Virus record (IMG/VR): IMGVR_UViG_3300045988_180522
Length of the DNA stretch: 64,000 nucleotides
Reading direction: 5' to 3' (one strand)
Source: a virus
The notes under the pieces: generated by a model
Seen by the model: the letters and a program-made list of their open reading frames with translations, nothing else
The model's database searches: none
What the model was told of the DNA's origin: nothing
Made by a program: the position numbers and the translations under genes
Shown here: piece by piece, positions 1 through 64,000 of the stretch
Layout: each line of letters starts with the position of its first letter
How positions within the stretch are numbered: the stretch's first letter is position 1

Positions 1-1
1 C

Positions 2-2389
2 TTTAGTGAGGACTCCTTTGAGATGCAGGTGTATGATCATATCATGGATAACTATGATATATATCATACAAAATATGTTGATGCCGTAAAATACAATGAT
101 AACCTGTCGCCGAAGGAAAATGGTACTGATGCCAGGAATAACAGGATCATAGAACTGATGTGGGGTATACTTACGAATCCTGAGACAGCATTTAAGATGT
201 TAAATCCGCAAGGATTTGATAAGATCAAGGAGGCTGCAAGGGTAGCTGTCCTGCTTAAGACAGGAATAAGCCGTGAAGCTCTGAGAAAAGAACTGGGGAA
301 TGATCTTGTCTCAGGACTGAAAAACCTGAGTGTCAGAGAGCTGGATAACATGGTAGAGAAATATAAGATTCCGTATGATCCTTTAAGCCCTCTGACACAG
401 ATAGAGTTCCATAAGAATAATATGACAGGTCTCGGAATGGTTGGGATATATGCAAATCATAATACCCATCATGCCATATCACAATTCACAGATGTGTCTC
501 TGAATCCTGTGAATGGGGCCTTTCCTCTGTTAGGACATACTCTCACATCATTACACAGTCAGAAAGCTTTGGATGGTACCTATATAAGCAGGAATGTGTC
601 AGGATTTCTGGCTGCTTCTGTGGATAATGCTAAGGACCCTGTCCTGGAGGATTTAAATCAGAATACTTTTACATCTGATGCTTCCATGCTGTTATCAAGG
701 CTCGGATACTCAGCATTTCAGGTATCACTGATAATGAATCAGCCTATAGTCAGGGAAATGGCTGATGAATATATCAGGGCCTCCAGGACCGGGGAGGGAC
801 GCATGGATGTAGTAAACAGGATCAGCAATGACTGGATAAAGAGTGCTGACATAAAGAATCCTTCGAAGCTGAATATCAGTGATATTACAGAGGAAGAACT
901 AATATACAATATTATGCAGTCGGTTCTTCCTGCTGATAAAAGATCTGCTTCATATGTAAGGAAACAGGCAGAATTTTCTAAGCTGTTCTCAAAGATAATG
1001 AATACTGCTGAGGCCCTTGGAATGCTTGTAAGGGCTTCAAGATCAGACACACAGTCAGGAAGTGCCGGACCTTATATTGCTGATACCGAGATAAAGCTGA
1101 GAAATATTACATTACTCAGGGAGAAGATAGACTCAGGAAAATTTCCTCTTGATAACGCTGACTTTCTTAAAGATATACCAGTACTGGATGAAGATTCTTT
1201 AAGAAGAGATATACTGAACAGTAAAGTACCTATATTGCAGGCATTTTATACTCTCGGGATATTCAGTACAGGTAATATACTGTCAAGATATATGCCTCAC
1301 CATCAGGATAATTTCAGGCAGGTTGTAAACAGTGTCGAATCCATGACTAAGACAGGGAGACTGAATAAGAAGACCCTGAAAACATTATATTCGGATCTGT
1401 TTACCTATATAATGAGTAAGACAGAGTTCTTTAATGAAAAATACAGAAAGGACTTTATCATGAACTTTCCTAACAGATTCAGTAATATAGTCAGTTCTGA
1501 TCCTGAGATAGGTAATCTGGGATTTATAAAAGCTCTGAAGACAGATAAACCCTTTGAGAATTCAGATCTGTCAGTTCTTGGTATCTCCGGTGTAGGCAGG
1601 CTTAATACTACTATGAAAGAGAATTTTTCACGGGACTGGGCCAACCTTCTTTATATGAATAATCCTTCTGCCAACAGACTTGCCCTTGATCTGTTCAGGT
1701 ATGGTTATTTCAGGGGAGGATTCGGGTTCAGTCCTTCATCTTATATGCATCTGGCTCCTGTGGTACTTATAGAGAATATCCCCGGGTATATAGAGGCAGA
1801 GAGAGGGATTCTGGGATCTGAAGATGATTATTCTGCGTTTGTTACCCAGTTTGTCCGCAACCATCTGTCCAATAAGCTGCTGGTTCCTCAGACACTGGAG
1901 GGAAATATAAAATTCACCGATAATAAGGGGGAATTCCTTAATACTGTACCCCTCAATACCAGGGATAAGATTACAGGAGATGATATGGGTATGGTGAAGG
2001 AGATAATCAGGGATAAAAATAAGGTCAGGTATATATTCATGGACTTCATATCCAAGGAAAATAGTTCAGGTGATATAGCCTACTACAAACTGTCTGGTGA
2101 TGGTACATCCTATGACCGTATACAGCCACTGGGAGCAGATGGTATGTTCCCTGAGTACTCCTATGGAATAAATGGGGAAGTAATGTCTTCAACTGTTTCT
2201 GAAATAGCCGACCTCCTGGACCTGAACAATTCGGAATATCAGGAAGATATGGATGACAGGAACTATAATCCATTATCCCAGCCGGAGGAAACCTATGAGA
2301 AAGTGTTACAGACAGAGAATAACAGATCTGAAATCATGAGATATGAACCAGTTGAGGTAATTACTTCAGATAATAAAAAGTTGTGTTAA
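2..2389 (+). CDS. large hypothetical protein, 5-prime partial (frame open to window start); by position likely virion/tail-associated
   Basis: ORF track 23..2389 with in-frame sense codons back to nt 2; no recognisable catalytic motif. Confidence 0.55.
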   Translation, partial: FSEDSFEMQVYDHIMDNYDIYHTKYVDAVKYNDNLSPKENGTDARNNRIIELMWGILTNPETAFKMLNPQGFDKIKEAARVAVLLKTGISREALRKELGNDLVSGLKNLSVRELDNMVEKYKIPYDPLSPLTQIEFHKNNMTGLGMVGIYANHNTHHAISQFTDVSLNPVNGAFPLLGHTLTSLHSQKALDGTYISRNVSGFLAASVDNAKDPVLEDLNQNTFTSDASMLLSRLGYSAFQVSLIMNQPIVREMADEYIRASRTGEGRMDVVNRISNDWIKSADIKNPSKLNISDITEEELIYNIMQSVLPADKRSASYVRKQAEFSKLFSKIMNTAEALGMLVRASRSDTQSGSAGPYIADTEIKLRNITLLREKIDSGKFPLDNADFLKDIPVLDEDSLRRDILNSKVPILQAFYTLGIFSTGNILSRYMPHHQDNFRQVVNSVESMTKTGRLNKKTLKTLYSDLFTYIMSKTEFFNEKYRKDFIMNFPNRFSNIVSSDPEIGNLGFIKALKTDKPFENSDLSVLGISGVGRLNTTMKENFSRDWANLLYMNNPSANRLALDLFRYGYFRGGFGFSPSSYMHLAPVVLIENIPGYIEAERGILGSEDDYSAFVTQFVRNHLSNKLLVPQTLEGNIKFTDNKGEFLNTVPLNTRDKITGDDMGMVKEIIRDKNKVRYIFMDFISKENSSGDIAYYKLSGDGTSYDRIQPLGADGMFPEYSYGINGEVMSSTVSEIADLLDLNNSEYQEDMDDRNYNPLSQPEETYEKVLQTENNRSEIMRYEPVEVITSDNKKLC

Positions 2390-2390
2390 T

Positions 2391-5300
2391 ATGGCTTTAA
2401 GTTGTGCAATAATCCCGACTATCAAGGATAGTACAGGGAAAGAAAGAGAAAGTACATTATTTAAGGATCTGTTGAAGTATACAGGCTATAACAGGCCTGT
2501 TACGAAGGATATATACAGCCGGGTAAAAAATCCGGCTTTCACAGAAGATACAAAATCTGTACTCAGTTTTGATGATCTGGGGGAACCTACCATATCCTCA
2601 CTGTATGAGAAAGCAGGATTGGATAAGCTTCTGGATAAAGGAGCCGTAATGAAGGAAATGAAAAGGGGCCTGGAGGCTGTGGATTCAGAAGGAAGGGAGA
2701 GAGAATTTGAAAGAAGGGAATATGATTCACTGATAAGAAGGGTAAATAAATTTAACAGGGAAAATCCTTTCAGAAGGGATTATGTGGCCGATGTTATGCC
2801 TGTAGAAGGAGGAACTCTGAAAATTACTGTAGAACCCAGAACAGAGCAGAATAAAGACAGGGAAGCAATTCTTGGGTATGATGAAGCCCTTAATAACAGA
2901 CTGAGGGATATTATGGCGGAAGCAGGGGTTACATATGGGACCCTTACAGAACTTGAAGAGAGAAGAGGATTAACAGGTATTACTGATTTCAGTGTTGCAA
3001 GAGATGCTGCCACAGGAATAGCAGAATTGATAAGAATTGCCAGAGGAGAAAAGGGACAGGCCGCATTACCTGAGGAATTTGCACACTTTGCACTGGCTGC
3101 ATTAGGAAACAATCCACTGGCTGTGAGACTTATAAACCTGTCTTCTGATCCTGATATACAGAAAAGTGTATTCGGAGACCAGTTTGATAATTACAGGACA
3201 GTCTATAAAAATGACAGTAGTATGATGGCTAAGGAGGCAGCCGGGAAATTACTGGCAAAACATCTCCTTAAGGGAGAAAAAACTGAAGGCCCGTATAAAT
3301 CTCTTATAGACCGTGTTATAAGTGCTGTAAAGAATTTATTCAGTAAGATCACTTCTTCAAAGATAGAACAGGCCATCATTGAAGCTGACAGGGAAGCAGG
3401 AGCTTTGGCAGGGAAAATCCTTACAGGAGAAATGAATAAGGAGATGAAACTGGAGAATATATCAGAAAGCAGTCAGTTCTACTCTCTGTCCGAAAAGGTG
3501 GATAAGGAGATTCCTGTAATCCAGAGAATTATAAACAGTGAGATTAAAAGACTTGCTATATATAAGAGGAGAAATCCCAATGACAAGCTTACGAGGGACC
3601 AGCTGTTACTTATAGATAACCTTGAAAGGTCAAGGGATGCCCATATGGAAAAGAAAGGTATTTTCCTGTTTATGAAGAATGCTTTAAACTACATGAAAGA
3701 AGCTGATAAGGCCCTTAATGACCTGAACAGGGACAGTACTCTTACTACGAAGGATAAAGCATCAGGACTGAGAGATCTGAGGGAAACTATCAGTTCCTAT
3801 AACACGCTGATACAATATATACAGGATGATATCTCTCAGGAAGAGATAGGAGGAGAAGAGGCGGAGTATACCAGTGAGATGAAAGCTTATATAAATGAGC
3901 TGTCAGGGATTTCCGGTAAGGTATTCTCTAAATACAGAAAAATGGCTATAGCCTTGTTTACTGAAACTATGAGACCCGTTATAGGTGATAAGATAGTAGT
4001 CCCTATAGGAAAGTTCAGGGATAGGGAGTACACTCTTGAAGAGCTGATAGCTTCTTCTGACTCAGATATATCAGTATTCAGCAGATGGCTTGACAGTATG
4101 GCAGATAGCTCTGACATTATACATCAGGGAATAGACCGTATAGTAAAGAGACAGAGGGACAAAGCCAGAAAGAAGACTATTGAGTACCAGAAGGAGCTTG
4201 TCAGGGAGGGACTTATACTGGAACAATCCGGAACTAAGGGATTTGATTTCATGTTCAAGAAGGATAAGAATGGTAATCTCACAGGAAAGTATATTACAGA
4301 GGCAGATCAGGATAAGTATTCAGAGGCTAAAAAGAAAATGTATTCCAGCCTTCATGAGAAGTATAAGGAGACCCGGTTCGGAATAAATAAAAAAGCTTAC
4401 TGGGATGAAGTGAATGCCTGGTATGACCAGAATACTGACATAGTAGGGGATACAAGAGTTCCTAAATTATCCATATATGGTGATCCGGACTTTAAGAAAA
4501 TGACTGCTCCGCAGAGAAGATTTTATGATAAGGTAATGGAGATAAAAGCAGATCTTGACAGCATGCTTCCTGAAGGAGTGACCAGTATAGATAATGCTGT
4601 TCAGATACGTAAGGATCTTGTGGAAAGGATACAAAATGCTTCAGGGGTAAAAGGAGGGGTCCGGGAGGTGGTAAAAAGTATCAAGGATTCTTTTGTCTCC
4701 CGTGTTGATGACACTGGCTTCTCCAGGACCCTTATTGATTCAGGAGGAAACGAGATACAGGAATTACCTATATATTATGTCAGTAAACTTGAAGATCCTT
4801 CACAGATATCTACAGATGTGGTATCCACACTGTCTGCATATGCTTCTATGGCTCTGGATTATAATTATATGGGAGAGATACTGGACGAGATAGAAATAGG
4901 AAGGGATGTACTGTATGAAAGGGAAATACAGCAGACAAAAGGAGGTAATCCTGTAATGGAATCATTCAGATCTGCCGGAAGGGAAGTGGTAAATAAACTG
5001 ACAAAAAGGGGCCGGGGGGTGACTAATTTCACAGGAAGGCTGGACGACTATTTCCAGATGCAGGTATATGGAAAATATATGAATGATGAGGGGGACGTAC
5101 TGGGAGTAAGCCTTGCTAAGCTGGCCAACAATATAAACAGGTATACATCTGCAAATAATCTCGGACTTAACCTGCTTGCAGGTATATCCAATGTTACCAC
5201 AGGATCTGTGATGATGAATATAGAATCCTTTACAGGTGAGTTCTTTGGAGCTAAGGATACAGCTACGGCAGACAGAAAATATATGAAGCTCCTGCCTGAA

Positions 5301-6386
5301 CACCTGGCTGGTATAGGTAACAGGGTAAAGACAGACAAGCTGTCCCTGTGGGATGAGTACTTTGATGTAATGCAGGACTTTGATGAGAAGGTATATGACA
5401 CAGGATTCAACAGGAGAAACTGGTTTACAAAGCTGTTGGGATCGAATGCTGTATTTTTTATAAACACAGCAGGAGAACACTGGATGCAGAACAGAACATC
5501 GATGGCTCTGGCTAATAAGATAAAGGTAAAGGATGAAAGAGGTAATACTATACCATTATTCGATGCTTATGAAGTAGTCACTGAGAAGAAGGATGGAAAA
5601 ACCGTAAAGGCATTCCTGAGGCTGAAGAAAGGGATTACAAAGGAAGACGGGACAAAATGGACTGAGGAAGATGAATTCAATTTCAAACAGAAGGCAGCTG
5701 CTATAAACCAGGGAATGCATGGTATTTATAATAAGGCTGACAGGTCTGCCATACAGAAACTGGCAGTAGGAAGACTGGCTATGCTGTACAGGAAATGGAT
5801 CAGACCTAACTATATGAAAAGATTTAAGGCGGCACGGTATAATATGGACCTGGGCCAGTGGACACAGGGGTATTACAATACTGCATTCGGGTTTATATAT
5901 ACTCTGATGAAGGATCTCAGAAGAATGCAGTTTCATCTGGCAGCACATTACCAGGAGCTTACAAAAGAGGAGAAATATAATCTGAGAAGGGCTGCTATAG
6001 AGGTAGGGCACTTTATAGGACTGGTAGCCTTCCTGGGTCTTATGGACTGGGAAGATGATAAGGAAAGACCCTGGCATATGCAGATGCTTGAATACCAGTC
6101 AAGGAGGTTATATACAGAACTGGGTGCCCAGATTCCCGGATTACAGATGATTGAAGAAGCTGGTAAAATTCTGAAACAGCCTGCCGCAGGTATAAATACT
6201 ATTCAGAATATTATCAACACATTCAAGATAGTGATGCCGGGATCACTGGAAGAGATACAAACAGGAAGATATAAGGGATATACGAGAGCTGAGAAGTATT
6301 TACTTGAACTTATTCCTATGAGAAGGACTGTTATGAATGCTCTGAATCCTGATGAGACACTGGCTTTCTTTAAGTCTTCGTGGTAG
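2391..6386 (+). CDS. large hypothetical protein (1331 aa), likely virion/tail or ejected protein
   Basis: long uninterrupted ORF, start overlaps previous stop (translational coupling); no DxDGD RNAP motif found. Confidence 0.55.
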   Translation: MALSCAIIPTIKDSTGKERESTLFKDLLKYTGYNRPVTKDIYSRVKNPAFTEDTKSVLSFDDLGEPTISSLYEKAGLDKLLDKGAVMKEMKRGLEAVDSEGREREFERREYDSLIRRVNKFNRENPFRRDYVADVMPVEGGTLKITVEPRTEQNKDREAILGYDEALNNRLRDIMAEAGVTYGTLTELEERRGLTGITDFSVARDAATGIAELIRIARGEKGQAALPEEFAHFALAALGNNPLAVRLINLSSDPDIQKSVFGDQFDNYRTVYKNDSSMMAKEAAGKLLAKHLLKGEKTEGPYKSLIDRVISAVKNLFSKITSSKIEQAIIEADREAGALAGKILTGEMNKEMKLENISESSQFYSLSEKVDKEIPVIQRIINSEIKRLAIYKRRNPNDKLTRDQLLLIDNLERSRDAHMEKKGIFLFMKNALNYMKEADKALNDLNRDSTLTTKDKASGLRDLRETISSYNTLIQYIQDDISQEEIGGEEAEYTSEMKAYINELSGISGKVFSKYRKMAIALFTETMRPVIGDKIVVPIGKFRDREYTLEELIASSDSDISVFSRWLDSMADSSDIIHQGIDRIVKRQRDKARKKTIEYQKELVREGLILEQSGTKGFDFMFKKDKNGNLTGKYITEADQDKYSEAKKKMYSSLHEKYKETRFGINKKAYWDEVNAWYDQNTDIVGDTRVPKLSIYGDPDFKKMTAPQRRFYDKVMEIKADLDSMLPEGVTSIDNAVQIRKDLVERIQNASGVKGGVREVVKSIKDSFVSRVDDTGFSRTLIDSGGNEIQELPIYYVSKLEDPSQISTDVVSTLSAYASMALDYNYMGEILDEIEIGRDVLYEREIQQTKGGNPVMESFRSAGREVVNKLTKRGRGVTNFTGRLDDYFQMQVYGKYMNDEGDVLGVSLAKLANNINRYTSANNLGLNLLAGISNVTTGSVMMNIESFTGEFFGAKDTATADRKYMKLLPEHLAGIGNRVKTDKLSLWDEYFDVMQDFDEKVYDTGFNRRNWFTKLLGSNAVFFINTAGEHWMQNRTSMALANKIKVKDERGNTIPLFDAYEVVTEKKDGKTVKAFLRLKKGITKEDGTKWTEEDEFNFKQKAAAINQGMHGIYNKADRSAIQKLAVGRLAMLYRKWIRPNYMKRFKAARYNMDLGQWTQGYYNTAFGFIYTLMKDLRRMQFHLAAHYQELTKEEKYNLRRAAIEVGHFIGLVAFLGLMDWEDDKERPWHMQMLEYQSRRLYTELGAQIPGLQMIEEAGKILKQPAAGINTIQNIINTFKIVMPGSLEEIQTGRYKGYTRAEKYLLELIPMRRTVMNALNPDETLAFFKSSW

Positions 6387-6395
6387 AAATTTTTT

Positions 6396-6418
6396 GGCAG
6401 GAGAGAGAATCTCCTGCC
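6396..6418. terminator. GC hairpin between convergent genes (ggcaggag-N7-ctcctgcc)
   Basis: perfect 8-bp inverted repeat flanked by A/T runs between the plus gene ending 6386 and the minus gene ending 6419. Confidence 0.4.
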
Positions 6419-7084
6419 TTATTCCTTACTAAGAATTTTAATTTTACAGTCATTCAGTTCTTTACTGAATATGGAAAAGGCCATAGAAATCTCTTTCGGA
6501 TTCATAGACGACACATCCATATCTGCCAGTCTTTTCATTAGCTGTACAGATATGTTTCTTACAGATACTATACATTGATCGTATACAGCATTCATACCTA
6601 TATTTGAGGCCTCCTGGACCCTTTTGGCGTATTCCTGAGTCCTGTTTATTTCCAGTGATGATAACATATAGACCATAGTAATATTGGCCAGTACGTAGGA
6701 CATATGAGGTTTTACCTTGTCCAACTCTCTCTTCACCGAATAGAACAGTACCTTCAAATGTTTTCCGAATTCCTCATCAAAGTGTTCCAGCATATACGGA
6801 GTGTGCCTGTAGGCATATCCCCCCATCAGACTTCTTACTTTCGACCAATACAGACTGACATTGGAAATCATATTACATATATCCATCTTATTTTTCTGAC
6901 GAAAAATGCCGAGGCTTATACATCCTGATTTGATATCAGCTACATAGTTCCCTATTACATCTGCCAGGAACATATTACCATATACATAATTTGTCCGGAT
7001 ATCCTCACTAATAGCATCTGTGGCTTCTTTTATTATCTGAGTAGGTTTCATTTTTAATATCTTCATCAATTTTCCTAATAGCAC
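6419..7084 (-). CDS. hypothetical protein
   Basis: ORF track; last gene of minus block. Confidence 0.55.
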   Translation of the reverse strand: MLLGKLMKILKMKPTQIIKEATDAISEDIRTNYVYGNMFLADVIGNYVADIKSGCISLGIFRQKNKMDICNMISNVSLYWSKVRSLMGGYAYRHTPYMLEHFDEEFGKHLKVLFYSVKRELDKVKPHMSYVLANITMVYMLSSLEINRTQEYAKRVQEASNIGMNAVYDQCIVSVRNISVQLMKRLADMDVSSMNPKEISMAFSIFSKELNDCKIKILSKE

Positions 7085-7244
7085 CTCTTAAGGAAAAAGA
7101 GTGGGCGAAACCACAGCCATTCTTGTCTACAGCTTCCCATACCACTCTTTTTTCCGGAGGATAATACCCAATGCAGTTTATATGGATACCTTTATAAGTA
7201 TAATGACCCTTACTGATTTTAATAAGATTCTTATTATTTCTCAT
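7008..7244 (-). CDS. small hypothetical protein (overlaps neighbours; may be spurious)
   Basis: ORF track; 77-nt overlap with the 6419..7084 gene. Confidence 0.3.
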   Translation of the reverse strand: MRNNKNLIKISKGHYTYKGIHINCIGYYPPEKRVVWEAVDKNGCGFAHSFSLRGAIRKIDEDIKNETYSDNKRSHRCY

Positions 7245-7962
7245 GTTCCTCCTTTACTTCAAGTAATAAGTAATCCCTATATAGATCAATAAAATGAGTT
7301 CCTATGTAAAAAGCATCATCTCTTTTGCCACAACATAATTTAGGATCATAGGAGACACTGTATAAAGTATGACATATATCACCACATACAAGTTTACCTT
7401 TCTTCCACGTAAAAGATGGGTAAAATGCACATTGAGTACCAAGAGGGGTAAGCTTCCAATTATTGTTCAATATATTAGAGGCTTTATAGATCTGTATCAG
7501 TTTTAAACGTGCCAATCCAGATCTGTCATCACATTCTATATCAGGAACTGATCCTGTAATTTTACATGCATCCTCATAGGTCTTCACCAGTTCCTGGAAA
7601 CTCAATGTAAGTCTTTCTATTCCGAAGGTATCTTCAAGCTTTTTCTTAAATTCTCCGGATACACTTGAATAAATCATCCTAGCCTCTGATTCTGTTATTA
7701 GTAATGTTTTCATCTCGTCGTTTCTTTCTAATCCTTTTAGGAATACGTAACCTATTTTAGAAGGGGAATAAACTCTCATGGGATCTATATGGGTTCCTAA
7801 ATGTTGAACTCTGGATAATACCATCCATTGATCACTAGGGATACTCCCTTCATTTAACTCTTTAATGGCTTCATATATTTTAAGACAGTTTCTGGCGTCC
7901 TCTGAATAGTCTGTCTCTAATTGCTTTAATAATCGGTCCTTTAGTTCACTCATAGTCTTCAA
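7234..7962 (-). CDS. hypothetical protein
   Basis: ORF track. Confidence 0.55.
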   Translation of the reverse strand: MKTMSELKDRLLKQLETDYSEDARNCLKIYEAIKELNEGSIPSDQWMVLSRVQHLGTHIDPMRVYSPSKIGYVFLKGLERNDEMKTLLITESEARMIYSSVSGEFKKKLEDTFGIERLTLSFQELVKTYEDACKITGSVPDIECDDRSGLARLKLIQIYKASNILNNNWKLTPLGTQCAFYPSFTWKKGKLVCGDICHTLYSVSYDPKLCCGKRDDAFYIGTHFIDLYRDYLLLEVKEEHEK

Positions 7963-8090
7963 TTTTATTCATGCCATACTACCCTAATAGTATCAATATA
8001 ATCATCTTTATCTGCACTCTCCATAGCTTCTTCCCTTGTATTGTAGATACACCGGGCTGACACTATTCCAGCATTCCTATATATATTAAC

Positions 8091-8774
8091 CTATCCTTCA
8101 TGTTCTTCCAGAGGCATCACAAGGTCTATATTACGAATATTACCTCTCAAGTATTCACCTTTATCGGAAAAGTAATATGCAGCCTCATATATTGAGTTAT
8201 CTGCATTTTCAACCAGGGCTATTATAGGATAATCACACAATGTTTTAGCATTAAAACAAATAATCCTTGCTTTGCGCCCATCTCTTGTGCATACGGGCTT
8301 ACCTGCCTTGGCTGCTTCAAGGTCAAAGGGTTTCAAATTAGACTTAGATGGTTCTCTATCAAAGAAACAATCATAATGTTGTATTTTCTTTTCTTCCATA
8401 TCTTCTTTGTTTTGTTTTATTTCTACCCAAAATCCATTATCATCACAAATACCTTCTATATAACTATTTTTACAACATGCTTTATTTGGAACATTAAAAA
8501 CACATTCTTTACAAGAATTATTATCAGAAGTAAGTTTTTGAAATATTCTACCTTTTACAGTAATAAGCTCTCCTATCTTTTCAAGTTTTTTGAAGATAAC
8601 AGATTTATGGTCTGTTCTTAAAGAACAATGGCAATTTCCAAAATTGGTACTTCCAATAGTGGTAATGTTCTTGCAAACAGTATCATAGTAAAAGCTACAA
8701 TTTCTGCAAGTACCTCCTACGCACTGATACCACTCGCCATTAACTTGCTTTATTTCTCCTATTTTCCATTCCAT
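8091..8774 (-). CDS. Cys-rich hypothetical protein
   Basis: ORF track; many CxxC-like pairs in N-terminal half. Confidence 0.55.
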   Translation of the reverse strand: MEWKIGEIKQVNGEWYQCVGGTCRNCSFYYDTVCKNITTIGSTNFGNCHCSLRTDHKSVIFKKLEKIGELITVKGRIFQKLTSDNNSCKECVFNVPNKACCKNSYIEGICDDNGFWVEIKQNKEDMEEKKIQHYDCFFDREPSKSNLKPFDLEAAKAGKPVCTRDGRKARIICFNAKTLCDYPIIALVENADNSIYEAAYYFSDKGEYLRGNIRNIDLVMPLEEHEG

Positions 8775-9044
8775 AACTTAAGCAATATAGATTTTTACCG
8801 TATTTTCGCCCTCTTCTACCGTATGAATATCATAAGTAATTGTTTGAGGGTCTTCACATTCTATTACTTTCGACTTATCTTCTACCTTGAGAAGTTCATC
8901 AATTAATTCCTGTACTGTTATCATGTTTAACTTTAAGTTTACCACATTTCTTACATATCAATAACACCCTATCACAAGTAGTATATTTTGTAATATGAGA
9001 TATTTGCCACTCATGACAACAAAATAATTTCTTTAGCCACATCT

Positions 9045-9287
9045 TCATAGCTCTTTAAATTCTTTTTCTAATGCTTCAATTTTAGAATCAATGTATGCAA
9101 GAGTTCTATTCTTTAACTCTTTGAAGTCGATTAGAGAAGTTGTAATTACATATTTATGATTTCCATCCCAAATTTCTGTTCCAGAACAAAAACTCGTAGC
9201 ACCTTCCCAAATATCCTTCTCATTTCTTAACTCCTCTAACTCCTCTTGAATTGTCTTAGCTCTACTGAATGTATATATATCCATCAC
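9045..9287 (-). CDS. small hypothetical protein
   Basis: ORF track; 4-nt overlap with upstream gene. Confidence 0.45.
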   Translation of the reverse strand: MMDIYTFSRAKTIQEELEELRNEKDIWEGATSFCSGTEIWDGNHKYVITTSLIDFKELKNRTLAYIDSKIEALEKEFKEL

Positions 9288-9757
9288 AATAAAATTTTAG
9301 CTGTTTCACATAAATCTCTAAAGCAATTGAGAAATTCTTTTGCCATTTCTAAGATTGGGAAAGAAAGAGTACAACTACCCCAAAAATTACCACTTGCTAA
9401 TCTGACTTTATTTGTATCAAGGTCATATTTAATTACATAAGTAATAGAATGACTATTAGGTTGTTCCCAATCACCTACCCATGCTTTCCTCAACTGTCTT
9501 AATTGCATAAGAGCTAAGAATGCTTCTGCTTCTTGTTTAGAAGTACACCAATTCTTTTGGATTCTTGTGTCACAATTTCCAAATGTTGTGTGGTATTTTC
9601 CGGTGCTATTAATATAACACTCATTAACCCTTACAGGATAATTTTCACAAAATTCCTTCCAAGTTCTTGGCTTATCATTCTTCTTCCCTTTTACTATGTA
9701 TGTGTCCCCATCTTTGATGAGTTCACAATTGTCTGGTATTTGAATCTTTACTTCCAT
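9284..9757 (-). CDS. hypothetical protein, paralog of 12756..13226
   Basis: shared motifs IPD..ELIK.G..Y, PKTW.EFC, EAEA.LAL.QL..LRKAW.G.W, TL.FP, CFRDL with the 12756..13226 product. Confidence 0.6.
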   Translation of the reverse strand: MEVKIQIPDNCELIKDGDTYIVKGKKNDKPRTWKEFCENYPVRVNECYINSTGKYHTTFGNCDTRIQKNWCTSKQEAEAFLALMQLRQLRKAWVGDWEQPNSHSITYVIKYDLDTNKVRLASGNFWGSCTLSFPILEMAKEFLNCFRDLCETAKILL

Positions 9758-9898
9758 AATTAATGATTACTATTAGTTTTTGAATAATTCTTTGATATAC
9801 ACCAAAAATCTTCATCATAAATTTCTACTCTATTATAATATGGTTTAAATTTGTTATTTTCTTTTGTTTCCATATTCTTTAGTGTTATTTTTCATTTA

Positions 9899-10282
9899 CT
9901 ATATAATTTCAGGCGCTTTCATCCAATGAGTGACCCCATAGACTACCTCTCCGGAGCAAGAAGTATACCATAATTTTTCCTCTTTTACATAGTAAGCTAT
10001 ATTTACTCCTCTTCCATATTCATTTGTCACAATACAATTAAAGTCATCTTCTGGTAATCTTTCTGTAACCCTGACCCATGAAGATTCTGTATGTTCATCT
10101 GCCTGTTCGAGTATCAGTCTTTTGGGTTCTTTATCCGTCCATTTGACATATTTAAACTCCTTCATATAACAACTAAGTGGTGATTTCTCCTGTACATCAT
10201 CACTATCCCAGTTATGTTCCTTTTTTACGGGCTTATTCTTGTAAACCCATAAACAGTCATCTTCATCTCTGGCTATCCACAT
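9899..10282 (-). CDS. DUF551-family phage protein
   Basis: C-terminal RLPE...W...VTHWMxxPE signature typical of DUF551. Confidence 0.6.
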   Translation of the reverse strand: MWIARDEDDCLWVYKNKPVKKEHNWDSDDVQEKSPLSCYMKEFKYVKWTDKEPKRLILEQADEHTESSWVRVTERLPEDDFNCIVTNEYGRGVNIAYYVKEEKLWYTSCSGEVVYGVTHWMKAPEII

Positions 10283-10328
10283 AATATTGTTATTTAGTTA
10301 TTAATAACTTAGGCTCTTTGTCTTCCCT

Positions 10329-10568
10329 TCAATCCTTCTTTAATTCTATAGATTCATCATTCCAAGTTAAATCTTTACCTGTAAGTTTCTTGATAGAACC
10401 CTTAGGTAAAATAATCCCAGTATCTTCGTTATCATACTCACTACTGTTCTCATCACTCCAATATTCAGGTTCCCATAATTTACAACGTGATGTATCAGGG
10501 TCTTTTCTAAAGGGTCTAAAAGCAAATATACTTTCACTGCCATTTTTATTTACTGCTACAAATGCCAT
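10329..10568 (-). CDS. small hypothetical protein
   Basis: ORF track; same orientation as block (opposite-strand ORF 10318..10584 judged shadow). Confidence 0.4.
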   Translation of the reverse strand: MAFVAVNKNGSESIFAFRPFRKDPDTSRCKLWEPEYWSDENSSEYDNEDTGIILPKGSIKKLTGKDLTWNDESIELKKD

Positions 10569-10571
10569 AAC

Positions 10572-10772
10572 TTATAATTTATAATAATTAGTATCACATC
10601 TTACAACTTCACCATTCTCATAGATTTGGTTTACTTCTACTCTCACTTTACCATGAATATAATCTTCTATAGTAGGTGTAATTATAGTATTGATTAACAT
10701 TCCTAAGAAAATAGATAACAATAGAATTGCAAGTGCTGATGATATTCTAATATCTCTATCTTCCTGTGTCAT
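10572..10772 (-). CDS. small membrane protein (one TM helix)
   Basis: hydrophobic stretch ALAILLLSIFLGMLINTII. Confidence 0.4.
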   Translation of the reverse strand: MTQEDRDIRISSALAILLLSIFLGMLINTIITPTIEDYIHGKVRVEVNQIYENGEVVRCDTNYYKL

Positions 10773-10782
10773 AACTTTTTAC

Positions 10783-10920
10783 TTAAGTATTCAAACTAAA
10801 ATTATACCAAAACATACTTCCACAATCACAACATCTACAGTTAACTCCAGATGTAAAATACCCTACTTCATAATGGTAGGATCCACAATAAGGACATCTA
10901 CATAAATTTACCGTATACAT
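10783..10920 (-). CDS. 45-aa Cys-rich (zinc-ribbon-like) micro-protein
   Basis: ATG..TAA ORF below the 60-aa track cutoff; 8 Cys arranged CxC..CxxC...CxCCxC. Confidence 0.3.
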   Translation of the reverse strand: MYTVNLCRCPYCGSYHYEVGYFTSGVNCRCCDCGSMFWYNFSLNT

Positions 10921-10944
10921 TTCTATCTATTTTTTTTAACTTTA

Positions 10945-11886
10945 TTAATATTGTAAGTCAAGAATATTATTCTCATTCCAAGAGAGAGAAATATCCCCGC
11001 TTACAAGACATTTAAATGTATTTATCTTCCTGTTCCTGATATCATTTTCGCAGATCTGGTCTGAAACTTTACTTCCCAGATTCCAGTTAATAATAATAGG
11101 ACACTTAGCTGGAATTAAAAGATACCTGACAAATCCCAGCGTGTCCTTATTATCTATAATAGTATACGAATCTTTATATGCCTCTATCAGACTTGTGAAC
11201 AGAGATATATACTGCTTATCGGAGAGGATTAAATGGGTTCCCTTATTTTTGGTATTAACAGAGAAACTATCCTTTGGTATAATATTACTTATCCTGATCT
11301 CATCCACAAAACTTATTTTACGTATGTGGTCAGTCAGTGAATTTATAGTATCCAGATTCCCTCTCCATATATTCGTATTAACTCTTACTTTTATAGCCGG
11401 ATTATAATATTTAATGGTATTGTAAATTCTTCTTAAGTCCTTCAGTGTGATAAAGTCCTCATTATGAAAGGATATATTTATACCCTGTATCCCTATATCC
11501 TCTCTTACAAGCTCCTTTATGAATGCTTCGTTATCTTTTAGTCTTATCCCATTAGTAGTCAGTCTGACCATATTCAATCCGGTATCAAGTCTTAGTGTAG
11601 ATATGAACCCTAATATATTCGGATGCAGCAAAGGCTCTCCCCCAAGTAAAATAGCTTCTTTTATATTATACTTTTCAACCAGGTATCTGATATTACCTAA
11701 GGCTTTACCACAAGGCAAATCAAGGGATCTGTCTGTCTCTGAATTTATACAATAGGCACAATTACACTGACATTTATTTGTGACTACAATGCTTAGGTAA
11801 GCATTATCGGATACTAATCCTATATCAGTAGGATAGTACCTGTTTTGCTTAAATATTTCAAGTGAATCTATTTGGATTATACTCAT
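10945..11886 (-). CDS. radical SAM enzyme
   Basis: CxxxCxxC cluster (CQCNCAYC), SAM-binding GGEPLL motif, TNG motif. Confidence 0.8.
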   Translation of the reverse strand: MSIIQIDSLEIFKQNRYYPTDIGLVSDNAYLSIVVTNKCQCNCAYCINSETDRSLDLPCGKALGNIRYLVEKYNIKEAILLGGEPLLHPNILGFISTLRLDTGLNMVRLTTNGIRLKDNEAFIKELVREDIGIQGINISFHNEDFITLKDLRRIYNTIKYYNPAIKVRVNTNIWRGNLDTINSLTDHIRKISFVDEIRISNIIPKDSFSVNTKNKGTHLILSDKQYISLFTSLIEAYKDSYTIIDNKDTLGFVRYLLIPAKCPIIINWNLGSKVSDQICENDIRNRKINTFKCLVSGDISLSWNENNILDLQY

Positions 11887-11919
11887 TTTTTTTCTCCTTT
11901 TCTTTTACCTATATCCTGT

Positions 11920-12303
11920 TTATACCTTAGCCTCACCGACATCTAAATATTCATAATGTACCATCCAGTATCTGCCATCTTTCAGAGGGAACAGAAAATA
12001 GCCGAAATGGCAGTACTTAAATACTGTCTTTTTATCAACAAAACAATGAAAATTATCTTCGTCATTGTCGCCTTCCCTTTTTAAGAAAAGGTCGGGCCTC
12101 CCTCTTACTGCACAGTAAGTATCTCCGTGTAATGTATATTTTTCAACGTATACATATCCAGAGTGCTCCTTAGTATCTGCATACTCCAGATATCCGGATA
12201 TTTTGTCAAACGGGTAGTCAATATTACTTTTCACGTAAGAAACGGCTTCTGAGAATTCCTTTATCATAGCCTCCTTTTTTATATAGTCTTCAATATATCC
12301 CAT
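11920..12303 (-). CDS. hypothetical protein
   Basis: ORF track. Confidence 0.5.
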   Translation of the reverse strand: MGYIEDYIKKEAMIKEFSEAVSYVKSNIDYPFDKISGYLEYADTKEHSGYVYVEKYTLHGDTYCAVRGRPDLFLKREGDNDEDNFHCFVDKKTVFKYCHFGYFLFPLKDGRYWMVHYEYLDVGEAKV

Positions 12304-12330
12304 GTTATCAGTCCTCCTTCGTCATAATTT

Positions 12331-12759
12331 CTATTTTTTAAGTAAATTATTTTCAGCAAGATAACAAAGCATTTCATAGGCGGCTTCTAGTAACGTATCC
12401 CCATAAATTGGAGTGGAAAGTTTACTTCCGTCACTATCCTCAGTAGTCCCATAGTATACTCCCCACTCATCTATACATCTTTCTATTCTAAGAGAAAATA
12501 CTTCATTTGATCTAGAGGATACCCTGGGAGGGATAACATTCAATAAATCTTGGAGGGTAAAAGTTGGAATCACTTCATAAGACATAAATCCAATTACCTG
12601 AAACTCTTTCTGTAGACTAAGAAACCACTCTCCTGTAGAATCGTCGTCAATTTTACATCCATGACAATGACGTGTCCAATATAAAGTAGCTTCGCTAGTA
12701 TCAATATCTAAGTCTTTTAGATGTTTCATTTGATCTATTGATAAAACCTGATCTCTCAT
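12331..12759 (-). CDS. hypothetical protein
   Basis: ORF track. Confidence 0.5.
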   Translation of the reverse strand: MRDQVLSIDQMKHLKDLDIDTSEATLYWTRHCHGCKIDDDSTGEWFLSLQKEFQVIGFMSYEVIPTFTLQDLLNVIPPRVSSRSNEVFSLRIERCIDEWGVYYGTTEDSDGSKLSTPIYGDTLLEAAYEMLCYLAENNLLKK

Positions 12760-13226
12760 GCTAAAAATCTATTGGCTATATTTAATAAATCTCTAAAGCA
12801 TTCCATAAATTGCGTTGCCATACTTTTAGATGGGAACGTAAGAGTATGACAGTATACATAACGTGATATAAATGATACTGTTAATTCTCCATCTATCGTA
12901 CTTTGGATATAATAAATATTCGCGCATGTTTTCTCTGGATCCCATTCACCTATCCAAGCTTTTCGTAACCTTATCAGTTGAATAAGAGCTAATGTGGCTT
13001 CTGCTTCTACTTCTGATGCATGTAAATTTCTATCCCCATAAGGAGTTCTGCCTTTATTCTCTCTTAAATTTATTTTTGAATCATAACCTATAAAATACTC
13101 CTGTCTAATAGGTGTTCTATTACAAAATTCTTCCCAAGTTTTAGGTATTACCCGACAAATTTTATAGATATTTCCTTCTTTTATAAGTTCTGAATCATCA
13201 GGAATTTCAATAGTTATTACTTTCAT
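12756..13226 (-). CDS. hypothetical protein, paralog of 9284..9757
   Basis: see 9284..9757. Confidence 0.6.
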   Translation of the reverse strand: MKVITIEIPDDSELIKEGNIYKICRVIPKTWEEFCNRTPIRQEYFIGYDSKINLRENKGRTPYGDRNLHASEVEAEATLALIQLIRLRKAWIGEWDPEKTCANIYYIQSTIDGELTVSFISRYVYCHTLTFPSKSMATQFMECFRDLLNIANRFLA

Positions 13227-13233
13227 ATACTTT

Positions 13234-13497
13234 CTATTTTATAATTTCATACTCATCCGGGTGGAACATATAACATGTTCCTAATCCCATTACACTTATA
13301 CCCACCCGATATTCTCCATCATCTACGCAAGATTCATCCTGGAACACTAATAGTCCTCCTCTATGGAAATCAGGATGACATTCCACATTATCCTTTATTC
13401 TGACTTTTGTTCCCGCTGGATATTTATAAATATCAGGTCTGTCTTGTTTTCTCACTTTCTCTTTCATTTTTCCTAAATTTAATGTATTTATATACAC
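13234..13497 (-). CDS. small hypothetical protein (GTG start in track; internal ATG possible)
   Basis: ORF track; GC hairpin and CCNGGNCCNGG site immediately upstream. Confidence 0.45.
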   Translation of the reverse strand: MYINTLNLGKMKEKVRKQDRPDIYKYPAGTKVRIKDNVECHPDFHRGGLLVFQDESCVDDGEYRVGISVMGLGTCYMFHPDEYEIIK

Positions 13498-13713
13498 CTC
13501 CCCCGGGCCGGGAGGTGGATAATTTATAGGGAAATCTTTCTACTGAAATTACTGTATAACTTTTATAAATCCATACATAGTAAATAAAAATCCTACTGTA
13601 GAGAGTATTCCTCCCCAGATCTTGAAGAATGAAAAATCATCATAATCCTCATCTGATTTGTAAAAAGTTACCCCTATTATAAATAAAACTACTCCTATTA
13701 ATATTGCCATGAT

Positions 13714-13941
13714 TCATATTTGTATATAAGACTCTCCTATCGTCCATCCCTGATCCTTTAATTCCTCCAGAACAGGCCTTATGGACTCAAGGGCCTCTTC
13801 TGTTGTATAGTCTTCAGGGAGGACAGATGTTACCTCCCTGAAAGCTTCAATAACTACAGTTATTTTCTGTTTTTTTGTCATATTCTGATTCCACGGTGCT
13901 GCATGATCATAATCAGATCCTATAGGACAATTTTCACTCAT
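13714..13941 (-). CDS. small acidic hypothetical protein
   Basis: ORF track. Confidence 0.45.
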   Translation of the reverse strand: MSENCPIGSDYDHAAPWNQNMTKKQKITVVIEAFREVTSVLPEDYTTEEALESIRPVLEELKDQGWTIGESYIQI

Positions 13942-13973
13942 ATTGTTTTGTTTCTTTTAGTAACCATACTTTG

Positions 13974-14291
13974 TCACTCATATTCATTATTAATATCAGA
14001 ACACAATTGTCTTATTTTTCTTTCAATTTCCAGTAACCGACTATCTGACATTTGTCTTGCTCTTAGAAGAATAGTACCCATATTCTCTCTTAAAGCATCT
14101 CCGATACATCTTATAGCCATACCTGTACTATTTGCCAGCTGACCGTGATATGTAAAAGATATCTCATTAGGGTTTACCTTAAGAATATCCGATTTTTCAG
14201 CTTCCTGATACTCCTCTATCAGCTTCCTGAGATTTTCTATATCTCTTCCAAAGTTTCTTTCTTTCATAATTACACTTATTAATGAATCCAT
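13974..14291 (-). CDS. hypothetical protein
   Basis: ORF track; start overlaps end of polymerase exon 4. Confidence 0.5.
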   Translation of the reverse strand: MDSLISVIMKERNFGRDIENLRKLIEEYQEAEKSDILKVNPNEISFTYHGQLANSTGMAIRCIGDALRENMGTILLRARQMSDSRLLEIERKIRQLCSDINNEYE

Positions 14292-14422
14292 CTGTCTCCA
14301 ATATTGACATCCACATCTATATGCAGTACAGATGTAAACAGATCACCTGCTTCTCTCATACACTTGGTCAGCAGGTCTGAAGCTTCCTGTACTATATCCT
14401 TTGAAGCTCCTATGTTTACCTC
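14279..14422 (-). CDS. polA: family A DNA polymerase, exon 4 (C-terminus EVNIGASKD...MREAGDLF..LHIDVDVNIGDRWIH*)
   Basis: aligns to Pol I C-terminus (E-V after HDE, ...VPLxVEVGxGxNWxxAH*); ORF below track cutoff; boundary inferred. Confidence 0.45.
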   Translation of the reverse strand, partial: EVNIGASKDIVQEASDLLTKCMREAGDLFTSVLHIDVDVNIGDRWIH

Positions 14423-15360
14423 CATTTTGTGTTACGAATATATCGATTCCATATATTCTCTTATCCTTTCAGATAAGGCCGGACTATCTCTTATAAAGAA
14501 ATTTCTCTCCATATACATCCGAGTTTTACTCCGGACATACTATTAATTTCTTTACCTGTGCGTTTCAATTCCTCTTGGAACTTACACCATTTCTGGTTAG
14601 TCTCTGAGCTCCACCTCTTATAGGAATAACAATTTAATGGGTATCTTGACAGTATATCAGACAAAATCTTAGCTCCTTTATATTTTTTGATCCTTAGATA
14701 ATAGAAAATTCTTCCATCCTTTTTTCTTTCAACCTCGATCTCAGGGAATACTCCTATCCTGTTAAAAAATGGGATAAAAACCTGTTCCTGATCCTCCCTG
14801 CTAAATCTATGAGTACTGATATTATAGTACATCTCATTTTTATGAAGGGATCCATTATCATATATCCATAGAGCTATTCCTAAGTCATCTATTTTATCCA
14901 TAGCATCTTTAAGACTAAGAGACCTTATAGAAGGCAGTATACGGCAGGACCTGGACCTCATACAATATATACTGGTCCTTGAATATCCGTTTTCTTCTAC
15001 AAAAGTCTTACTCTTAAACAAATCTCCCAGTAATTGTGATTTGAAGTCTATATACTCCTCATACTTACAATTAGTACAGTAATAGGTGCTATTACTATTT
15101 GATGTATATATACCTCCATCACCGATCTTTGCTGTCAAAAACACCTGTAATTGTTCTCTACTTAGAGAGTAAAGTTGCTGATTTTCCATTATTGTAGATT
15201 TATAGTATCGTACAAATATAGATAATATTATCAAGCATTCAACAGACATTTCTGTCTGTTTGTAGCTATTATCTCTTTAGGAGTTCCCAGCAGTTAACAC
15301 AGTTTTACTACGACAAGGTTTTTTAGGTCCATCGTAGGGTGTTATATAAAACTCCACTTT
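14423..15360 (-). mobile_element. putative group I intron 3 carrying LAGLIDADG endonuclease ORF
   Basis: interrupts polymerase motif C; inferred junctions keep U at exon end and G at intron end. Confidence 0.4.
14491..15249 (-). CDS. LAGLIDADG-type homing endonuclease (intron-encoded)
   Basis: motifs FLTAKIGDGGIY and LGIALWIYDNGS. Confidence 0.55.
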   Translation of the reverse strand: MSVECLIILSIFVRYYKSTIMENQQLYSLSREQLQVFLTAKIGDGGIYTSNSNSTYYCTNCKYEEYIDFKSQLLGDLFKSKTFVEENGYSRTSIYCMRSRSCRILPSIRSLSLKDAMDKIDDLGIALWIYDNGSLHKNEMYYNISTHRFSREDQEQVFIPFFNRIGVFPEIEVERKKDGRIFYYLRIKKYKGAKILSDILSRYPLNCYSYKRWSSETNQKWCKFQEELKRTGKEINSMSGVKLGCIWREISL

Positions 15361-15444
15361 ATCATACAGCCATCCTCTGCTCCTGCATTCTCTGAACATA
15401 TTGATCAATGCGAATCTAAGTATCTGAGCTCCGGTGCCTTGTAT
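15361..15444 (-). CDS. polA: family A DNA polymerase, exon 3 (IQGTGAQILRFALINMFRECRSRGWLYD)
   Basis: matches Pol I QGTAADIIKRAMI region; no start codon, so must be spliced. Confidence 0.4.
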
Positions 15445-16466
15445 CGTATTTATTAATAATTATTTAATATGTAATTTGCAAATGATTTTAAATCTTCTAC
15501 GGATGCGTTCTGTTTCATAGAATTAGCTAGCTTGGAAATAACCTGAACATTGCCTTTTACATATCCTTTATCAGGATCTATTCTATCTAAAGATATAGAA
15601 TAGTCAGATCCTCCTAGCACACCAACAATAAAAGGTTTCCCAAGTATAGGGCATCTGTCAGGAATATAAATATCCTCAGGAGTAAGATTAAATTCAATAT
15701 TATACATAGAGGCCCTCTTTCTGGCATTATTTAATAATGACATAATCTTACCACGTTCAGACTGCTGATATTTTACATCAATCCTCTTTAGATGTTCTGC
15801 ATAGTCAGGATTATGAGTTTTTCTTATTTTCTTATTTATGTTAGATCTTAAGATAGTAATCTCTCTATTCGGACATCTTTGTACTCTCTTCACAGCACAA
15901 GGTTTACAGACAGAATTTATTCTTCTTCTCTTTTTACTATAAGACCACCCAAATTCAGATAATGGAAGAAATCTATGACATTCATTACACCATTTTAAAG
16001 ATGGATCTGACGATCTTACATAATGGCCTCTAGGATTATAGGAAATTCCATTTTCCTCTGCTAGCCTCTTTAATCTCTCTACTTTCTGATTGTATACTCT
16101 TTCTTTTACGCATTCCTTACATACTACCTTATTAGTAGAGTAGAATTCAGAACTATCCTTTTCTTTTCCACAAATTTTGCAAATCATATCTATTATATTT
16201 TCTTTTCACAAACATAATAAGATATATACACAAAAGCAAATTATTAATTATCATTTTCATGATAGATCGGACTATATCATCTCCCTTCTCTTTTTAGAGG
16301 ATGGGGAGTGGGATGCTGTGGGCTCATCGTAATGTCCCTAGTCTCTGAACCTTCCTCAGTCTTCCCTGAGGCTCGGCTGCTGATTATCATACAGTTTTCT
16401 GCTTAGATTCCCAGCAATTCTTCCCATTATTCAAGCAATATTCCTATTGCAGGCTGCATACATTCT
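15445..16466 (-). mobile_element. putative group I intron 2 carrying HNH endonuclease ORF
   Basis: lies between Pol I AIN and MQGTAAD positions; junctions KFSVNYC|IQGT follow group I rules. Confidence 0.4.
15453..16187 (-). CDS. HNH homing endonuclease with N-terminal Cys-rich zinc-binding repeats
   Basis: C-terminal SLDRIDPDKGYVKGNVQVIS...AN HNH motif; CxxC pairs in N-terminal half. Confidence 0.7.
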   Translation of the reverse strand: MICKICGKEKDSSEFYSTNKVVCKECVKERVYNQKVERLKRLAEENGISYNPRGHYVRSSDPSLKWCNECHRFLPLSEFGWSYSKKRRRINSVCKPCAVKRVQRCPNREITILRSNINKKIRKTHNPDYAEHLKRIDVKYQQSERGKIMSLLNNARKRASMYNIEFNLTPEDIYIPDRCPILGKPFIVGVLGGSDYSISLDRIDPDKGYVKGNVQVISKLANSMKQNASVEDLKSFANYILNNY

Positions 16467-16961
16467 ACAGTAGTTCACCGAAAATTTCTCAGCTTCCGAC
16501 TTTCTTTTAAAGTAGTGTCTTACCTTTTTCACCATATCTCTCTCCTCCTGGTCCCTGGGGGACTTCTTTCCGGATCTGTCCTTTGGTATCTCTCTGTACT
16601 TGTTCCAGAATTCCTCTGTAAAGCTTTCTTTCAGCTCACACAGATCATCGAAATCATAGATATGGGCTCTGTGTCCGGTCTTAGGATTTATAATTACATA
16701 TCCCAGTCTCATAACTTCCTCTTTCCTCATATTCTGCCACGCTATAAGCCCTTTGAAACCAGATCTGTACCTGTTATCCAGTTCCTTTGCTCTTTCTTCA
16801 GAGAGACCGAAGTTCTGCATAAGGGTAGTCCATCCTCCCAGATAATTCCACAGGAACTCATACTTCTTTGCTGTATCTCTAAGATCACTGTGATATTTCT
16901 TAATATCTGCCGTGGACAGGCCTTCCAGTTCTTTGAATACCATCCGGCCAGTCAGTGAGTG
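16467..16961 (-). CDS. polA: family A DNA polymerase, exon 2 (fingers, motif B)
   Basis: HSLTGRMVF...RDTAKKYEFLWNYLGG aligns to DIHRATAAEVF...RRSAKAINFGLIYG; GYVIINPKTGHRAHIYDF ~ GYVETLFGRRRYLPDI. Confidence 0.65.
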
Positions 16962-18058
16962 CATCATATTTTGTTATCCCAAAGGCTTTTTATCCTCTGG
17001 TTCTATAAGTACTGGTAACCTCCTTATAGTTCGGCATATATTTTCACCCTCTTTAAGAGGGGCTGAGAACTCGTGGGCTGTTATATTTATTCAAGCCTAT
17101 GCTCTACAATACTTATAACCCTATTCGCAATGTTATAAGTTATCTCGGTGTTGAATAAGTTACGCTTTCTTGAAAGAAAAATAGTAGCATCTTTATACAA
17201 GAAATCATATATACATTTCTTTACCTTATCAGAAGCATTTATAATTACTTTCCAATAATCGGTAGTTTTTCCTTGAATATGATATATTCTATATGAGAAA
17301 TTTTTAAACCAACCCATTATCTGCTTCATAAAATGTTCTGAATTAAACACAAATTCAACAATACTACATCCCACATGGCCGTCTCCATCAAAGAAGCCTC
17401 TTATAAAATGTCTCCACAATTCCTCAGGTATAGAATCTTCAGGAATATAAAAACTTTTGTCTAAAGTTTTTAGTGGTCTGATATTATACTTAGCTCCTAA
17501 TGTATCGAACATATGTTCAGAAGTCCATTGTAATGTGTAACAAGGTTTTTTCTTTCTGTTATGAGTGTAATTTTTAACTAGTAATGAAGAATCAGGACAT
17601 ATATTACTATGTAATGCTTCTATAGCTTCCTTGTCATCTATAGTATTATTAAATGCTATCCTTTTCGTATAGTGTAAATTCCTCTTTTCTAATCTACAAC
17701 ACCCATCTGCTACTAAAAATCCAAGTAAGTAGGCTTTCAGTTCGGAATCTATATTATCAAAGAAATAGTCGTTAATTCTAAGTCCTCTTCTATCAAACTT
17801 AATATTATAGTACTTAAAACAATCACTTACTCTTTGGGAAGAAATACCAAACCGACTTCCTATTTCTCTCTGATTTTTACCTTCTCTCATCATTTGACAG
17901 GCTATTTCTATGTCAAATCTCTCTAAGCACTCTTTTTTAGTCATTTTATTTATCTATGGCAGTTATTAACTATGCAATAGTATAAATAAAAATCACCATT
18001 ACCATATTTTTCACCGATTTTTCTCAGTTTTTTACTATATATTACTATATAGGGAGAC
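16962..18058 (-). mobile_element. putative group I intron 1 carrying LAGLIDADG endonuclease ORF
   Basis: splits polymerase between DRLH and HSLTG; exon 1 ORF ends in stop 24 nt past junction. Confidence 0.45.
17087..17944 (-). CDS. LAGLIDADG homing endonuclease (double-motif)
   Basis: two canonical motifs YLLGFLVADGCC and FIRGFFDGDGHVG. Confidence 0.85.
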   Translation of the reverse strand: MTKKECLERFDIEIACQMMREGKNQREIGSRFGISSQRVSDCFKYYNIKFDRRGLRINDYFFDNIDSELKAYLLGFLVADGCCRLEKRNLHYTKRIAFNNTIDDKEAIEALHSNICPDSSLLVKNYTHNRKKKPCYTLQWTSEHMFDTLGAKYNIRPLKTLDKSFYIPEDSIPEELWRHFIRGFFDGDGHVGCSIVEFVFNSEHFMKQIMGWFKNFSYRIYHIQGKTTDYWKVIINASDKVKKCIYDFLYKDATIFLSRKRNLFNTEITYNIANRVISIVEHRLE

Positions 18059-19558
18059 ATGCAATCTATCTCCACTTCCTTCCAGGAACTCACTGATCAT
18101 AGCCTCATCCCTTGAAGCATCAGCCATAAGAACAGACTCTTCCCCTTTAACATCCTGTGATATCCACAGCCATCCCTCCCTTGGAATGAAGCATGATCTG
18201 GTTCTTTCATTCTTAGGAAGATTCAAAAGGTTCGGGTCTGTGGAACTGAATCTGGTGGTATCTGTTCCAAGCTGATGATAATTAGTATAGACCCTCCCGG
18301 TCCGGGGGTGGATATTTTCAAGGAATTTAGGCCCGTAAGTACTGACTACTTTCTCCAGTTTCTTGTATTTACAGTAGAGATCTACAATTTTATGGATATA
18401 CCTCTGCGGCTTTATTTTCTTGGCATCACAGGTCTTTTTAAATCCTGTGGGACTATCCTTGTCTTCTACCATAACATCACATCCCAGCTCCTCCAGCAGA
18501 GGGATTACCTGTCCTGAACTGGACCAGTTGATATCACATACATATCTTTCGGATTCATGAAACATATCGTACTGAGGATCCTCATAGATGTACGGATATT
18601 GCGACATTCTCTCATAGGCTATTTTCCTGTATTCCAGATTCCCGTCCTTAACTACCTTGTCCAGATCCGGCCTCCTCTTAAGTCTTTTCCTTTTTACAGG
18701 AACAGTCTTTCCTTTTACTTTCTTTGTCTTGTTGGAATCCTGGACATTGTTTGTAACCCATTCTTTCTGTTCCTCTTTGGACATGGAATAAGGATCGAAA
18801 TAAAGGATTTTCCCCGGAGACGGATGTTCCAGTGAATATTCTATTACAGCCTTATTAAGAGCTTCTACAGACTCCTTAAGATCCCTCATATCATCTTCCG
18901 CCTTCTCCATCCATTTTTCCCGGCTTACAATCACTCCGCACCATTCCATATAAGACAGAGGGGCAATAGTCATTCCTTCTATAGCAGCAGCAGTATACAA
19001 ATCCTGTCTTCTAAGCTCCTCTTCCTGCTTATCAGCTATCATAAGAAGATATTTCACATCATCACATGCATACACTATTACCTCAGGAGTAAGGCCTCTG
19101 GAAGCTATCTCCGTACGTACGGACTTATCCATACTGACTCCTGCATATCTGTGGGCCAGTCCCTGTAAACTTGCTGAAGGATAAGAAGGGTACCCTAGAT
19201 ATATCAGCTGTTCATTCAGGAACAGGTCATACATATTCATAATACATATTCTGTGATTATGCAGGTATTTGGCATCAAACTTACCATTAACTACTATAAA
19301 CTGTATGTCCTCAGATTCCAGCAACTCCTTATATAGTTGTATATCAATAGTATAAGTGTCAACAAGGATTTGTATATCAAAGTTTCCAAACTGTATACAC
19401 CTGATATTCCCTGAATGACAGTCCAGTGAAGTAGTCTCAGTATCGAATCCTATTCTTTTCATACTGCGGAGGATATCCAGGGATTTCTCCACAGACATCC
19501 TCCCGTATTTATCAGAGGTTCCGAACAGGTCAGTATTATTACTTACTACATACCTCAT
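18059..19558 (-). CDS. polA: family A DNA polymerase, exon 1 (3-5 exonuclease domain and palm motif A)
   Basis: Exo I GFDTETTSLD, Exo III YACDDVKYL, RFSSTDPNLLNLP, motif A DVKGEESVLMA...GDRLH. Confidence 0.8.
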
Positions 19559-20156
19559 TTTTTTTTATTTTATGCCATACTATATACTTATCAAAATCTA
19601 TCTTCCACTTGTGCTTGTCGAAGAATTCACTTCCGAGGATTCCTGTAACATTAAGGCCCTCCCTGTTGCTGAACTCTCTCAGTCCTTTCAGGTCTGAGAC
19701 CAGAAAGTCCTCATTGAATTCCATATTCCTGATATTAAATCTGACCTGCATACCATAGGAATCCATAATAGCTCCGTTCCCCACCTGTATCTTATCTCCT
19801 TCGGCTATTGTCTTCCCTTTCAGCTTATCCTTTATAGTATACAGGAATTGAATATCAAGGCAGTTCTGGTGAGCTCCGGAATCCAGAAGGAACCTGCATT
19901 TCTTACCATACAGGTGAACAATGATCATCGGAGTCTTTGTCCTTTCGAAATAATCCTCAAAAGAGAAAAACTCCCATTCTTTTGTATTCTCATTGTTCCT
20001 GTTCAGATCCCTTGAGATTCTCAGGGTAATAAGATATACCGGCCACAATGCCAGTAATAAAAATGCCAGACATACCATCCCCATATTACCTCCTTCCGGT
20101 GGAGCCGAATCCTCCTCTGGACTCATTTCCCAGATGTTGTACTTCCACAAACTCAA
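19539..20156 (-). CDS. membrane-anchored retropepsin-like aspartic protease
   Basis: N-terminal TM helix; [13 protein letters not shown] (D-S/T-G-A) and ILGSEFF motifs. Confidence 0.55.
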
Positions 20157-20294
20157 TTTTCTTTGTGAACAACCACTTTATCTTCTGCCATGGTGTTGCA
20201 AACTGGTTAGGCTGTATCCTGAACTGTGCTATCCAGTCCCCTTTTTTATCTATATACATCTCTGTTCTGGCAGAATGCAGTTTGTATCTTATTT

Positions 20295-21323
20295 TCATAT
20301 TACATTAATGTTAGTAATTTCTCTTCTGTAATTATTTACATATGTGTCATAGGAATAGTTGAATATTCCTGTACTGATATGCCATCGGCATTCCCTATAC
20401 AGCCGTACCCATCCCTTGTATACTGTGCCTTTATCGTCCACAAATCCGTTTGTATTCAGTGACATCCTGAAATCCCACTGTATAGGGCCGGGAGAGCTGG
20501 TATTAATAGTGATGAAGGAGAATACAGGGTCTACAGTATATTCCCTGAAATCAGGATCCTTCTCTATAATACTCTTCAACCCTTGTACATACATGCAGGC
20601 CTGGATGTAATACCCGTACCTGGTTACAGAGTCAGGGAAATATTCTTCCCATTTTCCTGTAGTTTTCAGGTCATAGATCTTTATGGTTTTCCTGATATGG
20701 TTGACGATGATAAGGTCAGGCATAAATTTATACTCACCGACATGTTTCACATTGGCTATAAACTTCAGCTGGGTAAACATTTCTGTTTCTCCGTTGTTAC
20801 TGCAACGGGGATATACAGGGCTGTCAAGGAGTATCTCGGAAGCTCTCAGCAATGACTCATACTGATCTACTGACAGTATCTTCTTTCCCTCAGTCAGCAG
20901 GCTGTAATACTTCCCCGCAGACTTTACTATCTTATCCACCCTAGTGTCATCCTTCCAGTTAGTTTGATAGTCATGCATATTTGCAGCAGTGACAATAACC
21001 TGTTTCGGGATTGAATCCAGTGCTTTACCCGGAAAGGCATTGTGAATGGAATCTGCTATACTTTTAAGTTTGTCTCCCGGCATATCACAGTCGGCCAGGA
21101 AAGAAAAGTTCTTCCTGATGTATACAGGGCCTTCAAATACTATTCTGTCCATCAATGCCCCTCTCTCCAGATACCTGTCTGTATCCGTATCATGGTCAAG
21201 GTATTTCTTTATAGCCTGAGGTCCTTCCCTGTTGTAGGCACTGAGCATTGAATAGGATATCAGATCCATAGATCTGTATTCCTCATCTGTTATATTTTTT
21301 GACAGGTCTTTAAAGCTTTTCAT
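20295..21323 (-). CDS. PD-(D/E)xK nuclease (lambda Exo/YqaJ- or Cas4-like)
   Basis: MPDLIIV...KIYDLKTTG motif. Confidence 0.5.
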
Positions 21324-21538
21324 ACTAATTGTTTTAAAATGTGTTCAGCTCTGTCCAGGGCATCCATATCCACACTGATATGCAGATCAGGATTCCTGTT
21401 GAATTTCTCTCTGATCAGGCTGATAATATTGATTACGGTCTCATATTCCCTGTTTTTCAGGGAATCCACTGATGCTCTCAGGTAATTTACTGGCATTGAC
21501 TGTATCAGGCTGATGATTTTCCGTTCTTCTTCATTCAT
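21320..21538 (-). CDS. small hypothetical protein
   Basis: ORF track; ATGA coupling both sides. Confidence 0.45.
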   Translation of the reverse strand: MNEEERKIISLIQSMPVNYLRASVDSLKNREYETVINIISLIREKFNRNPDLHISVDMDALDRAEHILKQLV

Positions 21539-22029
21539 GTCTTCATTTTGTTTTTAATTTCTTCAATACACTTCTTCATGCTGTGTACCGTCGTTACTTC
21601 AAAAAACCTCACCTCCAGGCCCTGATGGTCTGATTTGTTCAGGTAATCTATAAACAGTTTTCTCTTTACAGGGTATACATCATTCCTGAATCCTTTTACC
21701 TCTATAATATCCAGAACATTACCATGCCTGTATACAAAATCAGGGGTATATGTAAGGTCACGGAGTTTCCTGATATCAGGCTGAAAGACAGCTGCCTGTC
21801 CTCTTCTGCTGTATGTACTCCATACCTGTACATTATCAGGGTAGTCCCCTTTCATGAGTATTATCTTTTCAGGCTCATACTCCAGTCTTATTCCTTCTCT
21901 CAGGGCATACCTGTACATATTCAGTTCAGCCTTCGACTTAAACTGTATACCATCGAAGAATCCGGGGGTGGCATTTTTAATCTTCCTGTTCTTATCAGAA
22001 TGGGAGATCGTCTGTTTCTTCTTCATCAT
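21535..22029 (-). CDS. VRR-NUC-like PD-(D/E)xK endonuclease
   Basis: YTPDFVY...LDIIEVKG motif. Confidence 0.5.
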   Translation of the reverse strand: MMKKKQTISHSDKNRKIKNATPGFFDGIQFKSKAELNMYRYALREGIRLEYEPEKIILMKGDYPDNVQVWSTYSRRGQAAVFQPDIRKLRDLTYTPDFVYRHGNVLDIIEVKGFRNDVYPVKRKLFIDYLNKSDHQGLEVRFFEVTTVHSMKKCIEEIKNKMKT

Positions 22030-22708
22030 ATTCAGGTAATAACCATTTGAATTCAGTCCCCATATTCTCCTTCATGAACCTGTTTATCCTGGCAAACGGA
22101 TCATCTGTCATTCTGGTATTACTACGGGCAAAATAAGCAGGATGTTCACATTTCAGTATACATGCCGCATTCTGCACTGCCGGAATGAAGGAGGCTGCCT
22201 GAGCCCCGAAGAACAGCCATATTACATCTGTTCTGTCGGAAGAAAACATTCTGATAAAGGTATCTGTAAATTCCCTCCAGGCAGCCTGATGGCTACCCGG
22301 GGAATTTACCTTTACAGTAAGGGCTGAATTTATCATCAGTATTCCCTGAGACACCCATGACTCAAGAGTGGGATCGAATCTGGCTTCATCAGAAGGCCTG
22401 TAAGAAGAGATCTCAGGATGCAGGATACATTCCTTCAGTATCTTTAAAGAAGGACTTAAATCTTCGGATTTGGTACCTTCTTTATTGCCGAACAATATTC
22501 CCGTAGCTACTCCTTTTTGAGGGTAGGGATCCTGTCCCACTATAACAAGCCAGGTCCTGGAGGGGTCTGTAAGATGAAAGGCACGGAATACCTTATCTAT
22601 TTCCGGACACATATTATCTGTATCCTTATCTATAGATGTGAGGGTATTCATGAGCACCTGTTCATTCATATAGACTCCCCATTTACCTAATAATTCATTT
22701 TTGATCAT
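21995..22708 (-). CDS. ung: uracil-DNA glycosylase (family 1)
   Basis: VIVGQDPYP...GLAF-like water-activating loop motif; C-terminal HPxxx motif. Confidence 0.8.
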   Translation of the reverse strand: MIKNELLGKWGVYMNEQVLMNTLTSIDKDTDNMCPEIDKVFRAFHLTDPSRTWLVIVGQDPYPQKGVATGILFGNKEGTKSEDLSPSLKILKECILHPEISSYRPSDEARFDPTLESWVSQGILMINSALTVKVNSPGSHQAAWREFTDTFIRMFSSDRTDVIWLFFGAQAASFIPAVQNAACILKCEHPAYFARSNTRMTDDPFARINRFMKENMGTEFKWLLPEYDEEETDDLPF

Positions 22709-23270
22709 ACAATTGATTGATTATAACATTATAATTCTTACTGAGATACGCAGTTACAAACTGATCTGCATTCTCCAGAGCCTTCATCTTTACTGAAGGG
22801 GTCACAACAGTATACTGTTCCTTATCGACAGCCTTTACAGAAAGAGTAGTATAGACGGAATGGATAGTGTATTCTAACGATACAGCTGTATTTATCAGTC
22901 TTGTCATATCTGCTTTTGATAATACAGGAGCATCATAATTTATATAAATCTCTTTTTTATCAATAAAGACAGAGAGGATGACCTCCTTGTCATATATAGC
23001 TGTCCCTGCTATACACAGCATATTGGATCCTTTATACTGTAGTATGTATGGACTATTCCTACTACTACTTATAGTGTGTATAGCCTCCTTCAGAGATTTT
23101 GCCACCATTATACGATCTATACATGGAATGTAGTACTTACCTTCATTGTTACCGACCTGTATCAGGTAATCATGCATATCGTTATTATTCGCATGATATA
23201 CACGTATTAGTGGAGAGGTGTTACAGTAAGCTCCATCCAGTATATTGCTTAATGTATACATTTCCATCAT
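22695..23270 (-). CDS. hypothetical protein (immediately downstream of E1-like gene)
   Basis: ORF track; 4-nt overlap with E1-like gene. Confidence 0.5.
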   Translation of the reverse strand: MMEMYTLSNILDGAYCNTSPLIRVYHANNNDMHDYLIQVGNNEGKYYIPCIDRIMVAKSLKEAIHTISSSRNSPYILQYKGSNMLCIAGTAIYDKEVILSVFIDKKEIYINYDAPVLSKADMTRLINTAVSLEYTIHSVYTTLSVKAVDKEQYTVVTPSVKMKALENADQFVTAYLSKNYNVIINQLYDQK

Positions 23271-23962
23271 TCGATAAATTTAGTGGTCATCAAAGGACCG
23301 TGATACTCCATAAAGAAGGGGGCATATCTTTCCGACTGCATGTATACCTGACACAGCTTGTTGACAAATACATTGGCTATCATTCCTCCTATCTGCATAG
23401 CCATAAATGCAGTCTGTTTATAGGAGCAGATCTGTTCCTCAGCCTCTGCATCACTGAAAAGATACTGCTCTTCATATCTTTCCATATTCTCCTTCTCACT
23501 GCTTTCCATACATATAATCTGATACATTTCGGCACTTAGTCTGCCATCTATAAACACAGACTTACTTTTGCTATCAACATTACGTTTCCAGGCTTCATAA
23601 ACTTCCCTTCTTGATTCCATATTATCAAGGCATGATATAACATGTCCTGAGAATACTTTGTTCCTGGTTACCCTCTCCCTGTAGCATCCTGTCCATGGTA
23701 TAACCCTGAATGCCTCCAATACTCTCTTCATAGATACAGCCTTACTTTGTCCTATAAGACTATCGAAATACATCTGTCCGGCCATATTCTCAGGAGAAAC
23801 TACATCGGGGTCTATAAGATTCATACTCTTTACACCGAGCTTTCCTATAGCAAAAGAGGTCCAGCTTCCTATACCTCCGAGTCCTACAATATTCGCATGT
23901 TGGTATTTTAACATTTCGAACCATACAGCCCCGGAGAATCTTTGTGTACAATTTTCATTCAT
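23267..23962 (-). CDS. E1-like adenylyltransferase (ThiF/MoeB/HesA family)
   Basis: NIVGLGGIGSWTSFAIGKLGVKSMNLIDPDVVSPENMAGQ matches ThiF Rossmann + SNLNRQ region; VISCLDNMESR matches DxxDN. Confidence 0.8.
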   Translation of the reverse strand: MNENCTQRFSGAVWFEMLKYQHANIVGLGGIGSWTSFAIGKLGVKSMNLIDPDVVSPENMAGQMYFDSLIGQSKAVSMKRVLEAFRVIPWTGCYRERVTRNKVFSGHVISCLDNMESRREVYEAWKRNVDSKSKSVFIDGRLSAEMYQIICMESSEKENMERYEEQYLFSDAEAEEQICSYKQTAFMAMQIGGMIANVFVNKLCQVYMQSERYAPFFMEYHGPLMTTKFIE

Positions 23963-24975
23963 AATGTCTTCAATTTACTTTCAACTAATTCAAGGATAGG
24001 ATCCAGACTGTCATCCTCATAATCACATATATACCTGATTACCTTTTCCAGGATCTCCTTCTTCTTATACTTAGGATCTATATCCTCCCACATCCTGTAG
24101 TACGGCGGATTACTGTCGGCCTCATCGATAAGTTCGGATACTATACTGTCTACATTATCCAGACGCAGGAATCCGGATAATACCTTACATACTCCTGTAT
24201 CAATGTCATTGTTCTGGCAGGAAGCTCTTTGTATAATACCCTGTGATATATCGGTGCTTTTCATATAAGCTGAGGGCCGGTATGGTATAATACTCTTATA
24301 GTCCCGATGTTCAGAAAGCCAGTCTCTGTTTGCTGTCATACATGGTGCCTTACGTCTTGATATTTCCCTTGCCGTAGATAAGGGAGATTCAGGGAATTTA
24401 AGGAAGGATTTCGGATATTTTACATCCAGTGAGTAAGTCTCTATCTGAGTAGAGGTAAACTTCTTCTCACCTGTATATATGGTATTTCCGTCAGGATCTG
24501 TGTATGATCCTTTCAAAGTACCATTATAAACTACTTTCCTTGTTATTCTGGCCTCGTAGGTATGACTTGAATCTACCACCAGTGACAGGAACCAGTTCTT
24601 TTCCTTCCCTTCACTTGCCAGGGTCTGCATATCTTCCCCTGAGAAGAAAGCCCCCATGCGGTGATGTGAGTGTATGAGCCCTATACTGCTGCCCTCAAGT
24701 TCATTATCAGATATGAAAGCTGCTATGTACCTGTTAACATCATTACTGTCATATTGAGTATGTACGGATGTTCCTATATCAAGTATGAGAATATCCTTTA
24801 CTACAGCGGAAATCTTTCCTTTTCTGTCTTTAATACTGTAAAACAAAACTCCTGACCACTCAGTGTCAGGAAGTTCGAAGATAGCCCAATCTATCTTATT
24901 CTGAATGTCCCTGGGAATTTCTATATTTCCTATATTTCTCAGGGATTGCTCGTTCTGATGTATATTTTTCTGCAT
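23959..24975 (-). CDS. JAB/MPN (JAMM) metalloprotease-domain protein with C-terminal extension
   Basis: upstream Glu (DTEWSG) then HSHHRMGAFFSGED = HxHx7Sx2D JAMM zinc motif. Confidence 0.75.
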   Translation of the reverse strand: MQKNIHQNEQSLRNIGNIEIPRDIQNKIDWAIFELPDTEWSGVLFYSIKDRKGKISAVVKDILILDIGTSVHTQYDSNDVNRYIAAFISDNELEGSSIGLIHSHHRMGAFFSGEDMQTLASEGKEKNWFLSLVVDSSHTYEARITRKVVYNGTLKGSYTDPDGNTIYTGEKKFTSTQIETYSLDVKYPKSFLKFPESPLSTAREISRRKAPCMTANRDWLSEHRDYKSIIPYRPSAYMKSTDISQGIIQRASCQNNDIDTGVCKVLSGFLRLDNVDSIVSELIDEADSNPPYYRMWEDIDPKYKKKEILEKVIRYICDYEDDSLDPILELVESKLKTL

Positions 24976-26017
24976 AAGCGGTTAATAAAGATTCAACAAT
25001 ATCGACGAATACACTATACACCTTTGGTTGTATAAAGTATCGGAAATCGGGAATAATATCATCTTTCGGTTCTACACGGAGTCTTACAGGACTGCCTTTA
25101 AACATGAACAGTATACGTTCAATATCCGGGTCAATGTCAGTTATTTCAGGTGCATTATACCTATATATATATCCGAAACTATCCTGAAATCCTCTATATA
25201 AGGGTATATCCAAGTAACAGTCCTCAGCTAAATCTGATAATATAACTGCCAGTTCTTCCGGTGTATAACTGAGCTTTACCCTTCCGTCACATTCTGCAAG
25301 CTTTATATTACCTGATACCAGAAAGGTTTTTACAAGATACTTTATATCCGGTATACTTACAGATACGTTACTTGTATCCGAATACTGTGTATATATAAGT
25401 CTGTCGGACTTTTCTATATTCAGATCTGCCATATACTGATAGGGGCCTCCGGATACAGACTCCACATGTATGTACTGATCCAGTAATACAGGAAGAGTCT
25501 CTGTAAATCCAGGTTCCCATATAGATTTCATAGTACTTATTACAGTACTCAGGGCTGTTTTCCCAAGACAACATGTCCTAAATGCCCCTGACAGGTCTAA
25601 GTTACTGTGACAATGTGAATGGATATACCCTCTGCATGCCTCGATATATGAGTAGGTACCTCTGTTCATTCTTATGCCTTCTACGGACAGCATAAGGTTG
25701 TTAAATGTAAGTTTGATATACAGATCCTTTATAGTATGCGTTTCTTCTACTTCATTCTGTATAATAACCTCCGGGCGGTATATAATAATTGTAAATGCTG
25801 GTGTGTTCAAACCTTCGCTATGTCTACTCAGTATCTCGTTTATGGCATCATCGAATGTGTCACATTTCTGTATAATATCTTCATACATAGAAAGTAATTT
25901 TATCCTTTCAGAACAGACATCCTCATCTACATACTCCTCCCCGAAATAATCATTAAAGGAGGAGAGGAGGCTATCGAATCTCCGATATACCTCCTCAATG
26001 GCCTCATCTACTGTCAT
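24896..26017 (-). CDS. hypothetical protein (373 aa) upstream of JAB gene
   Basis: ORF track; coupled to neighbours. Confidence 0.5.
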   Translation of the reverse strand: MTVDEAIEEVYRRFDSLLSSFNDYFGEEYVDEDVCSERIKLLSMYEDIIQKCDTFDDAINEILSRHSEGLNTPAFTIIIYRPEVIIQNEVEETHTIKDLYIKLTFNNLMLSVEGIRMNRGTYSYIEACRGYIHSHCHSNLDLSGAFRTCCLGKTALSTVISTMKSIWEPGFTETLPVLLDQYIHVESVSGGPYQYMADLNIEKSDRLIYTQYSDTSNVSVSIPDIKYLVKTFLVSGNIKLAECDGRVKLSYTPEELAVILSDLAEDCYLDIPLYRGFQDSFGYIYRYNAPEITDIDPDIERILFMFKGSPVRLRVEPKDDIIPDFRYFIQPKVYSVFVDIVESLLTAYAEKYTSERAIPEKYRKYRNSQGHSE

Positions 26018-26697
26018 CTCAGGTACTTAAGTTCTTCCTTCAATTCTGACAGAAGGTTTTCGGTTTCATTCTTCCTGACAGATCCCTCCCTGATACTATT
26101 AATGTCAGTATCACTCAGGATTCCCTTATTATACAGGCAATTCAGCAGGCTATCCAGTCTGGCTGCGGACCATACAGATTCTGTACCACAGGGTTCCGGC
26201 TTATTTTCTTCCTCTTTGTCCTTCTCCATAGTATCATACACTGCCTCCAGGACCTCCTCCTTCTTATCCTGTACCTTTTTCTTATTACCTGATGTACGTT
26301 CCATTTTTGTTATGAAGGCTGTAAGGTTATCACTTGATACCTGTGTGTAATTCCTTCCAAATTCTTTTTTCACATCCTCCTGTAAACCTCTTGAGACAAT
26401 CATTTGGTTAATTTCTTTTCTGGATAATGTTCCGGAAGATACTTTCTTGTTCGGAGTCATTAGGATAATAGACAATTCACGTGTAGGATTCCCACGGAAC
26501 ATCACAGTGTCAGGAAGAAGGCTCTGGTCATCCGTAAGCATAGTTCTTGATCTTCCTTCATGGAATTCCTTACCACTATAATTGATTCCGGCATTATCCA
26601 GCTCCCTTTTCAGTTCTCCAAGGGTTCCTGCTGTACTTTCAATCTGTTTTGCCCAGCTAACTGTCTCATCTGTAATTCTGATAATTCTACTTTCCAT
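26014..26697 (-). CDS. hypothetical protein
   Basis: ORF track. Confidence 0.5.
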   Translation of the reverse strand: MESRIIRITDETVSWAKQIESTAGTLGELKRELDNAGINYSGKEFHEGRSRTMLTDDQSLLPDTVMFRGNPTRELSIILMTPNKKVSSGTLSRKEINQMIVSRGLQEDVKKEFGRNYTQVSSDNLTAFITKMERTSGNKKKVQDKKEEVLEAVYDTMEKDKEEENKPEPCGTESVWSAARLDSLLNCLYNKGILSDTDINSIREGSVRKNETENLLSELKEELKYLR

Positions 26698-26722
26698 AAT
26701 CTGATTGTTTTAATATTGATTG

Positions 26723-27754
26723 TTAAAATGGTATATCATCCGGGTCCTGGGGGAGTCCTATCATATCCCTGAGTACCCGGGTGGCCAGTTTCCTTCCATG
26801 ATTTTTTGTAAGGTCACTGGGATCTTTTGATTTGTATAAAGACGGGATTTCTATCTGATGCAGGCTATATTCATCACACAGCTTCTCAGAGTACATCCTG
26901 CCGTAATTGATTTCCTTATTGAAATCATTGTCGAACAGCACATGTATATTTTCGAACCTTTGTTTCAGTGAAGATATAACATGAGGCTTAGGGACATATC
27001 CTTCACCTTGCAGACTTGTCGAGGGTATACCTGTGCAACACCATACACACATGGCATCCTTCCGTGAGGAAGTGATTACCAGATGGTTTCCTCTTTCAGG
27101 AAGCAGTGTCCACAGGTCCCATACAGACCTGTCATGCTTGCTTATCCATTTAAGATGGTCACTGAAAGGCTGGTAAATCTTAATGGTAGGATTTCCGTCC
27201 TTGAATTCAACATATACATAGGCATATTTATCGGCAGGCATAGAAGTAGTCTTTCCTTCCCTGATAAAGAATATGGTGCTGATAGGATAGGTATTCGAGA
27301 TATCCAGAAACCACTTATCCACTCCCTGCTTTTCCCAGAACTCATAGTCATAGGGCCTCCAGTCTCTGGTTTTCACCCTGACATCCGACCCCTGGTGTGA
27401 CAGAGGGGATCCCTGTTTTCCGGAAACAGATCCTGACAATTTTTTTTTGTCAGGAACCCTCCTGATATCAGACAAATCCCTGCATAACCTCCTGAATGCC
27501 TCCTGTGCAGTACAGGCCCACATCAGGCTCAGGAGATCCAGTACCCTGCCTGAATCTCCTCTTGCCTGGTCTTTGAACCTGATATGCCCGTCCATACCCT
27601 GAAAGATGCTCAGTGAGGGTTTCCTGTCAGGTCTGTACGGCGCATTTATTATACATGGAAGTTCCGTGATTCCCAGGTAATATGAGATTATCTGAAATTC
27701 ACTTGCTATTCTGTATAGACTGTTAAGATCATCAGGACGGGCAGTCAGTATCAT
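26723..27754 (-). CDS. primase-like protein (Toprim-like motifs); tentative
   Basis: VITSSRKDAMC and VLFDNDFNKE resemble Toprim E..D and DxD elements. Confidence 0.35.
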   Translation of the reverse strand: MILTARPDDLNSLYRIASEFQIISYYLGITELPCIINAPYRPDRKPSLSIFQGMDGHIRFKDQARGDSGRVLDLLSLMWACTAQEAFRRLCRDLSDIRRVPDKKKLSGSVSGKQGSPLSHQGSDVRVKTRDWRPYDYEFWEKQGVDKWFLDISNTYPISTIFFIREGKTTSMPADKYAYVYVEFKDGNPTIKIYQPFSDHLKWISKHDRSVWDLWTLLPERGNHLVITSSRKDAMCVWCCTGIPSTSLQGEGYVPKPHVISSLKQRFENIHVLFDNDFNKEINYGRMYSEKLCDEYSLHQIEIPSLYKSKDPSDLTKNHGRKLATRVLRDMIGLPQDPDDIPF

Positions 27755-27770
27755 ATTATGCTGTTTTTTT

Positions 27771-28634
27771 TTATTTTTTCACCCACTTTGATTTTACTTC
27801 TTCCACTGTGGCGGCTTTTGTTTCAGGAGCCTTGAATGTGGTAGGAGTCTCTGTATATTCCTTAAACACTTCATCTCCGAACTCCACATTCTGGTACATT
27901 CCCGCTGCCTTACATCTGGTGATGTTATTCAGGATGAAAGAACAGTTACGGGCTGCTTTTCTGCCGAATTTAGCAGGGAAGAAAGTCTGATAGTTATTGT
28001 TGTTACTGTCTTTCTGTACTCCGAACCACACCTTGGTACAGTTATCAGGGAACAGGGAAAGAGCTTCCACTACTTCTGAGACATCCCCGGAGAAATAGTC
28101 ACCGATTCTTTCCAGTTGCAGAAGTGCAGTTTCAGGATCTTCAATCTCCTTCCATTCCTTATCCTGCGTCATATACATACGGGAGGGCACATTCAGGTGG
28201 GTACGGATAAATTCCAGTAATGAATCCTCCCCTGAATAGGCCTGTCTTACCCCCTCAGGTGAGAAATTCATATTACCGGGGATAACACAGTTGTCATAGT
28301 CTTCCTGTGACAGCCATGCTGTTTCCCCGTAGGCATTTACGCACTGACACTTATTTCCGGCAGAATTGAGCCTTGCTGTATCCCTCAGGAAGAATTTCAC
28401 AGGCAGGATATCCTCTACCCCTTCAATATCAGGCTTGGTATACAGGGTAATATTCACCCATCTCACACCATCCTTTTCCCCGGTATATACAGGTTCCTTA
28501 TCAACCTTCCACCCGAATTCCTTTTCCAGCTCGTCCTTTGAAGGATTTACCAGCAGCACCTTCACCGGAGCCACTCCGGTATATAACTTCCTTGATACAG
28601 ATTCTTTCGACTCTTGTGCTTGTCCTATTTTCAT
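27771..28634 (-). CDS. hypothetical protein
   Basis: ORF track. Confidence 0.5.
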   Translation of the reverse strand: MKIGQAQESKESVSRKLYTGVAPVKVLLVNPSKDELEKEFGWKVDKEPVYTGEKDGVRWVNITLYTKPDIEGVEDILPVKFFLRDTARLNSAGNKCQCVNAYGETAWLSQEDYDNCVIPGNMNFSPEGVRQAYSGEDSLLEFIRTHLNVPSRMYMTQDKEWKEIEDPETALLQLERIGDYFSGDVSEVVEALSLFPDNCTKVWFGVQKDSNNNNYQTFFPAKFGRKAARNCSFILNNITRCKAAGMYQNVEFGDEVFKEYTETPTTFKAPETKAATVEEVKSKWVKK

Positions 28635-28653
28635 ATCTTCTTACTTTAAACTG

Positions 28654-29061
28654 TTAGTCTATTCTGATCCATTTTGATGCTACTGTTTCTTCTGAAGCCT
28701 GTTCTTTTTCCCCTGCTTCCGGCTCCTCCTTACTATTTTCTGTTTCTTCTGCCGGGGCTTCCTCTTTACTTTGTTCCTGTGGCTCTCCTTCTGTTTTATT
28801 CTCCACCTCCCGGGCCTGGGGAGTGGGTGTTTTAAGCATTTCGAAGATCAGGGCTTCTACTTCATCGGTAAATTCATTTCCTGCAAATGCAATAATGGCC
28901 TTGTTAATAGAATCCATGCTTTTGACTACTTCTTCTTTCTCTGCCATCAGATCTTCAATCTTTTTGTTCAGGGAATCAATTTTGCGGCATAGTGGTTTCA
29001 AACCTAAAATCATTCTCTTAACCTGGGCTTTCTTATAAATACCCATTTTCTTTTCTTCCAT
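28654..29061 (-). CDS. acidic coiled-coil protein
   Basis: E/K-rich heptad-like sequence. Confidence 0.5.
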   Translation of the reverse strand: MEEKKMGIYKKAQVKRMILGLKPLCRKIDSLNKKIEDLMAEKEEVVKSMDSINKAIIAFAGNEFTDEVEALIFEMLKTPTPQAREVENKTEGEPQEQSKEEAPAEETENSKEEPEAGEKEQASEETVASKWIRID

Positions 29062-29120
29062 AATTTAAAGCTTTAAATAATTAATAATAAATATATAACT
29101 CTGAGTTATCTGAGTACAGT

Positions 29121-29798
29121 TTAATAATATTCCTCAATAGCCTTGAACACGATATTCAGGTCATTCGGGATGGTATCTTCTGAGAACATATCTTCCGGTG
29201 TCTTGGCAGGAATTTCCACTCCATTCAGTCTCATTTTGTGGGTATAGAATTTAAATTCCGGCTTTCCGTCTTTCCCGAATGAAGGGGAGCAATACAGGCA
29301 GATGGCCACTACCTCTAATGGATTATAGTGCTCATCCACCATCCGGCCCACAGTTTTACATTTCTTTCCTACTATGGCCTTGTCATTCACTACGTCATCA
29401 TCATGCATCATCATACATACGATGAGGTCCCTGCGTGCATTCTCCACTGTTTCCATAATAGTCTGGAAGTGCAGTGCTATCTCCGTGAATTTCGAGTATC
29501 CCACCACATTGACTTTCTGGAACAGTTCCTTCTCCATGATGTATCTGGCATCATCAATAATGATATATTTGATGTGCGGGCCTTCATCAGAAATGGTCTG
29601 TATAGTGGATGCTATACTATCCCATGCTGTCAGGTGAAGGAGGTTATCCTTGTCTTCCGAGAAGATTTTCTCCGATCCTCTGAATGGCAGTGGTTTGTTT
29701 GTCACATTAATAATTACCGTACTTTCCGGATTGAGGTTCTTTACTGACCGGGTTTTCCCGGACCCTGTAGGACCTACTACAATCATCATTTTTCCCAT
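29121..29798 (-). CDS. P-loop ATPase (AAA_24/Sak4-like size class)
   Basis: Walker A VVGPTGSGKT near N-terminus; Walker B IIIDDARY. Confidence 0.55.
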   Translation of the reverse strand: MGKMMIVVGPTGSGKTRSVKNLNPESTVIINVTNKPLPFRGSEKIFSEDKDNLLHLTAWDSIASTIQTISDEGPHIKYIIIDDARYIMEKELFQKVNVVGYSKFTEIALHFQTIMETVENARRDLIVCMMMHDDDVVNDKAIVGKKCKTVGRMVDEHYNPLEVVAICLYCSPSFGKDGKPEFKFYTHKMRLNGVEIPAKTPEDMFSEDTIPNDLNIVFKAIEEYY

Positions 29799-31012
29799 AA
29801 CTGTTTTACTTTTTCAGATATTAAAAAACTCATTCTTCTTATTTTATACCATATACTTACCGGTGTTGATTTCCTCATGAAAGACAGCATTCCTGGCATG
29901 GAATCATGGGCCTCCGCATACCTGTAGAAATCTTCCATTTCCTTTTCCTGAAAGGACTTGGGCATCTCGTCGAAGATGGATACAGCACCGTCGAACAGGA
30001 GTGGAAGTATTTCTCCTGTAGCATCCCCATCCCTGTCTTCAAGGACCTTCACAAACCTGGCATAATTTCTCAGACGTGATATGTCATATCCCTTGTATCC
30101 TGACAGTCCCATCTTAAATGGTGAGTATATCCCGAACAGCATATTCAGGTCCCTGCATATCTCCTTACTGTTACCAAGCCCTGCGGAAGTAGGTTCTCCC
30201 TTATTAAACTTAAAGGAATCCTTATCTTCTACAGACTGGGCCTGATGCTGTATGACAATAAAGGTATAGTTCAGCAGATCCCTTGCTGCAACAATATACT
30301 TCGACAGCTTGTTTATATTCTGTCTCTCTGTAAACTCCCTTTCAATGGACAGGTTAGCCAGGTTATCTATAATAATTATCTCATAGATATCCTCATTATC
30401 AGGTTTATACCCTATTACTCCTTCCTGTTTCTCAGGATCCCTGAAGATATAATGCCCGTGTGCCAGAGCTCTCTCCTTTATAGCCTTATTGATACCTGTA
30501 GGATTCCTCTGGTCGGTAATATATTCTACTGTCTCCTCCCATTCTTCACATATATGCCTGAACTCATCGGATTCCATTACCTTCATAGCCTCATCCGGGA
30601 ATCTCACTCCTTTTCCCACACTCTTGGCCTGTCTGGGAGAATACCTCATAGATCCTCCTGATATCCTGTACAGGGCATGGCACATAAATTCCAGCATCTT
30701 ATATGAAGGGCTCATCTCCAGGGTGAAATACATACAATGTATCTCAGGCCCGTTGTTTTCTATCATATCGAAGAAAGGCTCATACAGGAAGGTATAATCA
30801 GTCCACTTTGATTTGGCTGATTTCTGGTTCCCCGTAATACCATAATACTTACCCTTCTCCTGGCCCGGGAAACATCCCCTGAATCTTTCATAAGGGAAAA
30901 CTATACAATTGGGATCTTCCCCTTGCAGGGATTCCCTGTTCTTTCGTATAGTCCCCATTACTGTTTCGTACAGACTCATTTCTTTCCCAGGGTTATGAAT
31001 ATGGTAAAACAC
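29786..31012 (-). CDS. DnaB-like / RecA-fold helicase candidate (divergent Walker A)
   Basis: FTLEMS (DnaB SLEM-like) and IIIIDNLANL (DnaB vIDYLQLm-like). Confidence 0.4.
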   Translation of the reverse strand: MFYHIHNPGKEMSLYETVMGTIRKNRESLQGEDPNCIVFPYERFRGCFPGQEKGKYYGITGNQKSAKSKWTDYTFLYEPFFDMIENNGPEIHCMYFTLEMSPSYKMLEFMCHALYRISGGSMRYSPRQAKSVGKGVRFPDEAMKVMESDEFRHICEEWEETVEYITDQRNPTGINKAIKERALAHGHYIFRDPEKQEGVIGYKPDNEDIYEIIIIDNLANLSIEREFTERQNINKLSKYIVAARDLLNYTFIVIQHQAQSVEDKDSFKFNKGEPTSAGLGNSKEICRDLNMLFGIYSPFKMGLSGYKGYDISRLRNYARFVKVLEDRDGDATGEILPLLFDGAVSIFDEMPKSFQEKEMEDFYRYAEAHDSMPGMLSFMRKSTPVSIWYKIRRMSFLISEKVKQLWEK

Positions 31013-31124
31013 AGAAAATCTATCCCCAGTGATACCAGTCTTTTATGAGGGAGGAGTTTCTTATCCCAGCAGATTCCTACTCCCAGCCCGATGTTTTTAT
31101 GGGCCATAAAATCAAATTCAAGTC

Positions 31125-31715
31125 TCATCTCAGTCTGTCTAAATGTGTTACTATTCTTTCATCTTTGTTCTCAATAAAATTCAATAAATCCGAAGAAGGT
31201 TCAGATACTCCTCCTCCGAAGGATTTTTCCCTGAATATGAAGTACTTGAGAAGTTTCATCATATCATAGTTTCCTTCGAAGGATTTCACATATCTTTCCG
31301 TTGCTTCTTCTATCTCCTCATCACTGAATTCCCCGTATAATGAGAAGAATGTTTTAAGTCTTCTTTCTATCAGCTTTACTGAATCTGTCCAGTAATATCT
31401 TTTGCCGGATACTTCCTTGCATCCTCTGGGATATATTTCCTTGAGTCTTTTACAGAGAGGACCCAGATCCCTTTTCTTTATGGTCTCACTTTCCAGCAAT
31501 ATATCATGGACAATATCACAGGCTTTATCCGGAAGAAACCATTCATCATCACCATCTCTTTTAAGGCTTAGCAGGCCCTTTTTTACCAGTTCATCCTTCA
31601 GTTTCATAAACTGCGGAACAGTGTCAAAGGTAATAAGAATAAGGGCCTCTTCCAAGGTAAGCCCGTACATTTCACATGCTTTTTTCTTTAGTCTGATTTC
31701 TACTGTATTCATCAT
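31125..31715 (-). CDS. hypothetical protein
   Basis: ORF track. Confidence 0.5.
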   Translation of the reverse strand: MMNTVEIRLKKKACEMYGLTLEEALILITFDTVPQFMKLKDELVKKGLLSLKRDGDDEWFLPDKACDIVHDILLESETIKKRDLGPLCKRLKEIYPRGCKEVSGKRYYWTDSVKLIERRLKTFFSLYGEFSDEEIEEATERYVKSFEGNYDMMKLLKYFIFREKSFGGGVSEPSSDLLNFIENKDERIVTHLDRLR

Positions 31716-32866
31716 ATCATCAATGTTTTAGCAGGTATTTTTATCTCATCGAGGGCTTTACGGAGATATTCTTCATCCTTTGTATTTTCAACATACAGAA
31801 TATATACTTTAGGATCCTTTCCCCTCAGGCTCCTCCCTACTTTTTGCAGAAATCCCCTTATCTCTCCGTCCAGCTGTACTATAATACATACTTCTATGTC
31901 TGTCAGGTTCAGTCCTTCCTGAGCCATACCCACAGAATACAGGCAATTGGATTCCCTGTTATTGAACCTGTTTATGCTGTCCTGGGAATTATTCTTTTTT
32001 GAGTGTATGTCATTCCCGTGTCCCAGTGCTGCAGCCTGTTCAATACTTGAACAGAAGCATATGTACCTTCTGTTATCCAGGTTTTCCCTCTTTATAAGCT
32101 CCCTGACAGCATCCGTCTTTATACTTCCCAGGAATCTTTTCCTTTCAGATCCTGCCTTCATCCACCTTATTCTCTGGTATTCCTGTCCTCCGTGTATATA
32201 CATTCTTTTCAGCATCTCCACCTGTCTGTCCAGTCTTTCGTAGATCTGCTGTTCAGAGCATCTGACCTGTTTTTTCTCCTTTCCTTTTCCTGACGGCAGG
32301 TAAACTGTATTTACAGGTTCACGCCCCAGGGCCAGGGGGGTGAGGATTATTTCAGGGAAGGGGACAAGGTTCCATTTTATAGCATCTTCAAGGGTTACAA
32401 CGGATTTTATTATCCTCGGAAACCTGTATTTTATACTGTTGAATATACTGTCTTTCAGGGTGGCTGTAAGACCCAGTACCCTGTAGGCATCTATATCCCA
32501 CAGACAATCCATCCTCTTTTCAGATCCTATGTGATGCATCTCATCCATGATAAGGAGGTCATATTCACCCTTACATTTGTGAATGGACTGGTAGCATTCC
32601 ATCTTTATATCCATAAGCAGGGTCCCGGAGAGCCATTTGTCCATTTCCTCCTTCCAGTTCTGCCTGTGGGCAGTCTCAGCAATAAGGATAAGGACTTTCA
32701 GGGGGATATCTATCCCGTCAGCCTTCTTCTCCCTTGCCAGCTCCTCCATAATGAGCAGGGAAGCCTTTGTCTTCCCTGTTCCTGTGGCCCATTCCAGTAT
32801 AAGGAACGGGTTATCCCTGGCAGTCTCCACTGCCATCTTCTGTAATTGTTCCTTTGTTGTTTTCAT
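31712..32866 (-). CDS. SF2 DEAD/DEAH-box DNA helicase
   Basis: Walker A WATGTGKT, DEAH-type LIMDEMHH, motif VI QKVGRSLRG. Confidence 0.8.
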   Translation of the reverse strand: MKTTKEQLQKMAVETARDNPFLILEWATGTGKTKASLLIMEELAREKKADGIDIPLKVLILIAETAHRQNWKEEMDKWLSGTLLMDIKMECYQSIHKCKGEYDLLIMDEMHHIGSEKRMDCLWDIDAYRVLGLTATLKDSIFNSIKYRFPRIIKSVVTLEDAIKWNLVPFPEIILTPLALGREPVNTVYLPSGKGKEKKQVRCSEQQIYERLDRQVEMLKRMYIHGGQEYQRIRWMKAGSERKRFLGSIKTDAVRELIKRENLDNRRYICFCSSIEQAAALGHGNDIHSKKNNSQDSINRFNNRESNCLYSVGMAQEGLNLTDIEVCIIVQLDGEIRGFLQKVGRSLRGKDPKVYILYVENTKDEEYLRKALDEIKIPAKTLMI

Positions 32867-33377
32867 TTTTCTGACAGTGCTGTTTTTCCGATTTGTGTAT
32901 TAACTCTGAGGCTATCTCTTTTACTTTGTCTGTTATATCCCTGTCATATACAGCCTTGCCCGGATCTATGGTCTTATGCATGTCGTACTGTACTTTAATT
33001 ACTACTTTCACAAGATCATCTATACCTACCAGATAGCCAGTATCTTCAGCGATTTCTGCAGCCAGTTCCTCCAGTTTATTAAGAATACAGTACTTCTCGT
33101 ATGTTTCTTTGTTCAGTATAAAGGAAGGATAGTCTTTATCATTAGCCTCCATTAACTCATACAGTCCCCGGCCATTTTCTGAACACAGCAGTACAGGGAC
33201 ATACTGTATGAGGTTGTTATATGCTTCCACAGCTTCCTTTAATCTGTCTTTTACACACAGAAGATTTTCCTTAGTAATGTCTATATAGGAGAATTCTCCT
33301 TTCTCCAGATCTTCAGGAGTTATTTTTATAATGCAGTATTTCATAATGTATTGAAAAATAGTTTTATATTTCCCCAT
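32811..33377 (-). CDS. hypothetical protein
   Basis: ORF track. Confidence 0.5.
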   Translation of the reverse strand: MGKYKTIFQYIMKYCIIKITPEDLEKGEFSYIDITKENLLCVKDRLKEAVEAYNNLIQYVPVLLCSENGRGLYELMEANDKDYPSFILNKETYEKYCILNKLEELAAEIAEDTGYLVGIDDLVKVVIKVQYDMHKTIDPGKAVYDRDITDKVKEIASELIHKSEKQHCQKNENNKGTITEDGSGDCQG

Positions 33378-33712
33378 ATTTTAAGGTATACAGGAGCATT
33401 TGGGGATATGGGGGTTATCTTCCTGTATCTCATACTTACCAGATAGTGTCTCCTTATATAGGCTACTTTTTTGAATCCCCTCCTGTTGTATATATCTATC
33501 CAGTATGTTGAATTGCCTACAGGCATCAGTACCTTATGTTTTACCAGCAAAGTAGCAGTCTCACCGACATATCCCAGATCCTTTATAAGTTCCAGTAATT
33601 CCTTGTAAGTAATCTGTTGCAGTCCGTAAGCTTTAAATACTTCCTGTATTTTCCTGTATCCTATACCGGATTTAGGGAACCGGCTTTTCCTTGTTTTTTT
33701 TTCTTTATTCAT
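33341..33712 (-). CDS. basic hypothetical protein (possible nucleic-acid binding)
   Basis: K/R-rich N- and C-termini. Confidence 0.4.
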   Translation of the reverse strand: MNKEKKTRKSRFPKSGIGYRKIQEVFKAYGLQQITYKELLELIKDLGYVGETATLLVKHKVLMPVGNSTYWIDIYNRRGFKKVAYIRRHYLVSMRYRKITPISPNAPVYLKIWGNIKLFFNTL

Positions 33713-33739
33713 TGTTTCTCTGTTTCTTAATCCGACTAT

Positions 33740-34591
33740 TTATTCTGATAATTCATCCTCTCCAGGCCCTGATCTTCTGACAAGTTTTTCCTTGTATATG
33801 TCTGTTAGTTCACACAATACCTGCATTCTCGTGTCTGTATCATGTTTATCCCACCAGTAACCATCATATGATATACCGGACGGAGCAAATCTGTCCTTAT
33901 TGAATTCAGGGAAATAATAACTCAATAATGCGGGAACATTCGGTAGTAATGGTTTTATTCCCCTGTGATAGTAGAACTTCGGCCGGCACTGGAGTGCTTC
34001 TGTCAGAACCACGCACAACCCGTAATATGGTCCTGATTTCAGAATAGTTTTGGCGTCTCCTAAGACATCTATCTTTTCGGCTACAGTCATAGGGCAGGCA
34101 GGAGAGATAAAACCATATGGGTATTCGAAACTGTTTGTGTGAATGAGCAGACGGCTGAAATTATTGGAGTCCTCCTTCCACAAGTCTTTTAATGCAGAAC
34201 CTCCGGGTAATAAATCATCCAGATCATATGCATAAGAATGTGTAACATCATAGCCCAGCATATCAGAATACTCTTTTCTGTAGCTGAGCTCGAAATCCTC
34301 CCATGATCCGTCTGTAATACAGCGGGCGAGAATTTCTGTTATTTCTGATCTGTCAGCAGACTTAGTGAGAAATTTTACACAGTTTCTTGAGAAAACACTG
34401 ATATCTTCAGGACTTGTCACTTCATTCATTAAAAGATTCCTGAAATTAACCAGCCTGATTCCCTCTATAAGCTGGGTACTCTCACCGCATCCATCCAGGT
34501 ATAATTCAACTGCTTTGTTAAAATCCGCTCTTCTCAGGGATTTCATAATTATGTTGTGAATAGCCCTGATTGTGTATAATATAGGTGACAT
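33740..34591 (-). CDS. early-gene paralog family, member 4 (YFPEFN..DR...WW family)
   Basis: conserved C-terminal YFPEFNKDR...YWWD...R motif shared with 34926..35786 and 35749..36534. Confidence 0.6.
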   Translation of the reverse strand: MSPILYTIRAIHNIIMKSLRRADFNKAVELYLDGCGESTQLIEGIRLVNFRNLLMNEVTSPEDISVFSRNCVKFLTKSADRSEITEILARCITDGSWEDFELSYRKEYSDMLGYDVTHSYAYDLDDLLPGGSALKDLWKEDSNNFSRLLIHTNSFEYPYGFISPACPMTVAEKIDVLGDAKTILKSGPYYGLCVVLTEALQCRPKFYYHRGIKPLLPNVPALLSYYFPEFNKDRFAPSGISYDGYWWDKHDTDTRMQVLCELTDIYKEKLVRRSGPGEDELSE

Positions 34592-34612
34592 TTCTTTAAG
34601 TATTAATTTTAA

Positions 34613-34914
34613 TTATTTTTTACTATGTACTTTCTGTTCATATATGGATATCAGTGTATTGAAAGCTTCTATTCTTCTTTTACGGTCATATTCAGGCCAC
34701 CAGTACTCATTTGGTCCCTTATATCCAAGACCGAATGTGCCGGGGTTAAATTCCGGTTGAGAAGGCTGATAAGGTTTCTGGTAAACAAACCGTATATTCC
34801 CCTGTTGTCAGGAAGGTCCATAAGATCATACATGTCCAGAACCCGACCAGGATTATTGTTATATTCATCCAATAACCAGGTCATTAAAGGCCGTATTCTG
34901 TCTATTATGTTCAT
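34613..34914 (-). pseudogene. frameshifted short member of the same paralog family
   Basis: frame A (34669..34914) encodes N-part; +1 frame continues ...PEFNPGTFGLGYKGPNEYWWPEYDRKRRIEAFNTLISIY matching the family C-terminal motif. Confidence 0.4.
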
Positions 34915-34925
34915 AATAAAATGTT

Positions 34926-35786
34926 TTAGTATCTGTCTTGTGTATATAGTTTTATCAGTTTGTCAAAGGCAGCCAGTCTGGCCTTCCGGTTATTCAGATC
35001 CCACCAGTAACTGCATGTGGGCACGTACCTGCCTTTAATATACATACTGTTGAATTCATGGATATAGTCAGTTATTACTATGGGATCACTGTCATTATTG
35101 AATCCCTGACCGTAATGAAATAAAGGACAACATAGCAAAGCCAAACGCATACTCTTACACATCCCATTGGAATATTCTTCTGAATACAGTAATCTGGCAT
35201 CTCTCAGAATATCTGCCTTGTTCATAAATCCGGGTATCCGTACAGACATCATATCATGTGACCTGCGTAAACATTGTAATATGTAATATGCCCGGTCTTT
35301 ATTCTTAAGGCTGATAAAGCCAGCTTCACCAATACATAAAGGGATAGTATGGAATAAAGACTGATTAAAATCCTTTGGCAATCTTATACCTGTGCAGATC
35401 TGATATGAATTTATTATACTGTCACACATTTTTTCATAGGTACTGTGAAAATCAGCGTTTAACAGGATGGATACAATGTCATAATAGTTGATAACATGAT
35501 AGATGTAATTTATAATACACCTCATCCATTGTACGGCAGACAGACTATCATCCGATTTATTGAGATGAGGGATGAAATTCCTGTACCATAAGTTCTGATA
35601 AGGAGTATTATGACTGCTGACCATCTTTGATAACAGCTCATTCCCTGTCATACAGGTGCCGGGATCATCAATGTGAAGGTCATAAAGAAAGTTATACATA
35701 TCTGTGATGTAATCCTTAATATTTTTGTCCATAGTAAAATAGTTGAAATTAATGTTCAGGATCTTTATATAAAGAAAGAAGATCAT
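34926..35786 (-). CDS. early-gene paralog family, member 2
   Basis: HEFNSMY...SYWWDLNNRKARL..F..L..LY C-terminus. Confidence 0.6.
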   Translation of the reverse strand: MIFFLYIKILNINFNYFTMDKNIKDYITDMYNFLYDLHIDDPGTCMTGNELLSKMVSSHNTPYQNLWYRNFIPHLNKSDDSLSAVQWMRCIINYIYHVINYYDIVSILLNADFHSTYEKMCDSIINSYQICTGIRLPKDFNQSLFHTIPLCIGEAGFISLKNKDRAYYILQCLRRSHDMMSVRIPGFMNKADILRDARLLYSEEYSNGMCKSMRLALLCCPLFHYGQGFNNDSDPIVITDYIHEFNSMYIKGRYVPTCSYWWDLNNRKARLAAFDKLIKLYTQDRY

Positions 35787-36534
35787 TAAAAGTCCTCAGC
35801 CTTGATGACTTGTCAGATATAGGCCACCAGAAACTACCAGAATTTTTAATGTCACCGTATCTGTCATTGTTGAACTCAGGAAAATAATTATTTATATCAG
35901 GACTATTGAAAAGTATCCCCTTGCCTGTACAGGCTTTCGGACATGATACAATCCCGCGGTTTAAAGAATAACACATGCCCTGGGATAAGGTACAGCCCTC
36001 ATAAATCTTCTTCGAGTCTTTCAGAATATTATACCTCTCCTGTCTCGTAAGATAAGTATGACTCACCAAATCATTACGGCCCACAAGAGCATTCATTATT
36101 ATACAGTACCTCTCACTCGTACATTCACAGGAAAATTCATCAGCAGAAATGTTAAGGTAAAGAAGAGAGGAAGGTGAATAATCAGTGTGAGAGGGAAGGA
36201 GAATACCTGTCACCTCACACCATGGCTTTCTGATACTGTCCGTGAATACCTTCCATGTACCAGCTATATCAGAAACACTCAGTATTAAAAGAACTTCATG
36301 CATGCTTAAACATGACCCTATATGACTGATAAGACGGTTTATCCAATCACAAGGCATAAGAGAAGAATTATCACCTGATAAGTGATGCAGAAGATTGTGA
36401 ATAAATACATATTCCGCACTGTTATCCGGAATCAGAAAACCTCCTGATATGTCATCCGGAGATAACTTCCTCTCAGGAGATTTATACATGCAGGTACGAA
36501 GATGTTTGTAAAGATGTTTGAAATACTCTTTCAT
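35749..36534 (-). CDS. early-gene paralog family, member 1 (first gene of minus block)
   Basis: YFPEFNNDRYG...SFWWP...SRLRTFNDLLSLY C-terminus. Confidence 0.6.
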   Translation of the reverse strand: MKEYFKHLYKHLRTCMYKSPERKLSPDDISGGFLIPDNSAEYVFIHNLLHHLSGDNSSLMPCDWINRLISHIGSCLSMHEVLLILSVSDIAGTWKVFTDSIRKPWCEVTGILLPSHTDYSPSSLLYLNISADEFSCECTSERYCIIMNALVGRNDLVSHTYLTRQERYNILKDSKKIYEGCTLSQGMCYSLNRGIVSCPKACTGKGILFNSPDINNYFPEFNNDRYGDIKNSGSFWWPISDKSSRLRTFNDLLSLYKDPEH

Positions 36535-36983
36535 GATAAATGAATTTGATAAGAGTTAACAGTTAAGGAAATGTAACCCCGAAATTAAAGAATTTTATAT
36601 AGTATATAAGGAGAATTTTTAGCAAAGTAATGTACTCTGAAACCCTAAGAATGATAAGGTTTGGGGAAGATAAAGAAGGAAAAAGACAGGGTAAAAACAT
36701 GTACTTATATCATAATAGAAGGTGATAAAGGTATGAAAAATAGTAATAGGCAGAAAGTTAGGGAAGGGGGAGGAGGTTGATAATCAGGCACTTAGCCCAC
36801 TTTTCACTTTCATAATAACAGCTTCTCGGTTGTTTGCCTCTTACATATTTTCAGCCACTTCTTCAATTATTAGTACATAAGAACTTCCCATTTGCTACTC
36901 TGAGACTTCATAAGAACAGGTGTTTTATATCCTTAGCATTTCCTTCTCATTCTTTTAGTACTTGAGTGCTTAAATAAACGAGT

Positions 36984-37017
36984 AAAAAAAAGGCAGTGAG
37001 CCGGAGCTTACTGCCTT
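36984..37017 (-). terminator. rho-independent terminator for 37044..37430
   Basis: 8-bp perfect stem aaggcagt/actgcctt, 12-nt loop, followed on minus strand by T7 run. Confidence 0.55.
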
Positions 37018-37043
37018 GATACTGTGTGATTTGGTGTTTTTTT

Positions 37044-37430
37044 TTAGTCTACTGTTAAGGTCAGAATAGGAGAATTTCCTTCCCCTTGATCATACAATGT
37101 ATAGATCTCCTCTCCTTCCACCTCAAACAACCCAATCATGGGTCTTGCCGGGGCTTTTCCAGTTTCAATGATATGCTGTTGCACCTTATTGGCAACAGCC
37201 CCTGTCACATTTCCATCCTCAGTTCTAAAGGACAGGAATAAATTAGGCTGGCCTGTAATCTCATTAATCTTCTGAGGGTTCGGAACTACATCCAATCCAC
37301 CCTTCACTTCGAACTCCTCCAGGAACTCCTCCACAGTCCATGATTTTTTACATACCTCATTAAAGGTCCGTCCGTCACGTACATTCACATTGCTTTTACT
37401 GCCTTTTGATTTTCTTACTAAAGTTGCCAT
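37044..37430 (-). CDS. hypothetical protein (isolated gene in inter-block region)
   Basis: ORF track; own terminator downstream. Confidence 0.5.
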   Translation of the reverse strand: MATLVRKSKGSKSNVNVRDGRTFNEVCKKSWTVEEFLEEFEVKGGLDVVPNPQKINEITGQPNLFLSFRTEDGNVTGAVANKVQQHIIETGKAPARPMIGLFEVEGEEIYTLYDQGEGNSPILTLTVD

Positions 37431-37535
37431 AATTTGATAGTTTTAAATTGTTGAACATCAGCACAATGAACTCCGGGAATTCCATACCCCCAGTACTACC
37501 CACCATGCCATAGGAGGGGGAGGGTTAGGGTGGTT

Positions 37536-37647
37536 ATCTCCCTCCCCTACAAATAAAAATTAAAAAAAAAATTATCACCCCCTCCCACAAATAAAAAAAA
37601 TAAATTTTTTATCTCCCCCAATAAAAAAAATAATAAAAAAAATTTCT
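37536..37647. repeat. three tandem ~37-38-bp C-rich/A-rich repeats (atc(t/a)cccctcccac-aaataaaaaaa...)
   Basis: copies start 37536, 37574, 37611; preceded by G-rich tract aggagggggagggttagggtgg (37512..37533). Confidence 0.6.
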
Positions 37648-37997
37648 GTTCTCTACAGCTTTCAGCTTCTCAGGTTATCATAGTTTTGACTTGTAGTATG
37701 GTAAGGTTGTGAAGAAAAGTTTGTATATATAACAGTAAGGCAAGTCTAAGGTAGTGAAGTATTTTTGGTATATTATAATATTCGGGCAGACTGATTTGGT
37801 TTACCTGTATATAAAGGAAAGGTCCCGTCTGGAATGAGATCAGGCGGGACTGTGGGAAAATGTGTGATTTTTGAAGTGTCCTGTGGTTATTGTAGCAGGT
37901 CCTCAGGACATGTGGTGTATTTATGAGTACTGCAAATATAGGTATTTTATTTCAATCTGCAAATACTTTGATGTAAGGGGGCCGGGAGATGGGATAA

Positions 37998-38330
37998 TTA
38001 TGAGACAGATCCCACAACAAACCATCTGAGTGTATTTGCTGCGGAGCCGTATTTATAGAGGGTCAGTATATTGGTGGATATTGCTCTTACATATGCTACA
38101 TATGCTCCTTCATTGACAGGGTGTTGCACGCATACTACGGCATTATATACTCTGGCTAGTGTTTTTGGCAGTGTAACTGATACCTGTTGTGATCCTGATG
38201 ACACTGATATGGATCCCCATTCTAAGCATATACCATTCGGTAGTACTGTATATCCGGTTCCTGTAGCTAATTGCTGAAACTGGTTTTGTACCAGTTTAGG
38301 TACGTCACTTGATGTAATAAATTCTGCCAT
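37998..38330 (-). CDS. hypothetical beta-rich protein (isolated gene in control region)
   Basis: ORF track. Confidence 0.45.
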   Translation of the reverse strand: MAEFITSSDVPKLVQNQFQQLATGTGYTVLPNGICLEWGSISVSSGSQQVSVTLPKTLARVYNAVVCVQHPVNEGAYVAYVRAISTNILTLYKYGSAANTLRWFVVGSVS

Positions 38331-38966
38331 AGTTACATATTGTTTATCAGGGGTCTAAAATAAAAAAAAACTCTGCATTTCAAAGTTTCTCTATTAATTA
38401 TTCCACCTCCTGGCCCACCGAGCGAAGCGAGGTTATAGAAACAGGGAAGGCAGGTTTATATCAGAGAGTTATTACTGTTGGTTATACCAGGATGAAATAT
38501 AGTTATATACTGAATAATTCCGGAATTTTATCAGGAAAGTTCTGTTAGGATAGAAAAGATAAGAAGGAACAGCTATTAAAATATAATGTAAGAATGTGAT
38601 TGTTAAGAGGTTAGCTATATAAAGTTTTTAGGTATATCATATAGCTTGCTGGGTATATCCTGATGAAATCTTGGTATATCCTAAAAGAGTCTAGGATTTT
38701 ACCAGGAGATTCTAATTTTCTTAGATAAAGTCTATGATTTCACTAGGAAATATACTTATCAATTTTTGCGTATGTGAAGGATCCGGAGATAATTACATTT
38801 TTGTAGCTATTAGATACATCGTGTAATTATTGGCTACAAAAATGTATCTACAGTTCATATATAAATTAGAATTCTCAGATAGATAAAATAGGATATTAAT
38901 AATTAGATAAGAATAAGGAAAATGAGAATATATGTCTTTGTATATCAAGCTGTTATATTAAAATAT

Positions 38967-39003
38967 AACTCACTATATAGTGTTTTCAACTCACTATATA
39001 GTG
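38967..39003. promoter_or_regulatory. two copies of perfect 12-bp palindrome CACTATATAGTG within a 16-bp direct repeat, centres 21 bp apart (candidate operator pair)
   Basis: aactcactatatagtg at 38967..38982 and 38988..39003; ~100 bp upstream of plus-block promoter. Confidence 0.5.
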
Positions 39004-39074
39004 AGGAAGGCTTCTCATATAATGGTATAGGCTCACTTTTTTATTGAGAATATAGAATTTTTTTTCTTAATATT

Positions 39075-39106
39075 TTTGTTAGGATTACTTTTAAAACATA
39101 TCTTTG
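39075..39106 (+). promoter_or_regulatory. Bacteroidota sigmaA-type promoter (TTTG -33, TAtcTTTG -7)
   Basis: TTTG 39075..39078, 20-nt spacer, TATCTTTG 39099..39106, ~25 nt before first plus-strand start. Confidence 0.45.
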
Positions 39107-39130
39107 TGCTTAGTATAACTAATAAATACA

Positions 39131-39646
39131 GTGAGAATGGAGACAAGAAAACAACTTGGAAGAAGGATAACAAGAGAGATCATAGATAATAATACTGGTG
39201 AAGTACTTGTATCGGAAGATCTTGTAGTCAAAGTAGGAGATATAGATAAGTTTATAATGTTTTTTCTGACTAATAATGATTATTTCTATCACCTTACAGG
39301 CACTCAGATTAAGGTACTTTCTGTATTATGGAAGGAATCCACTTATAAGCAGGGAGATGAAGGGAATATAATCCATAATAATAAAAATTTAAAGACTTCT
39401 ATAAAGAGTAAAATGCCATCTATAACAGATGGTATGATAGATAATGTATTCAGTACTCTTAGTAGGCAAAATGTGTTGATAAAAACATGTAAGGGTGAGT
39501 ATATGCTGAATCCTGAATATTTTTTCAAGGGGAGACTAAGTGATAGGTCCAAATGCATTAAAAGGGTTGTGGAATTTGTTATTAAGCCTGAATCTATGAA
39601 ATCCGTATCTGATGAGGAGTGTTTAAATCTGAATAGTGATCTCTGA
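39131..39646 (+). CDS. hypothetical protein, first gene of plus block (possible wHTH regulator; unproven)
   Basis: ORF track (GTG start; ATG at 39137). Confidence 0.5.
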   Translation: MRMETRKQLGRRITREIIDNNTGEVLVSEDLVVKVGDIDKFIMFFLTNNDYFYHLTGTQIKVLSVLWKESTYKQGDEGNIIHNNKNLKTSIKSKMPSITDGMIDNVFSTLSRQNVLIKTCKGEYMLNPEYFFKGRLSDRSKCIKRVVEFVIKPESMKSVSDEECLNLNSDL

Positions 39647-39698
39647 TATATAACGGATGTGAGTAGTAGAATGTTTTCTAAGTAATTAAAATTTAAAT

Positions 39699-41195
39699 AT
39701 GAAGGAAAGAGTAAACACAAAAGATGCAAGAGAGAAGCTTCTTGAAGGAGTAAGTATATTATCTGAGGCAGTATCACTGACCCTTGGTCCGTCAGGGAAT
39801 ACTGTGGTCATTACTGATGGGGACGGATCTCCTCATGTTACCAAGGATGGGGCTACTGTAGCACAGGCAGTGAGTGACCCTGATCCTGAGGTTAACTGTG
39901 GTATTGAGCTGGTAAGGCAGGCAGCCGTAAAGACAGCCAAGGAGGCAGGGGATGGTACTACCACTTCTACTGTACTGGCCAATGCTTTTATACATAATCT
40001 GAAGGATTATGATCCTGTAGAAGCTTGTAAGGCGCTTGACTTCGTCACTTCGATGGTATCTGAGCTTATTTCACAGAAATCTGTAAAGATTGTAAGGAAT
40101 ATGGATATGGTGGAAGGAGTGGCTACCATATCTGCAAACAATGATGGTACTATAGGCAGATATATCCGTGAAGCTTATGAGAAGACAGGGATGGGGGTGA
40201 ATATTATGCTTCTTGAAGGATTTGATGACAAGACTGTGGTATCTACCACAAAGGGGATAAAATTTGATAAGGGATATGAGTCTATAAGGTTTGTCAATAA
40301 TCAGGATAAGGGGGCCTTCGAGATATCAGACTGTGATGTGGTATTATTTGAGAATCCCCTGTGTGTATCTCAGGATATATTACAGGAGTACAGGCTTGAT
40401 AAAGCTGTTCCTGTGCTCATCATAGGTCCTTCATTCTCAAGTGAGGTAATCAATTTCGGTATTTCTGCAAGAAGGTCAGGATATTCCGTATGTATGGTTC
40501 AGGCAGAGGGATGGGGGGATTCCCAGAGGGAGCATATCAGGGATATAGCAGCCCTTATATGTCCTGTATACAGTGAAGATATCAGCTATTACGGAAGGGT
40601 TGATAAGGTAATTGTCGATTCTATGTCTACTACCATCATAGGAGGCAAAGGCCATCCATCTTCTTATATTGCCAGCCTCCGGGCCCGGGCCGGAAACAGT
40701 GATGTGGAGGACCATAAGAACAGTCTTCTGGAAAGGGCATCTATACTGGAGAATGGTACTTGTTCCATTACTGTGGGAGCTAAGACTGAAGCAGAGCTGA
40801 AAGAGAAAATGGACAGGTATGATGATGCTGTGAGAGCTGTAAAATCAGCTGTAGAGGAAGGAGTATTGCCTGGAGGAGGAATTGCCCTGAGCAGAATTTC
40901 CGATGAGATCATGGAAAAAACGGAGACAGCAGGGGCCAGGAGGGATGCATTATTATGCTTGCATTCTGTAAGGGACAAGCTGTGTGAGATGTGTGGCATA
41001 TCATGGTCATATGATGTAAATCAGGATTTCTTCACAGGATATGATTTCAGGAGAGGGAAAGAGGTGAACTGTCTGGAGGAAGGTATTCTGGATCCTGCAA
41101 AGGTAGAGAGGGTAGCTGTAGAGAATGCTGCCTCCGTAGCCAAGACTATTTTATCGACTAAATGTATAATCAATACCAGGGAGGACAGGTTATGA
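39699..41195 (+). CDS. groL: GroEL-family chaperonin (Cpn60), 498 aa, lacking C-terminal GGM tail
   Basis: AGDGTTTSTVLA ATP-binding motif, VLPGGGIALSRI, ILDPAKVERVAVENAASVA match GroEL equatorial/apical signatures. Confidence 0.9.
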   Translation: MKERVNTKDAREKLLEGVSILSEAVSLTLGPSGNTVVITDGDGSPHVTKDGATVAQAVSDPDPEVNCGIELVRQAAVKTAKEAGDGTTTSTVLANAFIHNLKDYDPVEACKALDFVTSMVSELISQKSVKIVRNMDMVEGVATISANNDGTIGRYIREAYEKTGMGVNIMLLEGFDDKTVVSTTKGIKFDKGYESIRFVNNQDKGAFEISDCDVVLFENPLCVSQDILQEYRLDKAVPVLIIGPSFSSEVINFGISARRSGYSVCMVQAEGWGDSQREHIRDIAALICPVYSEDISYYGRVDKVIVDSMSTTIIGGKGHPSSYIASLRARAGNSDVEDHKNSLLERASILENGTCSITVGAKTEAELKEKMDRYDDAVRAVKSAVEEGVLPGGGIALSRISDEIMEKTETAGARRDALLCLHSVRDKLCEMCGISWSYDVNQDFFTGYDFRRGKEVNCLEEGILDPAKVERVAVENAASVAKTILSTKCIINTREDRL

Positions 41196-41617
41196 AAAGG
41201 ATAGTGAAAGTATTATTATGGATATGGCAGCTTCCCCAGAATGTACTCGGGATCCTGTTCATGCTCATTTTCTACAGGCCGTGGCACAGGCACTCTATAG
41301 CCTGTGTTGTGAAGGGTACTGCTGTAATCATACATTTTTTATGGTCGGAAAAGATGAAGGGAGGAGTAACTCTCGGTGAATATATATTTGTATATGGGAA
41401 AGACTTATATCATATAAGATCAGGATATACGGATATGGTAATAAAGCATGAATACGGTCATGTAAGGCAGTCCAGAATGCTTGGCCCCTTATATCTGATT
41501 GTCATAGGTATTCCGTCATTACTGCATGCAGCAGTACATGACAGTCTGTGCAGGAATAAGGATTACAAGCATTTTTACACAGAAAAGTGGGCTGATAAGC
41601 TTGCCGGATTGAAATAA
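41162..41617 (+). CDS. small membrane protein with HExxH zinc-metalloprotease-like motif
   Basis: two TM helices; HEYGH motif. Confidence 0.45.
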   Translation: MYNQYQGGQVMKRIVKVLLWIWQLPQNVLGILFMLIFYRPWHRHSIACVVKGTAVIIHFLWSEKMKGGVTLGEYIFVYGKDLYHIRSGYTDMVIKHEYGHVRQSRMLGPLYLIVIGIPSLLHAAVHDSLCRNKDYKHFYTEKWADKLAGLK

Positions 41618-41693
41618 TCATTATATTTGCTGTGGATTTGTCATTTTCTATAAAAATCCATCATCTTGATTTATTTAAAAATATGTGAGTGAG

Positions 41694-41723
41694 CCACAGT
41701 CTTATGACTGTGGTTTCATTTTT
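41694..41723 (+). terminator. rho-independent terminator
   Basis: perfect 8-bp stem ccacagtc/gactgtgg, 4-nt loop, then tttcattttt. Confidence 0.6.
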
Positions 41724-41759
41724 CCTCATATACTGTTATCCCGGTATAAATATTTTATT

Positions 41760-41767
41760 TATATTTG
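41760..41767 (+). promoter_or_regulatory. candidate -7 element TATATTTG upstream of tRNA
   Basis: TAnnTTTG match ~50 nt before tRNA 5-prime end; no clean -33 TTTG. Confidence 0.25.
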
Positions 41768-41817
41768 CATGTAGTAAATTGAATTAGTGATTAGTGGAGG
41801 GCCCTTAAGGGCTCTTT

Positions 41818-41890
41818 GGCCTGGTAACTCAATGCATAGAGTGACTCCGTCCTAAGGAGTAAGTTGCGGGTTGGAGTCCCGCCCGGGCCA
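41818..41890 (+). tRNA. tRNA-Arg (anticodon CCU) with atypical D- and T-loops
   Basis: 73-nt cloverleaf: 7-bp acceptor GGCCUGG/CCGGGCC (one G-U), 4-bp D stem, 5-bp anticodon stem, loop GUCCUAA, 5-nt variable loop, 5-bp T stem; T-loop TTGGAGT has G at position 56 and D-loop lacks GG. Confidence 0.55.
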
Positions 41891-41908
41891 CTGGTAAAAG
41901 TAAGATAT

Positions 41909-42100
41909 ATGAAAGAGATGACTAAGGAAAAATGGATTATGTTTGTGGTTATAGTATCTGTACTTGCTATTATAGCCGGATTTGCAAAGTTATGTCCTTT
42001 CTGGGTTACCTTATCTGTGATCCTGTCCATGATCATAGGCTTTAATGCAGGATGGGTTTTCAGGAAATGGTATAGTGAAAATGTACACAATAATAAATAG
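41909..42100 (+). CDS. small two-TM membrane protein
   Basis: ORF track 41864..42100 trimmed to first ATG beyond the tRNA; hydrophobic helices. Confidence 0.45.
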   Translation: MKEMTKEKWIMFVVIVSVLAIIAGFAKLCPFWVTLSVILSMIIGFNAGWVFRKWYSENVHNNK

Positions 42101-42108
42101 ATACAGTT

Positions 42109-42558
42109 ATGGAAATTATAGGAGACTTCGAACTGCCCGGAGATATAGAGAAATCCACCATCTCCCGGCCCTATGACATCAAAACATACCTCAACAGAAT
42201 TGAAGGATACAAAACAAAGATCAAAAACCTCCACTGGTCTGTAAAGCTTCTCCCCTATATTGAGAAGAATGAGCTACATGAACATCTGGACGAACTTCTT
42301 GACCTGGTTTCTGACTATGAGGATGTGGTAGCAGAAAATTATATGGGAACTTTCGGGGTTCTTCCTCTTGGATTCCTTTCAGGTGTGCAGCCTGAAACAA
42401 ATGACCCTCTTGAACTTATTGATAAGATCAGGACAGATCTTGAAGGATTTCATTCTGCTTATTCTTCTGATCTGAAATACATAGGTATTATCAATGCTAC
42501 TGAGGATCTGTTACAGGAACTTCCGGTTAAAAAATACCTGATAGACCAATGCAAGTAG
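42109..42558 (+). CDS. hypothetical protein
   Basis: ORF track. Confidence 0.5.
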   Translation: MEIIGDFELPGDIEKSTISRPYDIKTYLNRIEGYKTKIKNLHWSVKLLPYIEKNELHEHLDELLDLVSDYEDVVAENYMGTFGVLPLGFLSGVQPETNDPLELIDKIRTDLEGFHSAYSSDLKYIGIINATEDLLQELPVKKYLIDQCK

Positions 42559-42944
42559 GATATCTGGAGGATACACGGTATATAATAGAATATGAAGTAG
42601 CTTCAAAGTCAAGGTACTACGGGGTGAAGTTGTCATATAAGGAGTCATGCACTGAACCTGTATCCTGTGAAGATCATGTTCTGTATACATGGACAATATA
42701 CGCCAGTGTTCCGTATGACAGTACACAGAAAGTACCGGATTATAAAAAGCTCATGCCTGGTGATGTAAAGATAGAGGGAGATGTTGCAGTATGTGAACTT
42801 ATACAGGTTACCACTGCCTGTGAGGGAACTGACACAGTATCTGCTTCTGACGGGACATACAGGTCCATACATCTTAATCTGAGAAGGGGTATAGACATGT
42901 ACCTTGTAAACAGGCTGAAAAACTATGCGGGAATAAAGTACTAA
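42549..42944 (+). CDS. hypothetical protein
   Basis: ORF track. Confidence 0.5.
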   Translation: MQVGYLEDTRYIIEYEVASKSRYYGVKLSYKESCTEPVSCEDHVLYTWTIYASVPYDSTQKVPDYKKLMPGDVKIEGDVAVCELIQVTTACEGTDTVSASDGTYRSIHLNLRRGIDMYLVNRLKNYAGIKY

Positions 42945-43202
42945 CCTTCATGATGTATAAATCTGACAGGAGCATAAAGATTTCTTTATGCTCTTGTTGT
43001 ATATATTATTTATATGGTATATATTTGTGTGGTTAATCTATAGTATATGGATAAGAATATTTTATACAGGATAGTTGCTTTCGATACTCTGAGAGGCTTG
43101 GAAGATTATCTTAACGCCAACAGTATTGACAGGGGATCTATTGTTTCGATACTTCCTAATGGAGGACAGTATATTCTTATATGGCTGAGGAACATATAAA
43201 CT

Positions 43203-43418
43203 GTGGTTCTGATGGATACTGAAAATGAAGATAAGGTATATTATTGTGCCGGATGCCTGTCACTGGCTGTTGTGCAGTTTCAGGATCAGGATTATTGCCG
43301 TGACTGCGGAAGTGATGATATAAGGGTAGCCGGGATAGAAGAATGGGAAAAGTTATACAAGGATAAGTATCATAAATGTTTTATAAACCAAAAGAGAAAT
43401 GAAGGAAGAAGAAGTTAA
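43203..43418 (+). CDS. small zinc-ribbon protein
   Basis: CAGC...CRDC Cys4 arrangement. Confidence 0.45.
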   Translation: MVLMDTENEDKVYYCAGCLSLAVVQFQDQDYCRDCGSDDIRVAGIEEWEKLYKDKYHKCFINQKRNEGRRS

Positions 43419-43749
43419 AAAAGGTACTCCTGCACTTGGAGTAAGTAAGAAAATGTCATATGAGCAGATGGCTCAGCAGCTTAATACTGCACAGACTATT
43501 CTGGATCAGCAGGCCGGGCAGTTCCGTGAATTGCAGAACAGATACAATATGGCAGTACGCCGTATTCAGGAACTTGAATACGGGAATGTAGCACTGCGTA
43601 TCAAAACATGTTTTGATGTGCTGGATCATGAATCTCATTTCAGTGTTGACTTTGTAAATGAGTGTGTGAAAGAAATCGAGGAAATTATGACCCCCAAGGC
43701 CCCGGAGGTGGAAGAAGAGGATAAGGAAAATCCGGATGCCGGGGAATAA
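43399..43749 (+). CDS. hypothetical coiled-coil protein
   Basis: ORF track. Confidence 0.45.
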   Translation: MKEEEVKKGTPALGVSKKMSYEQMAQQLNTAQTILDQQAGQFRELQNRYNMAVRRIQELEYGNVALRIKTCFDVLDHESHFSVDFVNECVKEIEEIMTPKAPEVEEEDKENPDAGE

Positions 43750-44122
43750 GAATATTCTCAGTATCCCTGTCAGGCCCCAGGATTTTTTCAGATCCTGGGT
43801 TGCTTTGACAAGGCCTGTACACAAGCTCACAGATACTGAATCGGAGGTATTTGCCTGTTTCCTTAAACACAGGCATGAGCTTAGTAAATCAATCAGTGAC
43901 CCTGACTTGCTGGATAAAGTACTTATGAGTGAGGATGTCAAGAAGAAAATCAGGGAGGAGTGCAATATCAAGGGCCCGCATTTTCAGATGGTCATGGTTA
44001 GAATAAGGAAGAAAAAAGTACTGGTAGGAGGGAAGTTTATAAGACTTCTGATTCCCAATCTTACCGATGAATCACAGCCTTTCGGGCTGACATTTGTTCT
44101 TGATATACAAAATGCTGGATAA
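43736..44122 (+). CDS. hypothetical protein
   Basis: ORF track. Confidence 0.45.
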   Translation: MPGNKNILSIPVRPQDFFRSWVALTRPVHKLTDTESEVFACFLKHRHELSKSISDPDLLDKVLMSEDVKKKIREECNIKGPHFQMVMVRIRKKKVLVGGKFIRLLIPNLTDESQPFGLTFVLDIQNAG

Positions 44123-44429
44123 ATATATAAAAGAAGCATCGGAGAAATTCGGAGTTCCTGAAAAGGTAGTAAAGGCTGTATGTGATTCTGCTTGCAGGCT
44201 GGTTAAAAGGACTATGAGAGGAGTACATGCAAACCGTGTTCTTAGTGAGGAAGAATTCAGGGCACTCAAGCCATGTGTTAATTTCAGCGGTCTTGGAAAA
44301 TTATATATACCCTATACCAAGTATTCAAATATTAAATCACGCCGATTAGAAAAAGTAAAAAGATATCATGAAAGTATTAAAGAAAGTAACACCGAGATAC
44401 ACGAAGGTCCTGACCACAGCGAACATTGA
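44094..44429 (+). CDS. hypothetical protein
   Basis: ORF track. Confidence 0.4.
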   Translation: MFLIYKMLDKYIKEASEKFGVPEKVVKAVCDSACRLVKRTMRGVHANRVLSEEEFRALKPCVNFSGLGKLYIPYTKYSNIKSRRLEKVKRYHESIKESNTEIHEGPDHSEH

Positions 44430-44766
44430 AATCCAGAAAGCCTATTTTGCTGGTACGAATGTGGAGGATCCGGGTAAGACAATTACAGGTTATTCTTCTA
44501 TTCAGAAAGTAGTAGCCTTAGGTCCGTCATGTACAGGATTGAAAGTAGGGGATCATGTGCTGATAGATTTTTCAAGATATGCCAGACCTGTACAGTCCCA
44601 GTCACTCCGTAATCATGTGAAGGGGGAAGAATATTCTGTACAGATGTCTTTCAATATTCCGGTAATCATTCTTGATGGTGAGGAATACCTCGACCTCCAG
44701 GACAATGACATCGTATATATTGTTGATGACTTTGAGGAAGTATCAGAATGTAAATGTGATGCATAA
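44368..44766 (+). CDS. hypothetical protein
   Basis: ORF track. Confidence 0.45.
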   Translation: MKVLKKVTPRYTKVLTTANIEIQKAYFAGTNVEDPGKTITGYSSIQKVVALGPSCTGLKVGDHVLIDFSRYARPVQSQSLRNHVKGEEYSVQMSFNIPVIILDGEEYLDLQDNDIVYIVDDFEEVSECKCDA

Positions 44767-45326
44767 TGGAACTTGTCAGGTTTGAAAATTACGGTATTAC
44801 CATATCTCCGGAGGCCTTACTGATAAGGCCTCTTGCTGTATTATGGAAAAGGGATAAAAGTGTAGGAAAAGCAAAAGCCCTGCAAGAGATAGGGTATATT
44901 TATTTTATGTATGATCCTGCCTCGAACTACAGGATGGGAATACCTGATGAAGATGACAGGAAGGAAGAAATTCTCAGGGATTTAGGCCTCCCCCGGACCT
45001 GGAAGCCTGATAATGATGTACAGAAGGCTGTAGATTACTATATCAATATGCCTCATATGAATACAGAGGAAATAAATACACTGGATTCGTTTATGTCCCT
45101 TCTGATTAAGATCAGGGACCAGTGTAAGAATATAGACTATACAGCATCGGATGATCCTATAAAGGCTATGAAGGATAGTATAGGTCTTATTAAACAGGTT
45201 CCGGAAGTAGTGGAATCCCTGTCAAAAACTAAAAAGTTAATACTGGCCTCTATAGAGGAAGAGGGCCGGAAGAGAGGTAAAACAATGAAAAAGATAGGAG
45301 AAGATGGGTTCGGTAATTTCGTATGA
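44766..45326 (+). CDS. hypothetical protein
   Basis: ORF track. Confidence 0.5.
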   Translation: MELVRFENYGITISPEALLIRPLAVLWKRDKSVGKAKALQEIGYIYFMYDPASNYRMGIPDEDDRKEEILRDLGLPRTWKPDNDVQKAVDYYINMPHMNTEEINTLDSFMSLLIKIRDQCKNIDYTASDDPIKAMKDSIGLIKQVPEVVESLSKTKKLILASIEEEGRKRGKTMKKIGEDGFGNFV

Positions 45327-45624
45327 TGATCTCAGAAGGATGTCATTCGGGATCAACAGGTATCTTGATTCTATACGTGACAAAGCAGGGAGCCATGAGG
45401 AGAGCAGGATTTTCCTTGGATTTTCTTCATCTGTTAAAAAGGTGGGAGGGATCTCGCTTGGCAGGGAATATGTTATTTCTGTAATGTATAAGGGCCGGGA
45501 GGTGAGTAATATTATTACCAGGGATATGGATAGTGCTCCGGAACTGCTGGTGGAAAAGTTTATAGAACTCACACATGATGAGGATTTTATAAAGGAGGCT
45601 GTGTATGGGAATAGTGATGAATAA
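45304..45624 (+). CDS. hypothetical protein (positional candidate for small terminase; no motif support)
   Basis: immediately upstream of large terminase, overlapping its start. Confidence 0.4.
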   Translation: MGSVISYDDLRRMSFGINRYLDSIRDKAGSHEESRIFLGFSSSVKKVGGISLGREYVISVMYKGREVSNIITRDMDSAPELLVEKFIELTHDEDFIKEAVYGNSDE

Positions 45625-47878
45625 ATATCAGACCCCTCTTTCTGATGATTTTATGATGTCCCTGAATGAAGAGGTAAGGGACTGGCTGCTGGAAAGCCTT
45701 AATATTCAGTTTATAAAGAATCTGGTATCACCGGACAGGGAATTTGCTAAGGACAGGCCGAGGGACAAGAATGGAAGGATTATTGTAGATCTGTGTAATC
45801 CGCATATCCTGACTGATATGGATTATTTTCAGCCTACAGCAAATTATTACAGGGAACATGGTGTGCTGACAGGATTAAGGCCTAATTCGAACAGGAACTC
45901 AGAATACGGTAAATGGCTTGCTGAAGAGGTTAACAGATGCTGGTATGGGTATGTAAGGCCTAAGGATGGAGAGTGGGTTTCCGGTGATATGTATTTCTAT
46001 CTCAACTATTCTCCTATCATACAGAATATAATGGATGAGGAGACAGGAGTGTTTGACCGTATAATGGATTTCCCGAAGATGTGGGAGCTGATATATCTGA
46101 GGTCCCACTATCATTATCAGGCAAGATTCGGCGGGATATACAATGATTTTAAGAAAGGACAGCATGCCTTTGAGATAGCCAAGCGTGGTGCTTCAAAAAG
46201 TTATTATATGGCATCTATACTTGCCAAGCTTATTATGCTTGGTGAGAACAGGAAGGCCTATAAGAATACCAGAGGGGTTATATATGCCACTGACAAGGAA
46301 AAACTGGTGAAGGACGGGACATTGAATAAATTTCTTGATATACTTGATTTCTGTGCTGAAAATACACAGTTTCCGACACAAAGGGTAGTAGATTCCCTTG
46401 ATAAAATGACGTGGGAGATGGGATATAAGGACCTTGATACTATGTCGAATAAAGGTACTGGTAACACAACCCTTGGTGTTGTAGTAGGGGATAAGTCGGG
46501 TAAAGGGCGTGGTAAGAGGGCTAACAGGCAGATATATGAAGAGATAGGTGAATTCCCGAATCTTCTTGACGTATATACTACCAACAGAAGGTCAGTAGAG
46601 GAAGGAGGTCACTCATTCGGCCAAAGTATTGGAGTAGGTACGGGCGGGTCTAAAGAGGCTAATTTTTCCGGATGTATGGAGATCATCTTCAATCCTGCCG
46701 GGTACAATATATATGGTCTGCCTAATGTATTCGACAAGTCCGGAGGCTCTAAGAAATGTATCCTGTTTATGGGGGCCTATATGAACAGGGCAGGATGTTA
46801 CAATAAGGACGGGGTGTCAGATGTTTCTAAAGCCCTCCTTGAGATCCTTGAGGAAAGGAGAGTCATAAAATACAACTCCTCCAGGTCCTCTACCCTTGAC
46901 CAGGCTATTGCAGAAGACCCTATTACCATACAGGAGGCTATCCTTAAGAAAACTACCTCAGGATATCCTGTAGCTGCCCTTGCTGAGCAGTTACAGAAAA
47001 TAGATACTACAGCAGGATATCTGGATAGCATATATGTAGGAGATCTTGTACAGGATGAGACAGGACAGCCTAAACTGGTTACAGGTCCGGAATATGTCCC
47101 TCTGAGAACCTTTCCTCATAAGGATAACAGACAACCTGGAGCTATAGAATTCCATGCTTTCCCTGTAAAAGGAGCTGATGGTAAAGTAATGAGTAACAGA
47201 TATATAGCCGGAGGAGATACTTTTGACGATGATTCATCAGATACTTTATCATTAGGTAGTATTTATGTACTTGACCTGTTTACTGATGAGATAGTATGTG
47301 AGTATACAGGAAGGGAGGATTTTGCAGACCAGTTCTATGAGAAGTGCAGGCTGATATGCTTATATTACAATGCCAGACTGAACTACGAGAACAATAAGAA
47401 GGGATTATATACATACTTTTCCAAGATGCATTGTATCTATTTGCTTACAGAAGTTCTTGATTATCTTAAAAGTAAAGAGCCTGCAAAGGATCTTCACGGT
47501 AATAAGAGCCGTGGTACACAATCTACTGAACCAGTAAAATCTTACGGCCGTGACAGGATAAAGACATGGTTGTGTGCTCCTGTCCCCAGCCCTGATTCCA
47601 CAGATGAAAACCCCATCTCCAGGCCCCGGCTGTATACCCTGAGATCAAGGGCCCTTATACAGGAACTTATCCAATGGGATCCCAATGGCAACTATGACAG
47701 GCATGATGCATTGCTTATGCTTATGCTGCTGAGGGAGGAGATGCTGAGACTTTCAAAGGGGGATGTAAAAGGAAGATTCAGGGAAAAGGATCCTCTGGAC
47801 AGGTCAGGGGATAAATTTTTCTCCAGATATGATAAGATAGTGGAAGCCAGAAAGAAGCATCAGAAACATATATTGTGA
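45605..47878 (+). CDS. terL: terminase large subunit
   Basis: Walker A-like AKRGASKS, Walker B-like QIYEEIGEF, C-terminal nuclease Asp cluster IAGGDTFDDDSSDT. Confidence 0.7.
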   Translation: MGIVMNKYQTPLSDDFMMSLNEEVRDWLLESLNIQFIKNLVSPDREFAKDRPRDKNGRIIVDLCNPHILTDMDYFQPTANYYREHGVLTGLRPNSNRNSEYGKWLAEEVNRCWYGYVRPKDGEWVSGDMYFYLNYSPIIQNIMDEETGVFDRIMDFPKMWELIYLRSHYHYQARFGGIYNDFKKGQHAFEIAKRGASKSYYMASILAKLIMLGENRKAYKNTRGVIYATDKEKLVKDGTLNKFLDILDFCAENTQFPTQRVVDSLDKMTWEMGYKDLDTMSNKGTGNTTLGVVVGDKSGKGRGKRANRQIYEEIGEFPNLLDVYTTNRRSVEEGGHSFGQSIGVGTGGSKEANFSGCMEIIFNPAGYNIYGLPNVFDKSGGSKKCILFMGAYMNRAGCYNKDGVSDVSKALLEILEERRVIKYNSSRSSTLDQAIAEDPITIQEAILKKTTSGYPVAALAEQLQKIDTTAGYLDSIYVGDLVQDETGQPKLVTGPEYVPLRTFPHKDNRQPGAIEFHAFPVKGADGKVMSNRYIAGGDTFDDDSSDTLSLGSIYVLDLFTDEIVCEYTGREDFADQFYEKCRLICLYYNARLNYENNKKGLYTYFSKMHCIYLLTEVLDYLKSKEPAKDLHGNKSRGTQSTEPVKSYGRDRIKTWLCAPVPSPDSTDENPISRPRLYTLRSRALIQELIQWDPNGNYDRHDALLMLMLLREEMLRLSKGDVKGRFREKDPLDRSGDKFFSRYDKIVEARKKHQKHIL

Positions 47879-47978
47879 TTACTGATAATAATATATTATC
47901 TATAGGAACAACAACAATATTTGTGTCGTTGGTATTTAATGTTTAATGTTTTAGATTTGTAGGTATAACAAGTATACT

Positions 47979-50345
47979 ATGTATCAACTTAAGAATTTGC
48001 CGCCACAGAAGCTCCCTTATACAAAGAAGACAAAGGAGTGGAGGAAGAAACATTTGGATTGGGCTGACAGGAAGTCATTTTTCAATGACAATTTTGTCCG
48101 CAAGTCCGTGATACATAAAATGATCAATTATGATCTTCTGAGAGGTAATCTGCATATGGGAGACCTTCAGATGATTATAAATCCTGATAATGTAGAGGCT
48201 GCCTATATACCTGAAAAGATACAGCATTATCCTATCATGAATTCAAAGCTTGAGGTATTAAGAGGGGAGGAATATAAGAGAAGATTTGATTTCAGGGTAG
48301 TGGTTACAGATCCTAACTCTATCAGTTTCAGGGAAGATCAGAAGAAAGAAGAGCTTTTCAGTGTCCTTCAGAGCATAATAGCCGATACCTCTGACAATGA
48401 GCAGCAGTTCAATGAAAGGGTCCAGGAGGCCAGTGATTATTATATGCATGAGTGGCAGGACCTCAGGGAAATAAGAGCCAATGCATTACTCAGGCATTAT
48501 TATAAGGAGCTGGAATGTAGGGATAAATTCAATGACGGGATCATGGATGCCATGGCTGTCGGAGAAGAAATATATCAGTGTGAGATAGTATCAGGCGAGC
48601 CTGTGATAAACAGGCTTAATCCTTTAAAGGTAAGGATATTCAGGAATGGATATTCAAACAGGGTAGAGGATGCTGATATGATAGTACTGGAAGACTTCTG
48701 GTCTCCGGGACGTATAATTGATTATTTTTATGATTCGCTGACAGAGGAAGATATAAACTATATAGAGAAAATCCCGTTCTCACCTGTTGAAGGAGACGAT
48801 GATATACAGGGGATAGATGAAAGGGCAGGATTTATGTTCCTTCCTGATGAAGGAGGAGAAGCCTTCGGACAGGGAATAGTGCCTGACTCATCGGTATTCT
48901 TCGGGGAAATACCTGGCAGAAGTTCCATGTATTATGATCTGGCAGGTAATATAAGAGTACTCAGGGTATACTGGAAATCCAGAAGAAAGGTGAAAATGGT
49001 GACATCATTCGATGAGAATGGTGATAAGGTGGTTACCTTCCAGAATGAAGATTATGTCATTTCGGAAGAACTGGGGGAGACAGAGAAGATCTTTTGGATA
49101 AACCAGGCTTGGGGAGGCACCAAGATAGGGAAAAATATATATGTGAATATGGGTCCTCTTCCTATACAGTTTTTTCGTATGTCAAATCCTTCAAGATGTC
49201 ATTTCGGAATCATAGGGACTCTGTATAACCTGAATGATCATTCCCCGTTCTCTATGGTGGATATTATGAAGCCGTTCAACTACTTATATGATGCAGTATA
49301 TGACAGGCTTGTAAAAGCTATATCATCATACTGGGGTACATTGTACGATCTTGACATGGCTCAGGTCCCGGAGGACTGGGATATAGATAAATGGCTGTAT
49401 TTTGCCAAAGTATCCCATATAGCTGTAAAAAATAGCTTCAATGAAGGCTCGAAGGGGGCTGCTACAGGTAAGATCGCTGGTAACTACGCCAATAACAGCA
49501 GGGGTATGATGTCTGCCGGGGATGGTAATTACATACAGCAACTGATCAATATACTGGAATATATCCCTGTCAAGATGTCTGAACTGATAGGTATATCAAG
49601 ACAGAGGGAAGGTCAGATTGATAACAGGGAAACCGTAGGAGGAGTGGAAAGGTCTACCTTACAGTCGTCACATATTACAGAATGGCTGTTTATAAAGCAT
49701 AACAGCCTGAAAAGGAGAGTACTGGAATGCCTTCTTGAACTGGCAAAAGCATGTGCCAGAGGGAGGACACTGAAATTCCCTTATCTGTTATCAGATAATT
49801 CACTGGCCATGTGTGAAATAGACGGGGATGAATTTGCTGAATCAGACTACGGACTGGTAGTGGATACTGACTCTGAAGTACTGGCTCAGAAGCTTGATGC
49901 TTTGGCTGCCAATGCTTTACAGCATAACAGGCTTGATTTTTCAACCATCATGAAAATATACACCTCACAGTCATTGGCTGATACCCAGAGGATGATAGAA
50001 AAGAATGAGAAGGAGGTAAGAGACAGGGAGATGCAGGCACAGAGGGAGGCTAATGAGGTAAGGATGTCAGAGATAGAGAATGAATCAAGGATGCGTGAGG
50101 CAGAACTTGCCCAGAAGCAGGAAGCTAACATACGTGATAATGAGACTAAGATACTTATTGCGGGAATGTCTTCCAATGAACAGGCCTCTCCCGGCCCAGG
50201 ATCTGATGAATTGCTGGAGAAAATAAGGCAGTTCAATGAAAAGATGAAGCTGGACAGAGAGAAACTGGCTCTTGACAAGACTAAGCATGATGATGATATA
50301 GCATTGAGAAAGAAGGAATTATCCTATAAAAATACTAAAAAATGA
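47979..50345 (+). CDS. portal protein (probable)
   Basis: position after TerL, size, long acidic coiled-coil C-terminus. Confidence 0.5.
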   Translation: MYQLKNLPPQKLPYTKKTKEWRKKHLDWADRKSFFNDNFVRKSVIHKMINYDLLRGNLHMGDLQMIINPDNVEAAYIPEKIQHYPIMNSKLEVLRGEEYKRRFDFRVVVTDPNSISFREDQKKEELFSVLQSIIADTSDNEQQFNERVQEASDYYMHEWQDLREIRANALLRHYYKELECRDKFNDGIMDAMAVGEEIYQCEIVSGEPVINRLNPLKVRIFRNGYSNRVEDADMIVLEDFWSPGRIIDYFYDSLTEEDINYIEKIPFSPVEGDDDIQGIDERAGFMFLPDEGGEAFGQGIVPDSSVFFGEIPGRSSMYYDLAGNIRVLRVYWKSRRKVKMVTSFDENGDKVVTFQNEDYVISEELGETEKIFWINQAWGGTKIGKNIYVNMGPLPIQFFRMSNPSRCHFGIIGTLYNLNDHSPFSMVDIMKPFNYLYDAVYDRLVKAISSYWGTLYDLDMAQVPEDWDIDKWLYFAKVSHIAVKNSFNEGSKGAATGKIAGNYANNSRGMMSAGDGNYIQQLINILEYIPVKMSELIGISRQREGQIDNRETVGGVERSTLQSSHITEWLFIKHNSLKRRVLECLLELAKACARGRTLKFPYLLSDNSLAMCEIDGDEFAESDYGLVVDTDSEVLAQKLDALAANALQHNRLDFSTIMKIYTSQSLADTQRMIEKNEKEVRDREMQAQREANEVRMSEIENESRMREAELAQKQEANIRDNETKILIAGMSSNEQASPGPGSDELLEKIRQFNEKMKLDREKLALDKTKHDDDIALRKKELSYKNTKK

Positions 50346-51829
50346 CCAAACAGGATCTTGAACAGATAAGAAGGTATTTCCTCGAAAAAGGTATCAGGGA
50401 CACTGACCTGAAAAAGGCTAATGCACTGGATGGTACTGAGATATGGGGAGTTGTACAGGGAGGAAAATCAGTAAAGATATCCATGAAGGATATACTGGTA
50501 TTCCTGAAGCCTTTGATGGATGAAAATGACGGACTGTTCTGCGGATTCCATACATCTGAGGAGAACCTGAAGGGGTTATATCCTACAGCTAAGGAAGGGG
50601 CATATGCGTGGGTGATAACAGAGGAATTTCCTGATTACCCTGGAGAAGTATATACATACAGTCTGCTGCACGGATGGGTGGCTACTGGTGTAAAAGCTTC
50701 TGACAGTTCCAAGGTAGAGCTGGATGATTATATCAAGTCACAGGAGGTGGATGAGATCAGTAAATTACCTGATTATACAGCCTCCAGGGCTATTATGGAT
50801 GGTTCCGGTAATATCATAGAAGATACATATGTAAGGAGGGATGAGCTGATAGACGGGGCTATAAAGGGAGATTCTTACCTCCCTGAATTTAATACCAGTG
50901 TATTTCTTATTACAAAGGAACAGGTACAATATCCAAGTTTCCTGAGGTCTACAATAAGGGCTATTTCAGGCACCGGATATGTAAGGGATACACTGGCTAT
51001 GTTCGAGGTATACGGGCTTAATGAGGCCAGTCAGGAAACTCTGATACAGGCAAGTACAGAGTTACAGAATTCCCTTATGTTCGACATATCTGTGTCTAAG
51101 TATAAACTGATCAGGGTTAAAATATTTCAGGACCTTAAGAAATCCATACTACTGTATACGCAGGATATTCCTGTAGTAAGGGACGGAATAGACGGGAAAA
51201 ATGGAAAGGATGGAATAGATGGCACAAATGGCTCTGATGGTACTAATGGTACTGACGGTCAGACTCCGTATATAGGGAGTAATGGCAACTGGTGGATAGG
51301 GGATAAGGATCTTGGCATTCTTGCACAAGGGACTAATGGAGCTCCTGGAAAAGACGGAGCTACTCCTACAATTGAGATAAGTGACCATGACACATGGGTA
51401 ATCAATGGGGAGGATACAGGGAAGAGGACGAACGGGAGGCCCTACCTTCTTACAGCCAGAATATATAATAATACTAATATGGATATCCCGCTTAAAATAA
51501 ACGGGTATAAGGATCCTAATTATTTAGACAGGGTTACGGTAGGAAGATACGACGATATGATACGTGTTCTTCTATATCCTTCCTCTTCTGTTACAGTTGA
51601 AAAACTGTATATGAGAGTAATGAATAATGTATTTACTACTACATACCCAGTAATGGACTACAGGTATACCACATCTACTGTAACAAGTATAAAGCAGGAA
51701 AGGGATTATGTGTCTATTGTTATACTGCTTGCAGATTTCAACGGAGATGCGAATTACCATGAAGAAAGAAGTGATCTTATGATATTCATACCATCACTGC
51801 TTGATAGTGATTATTTCCGTACTTTATAG
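50342..51829 (+). CDS. structural protein with collagen-like Gly-X-Y repeats
   Basis: GIDGKNGKDGIDGTNGSDGTNGTDGQ ... GAPGKDGATP. Confidence 0.6.
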   Translation: MTKQDLEQIRRYFLEKGIRDTDLKKANALDGTEIWGVVQGGKSVKISMKDILVFLKPLMDENDGLFCGFHTSEENLKGLYPTAKEGAYAWVITEEFPDYPGEVYTYSLLHGWVATGVKASDSSKVELDDYIKSQEVDEISKLPDYTASRAIMDGSGNIIEDTYVRRDELIDGAIKGDSYLPEFNTSVFLITKEQVQYPSFLRSTIRAISGTGYVRDTLAMFEVYGLNEASQETLIQASTELQNSLMFDISVSKYKLIRVKIFQDLKKSILLYTQDIPVVRDGIDGKNGKDGIDGTNGSDGTNGTDGQTPYIGSNGNWWIGDKDLGILAQGTNGAPGKDGATPTIEISDHDTWVINGEDTGKRTNGRPYLLTARIYNNTNMDIPLKINGYKDPNYLDRVTVGRYDDMIRVLLYPSSSVTVEKLYMRVMNNVFTTTYPVMDYRYTTSTVTSIKQERDYVSIVILLADFNGDANYHEERSDLMIFIPSLLDSDYFRTL

Positions 51830-51832
51830 GCT

Positions 51833-53023
51833 ATGAAGAATATACAACAGTTACTGGCAAAGGATAAAGAATCAGGGGAGTGGATACATATATACCCACT
51901 GTCATTTGTAGAGACTGTATATAATGGTGCTACAGGTGAAAGACTGGATAATATACTGTTCCATTTCAACTGTATTGCAGTTCCATATAAAGGGACTATA
52001 TATGATACCAGGAATTCTGTAAGGAAGCAATTCCGCAGGAAGGGTCTTGAGATTTCCTATATCATGACAGATGGTACCATAAAGATAGAAAGGTATACTG
52101 CCATGGTAGTAGACGACAGAAGCTGGGGAGACGATGAAAACTGGGAATCTGCCAGTAACAGGGATATTCCGAAAGGCAGTATTACCTCTGAATCTTTATC
52201 CAGAGAACTTCTTGAGTATCTTGAAGGTGTGGTAGGTCAGAAGGGAGATAAGGGGGATCCAGGTGATGACGGGGAGGCGGCTACAATATCTGTCGGCACT
52301 GTACATACTGTACAGCCTAATGAAGAAGCTAAAGTGGTAAATTCAGGGACTCCGAACAAAGCTATGTTTGATTTCTGGATTCCCAGAGGAGTAAATGGCA
52401 CCACCCCGGACCTGGAGGTTGGAAATGTTGAGACATTGGATCCTGGTACCGATGCCAGAGCTTCCATTACAGGACCTCTGGAATTTCCCAAACTGAATCT
52501 TTTTATTCCTAGAGGGGATAAAGGGGATTTCTTTTTTATGGTATTGAATACGAACAGCATCTTTGTAGATGCTTTCGGAATACCTTATCCCGGTGAATTA
52601 CATGCCACCATACGAAGGATAGACGGGTTTGGGGACCAGTCTGTAATTCCCTGTTATTACCAGATAGATGAAAGTCTTGACGGGGTGGACTTCCATACTG
52701 TATACAGGTCAGGCTCCTCTCCTGAAAAGGAGATGACTCCTTTTAAACTTCCCGGCAATGATGAATGCCGCAGATGTTACATGATAAAGGCCTTCCTGGA
52801 CCCCGGTTTTGACCTTGCCGTATCTGTTGAATACATATGGAGGGTAAAGGACGGGGAACCTAATACCCCTCAGGAGGTTATAGATATGCTTAAGGCTTAT
52901 CTGAAAGAATCAGGAGCTAACCAGGTGGCTTTTATAACAGATGAAGGAGATCTTGTGGGAGGAGGCTCTTATGAGGAATTTGAAGAAGCAGTATTAAATG
53001 AATTACCTGATGCATTAAAATAA
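51833..53023 (+). CDS. tail fibre-like protein with short collagen-like segment
   Basis: GQKGDKGDPGDDGEAA then beta-rich C-terminus. Confidence 0.45.
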   Translation: MKNIQQLLAKDKESGEWIHIYPLSFVETVYNGATGERLDNILFHFNCIAVPYKGTIYDTRNSVRKQFRRKGLEISYIMTDGTIKIERYTAMVVDDRSWGDDENWESASNRDIPKGSITSESLSRELLEYLEGVVGQKGDKGDPGDDGEAATISVGTVHTVQPNEEAKVVNSGTPNKAMFDFWIPRGVNGTTPDLEVGNVETLDPGTDARASITGPLEFPKLNLFIPRGDKGDFFFMVLNTNSIFVDAFGIPYPGELHATIRRIDGFGDQSVIPCYYQIDESLDGVDFHTVYRSGSSPEKEMTPFKLPGNDECRRCYMIKAFLDPGFDLAVSVEYIWRVKDGEPNTPQEVIDMLKAYLKESGANQVAFITDEGDLVGGGSYEEFEEAVLNELPDALK

Positions 53024-53030
53024 GACTGAG

Positions 53031-56000
53031 ATGGATAAAATCTTACAGCAAATAGGAACGTTTCTAGGAAGAAAATTCAGTAAAATATATACTATTTTCA
53101 ACGATAAGTATAATGAACTGGATAATAAAAAGGTAGACAAGGAGGAAGGTAAGGAGCTGATGCCTTCACCGGAAGGAGCTTCTGATACTGTATTTCTGTC
53201 TGAAACAGGATGGAGAGAAGTGAACACAGATAAGATCAGGACTCATGTCATAAGCATTTCTATTCCTTTTGATTCTGCATGGGATTTTAATGGCGCACAG
53301 GAGATTACCCTGGAAGAAGGTGATTATGACAGGGATGAGGCCGATTCATTTATATATGACTATTTCAGGTATAATAATCCAAATGTAGTAATAAGGAATA
53401 CTAATACTACTACACAGTCTGCTCAAAAAGGTTATCATACTGTATGGAAGGTAGCCCTGGATACCATTGCAGAAGGAAGAGCTTTAAGACTTTATCTGGA
53501 TATTCCTGAGAATCTGAGTTTTACCATGGCTCCTGAAAGAGATAGTGCCAGATTTACAAGATATTGTATTCTCCTCTATCTGTCTCAGGATGAAGGGAAT
53601 CAGACCTATACACTCAATAGTATAGGAATACTTCCGAATGGTACTGACAGTTTCATCCCAAGGAAATACCTGGATGGTAAGTTAAGTGACATTACAAGTT
53701 CTTATCTGCCATTATCCGGAGGATTGATGACTGGTAATATAGCTTTCCCTGATGGTAAGGGACTTGGATCTGCTGTCGGCCAGTCTGATTTACTGGTAAG
53801 GAGCGGGAATATTGTAAAGCTTGGATCTGCCGGATTTTCTGCCAGATTATATGCTGAAAATCCTGTTGTCCGTGAGGGCCAGGAGGGGATGTTTACAATG
53901 TATGACACTTCGAATCTGGATATAGATAAGCCGTTTGTAACTGATCTGTGGGCTGTATATGATGCAGAAGGTAAAAATACCCAGAGTATAGCTGTAGATT
54001 TGTATAATCCTGTTGCTAAGTCAGCGACTAAGGTATACAGGGAATTACTGCCTGTCACTGATACGAATATGGGTCTTATAACTCCCTACTATAAGTCAAC
54101 TTTAGATGGATTAATAGGTCCATCCGGGAATAAATTAAATATTTATGGCACACCTTCTTCTGCGTGGATGATAGGCTCTGTAGGGCCTGTATTGAAGAAT
54201 TCAGGAGGTATATTTGAGCTGCGTAATAATATAGATAATGCCTATACTGACCTTATCCTCAATAATATTACAATTAAGGGTAATGTTACCCAGGAAGGGT
54301 CATCATTCATAACAGAAGCTGAGACTGTAGAAGTATCCGATAATATTCTTCTTTTAAACAGAGGGGAGGTAGGATCCGGGGTTACAAAGGGAATTTCAGG
54401 TATACAGGTAGATCGGGGAGCCCTTACTGATTATCAGTTTATATTCGACGAATCTGATGACAGGTTCAAGGTAGGGGTAGAAGGGGATTTATGGCCTGTG
54501 ATGTTAAGGAACAATGAATCTGATCTTAGTGATAAGTTCTTCCTGTCATGGGATGCTTCCCTTAAAAGAGCAGTAACTACGAATGTTGTTCCTGAAACAG
54601 GGCTTCTCTTTTCAGGTGGAGTAAGTAATCACCCTGAATATGATATTACTGTAGCAGCAACTGGTAGTGGTAGTATTGGATTCGGTGCTTTACAAGCGAA
54701 CACCCCATGGTCATGTACAATAGGATATAATTTAAATACCAGAGATGTGCCAAGTGCTGATATTCTGGACTTTGCCACATCATTGAATGCTTACAGGTAT
54801 GATAAGCCTTCCGTATTAAACATGATATATTTTGATACCTATCTTAGCCCTAACAGTATAGAGCCATACGGAACCAGTAGTATATCACTGACTACAGGAT
54901 CCGGTGATGATCTTATACATACTAAAGGAGGTCAGAATTATATCATCTATGATTCCAGTAATCTGAATATAGAAGAACTAGCTACTAAGGACGACATATC
55001 AGGCTTAGGTACTGTATACTATCCTTATAGTGGCAGAGGTCATATGACTATAGGAGCAGATGGGAGACCTATATTAGCTAATAACCAAGGAATACTATTT
55101 AATACAACATCTGATGCTGTTGAAGGAATATACGTAACTACTAATGGCCATTTAATTATTGGAGGTTCTAAATTTAATAATATTCCTGTAGATATTTATA
55201 ATGACCTGAGTATAGCCAGAATTCTTGACAGAGCTACTAATTTTTCTCTTCTTGTATTCAGTAACGGAGGTACTGAGGATTCACAGTACACTCATATAGG
55301 AGCTGAACACGGAACTACGAGAATAAGATCAGGATTATTTAATTTAGTACATGATAGGGGAGGTACGTTATATACAGTATTTGACGGATATAATTTTTCC
55401 AGGAATCTTGATACTATAAGCATAAATAGTTCATTTAACCATCTTCCAATGATGGCAGCTCAAATAAAAAGTGGTGATGCTACTACTGATAGAGGATATC
55501 CTATACAAGAGGCAGGATCTCTCGTTGTTATTCCGGGAACATATCATGGATCTAGTCAAATTTATGGTACATATAGTACTAATAGGTGGTTTGTGAGAGG
55601 AGGATCTAATTCTTTGGAAGATCCTACAGCACATACATCTTGGAAAGAATTAGCTACTACGAATCATTTGAGTAATTATTTGCCTCTGACTGGTGGTACT
55701 ATGACTGGGAATATAATGTTCCCTACTTCGGAAGTTTATATAGTACAGACTCTTGCATCAACATCAAATTATGGTGCTCCTATTAGATGGATGGTAGGTA
55801 ATGAAACAAGGGCTATGATAGGATATCATACTACAGGAGGAGATGGCACTGCTGGAGCTATAATAATAACTCCTACAAATCCAGGGAGTTCTCCTTGGGA
55901 GAATGGTAATGGGTTATTTTTAGACAGAAATAAGATTTACTTTAATGGACAGGAATTAGCTAAAGTATCTCAAATTCCTTCTACATCTGATTTTTTACCA

Positions 56001-57185
56001 TTATCTGGAGGGACTCTTACTGGAGAGTTAACTGTTCCAAGAATTAACACAGGTCATATAGAAAGTATAGATGGTAATGCTCTACTAACCTACCGTCAAG
56101 CTGGAATTACTGGAGTAACTAATGAACAAGTAGGAGTTGGTACCATAGCAAATCAAATGATACTGCGATCAAATAATACTAATTTAATGCACTACAAAAA
56201 TGGTACACAATATACTATTTTAGATACGTCTAACATAGCATCATTGACTATCCAATTCAACGGATCTACTAATACTACCTATGCTCCTAATGCAGCTAAA
56301 ACTGTAAATATCACTCCTGCTGCTATTGGGGCAGCTGCTTCCAGTCATACACATACAACACTTCAAGGGACTTATACAGGTTCTGGAGGGTCTCAGCCAC
56401 CAAGTTATGTTACAGCAGGAACACTAAGAGCTAATATGATGTATTATAATATGTCCGGAAGTCCTTATTGTGACTGGTTAATGATGGATACATATACCGG
56501 ATCTGATGTGCCTTATGTCACTATGATAGGGGTGACAAAGACTGCAACTCCAAGAGCTTTTATTGCTTCTGGTCCTAAAGGTAATGCAAGTACCAGTTCC
56601 TGGGTAAGAAAAGAACTTGCCACTGTAGATGCTATTCCGACAACTATGGCGTGGGGTAGTATTACAGGAAAACCATCATTTGCTACCGTAGCTACATCCG
56701 GAAGTTATAATGATTTAAGTAACAGGCCTTCTATTCCAAGTGCTGAGACAGCTGCTACTATTATGTCAAAAATTAACTCCCAGTCTGAAATTACTTTCAG
56801 TAAACACGTAGTATGTTCAGCCGGAGCAGGTACTTCTTCTACATCTGATATCAGATTTAAGAACAATATCACCCCCCTGGCCCCTGTATTGTCACATGTT
56901 CTTGGATCACCCGGATTCTTCTATACATGGAAGGATGAGGATGAAGTACTGATAGGGACATCGGCTCAGTATTGGGAAGGCAGGATTACAGAGCTTGTAA
57001 GGGAGATAAATGATGAGGATAAAACCAAAACATTCTCCTATGAGAGATACACTGTTATATTACAGGAAGCTCTTAAAGAGGAACATATGCTAAGAGAAAC
57101 AGAGAAGGAAGAGTATAGAAAAGAGATTTGTTCTCTGAGAGAGGAATTGGAAGATTTGAAAAGACTAATACAGAAACTGTTATGA
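53031..57185 (+). CDS. tail fibre/spike protein with C-terminal intramolecular chaperone (peptidase S74-like) domain
   Basis: three LPLSGG(T/L)(M/L)TG fibre repeats; C-terminal SDIRFKNNITPL...GTSAQYWEG autoproteolytic chaperone signature. Confidence 0.7.
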   Translation: MDKILQQIGTFLGRKFSKIYTIFNDKYNELDNKKVDKEEGKELMPSPEGASDTVFLSETGWREVNTDKIRTHVISISIPFDSAWDFNGAQEITLEEGDYDRDEADSFIYDYFRYNNPNVVIRNTNTTTQSAQKGYHTVWKVALDTIAEGRALRLYLDIPENLSFTMAPERDSARFTRYCILLYLSQDEGNQTYTLNSIGILPNGTDSFIPRKYLDGKLSDITSSYLPLSGGLMTGNIAFPDGKGLGSAVGQSDLLVRSGNIVKLGSAGFSARLYAENPVVREGQEGMFTMYDTSNLDIDKPFVTDLWAVYDAEGKNTQSIAVDLYNPVAKSATKVYRELLPVTDTNMGLITPYYKSTLDGLIGPSGNKLNIYGTPSSAWMIGSVGPVLKNSGGIFELRNNIDNAYTDLILNNITIKGNVTQEGSSFITEAETVEVSDNILLLNRGEVGSGVTKGISGIQVDRGALTDYQFIFDESDDRFKVGVEGDLWPVMLRNNESDLSDKFFLSWDASLKRAVTTNVVPETGLLFSGGVSNHPEYDITVAATGSGSIGFGALQANTPWSCTIGYNLNTRDVPSADILDFATSLNAYRYDKPSVLNMIYFDTYLSPNSIEPYGTSSISLTTGSGDDLIHTKGGQNYIIYDSSNLNIEELATKDDISGLGTVYYPYSGRGHMTIGADGRPILANNQGILFNTTSDAVEGIYVTTNGHLIIGGSKFNNIPVDIYNDLSIARILDRATNFSLLVFSNGGTEDSQYTHIGAEHGTTRIRSGLFNLVHDRGGTLYTVFDGYNFSRNLDTISINSSFNHLPMMAAQIKSGDATTDRGYPIQEAGSLVVIPGTYHGSSQIYGTYSTNRWFVRGGSNSLEDPTAHTSWKELATTNHLSNYLPLTGGTMTGNIMFPTSEVYIVQTLASTSNYGAPIRWMVGNETRAMIGYHTTGGDGTAGAIIITPTNPGSSPWENGNGLFLDRNKIYFNGQELAKVSQIPSTSDFLPLSGGTLTGELTVPRINTGHIESIDGNALLTYRQAGITGVTNEQVGVGTIANQMILRSNNTNLMHYKNGTQYTILDTSNIASLTIQFNGSTNTTYAPNAAKTVNITPAAIGAAASSHTHTTLQGTYTGSGGSQPPSYVTAGTLRANMMYYNMSGSPYCDWLMMDTYTGSDVPYVTMIGVTKTATPRAFIASGPKGNASTSSWVRKELATVDAIPTTMAWGSITGKPSFATVATSGSYNDLSNRPSIPSAETAATIMSKINSQSEITFSKHVVCSAGAGTSSTSDIRFKNNITPLAPVLSHVLGSPGFFYTWKDEDEVLIGTSAQYWEGRITELVREINDEDKTKTFSYERYTVILQEALKEEHMLRETEKEEYRKEICSLREELEDLKRLIQKLL

Positions 57186-57967
57186 GCAAGGAATTTCTGA
57201 CTGTCAGGGATGCTTCCAATAAACTGGGACTTCCGGGCAGTACAAACACATATACCTTTATAACAAAAGGAGCAGCTATTACTGCCGGAGCGGATCCTGA
57301 TCTTCTCACCGGATACGGATATAATGATTTTCCTGTGGATGATGATATTCAGATAGGATCGACTCTCCTTCTCAGGTATGATGGTCCTACAAATACTTTT
57401 ACTCAGGGAGCTATAGGTGCCACAAAAAAAGGTACTATTACAGCAGGGAGTCTGGGAGCAACATTTGCTGTGAATGCAGGATATAACATAGATAAAATTA
57501 CTACTGATGATATTAGTAAGACTTGGTCTACTTTCAGACTGTTTTTTCGAGGTCAGATAACAGGCCCTTCTGATATCAGCTTGCCTAATTTTTATCCGAT
57601 GTGCTCTATCTTAGCATATTATGGTGGTACTGACAGAACTTGTGGTATAAATGTCATTAGAAAGAGTGACGGAACATGGTGGGTTACATTCAGAGTAATA
57701 AACGATTCAACTGCTACCGCATACCTGACTATAGACCTGTTTCAACTTCCTAGTGCCACACAAGGATTTACTGCTATAGTAGATTTAAAAAGTGATGGTA
57801 ATATATATCATAATTCATCCTATTCAGATAATAGTGCAGGAGTAGTATATAATACAAACGGATCTATAACAAATATGAAAAATCAGCAAGTTATATTAGG
57901 AGGATGGAGTTTTTCCAATCCGGCGATGATAGTAAATGAGTTTAAAATAGAAACATTTGATAAGTAA
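57128..57967 (+). CDS. tail-associated protein (hypothetical)
   Basis: ORF track; overlaps fibre gene end. Confidence 0.4.
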   Translation: MFSERGIGRFEKTNTETVMSKEFLTVRDASNKLGLPGSTNTYTFITKGAAITAGADPDLLTGYGYNDFPVDDDIQIGSTLLLRYDGPTNTFTQGAIGATKKGTITAGSLGATFAVNAGYNIDKITTDDISKTWSTFRLFFRGQITGPSDISLPNFYPMCSILAYYGGTDRTCGINVIRKSDGTWWVTFRVINDSTATAYLTIDLFQLPSATQGFTAIVDLKSDGNIYHNSSYSDNSAGVVYNTNGSITNMKNQQVILGGWSFSNPAMIVNEFKIETFDK

Positions 57968-58052
57968 TGGCAGAATTTATTACAGAAGCTAATTTAAATA
58001 GTTTGTTTACCAAAACAGCTCCTACAAAAGCAGATACTATTCAGGGGGGGGG

Positions 58053-58301
58053 ATGTTGATACAGTCAGGACTTAGTAACTTTAATACTGGTAATATGACT
58101 GCAGTAGTATCTTTTCCGAAAACATTTCCTACCAAGTGCTGTATGGTACAACTTACTCCTAACAACTATTACGGCCACTGGGCCAAAGGAGATGTTCTAA
58201 CTATCAAATCTTTCTCAAATTCCTCACTTACAGTGGAATTAGTAGGAACTGCTCCGGTAAGTAACAGAAATGAGTTTTTCTGGCTGGCAATAGGATATTA
58301 A
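58053..58301 (+). CDS. small hypothetical protein
   Basis: ORF track. Confidence 0.4.
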   Translation: MLIQSGLSNFNTGNMTAVVSFPKTFPTKCCMVQLTPNNYYGHWAKGDVLTIKSFSNSSLTVELVGTAPVSNRNEFFWLAIGY

Positions 58302-58329
58302 CAGCTTAAACACTTTAAATCAGATAGCT

Positions 58330-58743
58330 ATGACAATGACAGGAATTGACTTTAAAATGCGGAGAGGCCTTATATGGCTCTCAGAAAATGGTAAGGATAT
58401 CAGGGAATCCGTTGAAGAGATCCTTACTGAGGCAAAATCTGCGAATGCTGAACTTACGCAGATCACAGGATCTTTGGCATCTGTAGGAGCAGATGTGGCA
58501 GAAATTGCCAGTACTGCCACTGATACCAAGGATAATACAGACACCATGAAGGCTTCACTGACTTCACTGGATACTAAGGCTGAGCAGACCAATACGAAAC
58601 TGGATACTGTTATTTCAAAACTTGATACCTTGAATACCAGTATCACATCCCTGGCTGCCAAAATAGAAGCTGTTACTTCTGCTGTAAATACTCAGGGGGC
58701 AGCTATTGTGTCTGCTATACAGAGTACAGGAGGGGGAGCGTAG
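58330..58743 (+). CDS. coiled-coil fibre-like protein
   Basis: T/S-rich heptad repeats. Confidence 0.45.
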   Translation: MTMTGIDFKMRRGLIWLSENGKDIRESVEEILTEAKSANAELTQITGSLASVGADVAEIASTATDTKDNTDTMKASLTSLDTKAEQTNTKLDTVISKLDTLNTSITSLAAKIEAVTSAVNTQGAAIVSAIQSTGGGA

Positions 58744-58819
58744 GACATAAAATCTGTTTAGATTTATTTGTTATATCTGTGTAATGTATTATATTTGTCA
58801 TAATAAATAAATGTGATAT

Positions 58820-59437
58820 ATGTCTGTCAGCTCTAAAATACTGGTAATATTTCTGGTTCTTACAGGACTTATAGCTGTTATAGCTGTCAAGGATCATAAG
58901 ATAAAGAAATTATCAGATGCTGTTTCGAGGCAGGAGGTTAACCTGAAGGCTTATGATTCAGAGAACAGTTTACTGAAATCTGAGAACAGGGCTTTCAAAT
59001 ATACTATACAGGAGTATAAATACAGACATGATTCTGTTCTGTTTAAGCTTCGTCAGATCCAGGAGGAGCTGGGAATAAAGGATTCGAAGCTTAAACAGGT
59101 TCAGTACTTGCTGACACAGTCTGCACGTATTGATACTGTTTTTATGGCAGATACAATATTTAGTGATAGTTTCGTCGAAGCTGACACTGTGATAGGTGAT
59201 AAGTGGTTTTCTGTAAGATTAGGATTACATTATCCTAATCTTATTTCAGTATCCCCTTCATTTGTAAGTGAACTGAGTATATTTACAAGTGCCAGAAAAG
59301 AGACTATTAATAAAAGGAAGAAGTTTTTCCTATGGAGATTATTTCAGAAAAAACATACTGTTCTCATCACAGATATATATGACAGTAATCCATATTCCTC
59401 TGTTAAGAAAAGTAAGTTTATAGAAATAGTTGACTAA
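58820..59437 (+). CDS. membrane-anchored protein (N-terminal TM; lysis-cassette candidate)
   Basis: ILVIFLVLTGLIAVIAV helix. Confidence 0.4.
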   Translation: MSVSSKILVIFLVLTGLIAVIAVKDHKIKKLSDAVSRQEVNLKAYDSENSLLKSENRAFKYTIQEYKYRHDSVLFKLRQIQEELGIKDSKLKQVQYLLTQSARIDTVFMADTIFSDSFVEADTVIGDKWFSVRLGLHYPNLISVSPSFVSELSIFTSARKETINKRKKFFLWRLFQKKHTVLITDIYDSNPYSSVKKSKFIEIVD

Positions 59438-59442
59438 CCTGT

Positions 59443-59889
59443 ATGTGTACAAGAAAAGAATTATATCAGATAATGGTTATGGAAACTGAAGTTACTTTAG
59501 CTCTCATAGGATTTGCTACTTCTATCACCTCAGGAATTATTTCCTACAGGGCAGGGAAGGGGTCCAGGAGACGGGATAATGCAGAGGCATCGGCGGCTGA
59601 ATATGAGTCCCTGAATAAAATGAGGGAATTCTATACTCAGACACTTGAAGCCGTAAATTCCCGTATGGAAGAACTGAGTGCCCATGACAAGAACAGCCGT
59701 AAGAAGAAATATATTCTCAGGTCTATTATAGACTGGCTGTCAGGAATTGCTTGTAAGGACACCCACTGTGATAAGAGAGTTTCCCTGTCACAGACTGAGA
59801 TCGATGCTATTACTAATGAATCCAGTATAGTAGAATTTAATATCAAACAGGATGGAGATAAAAGTAGAGAGGACATTTCTGGGCAGTGA
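59443..59889 (+). CDS. small N-terminal-TM protein (holin/spanin-like candidate)
   Basis: TM LALIGFATSITSGIISY; overlaps next gene by 38 nt. Confidence 0.35.
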   Translation: MCTRKELYQIMVMETEVTLALIGFATSITSGIISYRAGKGSRRRDNAEASAAEYESLNKMREFYTQTLEAVNSRMEELSAHDKNSRKKKYILRSIIDWLSGIACKDTHCDKRVSLSQTEIDAITNESSIVEFNIKQDGDKSREDISGQ

Positions 59890-60265
59890 TTACACTGTAG
59901 GGAAAATGTATATTGACGGTGAATATTTCAGTGATACCCTGGAGGATACTGTACGTGACCTTACAAAGGAAAAGAAAGTATATGGTAAGACGGCTATTCC
60001 TGCCGGAAGGTATGAGGTAATACTCAATTATTCCCCAAAGTTTAAGAAAGAGTTGCCGAGGCTCCTTAATGTCCCTCATTTCGACGGGATTCTTATTCAC
60101 AGCGGTGTCACCCCTGAGCATACTGAAGGGTGTATCCTTATAGGTGAAAACAAGGTAAAAGGACAGGTTCTTAATGGCAGGTATTATCAGCAGGTTCTGG
60201 TAGACAGGTTTGCCAAAGAGAGACAGGAAGGCAAGAAATCATATATCACTATTACAAATGGGTAA
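59852..60265 (+). CDS. putative cell-wall-active enzyme with YkuD-like His...Cys motif
   Basis: ILIHSGVTPEHTEGCILIG resembles L,D-transpeptidase catalytic H-x(n)-GC motif; sits in lysis-like cassette. Confidence 0.35.
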   Translation: MEIKVERTFLGSDYTVGKMYIDGEYFSDTLEDTVRDLTKEKKVYGKTAIPAGRYEVILNYSPKFKKELPRLLNVPHFDGILIHSGVTPEHTEGCILIGENKVKGQVLNGRYYQQVLVDRFAKERQEGKKSYITITNG

Positions 60266-60488
60266 TACAATAATTGTCAGATGCAGCTGGCATTACCAGC
60301 CTTTCATATCAGAAGTAAGATTACGTGAATTAGCTGGCCTTGAATATCTATGGTAAAAGTATTATATGTAAAAGCTGCCGGATGCAGGAGAAGGGTCCCT
60401 CCTGTCCATACCTGTAAGATAAGGTAGCCACCCAGGGCCAGGAGAGTGGATTTTTAGAAGAAATTGTTTAATTTAAAATTGAAATATT

Positions 60489-60572
60489 ATGGGAAGACCA
60501 TCAACACCAAAAGGAAAAGCCGGATATACTCCTAAAGGAAGAAATGCCGGAAAGAAAAAGAAAGAAAAGTGA
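60489..60572 (+). CDS. 27-aa Lys-rich micro-ORF MGRPSTPKGKAGYTPKGRNAGKKKKEK
   Basis: ATG..TGA 4 nt upstream of next gene; below track cutoff. Confidence 0.2.
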   Translation: MGRPSTPKGKAGYTPKGRNAGKKKKEK

Positions 60573-60575
60573 TAT

Positions 60576-60989
60576 ATGGATAAGGTGATGTTATACAAAC
60601 TGGAGCTTATTTGTGTAAAGATAACTCCTATCCTTGTTTCTGCATTATATCTTCTGAATATCATCATGGATTATTGTGATCTTCGTAGTGATATATTAGA
60701 TTATATAGCAGGAACATCACTTCTCGCCACTATTCCTATGTATGTATCATCCTATGCCTTCAGATTCTGTAAGTATCATAGGATGTTCATACATTATATA
60801 GTGGTAAATAATATTATCACTATGATAGATGATTTAGTCTATATTCCTGTTTCTGATGCTGCTATGTTCAGTTTATTTCTTATAGTGGCTGGTATATTCA
60901 TGTATTTGGTATTATATTATCATATGAAATATGGCGATCGAAAAGTTTCTTTCCCTTCTTGCTACACATCTAAGAAATGTGGCAGATAA
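60576..60989 (+). CDS. multi-pass (about 4 TM) membrane protein
   Basis: four hydrophobic segments. Confidence 0.5.
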   Translation: MDKVMLYKLELICVKITPILVSALYLLNIIMDYCDLRSDILDYIAGTSLLATIPMYVSSYAFRFCKYHRMFIHYIVVNNIITMIDDLVYIPVSDAAMFSLFLIVAGIFMYLVLYYHMKYGDRKVSFPSCYTSKKCGR

Positions 60990-61275
60990 TATTGAAGCAG
61001 GAAATTCAAATATGTCTGAGGAAGAAGCTGTTTCCTTACTTGAGAATATACGCCGGGTTACTGACAGGGAAGAGATCATGAGTAAATATGAGGCATGCAG
61101 GTATCTGAATGTGGGCAGGAGTACATTTGATGGCTATGTAAGATCCGGTGAATTGCCGAGAGGTGTCAGGAAGCCGGGTTTTAAGAATATATTATTCCTG
61201 AAGAAAGACCTTGATCTTTTTATAAAGAAGAAAAGGGAAAAACATAATAAAAAAGACAGTAGCATCTGTTTATGA
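60931..61275 (+). CDS. helix-turn-helix DNA-binding protein (AlpA/MerR/excisionase-like HTH)
   Basis: ACRYLNVGRSTFDGYVRSGELP HTH-like segment. Confidence 0.5.
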   Translation: MAIEKFLSLLATHLRNVADNIEAGNSNMSEEEAVSLLENIRRVTDREEIMSKYEACRYLNVGRSTFDGYVRSGELPRGVRKPGFKNILFLKKDLDLFIKKKREKHNKKDSSICL

Positions 61276-61522
61276 CGCAGAATTTTTACTATTTTTGCTA
61301 TGTAAACAGTAAGAGAGAGAGTGCTCTGCCTGTGGTGAGGACAGAAGTAGTCTGGCCGGGTAACCATATAGATCATAAGTAGTAACCATTTTTTCTGCAT
61401 TAGGGTTGACTATTTTGATTTCCTGAGATCAGTTTTATTTCTCTTCTTTCCGTAAAGCAGAGCACATAACATAAGCAGACAGCCATTTTTACTGACCATA
61501 ATTGTATATTAGATTGTTGGAG

Positions 61523-61556
61523 GAGTCCGGTAAAAACCGGACTCTATTCTTTTTAT
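61523..61556 (+). terminator. rho-independent terminator
   Basis: gagtccgg-taaaaa-ccggactc then tattctttttat. Confidence 0.6.
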
Positions 61557-61706
61557 ATACCCGGCATCAAGACACCATCGTAACTTCCTCATTATTAAAC
61601 TCCTTCTCCTGGCCCTGGCAATGTTATGTTCAGAAAGTTCCCTGTAGTACATTTGGGTATAGATAGCTATCTGATATAACATTTAATCCTAAAAATTTAT
61701 CCTGTT

Positions 61707-62543
61707 ATGGAAATTATTGAAAAAGAAAAAGTAAAAGAAGTTCCTGCTGACTACTTCTGTGATAAGTATGGCCGCAGGGAAGACGACTATTATTATGGTC
61801 GCAGGAATGTCAATGGTAAAGCCAATGCGGCATTATCATTAGGCATCGTAGGTACTGTTCTCGGCGGACTGGCCTTATGGGGAAGGAACAGAGTAGGTGC
61901 CGGAGTATTCGGTGGGTCATCAGTTCCTGCAAATGTAAATATCAACGGAGTTGATGCCATGAATGGGTACAGCACTACAGGAACCAGATGTTCAGGTCCG
62001 AATGCCTGGGAAGCATGGCAGAAAGGATGCGAGGACACCCTGGCTTTACAGAAAGGATTATATGACTGGGCCCTGGTACAGCAAAATCAAAGGTTCCAGG
62101 ACAGGCAGACACTGGATTCAGAGTTTTTCAGCCTTTACAAATCACAGGTAGATGCTGACTTCGGATTGTACAAATCCACCCGTGACGGATTTGACATCCT
62201 CAATAACAAGCAGATTGATATTGCATTCAATCTGTACAAGAATTCCCGTGACCAGTATGATGATCTGGCCAAACAGATCTCAGATCTCAGGGCCCATGTT
62301 GCTGTAACCGATGCAGTACGTCCTTATCAGGACAAGCTCCTGCAATGCGAAATTAACAGTGCCAAAACACTGGGAGCCTTCGAGGATGAAAGGATTATCA
62401 ACCTGATTTACAGGCTTGACTGTCGTAACATTAAGGGTATCAACTGTTTGCCTACTGAACCTACAGTTACTGGATTACCTTCCAATAATCCCTGCTGCTG
62501 CCAGAGACAGACTACCACTACCCCTGCCCCGTCAGCAGAATAA
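61707..62543 (+). CDS. hypothetical protein
   Basis: ORF track. Confidence 0.5.
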   Translation: MEIIEKEKVKEVPADYFCDKYGRREDDYYYGRRNVNGKANAALSLGIVGTVLGGLALWGRNRVGAGVFGGSSVPANVNINGVDAMNGYSTTGTRCSGPNAWEAWQKGCEDTLALQKGLYDWALVQQNQRFQDRQTLDSEFFSLYKSQVDADFGLYKSTRDGFDILNNKQIDIAFNLYKNSRDQYDDLAKQISDLRAHVAVTDAVRPYQDKLLQCEINSAKTLGAFEDERIINLIYRLDCRNIKGINCLPTEPTVTGLPSNNPCCCQRQTTTTPAPSAE

Positions 62544-62603
62544 CAGACAAAACAAAACAGGGGACTCCGGGTCCCCTGATTTAACACTTAAACATTAAAA
62601 GAT

Positions 62604-63110
62604 ATGATCCCACAACCTACAAATAACATATTTCTCGGAGGAGATCCTCTTCTCAACACTTCGTCACTGGATGCTCAGATCAGTGCTCTCAAGGATCTTG
62701 CACAAAGATATGAAGCTGCCAGACAACAGATGCCACAATCCACTCTCCAGGCCCCTCCTCAGCAACAGGTAAAGCAGAGATTATTATGGGACGAGATAGA
62801 TTCTGAAATCAGCCCTATGACTGATGAGCAGAAATCAAGACTGTTCAATGATGAGGACTATGCCACCAATTACAATATTCTACAGTCTATGGTACAAACC
62901 GAACTGCTGAATCTTGTAAAGGGAAGGATAGAACAAAGCCAGGAAGGACATGAGCTGTTGTCTTCACAGCTGAGAATTGTAAGAAAGCTGAAAAGCAAGA
63001 TAGTAGATGATACCAATAAGGAAATGGAATTATTCAGAAAATTCCGGGAATTCAGTAAATCCCATCCTGAGGTTACCTATGAAGAATTTATTAAATCACA
63101 ACTGGGATGA
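62604..63110 (+). CDS. hypothetical protein
   Basis: ORF track. Confidence 0.5.
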   Translation: MIPQPTNNIFLGGDPLLNTSSLDAQISALKDLAQRYEAARQQMPQSTLQAPPQQQVKQRLLWDEIDSEISPMTDEQKSRLFNDEDYATNYNILQSMVQTELLNLVKGRIEQSQEGHELLSSQLRIVRKLKSKIVDDTNKEMELFRKFREFSKSHPEVTYEEFIKSQLG

Positions 63111-63496
63111 TTACTAAGCAGGCACTACTTGAGAGGATATATACATATCTGTCCGGAAAGATAGATATACTGGCTAATGATAATCCTATGATAGGATTCG
63201 TCAGGCCCTTGATTGTAAAAGGATTGAAGAGGAAACTGGCTAAATTCGGCAGTTTTATGGATGATTTTGCCGAAGATGACGGAACCTTTGATGTAGAAGG
63301 TACCCTTGGAGAAATGGTAAAGAGTGTGTCCAACATCAAGCCATTCAATCTGGATCTTCCTGTAATAGGCAACGTAGGTATAGGAGGAGGGAATATAAGG
63401 TTTTCTCTTCCACTTGTAGATAAAGAGATAGTGTTTAATCAGGGAGATCTGGATGAACTGATAGGAGTACTAACAGATAAAATAAACGTATCATGA
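63107..63496 (+). CDS. hypothetical protein
   Basis: ORF track; ATGA coupling. Confidence 0.5.
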   Translation: MITKQALLERIYTYLSGKIDILANDNPMIGFVRPLIVKGLKRKLAKFGSFMDDFAEDDGTFDVEGTLGEMVKSVSNIKPFNLDLPVIGNVGIGGGNIRFSLPLVDKEIVFNQGDLDELIGVLTDKINVS

Positions 63497-64000
63497 AAGA
63501 AATATATTTAGATGATGAAAGATCTGCATATCAATACAGTGACAGGCATATGTCTCCTGAGGAAGAAAGGAGATATGCCGAGGATCTTTACAGAAAAACC
63601 CACGGGTATCCTTCTGAAGGATATCACAGAAAAAGTACTCACCATACCATGGAAACTCCTGTCTCCTTTATTGATATGGCAGAAGAATACGGAGGTCATG
63701 GTGGTTCTGTCAGACAATTCTTCGACAGGATACAATACCATTTCAACCACATGGATGAAGAGGAGAAATCAGAGTTCAAGGATATGATGAAAAAGCTCCA
63801 TGAGGGGCTTAGTGGCGGCCATTTCAATGAATCATACGGACGCCATGAAGTGTCTAAGATGTTCCACATCGAGGGTAACAAAAAGTATGTAGGAGAGAAA
63901 TTCGATATGAATAAGGCCAGGGAGGTAAAGGAAATGTATAAATCCATTATTCCTGACAAGTACACTCTGGCTGATGTATATGTGGCTATTAATTCCCAGT
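63493..64000 (+). CDS. hypothetical protein, 3-prime partial (runs off window)
   Basis: ATG at 63493 overlapping previous stop; open frame to nt 64000; His-rich. Confidence 0.5.
   Translation, partial: MKEIYLDDERSAYQYSDRHMSPEEERRYAEDLYRKTHGYPSEGYHRKSTHHTMETPVSFIDMAEEYGGHGGSVRQFFDRIQYHFNHMDEEEKSEFKDMMKKLHEGLSGGHFNESYGRHEVSKMFHIEGNKKYVGEKFDMNKAREVKEMYKSIIPDKYTLADVYVAINSQ

Follow-up and report, generated by a model that had tools for sequence, protein, structure and literature searches.

The window analysed here, a stretch of 64,000 nucleotides, belongs to a crAss-like (Steigviridae-like) gut phage, and a GC-rich palindromic 11-mer, CCNGGNCCNGG, recurs along its whole length, inside genes as well as between them (Table 1). 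Exact sequence search found 15 copies in the window. The initial annotation had counted 14 and placed 12 of them exactly; two were slightly displaced (30860 for 30859, and 40690 for 40679) and the copy at 52405 had been missed.

Table 1. Full-core and one-armed sites in the window
Site	Coordinates	Strand	Context
Full core CCAGGACCGGG	783..793	.	left arm CCTCC; virion RNA-polymerase-subunit-like gene 23-2389
Full core CCCGGGCCGGG	13502..13512	.	both flanks, CACCTCC...GGAGGTG; intergenic, between small ORF stop and next ATG
Full core	18296..18306	.	family A DNA polymerase gene; overlies conserved P-x-TGR residues
Full core	22550..22560	.	uracil-DNA glycosylase gene; encodes SRTW, EDLK/NDLK in relatives
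Full core	26740..26750	.	primase-like gene 26723-27754, last codons
Full core	28809..28819	.	gene 28654-29061; site lacking in strain c177824 (CCTGG to CTTGG)
Full core	30859..30869	.	helicase gene 29786-31012; encodes FPGQE, FVGIE/FIGVE in relatives
Full core	32326..32336	.	SNF2-type helicase gene 31712-32866
Full core	40679..40689	.	GroEL-like gene 39699-41195
Full core	44992..45002	.	gene 44766-45326; encodes PRTW, PPSW/PPLW in four relatives
Full core	47619..47629	.	large terminase gene
Full core	50190..50200	.	portal gene; sole copy read as Pro-Gly-Pro-Gly
Full core	52405..52415	.	gene 51833-53023
Full core	60432..60442	.	intergenic; 144 bp upstream of gene 60576-60989
Full core	61608..61618	.	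intergenic; ~50 bp past canonical terminator hairpin, 99 bp before ATG at 61707
One-armed CCTCCTGGACC	2212..2222	+	
One-armed CCTCCAGGCCC	2666..2676	-	
One-armed CCTCCCGGACC	4658..4668	-	
One-armed CCCCCCGGCCC	5009..5019	-	
One-armed CCTCCTGGACC	6610..6620	+	
One-armed CCTCCTGGTCC	16544..16554	+	
One-armed CCTCCAGGCCC	21612..21622	+	
One-armed CCTCCAGGACC	26244..26254	+	
One-armed CCTCCTGGCCC	38406..38416	+	between two divergent gene blocks
One-armed CCTCCTGGCCC	40933..40943	-	
One-armed CCTCCGGGGCC	43698..43708	-	
One-armed CCTCCCGGCCC	45492..45502	-	
One-armed CCTCCAGGTCC	46878..46888	+	
One-armed CCTCCTGGACC	48419..48429	-	
One-armed CCTCCGGGACC	49364..49374	-	five other strains have a full core here (CCAGGTCCCGG); TCAGG in the window and a further strain
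One-armed CCTCCTGGCCC	53876..53886	-	
One-armed CCCCCTGGCCC	56873..56883	+	

The 15 copies represent a 20- to 40-fold excess over the 0.3-0.8 expected in the window, where dinucleotide shuffles gave 0.43 (largest count 4 among 100 shuffles), a first-order Markov model 0.34 and a gapped-8-mer model, with both strands counted, 0.76. The expectation of about 0.1 proposed initially was therefore somewhat low, although the over-representation itself holds. An unbiased scan with 12 gapped-8-mer templates ranked the 11-mer top in the window (log10P -36) and also in its relative Dulem virus 41 (log10P -52). Synonymous-codon shuffling of the window yielded 4.2 copies, about 4 of them at positions that are left unshuffled because they are intergenic or lie in overlapping genes. 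For the coding sequences alone the figures were 12 copies observed and 1.22 expected, 1.0 of the latter stemming from a single Pro-Gly-Pro-Gly-frame site; outside that frame, 11 genic copies compare with 0.22 expected under a null that preserves protein sequence and codon usage. Backgrounds matched for codons and dinucleotides, which the initial annotation had named as a way to refute the signal, thus fail to reproduce the count. The genic copies are distributed 1, 5 and 6 over the three reading frames and 3 copies are intergenic, in agreement with its description. All nulls agree, and the excess is supported as a DNA-level signal in an AT-rich phage genome, neither a coding nor a composition artefact.

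A Pro-Gly-Pro-Gly peptide motif, or an element acting through RNA or structure (hairpin, terminator or promoter), is hardly credible as the source of this signal. One frame of CCN GGN CCN GG does encode Pro-Gly-Pro-Gly, the 13502 copy could form an 8-bp GC hairpin in its intergenic gap, and ATTTTT follows the 60432 copy. However, the peptide motif was rejected since only 1 of the 12 genic copies uses that frame, and the hairpin since just 3 of the 15 copies have complementary bases at the two outer free positions, the centre would leave a 1-nt loop, and the one-armed sites have no partner arm. A terminator or promoter was rejected as about 90% of the sites are genic, in places several in the same gene. 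The published middle and late promoters of crAss-like phages are sigma-70-like and tripartite, and their early transcripts share no common motif (bioRxiv 10.1101/2020.03.07.982082).

A longer, 17-bp palindrome, CCTCC-NGG-N-CCN-GGAGG, has the 11-mer as its core, and in it CC/GG dinucleotide blocks recur every third base pair about a central GGNCC; the flank bias toward CTCC and GGAG reported initially is borne out. An AT-rich block lies 15-19 bp off the palindrome centre, so that the whole unit measures about 40 bp, with the layout AT-rich block, spacer, (CC)-N-CCTCC-N-GG-N-CC-N-GGAGG-N-(GG), spacer, second AT-rich block. The blocks of this extended palindrome are found together far above the expectation for independence, and CCNGG pairs prefer one distance, with 15 pairs at spacing 6 compared with 0-4 at the other spacings from 7 to 24. 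One-armed sites (CCTCCNGGNCC) are as enriched as full cores, with 27 observed for the pattern CCNCCNGGNCC and 0.75 expected in one model or 3.5 in another, whereas control patterns matched to it in composition show no enrichment. These variants about double the site number, to 32 for the window and 51 for Dulem virus 41 (92.9 kb). The half-sites quoted in the initial annotation do exist, 0-9 bases from where it had placed them, among 36 in the window (19 CCNGGNCC and 17 GGNCCNGG). At 15-19 bp from the dyad of one-armed sites the AT fraction is 0.89 on the armed side and 0.64 on the unarmed side, and full sites have 0.74 on both sides, the references being 0.57 for control GGNCC and 0.60 genome-wide (P<5e-5). 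The first description, supported in calling this a DNA-level signal, was incomplete as to the 17-bp palindrome with its AT flanks, the one-armed variants and the absence from the next-nearest relatives.

The sites occur about once per 2 kb, mostly inside genes, and they fall at random relative to coding sequence: 5 of 51 (~10%) are intergenic in Dulem virus 41, whose genome is about 86% coding, a share no higher than the non-coding fraction. Five or six copies lie within single very long genes. Both orientations are enriched in genes (sense-strand CCNCCNGGNCC 8 vs 0.06 expected, sense-strand GGNCCNGGNGG 16 vs 0.39). The gaps between sites have a coefficient of variation of 0.74, compared with 0.97 under random placement, a spacing more even than chance by this one test (P=0.016). 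Gaps shorter than 300 bp number just 2 where 7.6 are expected, so the sites are non-clustered. For the 11-mer by itself, the 2-5 kb spacing reported initially holds only approximately.

This distribution bears on two known kinds of dispersed phage site. A stoperator or operator network, modelled on mycobacteriophage L5 gp71, the phiC31 conserved inverted repeats or the P1 C1 operators, would have a phage repressor block transcription genome-wide from many copies and could be the basis of a carrier state. Such a network fits a palindrome of lineage-specific sequence that is present in many dispersed copies, 2 of the 3 intergenic copies flank a two-gene cassette with an HTH_17 protein (60931-61275), and crAss-like phages are noted for persisting over long periods without lysogeny (PMC8375218). 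We nevertheless find it very doubtful: the sites show no intergenic or promoter preference, are enriched in both orientations and are repeated inside single long genes, no integrase or repressor is among the annotations, and a homologue of the HTH_17 protein is present in phage cr128_1, which has no motif. The second kind is the nick motif of T5, Pseudomonas phage tf, Rembedalsseter and phiKMV-like phages, at which a phage nickase would make site-specific single-strand interruptions in virion DNA. In T5 and tf these motifs lie on one physical strand. Nick motifs are the best-documented case of a short phage motif that is 10-20-fold enriched and coding-blind, being 88% genic, conserved across 61 phages and mostly on the coding strand (PMC11780129), and several homing-type endonucleases are encoded by our phage. 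Known nick motifs are, however, asymmetric, and nicking at a palindrome would cut both strands and so break the genome; the one-armed sites of Dulem virus 41 moreover split 12:16 between the physical strands. Site-specific nicking, one of the roles suggested initially, is hence a poor match for a palindromic site without strand bias, and we consider it highly improbable.

The motif is confined to one species-level lineage. Its absence from close relatives, the other refutation named initially, is not what we find, as Dulem virus 41 has 23 copies and the IMG/VR strains are enriched too; the next relative, with a portal 76% identical, has zero copies of the 11-mer. That sister lineage is enriched instead for TCCNGGAG, a related but different 9-bp motif. 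Its enriched palindrome, TCCNGGA, is CCNGG-based, and CCNGG overall is also in excess there (143 vs 92). In Bacteroides phage DAC15 an unrelated 9-mer is enriched, equally frequent in both orientations. Together, the sister motif and the DAC15 9-mer suggest lineage-specific turnover, as expected if a recognition protein evolves together with its sites. The sister motif is of the size of restriction or modification enzyme sites and not of a classical operator, which counts against the binding-site reading proposed below.

In conserved proteins, the residues encoded by the motif differ from the ones that relatives have at the same place, and the sites arose through point substitutions, some of them replacing amino acids. 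Polymorphism at fixed motif positions is 3-4 times lower than at matched local positions: 3 polymorphisms occur where 10.8-12.2 are expected from local, codon-position-matched C/G (P=0.002-0.006), a test that rests on few events, and the same test on GGNCC, GGCC and CCGG was null. At the 50190 core both outer free positions vary between strains and the 8 fixed bases are unchanged. Individual sites are dispensable, with about 4 of 24 loci varying in presence across 8 strains. These four presence/absence polymorphisms are all C/T or G/A, three at the inner C of CCNGG.

CCNGG pentamers as a whole are also somewhat conserved (24 polymorphic vs 43 for matched C/G positions, P=0.001), even outside the motif family (22 vs 34 expected), a pattern that could also stem from repair or modification directed at CCNGG. 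For the cyanobacterial HIP sequences, among which a variant palindrome accompanies a matching methyltransferase, Elhai put forward a model of this kind (PMC4390886). Applied here, a host CCNGG methyltransferase and a mismatch-repair bias (a very-short-patch-type endonuclease) would ratchet near-matches into CCNGG-based palindromes, and the motif would be a mutational by-product or an aid to methylation-directed repair instead of a binding site. The motif does consist of overlapping known methyltransferase specificities (CCNGG, GGNCC, CCNGG), CTNGG/CCNAG is depleted (203 vs 292 by synonymous shuffling), and the pentamer conservation just described, the bias of the four polymorphisms and the sister palindrome point the same way. 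We still regard this explanation as unlikely. Searches of the window and of the remainder of Dulem virus 41 gave neither a methyltransferase nor a Vsr-like gene; repair of a pentamer leaves the 6-bp spacing preference, the CCTCC arms and the AT block unexplained, as well as the avoidance of clustering. CCNGG has 12 polymorphisms at its inner and 12 at its outer bases, and such equal protection is not what repair at the deaminated position would leave. Many other pentamers show deviations just as large in the synonymous null (ACNGG, for example, +16 sd), which makes the depletion of CTNGG unspecific. As a role, DNA modification is possible, with no methyltransferase encoded by the phage.

A Chi-like signal, read by a host helicase-nuclease of RecBCD/AddAB type or by a phage recombination system of exonuclease and annealing protein, would dampen degradation and promote recombination from whichever double-strand end is present, a palindrome working both ways. 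Dispersed, gene-independent and non-clustered sites suit a signal met soon after entry, the lineage specificity looks as if tuned to a particular host enzyme, and among the phage's own products are a PD-(D/E)XK exonuclease, a Sak4-like ATPase and a resolvase-like protein; the balanced orientation of the DAC15 9-mer also favours it. Known Chi sites, however, are read in single-stranded form and are asymmetric, uninterrupted 5-8-mers, with no free positions and no requirement for a distant AT-rich flank, whereas a gapped 17-bp palindrome with flank requirements resembles a duplex-binding site. We therefore think a Chi-like role quite unlikely.

What, then, could read such a site? We propose, as a reading with about an even chance of being right, that the palindrome is a selected double-stranded-DNA recognition site for a putative, probably dimeric protein of phage or host that acts genome-wide. 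The closest analogue is HIP1, the cyanobacterial palindrome. Each subunit would read the half-site CCTCCNGG and bend the AT-rich flank, and one complete half-site plus the central GGNCC seems to suffice, which would explain the one-armed sites. Point substitutions, amino-acid replacements included, built the sites in this phage lineage, and purifying selection would keep them. As the sites ignore gene boundaries, strand and frame and are spread along the genome, their function is expected to be chromosome-wide and not single-gene control; binding might mark, organise or protect the phage DNA, or serve for loading onto it. Among the five roles offered initially, a binding site for a dimeric protein is the best anatomical match, but Pfam, PHROGs and PADLOC searches of the ~80 gene products gave no candidate binder, the HTH_17 protein being the single small helix-turn-helix protein. 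Helix-turn-helix dimers do not usually read sites with a strict three-base period in which each third base is free, and this counts against the proposal.

A GC-rich site packed genome-wide, sometimes with a change of protein residues, points to a putative protein that reads the phage chromosome. The nearest known relatives, in the next lineage, are without the palindrome, which is specific to this crAss-like lineage.

Our counts show that the GC-rich palindromic 11-mer CCNGGNCCNGG occurs 15 times in the 64-kb window, against an expectation of 0.43 under dinucleotide-preserving shuffles (the largest value in 100 shuffles being 4) and of 0.34 under a first-order Markov model. The initial annotation had located 14 copies; twelve of its positions are exact, two were slightly off and one further copy had been overlooked (see the table). 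The same word heads an unbiased scan, in which every gapped 8-mer was counted under 12 spacing templates, both in the window (log10P about -36) and in the 92.9-kb close relative Dulem virus 41 (about -52). Copies with one mismatch are also in excess, with 22 observed, about 19 of them independent, versus 7.5 expected.

Twelve copies are genic, lie on both strands and are divided among the frames as 1, 5 and 6, and three are intergenic. A synonymous-codon shuffle, which preserves every protein sequence and codon usage, leaves 4.2 copies, about 4 of them at intergenic or overlap positions that are not shuffled. In coding sequences only, 12 copies compare with 1.22 expected; 1.0 of this expectation comes from the single site where the protein truly reads Pro-Gly-Pro-Gly, and outside that frame 11 genic copies stand against 0.22. 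This codon-matched control bears out the earlier proposal that the signal is at the DNA level. A Pro-Gly-Pro-Gly peptide motif was rejected, because only 1 of the 12 genic copies uses that frame, and so was TAG recoding, which had been suspected from a flank read as '*ASPGPGS' versus 'QASPGPGS', since the standard-code ORFs are long and intact. The pentamer CCNGG occurs 211 times in the window versus 168 under the synonymous shuffle, and its two-fold excess over base composition stems mostly from codons and amino acids. Pairs of CCNGG number 15 at spacing 6 versus 0-4 at every other spacing from 7 to 24, and the relevant excess is specific to the composite motif, not to CCNGG alone. Two other words, TACAGGA (60 copies) and ATACAGGAA, also occur far above expectation, mostly on the sense strand; here the excess resembles a bias in codons or dicodons (TAC AGG A), not a signal.

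The flanks lengthen the palindrome to CCTCC-NGG-N-CCN-GGAGG, and every third base of the motif is free. The runner-up word of the unbiased scan, CCNCCNGGNCC, has 27 matches in the window versus 0.75 or 3.5 expected, of which 18 lie outside full cores. One of the 18 was excluded as a chance match within the 3' part of a tRNA-Arg gene; the anticodon of this tRNA is CCT, which reads AGG, a codon heavily used in the genome. The others are one-armed sites, with one complete half-site plus the central GGNCC. Control patterns of the same composition with an altered block order showed no enrichment. When every GGNCC of Dulem virus 41 was taken as a candidate centre for a test of block co-occurrence, 23 full and 28 one-armed sites were found versus about 0.5 and about 1 expected under block independence, and in a manual tally 14 of 19 one-mismatch variants have the centre intact but lack an outer block. 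The arms come with an AT-rich block about one and a half helical turns away: on each armed side, at 15-19 bp from the dyad, the AT content is 0.89 in one-armed and 0.74 in full sites, compared with 0.64 on the unarmed side, 0.57 around plain GGNCC and 0.60 genome-wide (P<5e-5). Taken together, the blocks, arms and AT flanks make the whole site about 40 bp long and dyad-symmetric. The totals are 32 for the window and 51 for Dulem virus 41, a density of about one site per 2 kb.

With respect to strand, the one-armed word occurs 8 times on the sense strand versus a coding-aware expectation of 0.06, and its complement 16 times versus 0.39. Since both orientations are enriched, the raw 2:1 preference and the weak flank asymmetry reflect the frames able to accommodate the word, and neither supports a strand-specific function. 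The orientation trend of the flanks is weak, with a Fisher test of about 0.02 for the central base and no significance for the arms. An element oriented with transcription was rejected on the same grounds, the left-arm and central-base bias being weak, the one-armed sites being biased oppositely and the frame-specific expectations indicating coding constraints. A Chi-like signal is an improbable reading, because the motif is a gapped palindrome, not a contiguous asymmetric word, and its weak orientation trend is explained by coding constraints. That the sites mark nicks is very improbable: the core is palindromic, and the one-armed sites of Dulem virus 41 are divided between the strands (12 on the plus and 16 on the minus strand), not confined to one physical strand.

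The placement relative to genes is equally indifferent. The intergenic share of the sites is about 10%, not above the non-coding fraction, and every gene module bears sites, at 0.35-0.94 per kb. A conventional set of promoters or operators was rejected because the sites are placed at random relative to genes, and promoters in particular because the intergenic copies have no common distance to start codons or to Bacteroides-type -7 elements. Published promoters of crAss-like phages are sigma-70-like and unrelated to the motif, and the early transcripts have no common motif (bioRxiv 10.1101/2020.03.07.982082). A stoperator-like network is decidedly improbable, as the intergenic share is no more than the non-coding fraction and both orientations are enriched. 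The Chi-like, stoperator-like and nick-site readings each share some features with our sites, but each fails at least one defining feature tested. A hairpin, whether as intrinsic terminator, REP-like element or N4-type hairpin promoter, was also rejected: only 3 of 15 copies have complementary bases at the outer free positions, the loop at the centre would be 1 nt long, and the 28 one-armed sites have no second arm. Along the chromosome the 51 sites of Dulem virus 41 avoid clusters, with a gap coefficient of variation of 0.74 versus 0.97 for random placement (a single test, P=0.016) and 2 gaps shorter than 300 bp versus 7.6 expected.

The sites bear the marks of selection. Alignments have no gaps at them, so they arose by substitution, not by insertion, and the lack of indels rules out an insertion-type mobile element. 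Several conserved proteins have residues, encoded by the motif, that only this lineage shows: PRTW at a motif site where relatives have PPSW, FPGQE in a helicase where they have FVGIE or FIGVE, and SRTW in the glycosylase where they have EDLK or NDLK, as well as SRPR in the terminase and LRARA in the chaperonin. Polymorphism was compared among eight strains, with the window as reference and C/G at the same codon position within 150-300 bp as controls. In these tests, which rest on few events because the close relatives come from two sources and are all 97-98% identical, the fixed positions of sites with the one-armed pattern have 3 polymorphic positions versus 10.8-12.2 expected (P=0.002-0.006), those of full sites 2 versus 5.2-5.6, and all CCNGG 24 versus 43-44 (P about 0.001), and GGNCC, GGCC and CCGG show no deficit. 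At the portal site some strains carry CCCGGCCCAGG and others CCTGGCCCCGG, the free positions varying and the fixed bases being kept. Individual sites are dispensable, as about four loci are occupied in some strains and lack the site in others, each time through a C/T or G/A change.

Hypermutability of methylated cytosines at CCNGG was rejected, since the opposite was seen, with fewer transitions there; that these cytosines are not hypermutable is evidence against heavy 5-methylcytosine deamination at CCNGG. A signature of very-short-patch repair was set aside as not diagnostic: CTNGG is depleted, yet many unrelated pentamers deviate equally. As a separate observation, CpG positions are twice as polymorphic as other C/G among the eight strains (12.3% versus 6.1%), and CpG-containing pentamers are strongly depleted versus the synonymous shuffle (for example, CGNTA 102 versus 265).

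The window derives from a crAss-like phage, as deduced from its gene content and from two divergent gene blocks that the GC skew follows. It codes for a large terminase, a portal, a GroEL-like chaperonin, a split family A DNA polymerase, a primase, helicases, a uracil-DNA glycosylase, a ThiF/JAB pair and very large virion-RNA-polymerase-like genes. At the DNA level the window shares 97% identity with Dulem virus 41, which comes from lemur faeces and has a circular genome of 92.9 kb. The portal of the window is at most 57% identical to the portals of named Steigviridae (such as DAC15, cr128_1 and the PhiCrAssBcn phages). The Dulem virus 41 genome leaves about 11 kb of the window unmatched; a low-GC block with extra genes, including one for a radical-SAM protein, is without counterpart in the annotation of that phage and contains only one full motif copy. 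The family A polymerase is in pieces separated by LAGLIDADG endonuclease ORFs, which implies introns or inteins, and in Dulem virus 41 the 'polymerase/primase' is annotated as four separate fragments. The large terminase has 757 aa in the window and 1089-1236 aa, with intein or LAGLIDADG domains, in Dulem virus 41 and in the relatives with 58-76% identical portals, a difference that implies presence/absence polymorphism of an intein between near-identical strains.

Coordinates of the features discussed in the text
Feature	Genome	Position	Detail
Full motif copies, corrected	Window	30859; 40679	
Full motif copy, previously overlooked	Window	52405	
Intergenic motif copy	Window	60432	
Words TACAGGA and ATACAGGAA, examples	Window	3422; 20661; 47305	
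Low-GC block	Window	~8000-16000	GC 0.32-0.34
Radical-SAM protein gene	Window	10945-11886	
Fragmented family A DNA polymerase	Window	14491-19558	- strand
Polymerase pieces	Window	18035-19558; 16431-16967	
LAGLIDADG endonuclease ORFs	Window	17087-17944; 14491-15249	
tRNA-Arg gene	Window	41818-41891	Anticodon CCT
Excluded CCNCCNGGNCC match	Window	41879-41889	
Large terminase	Window	45605-47878	
Large terminase	L012 (sister lineage)	6178-9888	
Large terminase	L013 (relative)	6414-9896	
Large terminase	L014 (relative)	6636-9905	
Large terminase	L001 (relative)	1-3360	
Small basic ORF	Window	60490-60573	27 codons
HTH_17 protein gene	Window	60931-61275	
Terminator hairpin	Window	61519-61555	
Stretch scanned for enriched words	L012 (sister lineage)	1-19037	
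CACCWGAAG, examples	L008 (with L009: DAC15, NC_055832.1)	503-511; 10060-10068; 35312-35320	

The motif is restricted to one species-level lineage. It is found at the same loci in Dulem virus 41, with its 23 full copies, and in six IMG/VR contigs from one metagenome that are 97.5-98% identical to the window. Among 5.8 billion proteins searched, no portal fell between 99% and 76% identity. The sister lineage at 76%, represented by L012 (from a 97-kb contig of Logan SRR25477804), has no copy in 19 kb syntenic to a window stretch that holds six; the sites are not conserved there, and at homologous codons often only one half-site is retained. The relatives at 65% and 58%, DAC15 and cr128_1 have no copy either. 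A scan of viral contigs for CCTCCNGGNCCNGGAGG gave, among the matches listed, only single chance matches in unrelated contigs, and a collection of 185,579 species genomes contained no relatives of the phage.

Two of these relatives have enriched words of their own. In the L012 stretch, TCCNGGA, the PfoI-type recognition sequence, occurs 30 times versus 11.5 under the synonymous null, TCCNGGAG 15 times versus 3.3 and CCNGG 143 times versus 92; some of the enriched L012 sites occupy loci where the window has the full 11-mer. DAC15 has the non-palindromic 9-mer CACCWGAAG in 28 copies (two pairs of them in the terminal repeat) versus about 1.7 expected. This word is unrelated to the motif of the window, lies mostly inside genes and is divided in halves between the strands relative to them; elsewhere it is rare (1 + 3 copies in the window, each strand counted, and 0-3 in other relatives). 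As regards short palindromes, they are not avoided in the window (CCGG 183, GGCC 140 and GATC 250 per 64 kb), whereas DAC15 has 3, 19 and 44, respectively, in 99 kb, and the relative L013 has no GGCC in 22 kb. This contrast points to restriction environments that differ greatly, or to DNA that is protected in some general way.

What protein could read these sites? Among about 80 products of the window and Dulem virus 41, neither PHROGs, Pfam and PADLOC nor four sequence searches against solved structures revealed a methyltransferase, a CCGG-family nuclease or a ParB-like protein, and no repeat-module protein is encoded. The sole helix-turn-helix found, an HTH_17 protein, is a doubtful candidate for the binder because it is not lineage-specific and has a homologue in the motif-free cr128_1. 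Other candidates are a RepL-like protein (39131-39646 in the window) and the small lineage-specific proteins that the window has in common with Dulem virus 41. Downstream of the HTH_17 gene lies a canonical terminator hairpin (GGAGTCCGGT-AAAA-ACCGGACTC followed by a T-run), and just past the intergenic motif copy at 60432 a short ORF would code for the very basic peptide MGRPSTPKGKAGYTPKGRNAGKKKKEK.

In behaviour the closest match is HIP1 (GCGATCGC), one of the Highly Iterated Palindromes of cyanobacteria, which is GC-rich, over-represented 15-300-fold, found within and between reading frames, conserved above neutral expectation, non-randomly spaced and replaced by other palindromes in a lineage-specific manner; it nests known orphan methyltransferase sites, there is no evidence for a peptide, RNA or gene-regulation role, and its function has not been resolved after decades (PMC5861425, PMC4390886). 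Similarly, the phage palindrome is in at least 15-fold excess, occurs in all frames and in intergenic DNA and is conserved beyond neutral expectation within its lineage. However, HIP1 is a contiguous 8-mer of bacterial chromosomes, whereas the phage motif, an 11-17-mer, is gapped with a period of three bases, has AT-rich flanks and belongs to one species-level lineage of a virulent-type phage with a 93-kb genome, among whose products no methyltransferase was found. A HIP-like origin by methylation-coupled repair is the main rival to the reading that we prefer. Conservation at the level of CCNGG and a CCNGG theme common to the sister lineage favour it, but against it stand the arms, the far-off AT-rich flanks, the preference for spacing 6 and the result that none of the products searched is a methyltransferase, and we regard it as unlikely.

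Our preferred reading, to which we give about an even chance, is that the sites are putative duplex-DNA recognition sites with a role that concerns the whole phage chromosome. The proposal comes from the long dyad symmetry, the apparent sufficiency of one half-site plus the centre, the arm-linked AT-rich flanks, the indifference to strand and genes, the purifying selection, the avoidance of clusters and the rapid lineage-specific turnover. A protein, perhaps of the phage and perhaps of the host, would read duplex DNA, one full half-site plus the centre being enough; it would probably be a dimer that bends the AT-rich flanks, and its binding might serve to mark, load, compact or protect the phage DNA.

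Other systems resemble the motif in part. Among phages, the nearest documented enriched words placed regardless of genes are the nick-associated motifs of T5, tf/Rembedalsseter (WACTRTGAC) and phiKMV-like phages, short words enriched more than 10-fold, common to related phages and genic at the frequency expected from coding density, which are asymmetric, lie mostly on the coding strand and mark physical nicks (PMC11780129). The motif described here, by contrast, is palindromic and has no strand bias. The stoperators of mycobacteriophage L5, the conserved inverted repeats of phiC31 and the operators of P1 C1 and RK2 KorB are dispersed repressor sites, with tens of 13-17-bp copies per 50-95-kb replicon that co-evolve with the cognate DNA-binding protein. 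They are concentrated between genes or in promoters, and stoperators follow the direction of transcription, whereas our sites are placed at random for genes and strand and have no known repressor. The Noc (ATTTCCCGGGAAAT), SlmA and MatP palindromes and the USS/DUS words are dispersed, often genic and read chromosome-wide by a protein, and the USS has a conserved core with phased AT-rich flanks; unlike our motif, these are host-chromosome systems with known binders and a far lower density, and we know of none described for a crAss-like phage. The motif core is composed of pentamers of the CCNGG family of Type II specificities (Ecl18kI/SsoII CCNGG, PfoI TCCNGGA, Sau96I GGNCC), a family that ignores the central base. 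Phages normally avoid restriction targets, but the motif is enriched 20-100-fold, extends to 17 bp, and no such gene was found in the phage. A gapped three-base period, a palindromic one-and-a-half-site architecture and AT-rich flanks in a crAss-like genome, with no known cognate methyltransferase or repressor and no strand bias, set it apart from all of these, and we found no description of it in the literature searched.

A broader and rather doubtful idea is that crAss-like phages carry lineage-specific 'genome tags', chromosome-wide words hundreds-fold above chance, written at the expense of protein sequence, whose reader would be a protein of the phage or the host that evolves fast. Three such tags may have been seen, CCTCCNGGNCCNGGAGG in this lineage, TCCNGGAG in the sister lineage and CACCWGAAG in DAC15, and the reader of a tag could distinguish, load onto, compact or shield phage DNA. 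Here it would contact CC/GG steps at intervals of three bases and bend the AT-rich flanks, a mode of recognition for which we know of no precedent among phage proteins.

In the mammalian gut, crAss-like phages are the dominant group of phages, and very little is known about how their DNA is recognized, organized and protected in the cell. In this lineage about 50 copies of a 17-bp palindrome are paid for with rare codons and with amino-acid replacements in the helicase, uracil-DNA glycosylase, terminase and chaperonin genes, which implies that the DNA sequence itself brings a strong and recurring benefit. Together with its flanks, the site is sharply defined and can serve directly as a bait for its reader protein, and the differing words of close lineages are a natural experiment in the co-evolution of a DNA site and its reader. 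If the motif proves to be driven by repair, it would be, as far as we could find, the first phage counterpart of HIP1, in a genome small enough for full recoding. If it is read as a tag, it would offer a new handle on chromosome management and persistence in the most abundant group of gut phages.
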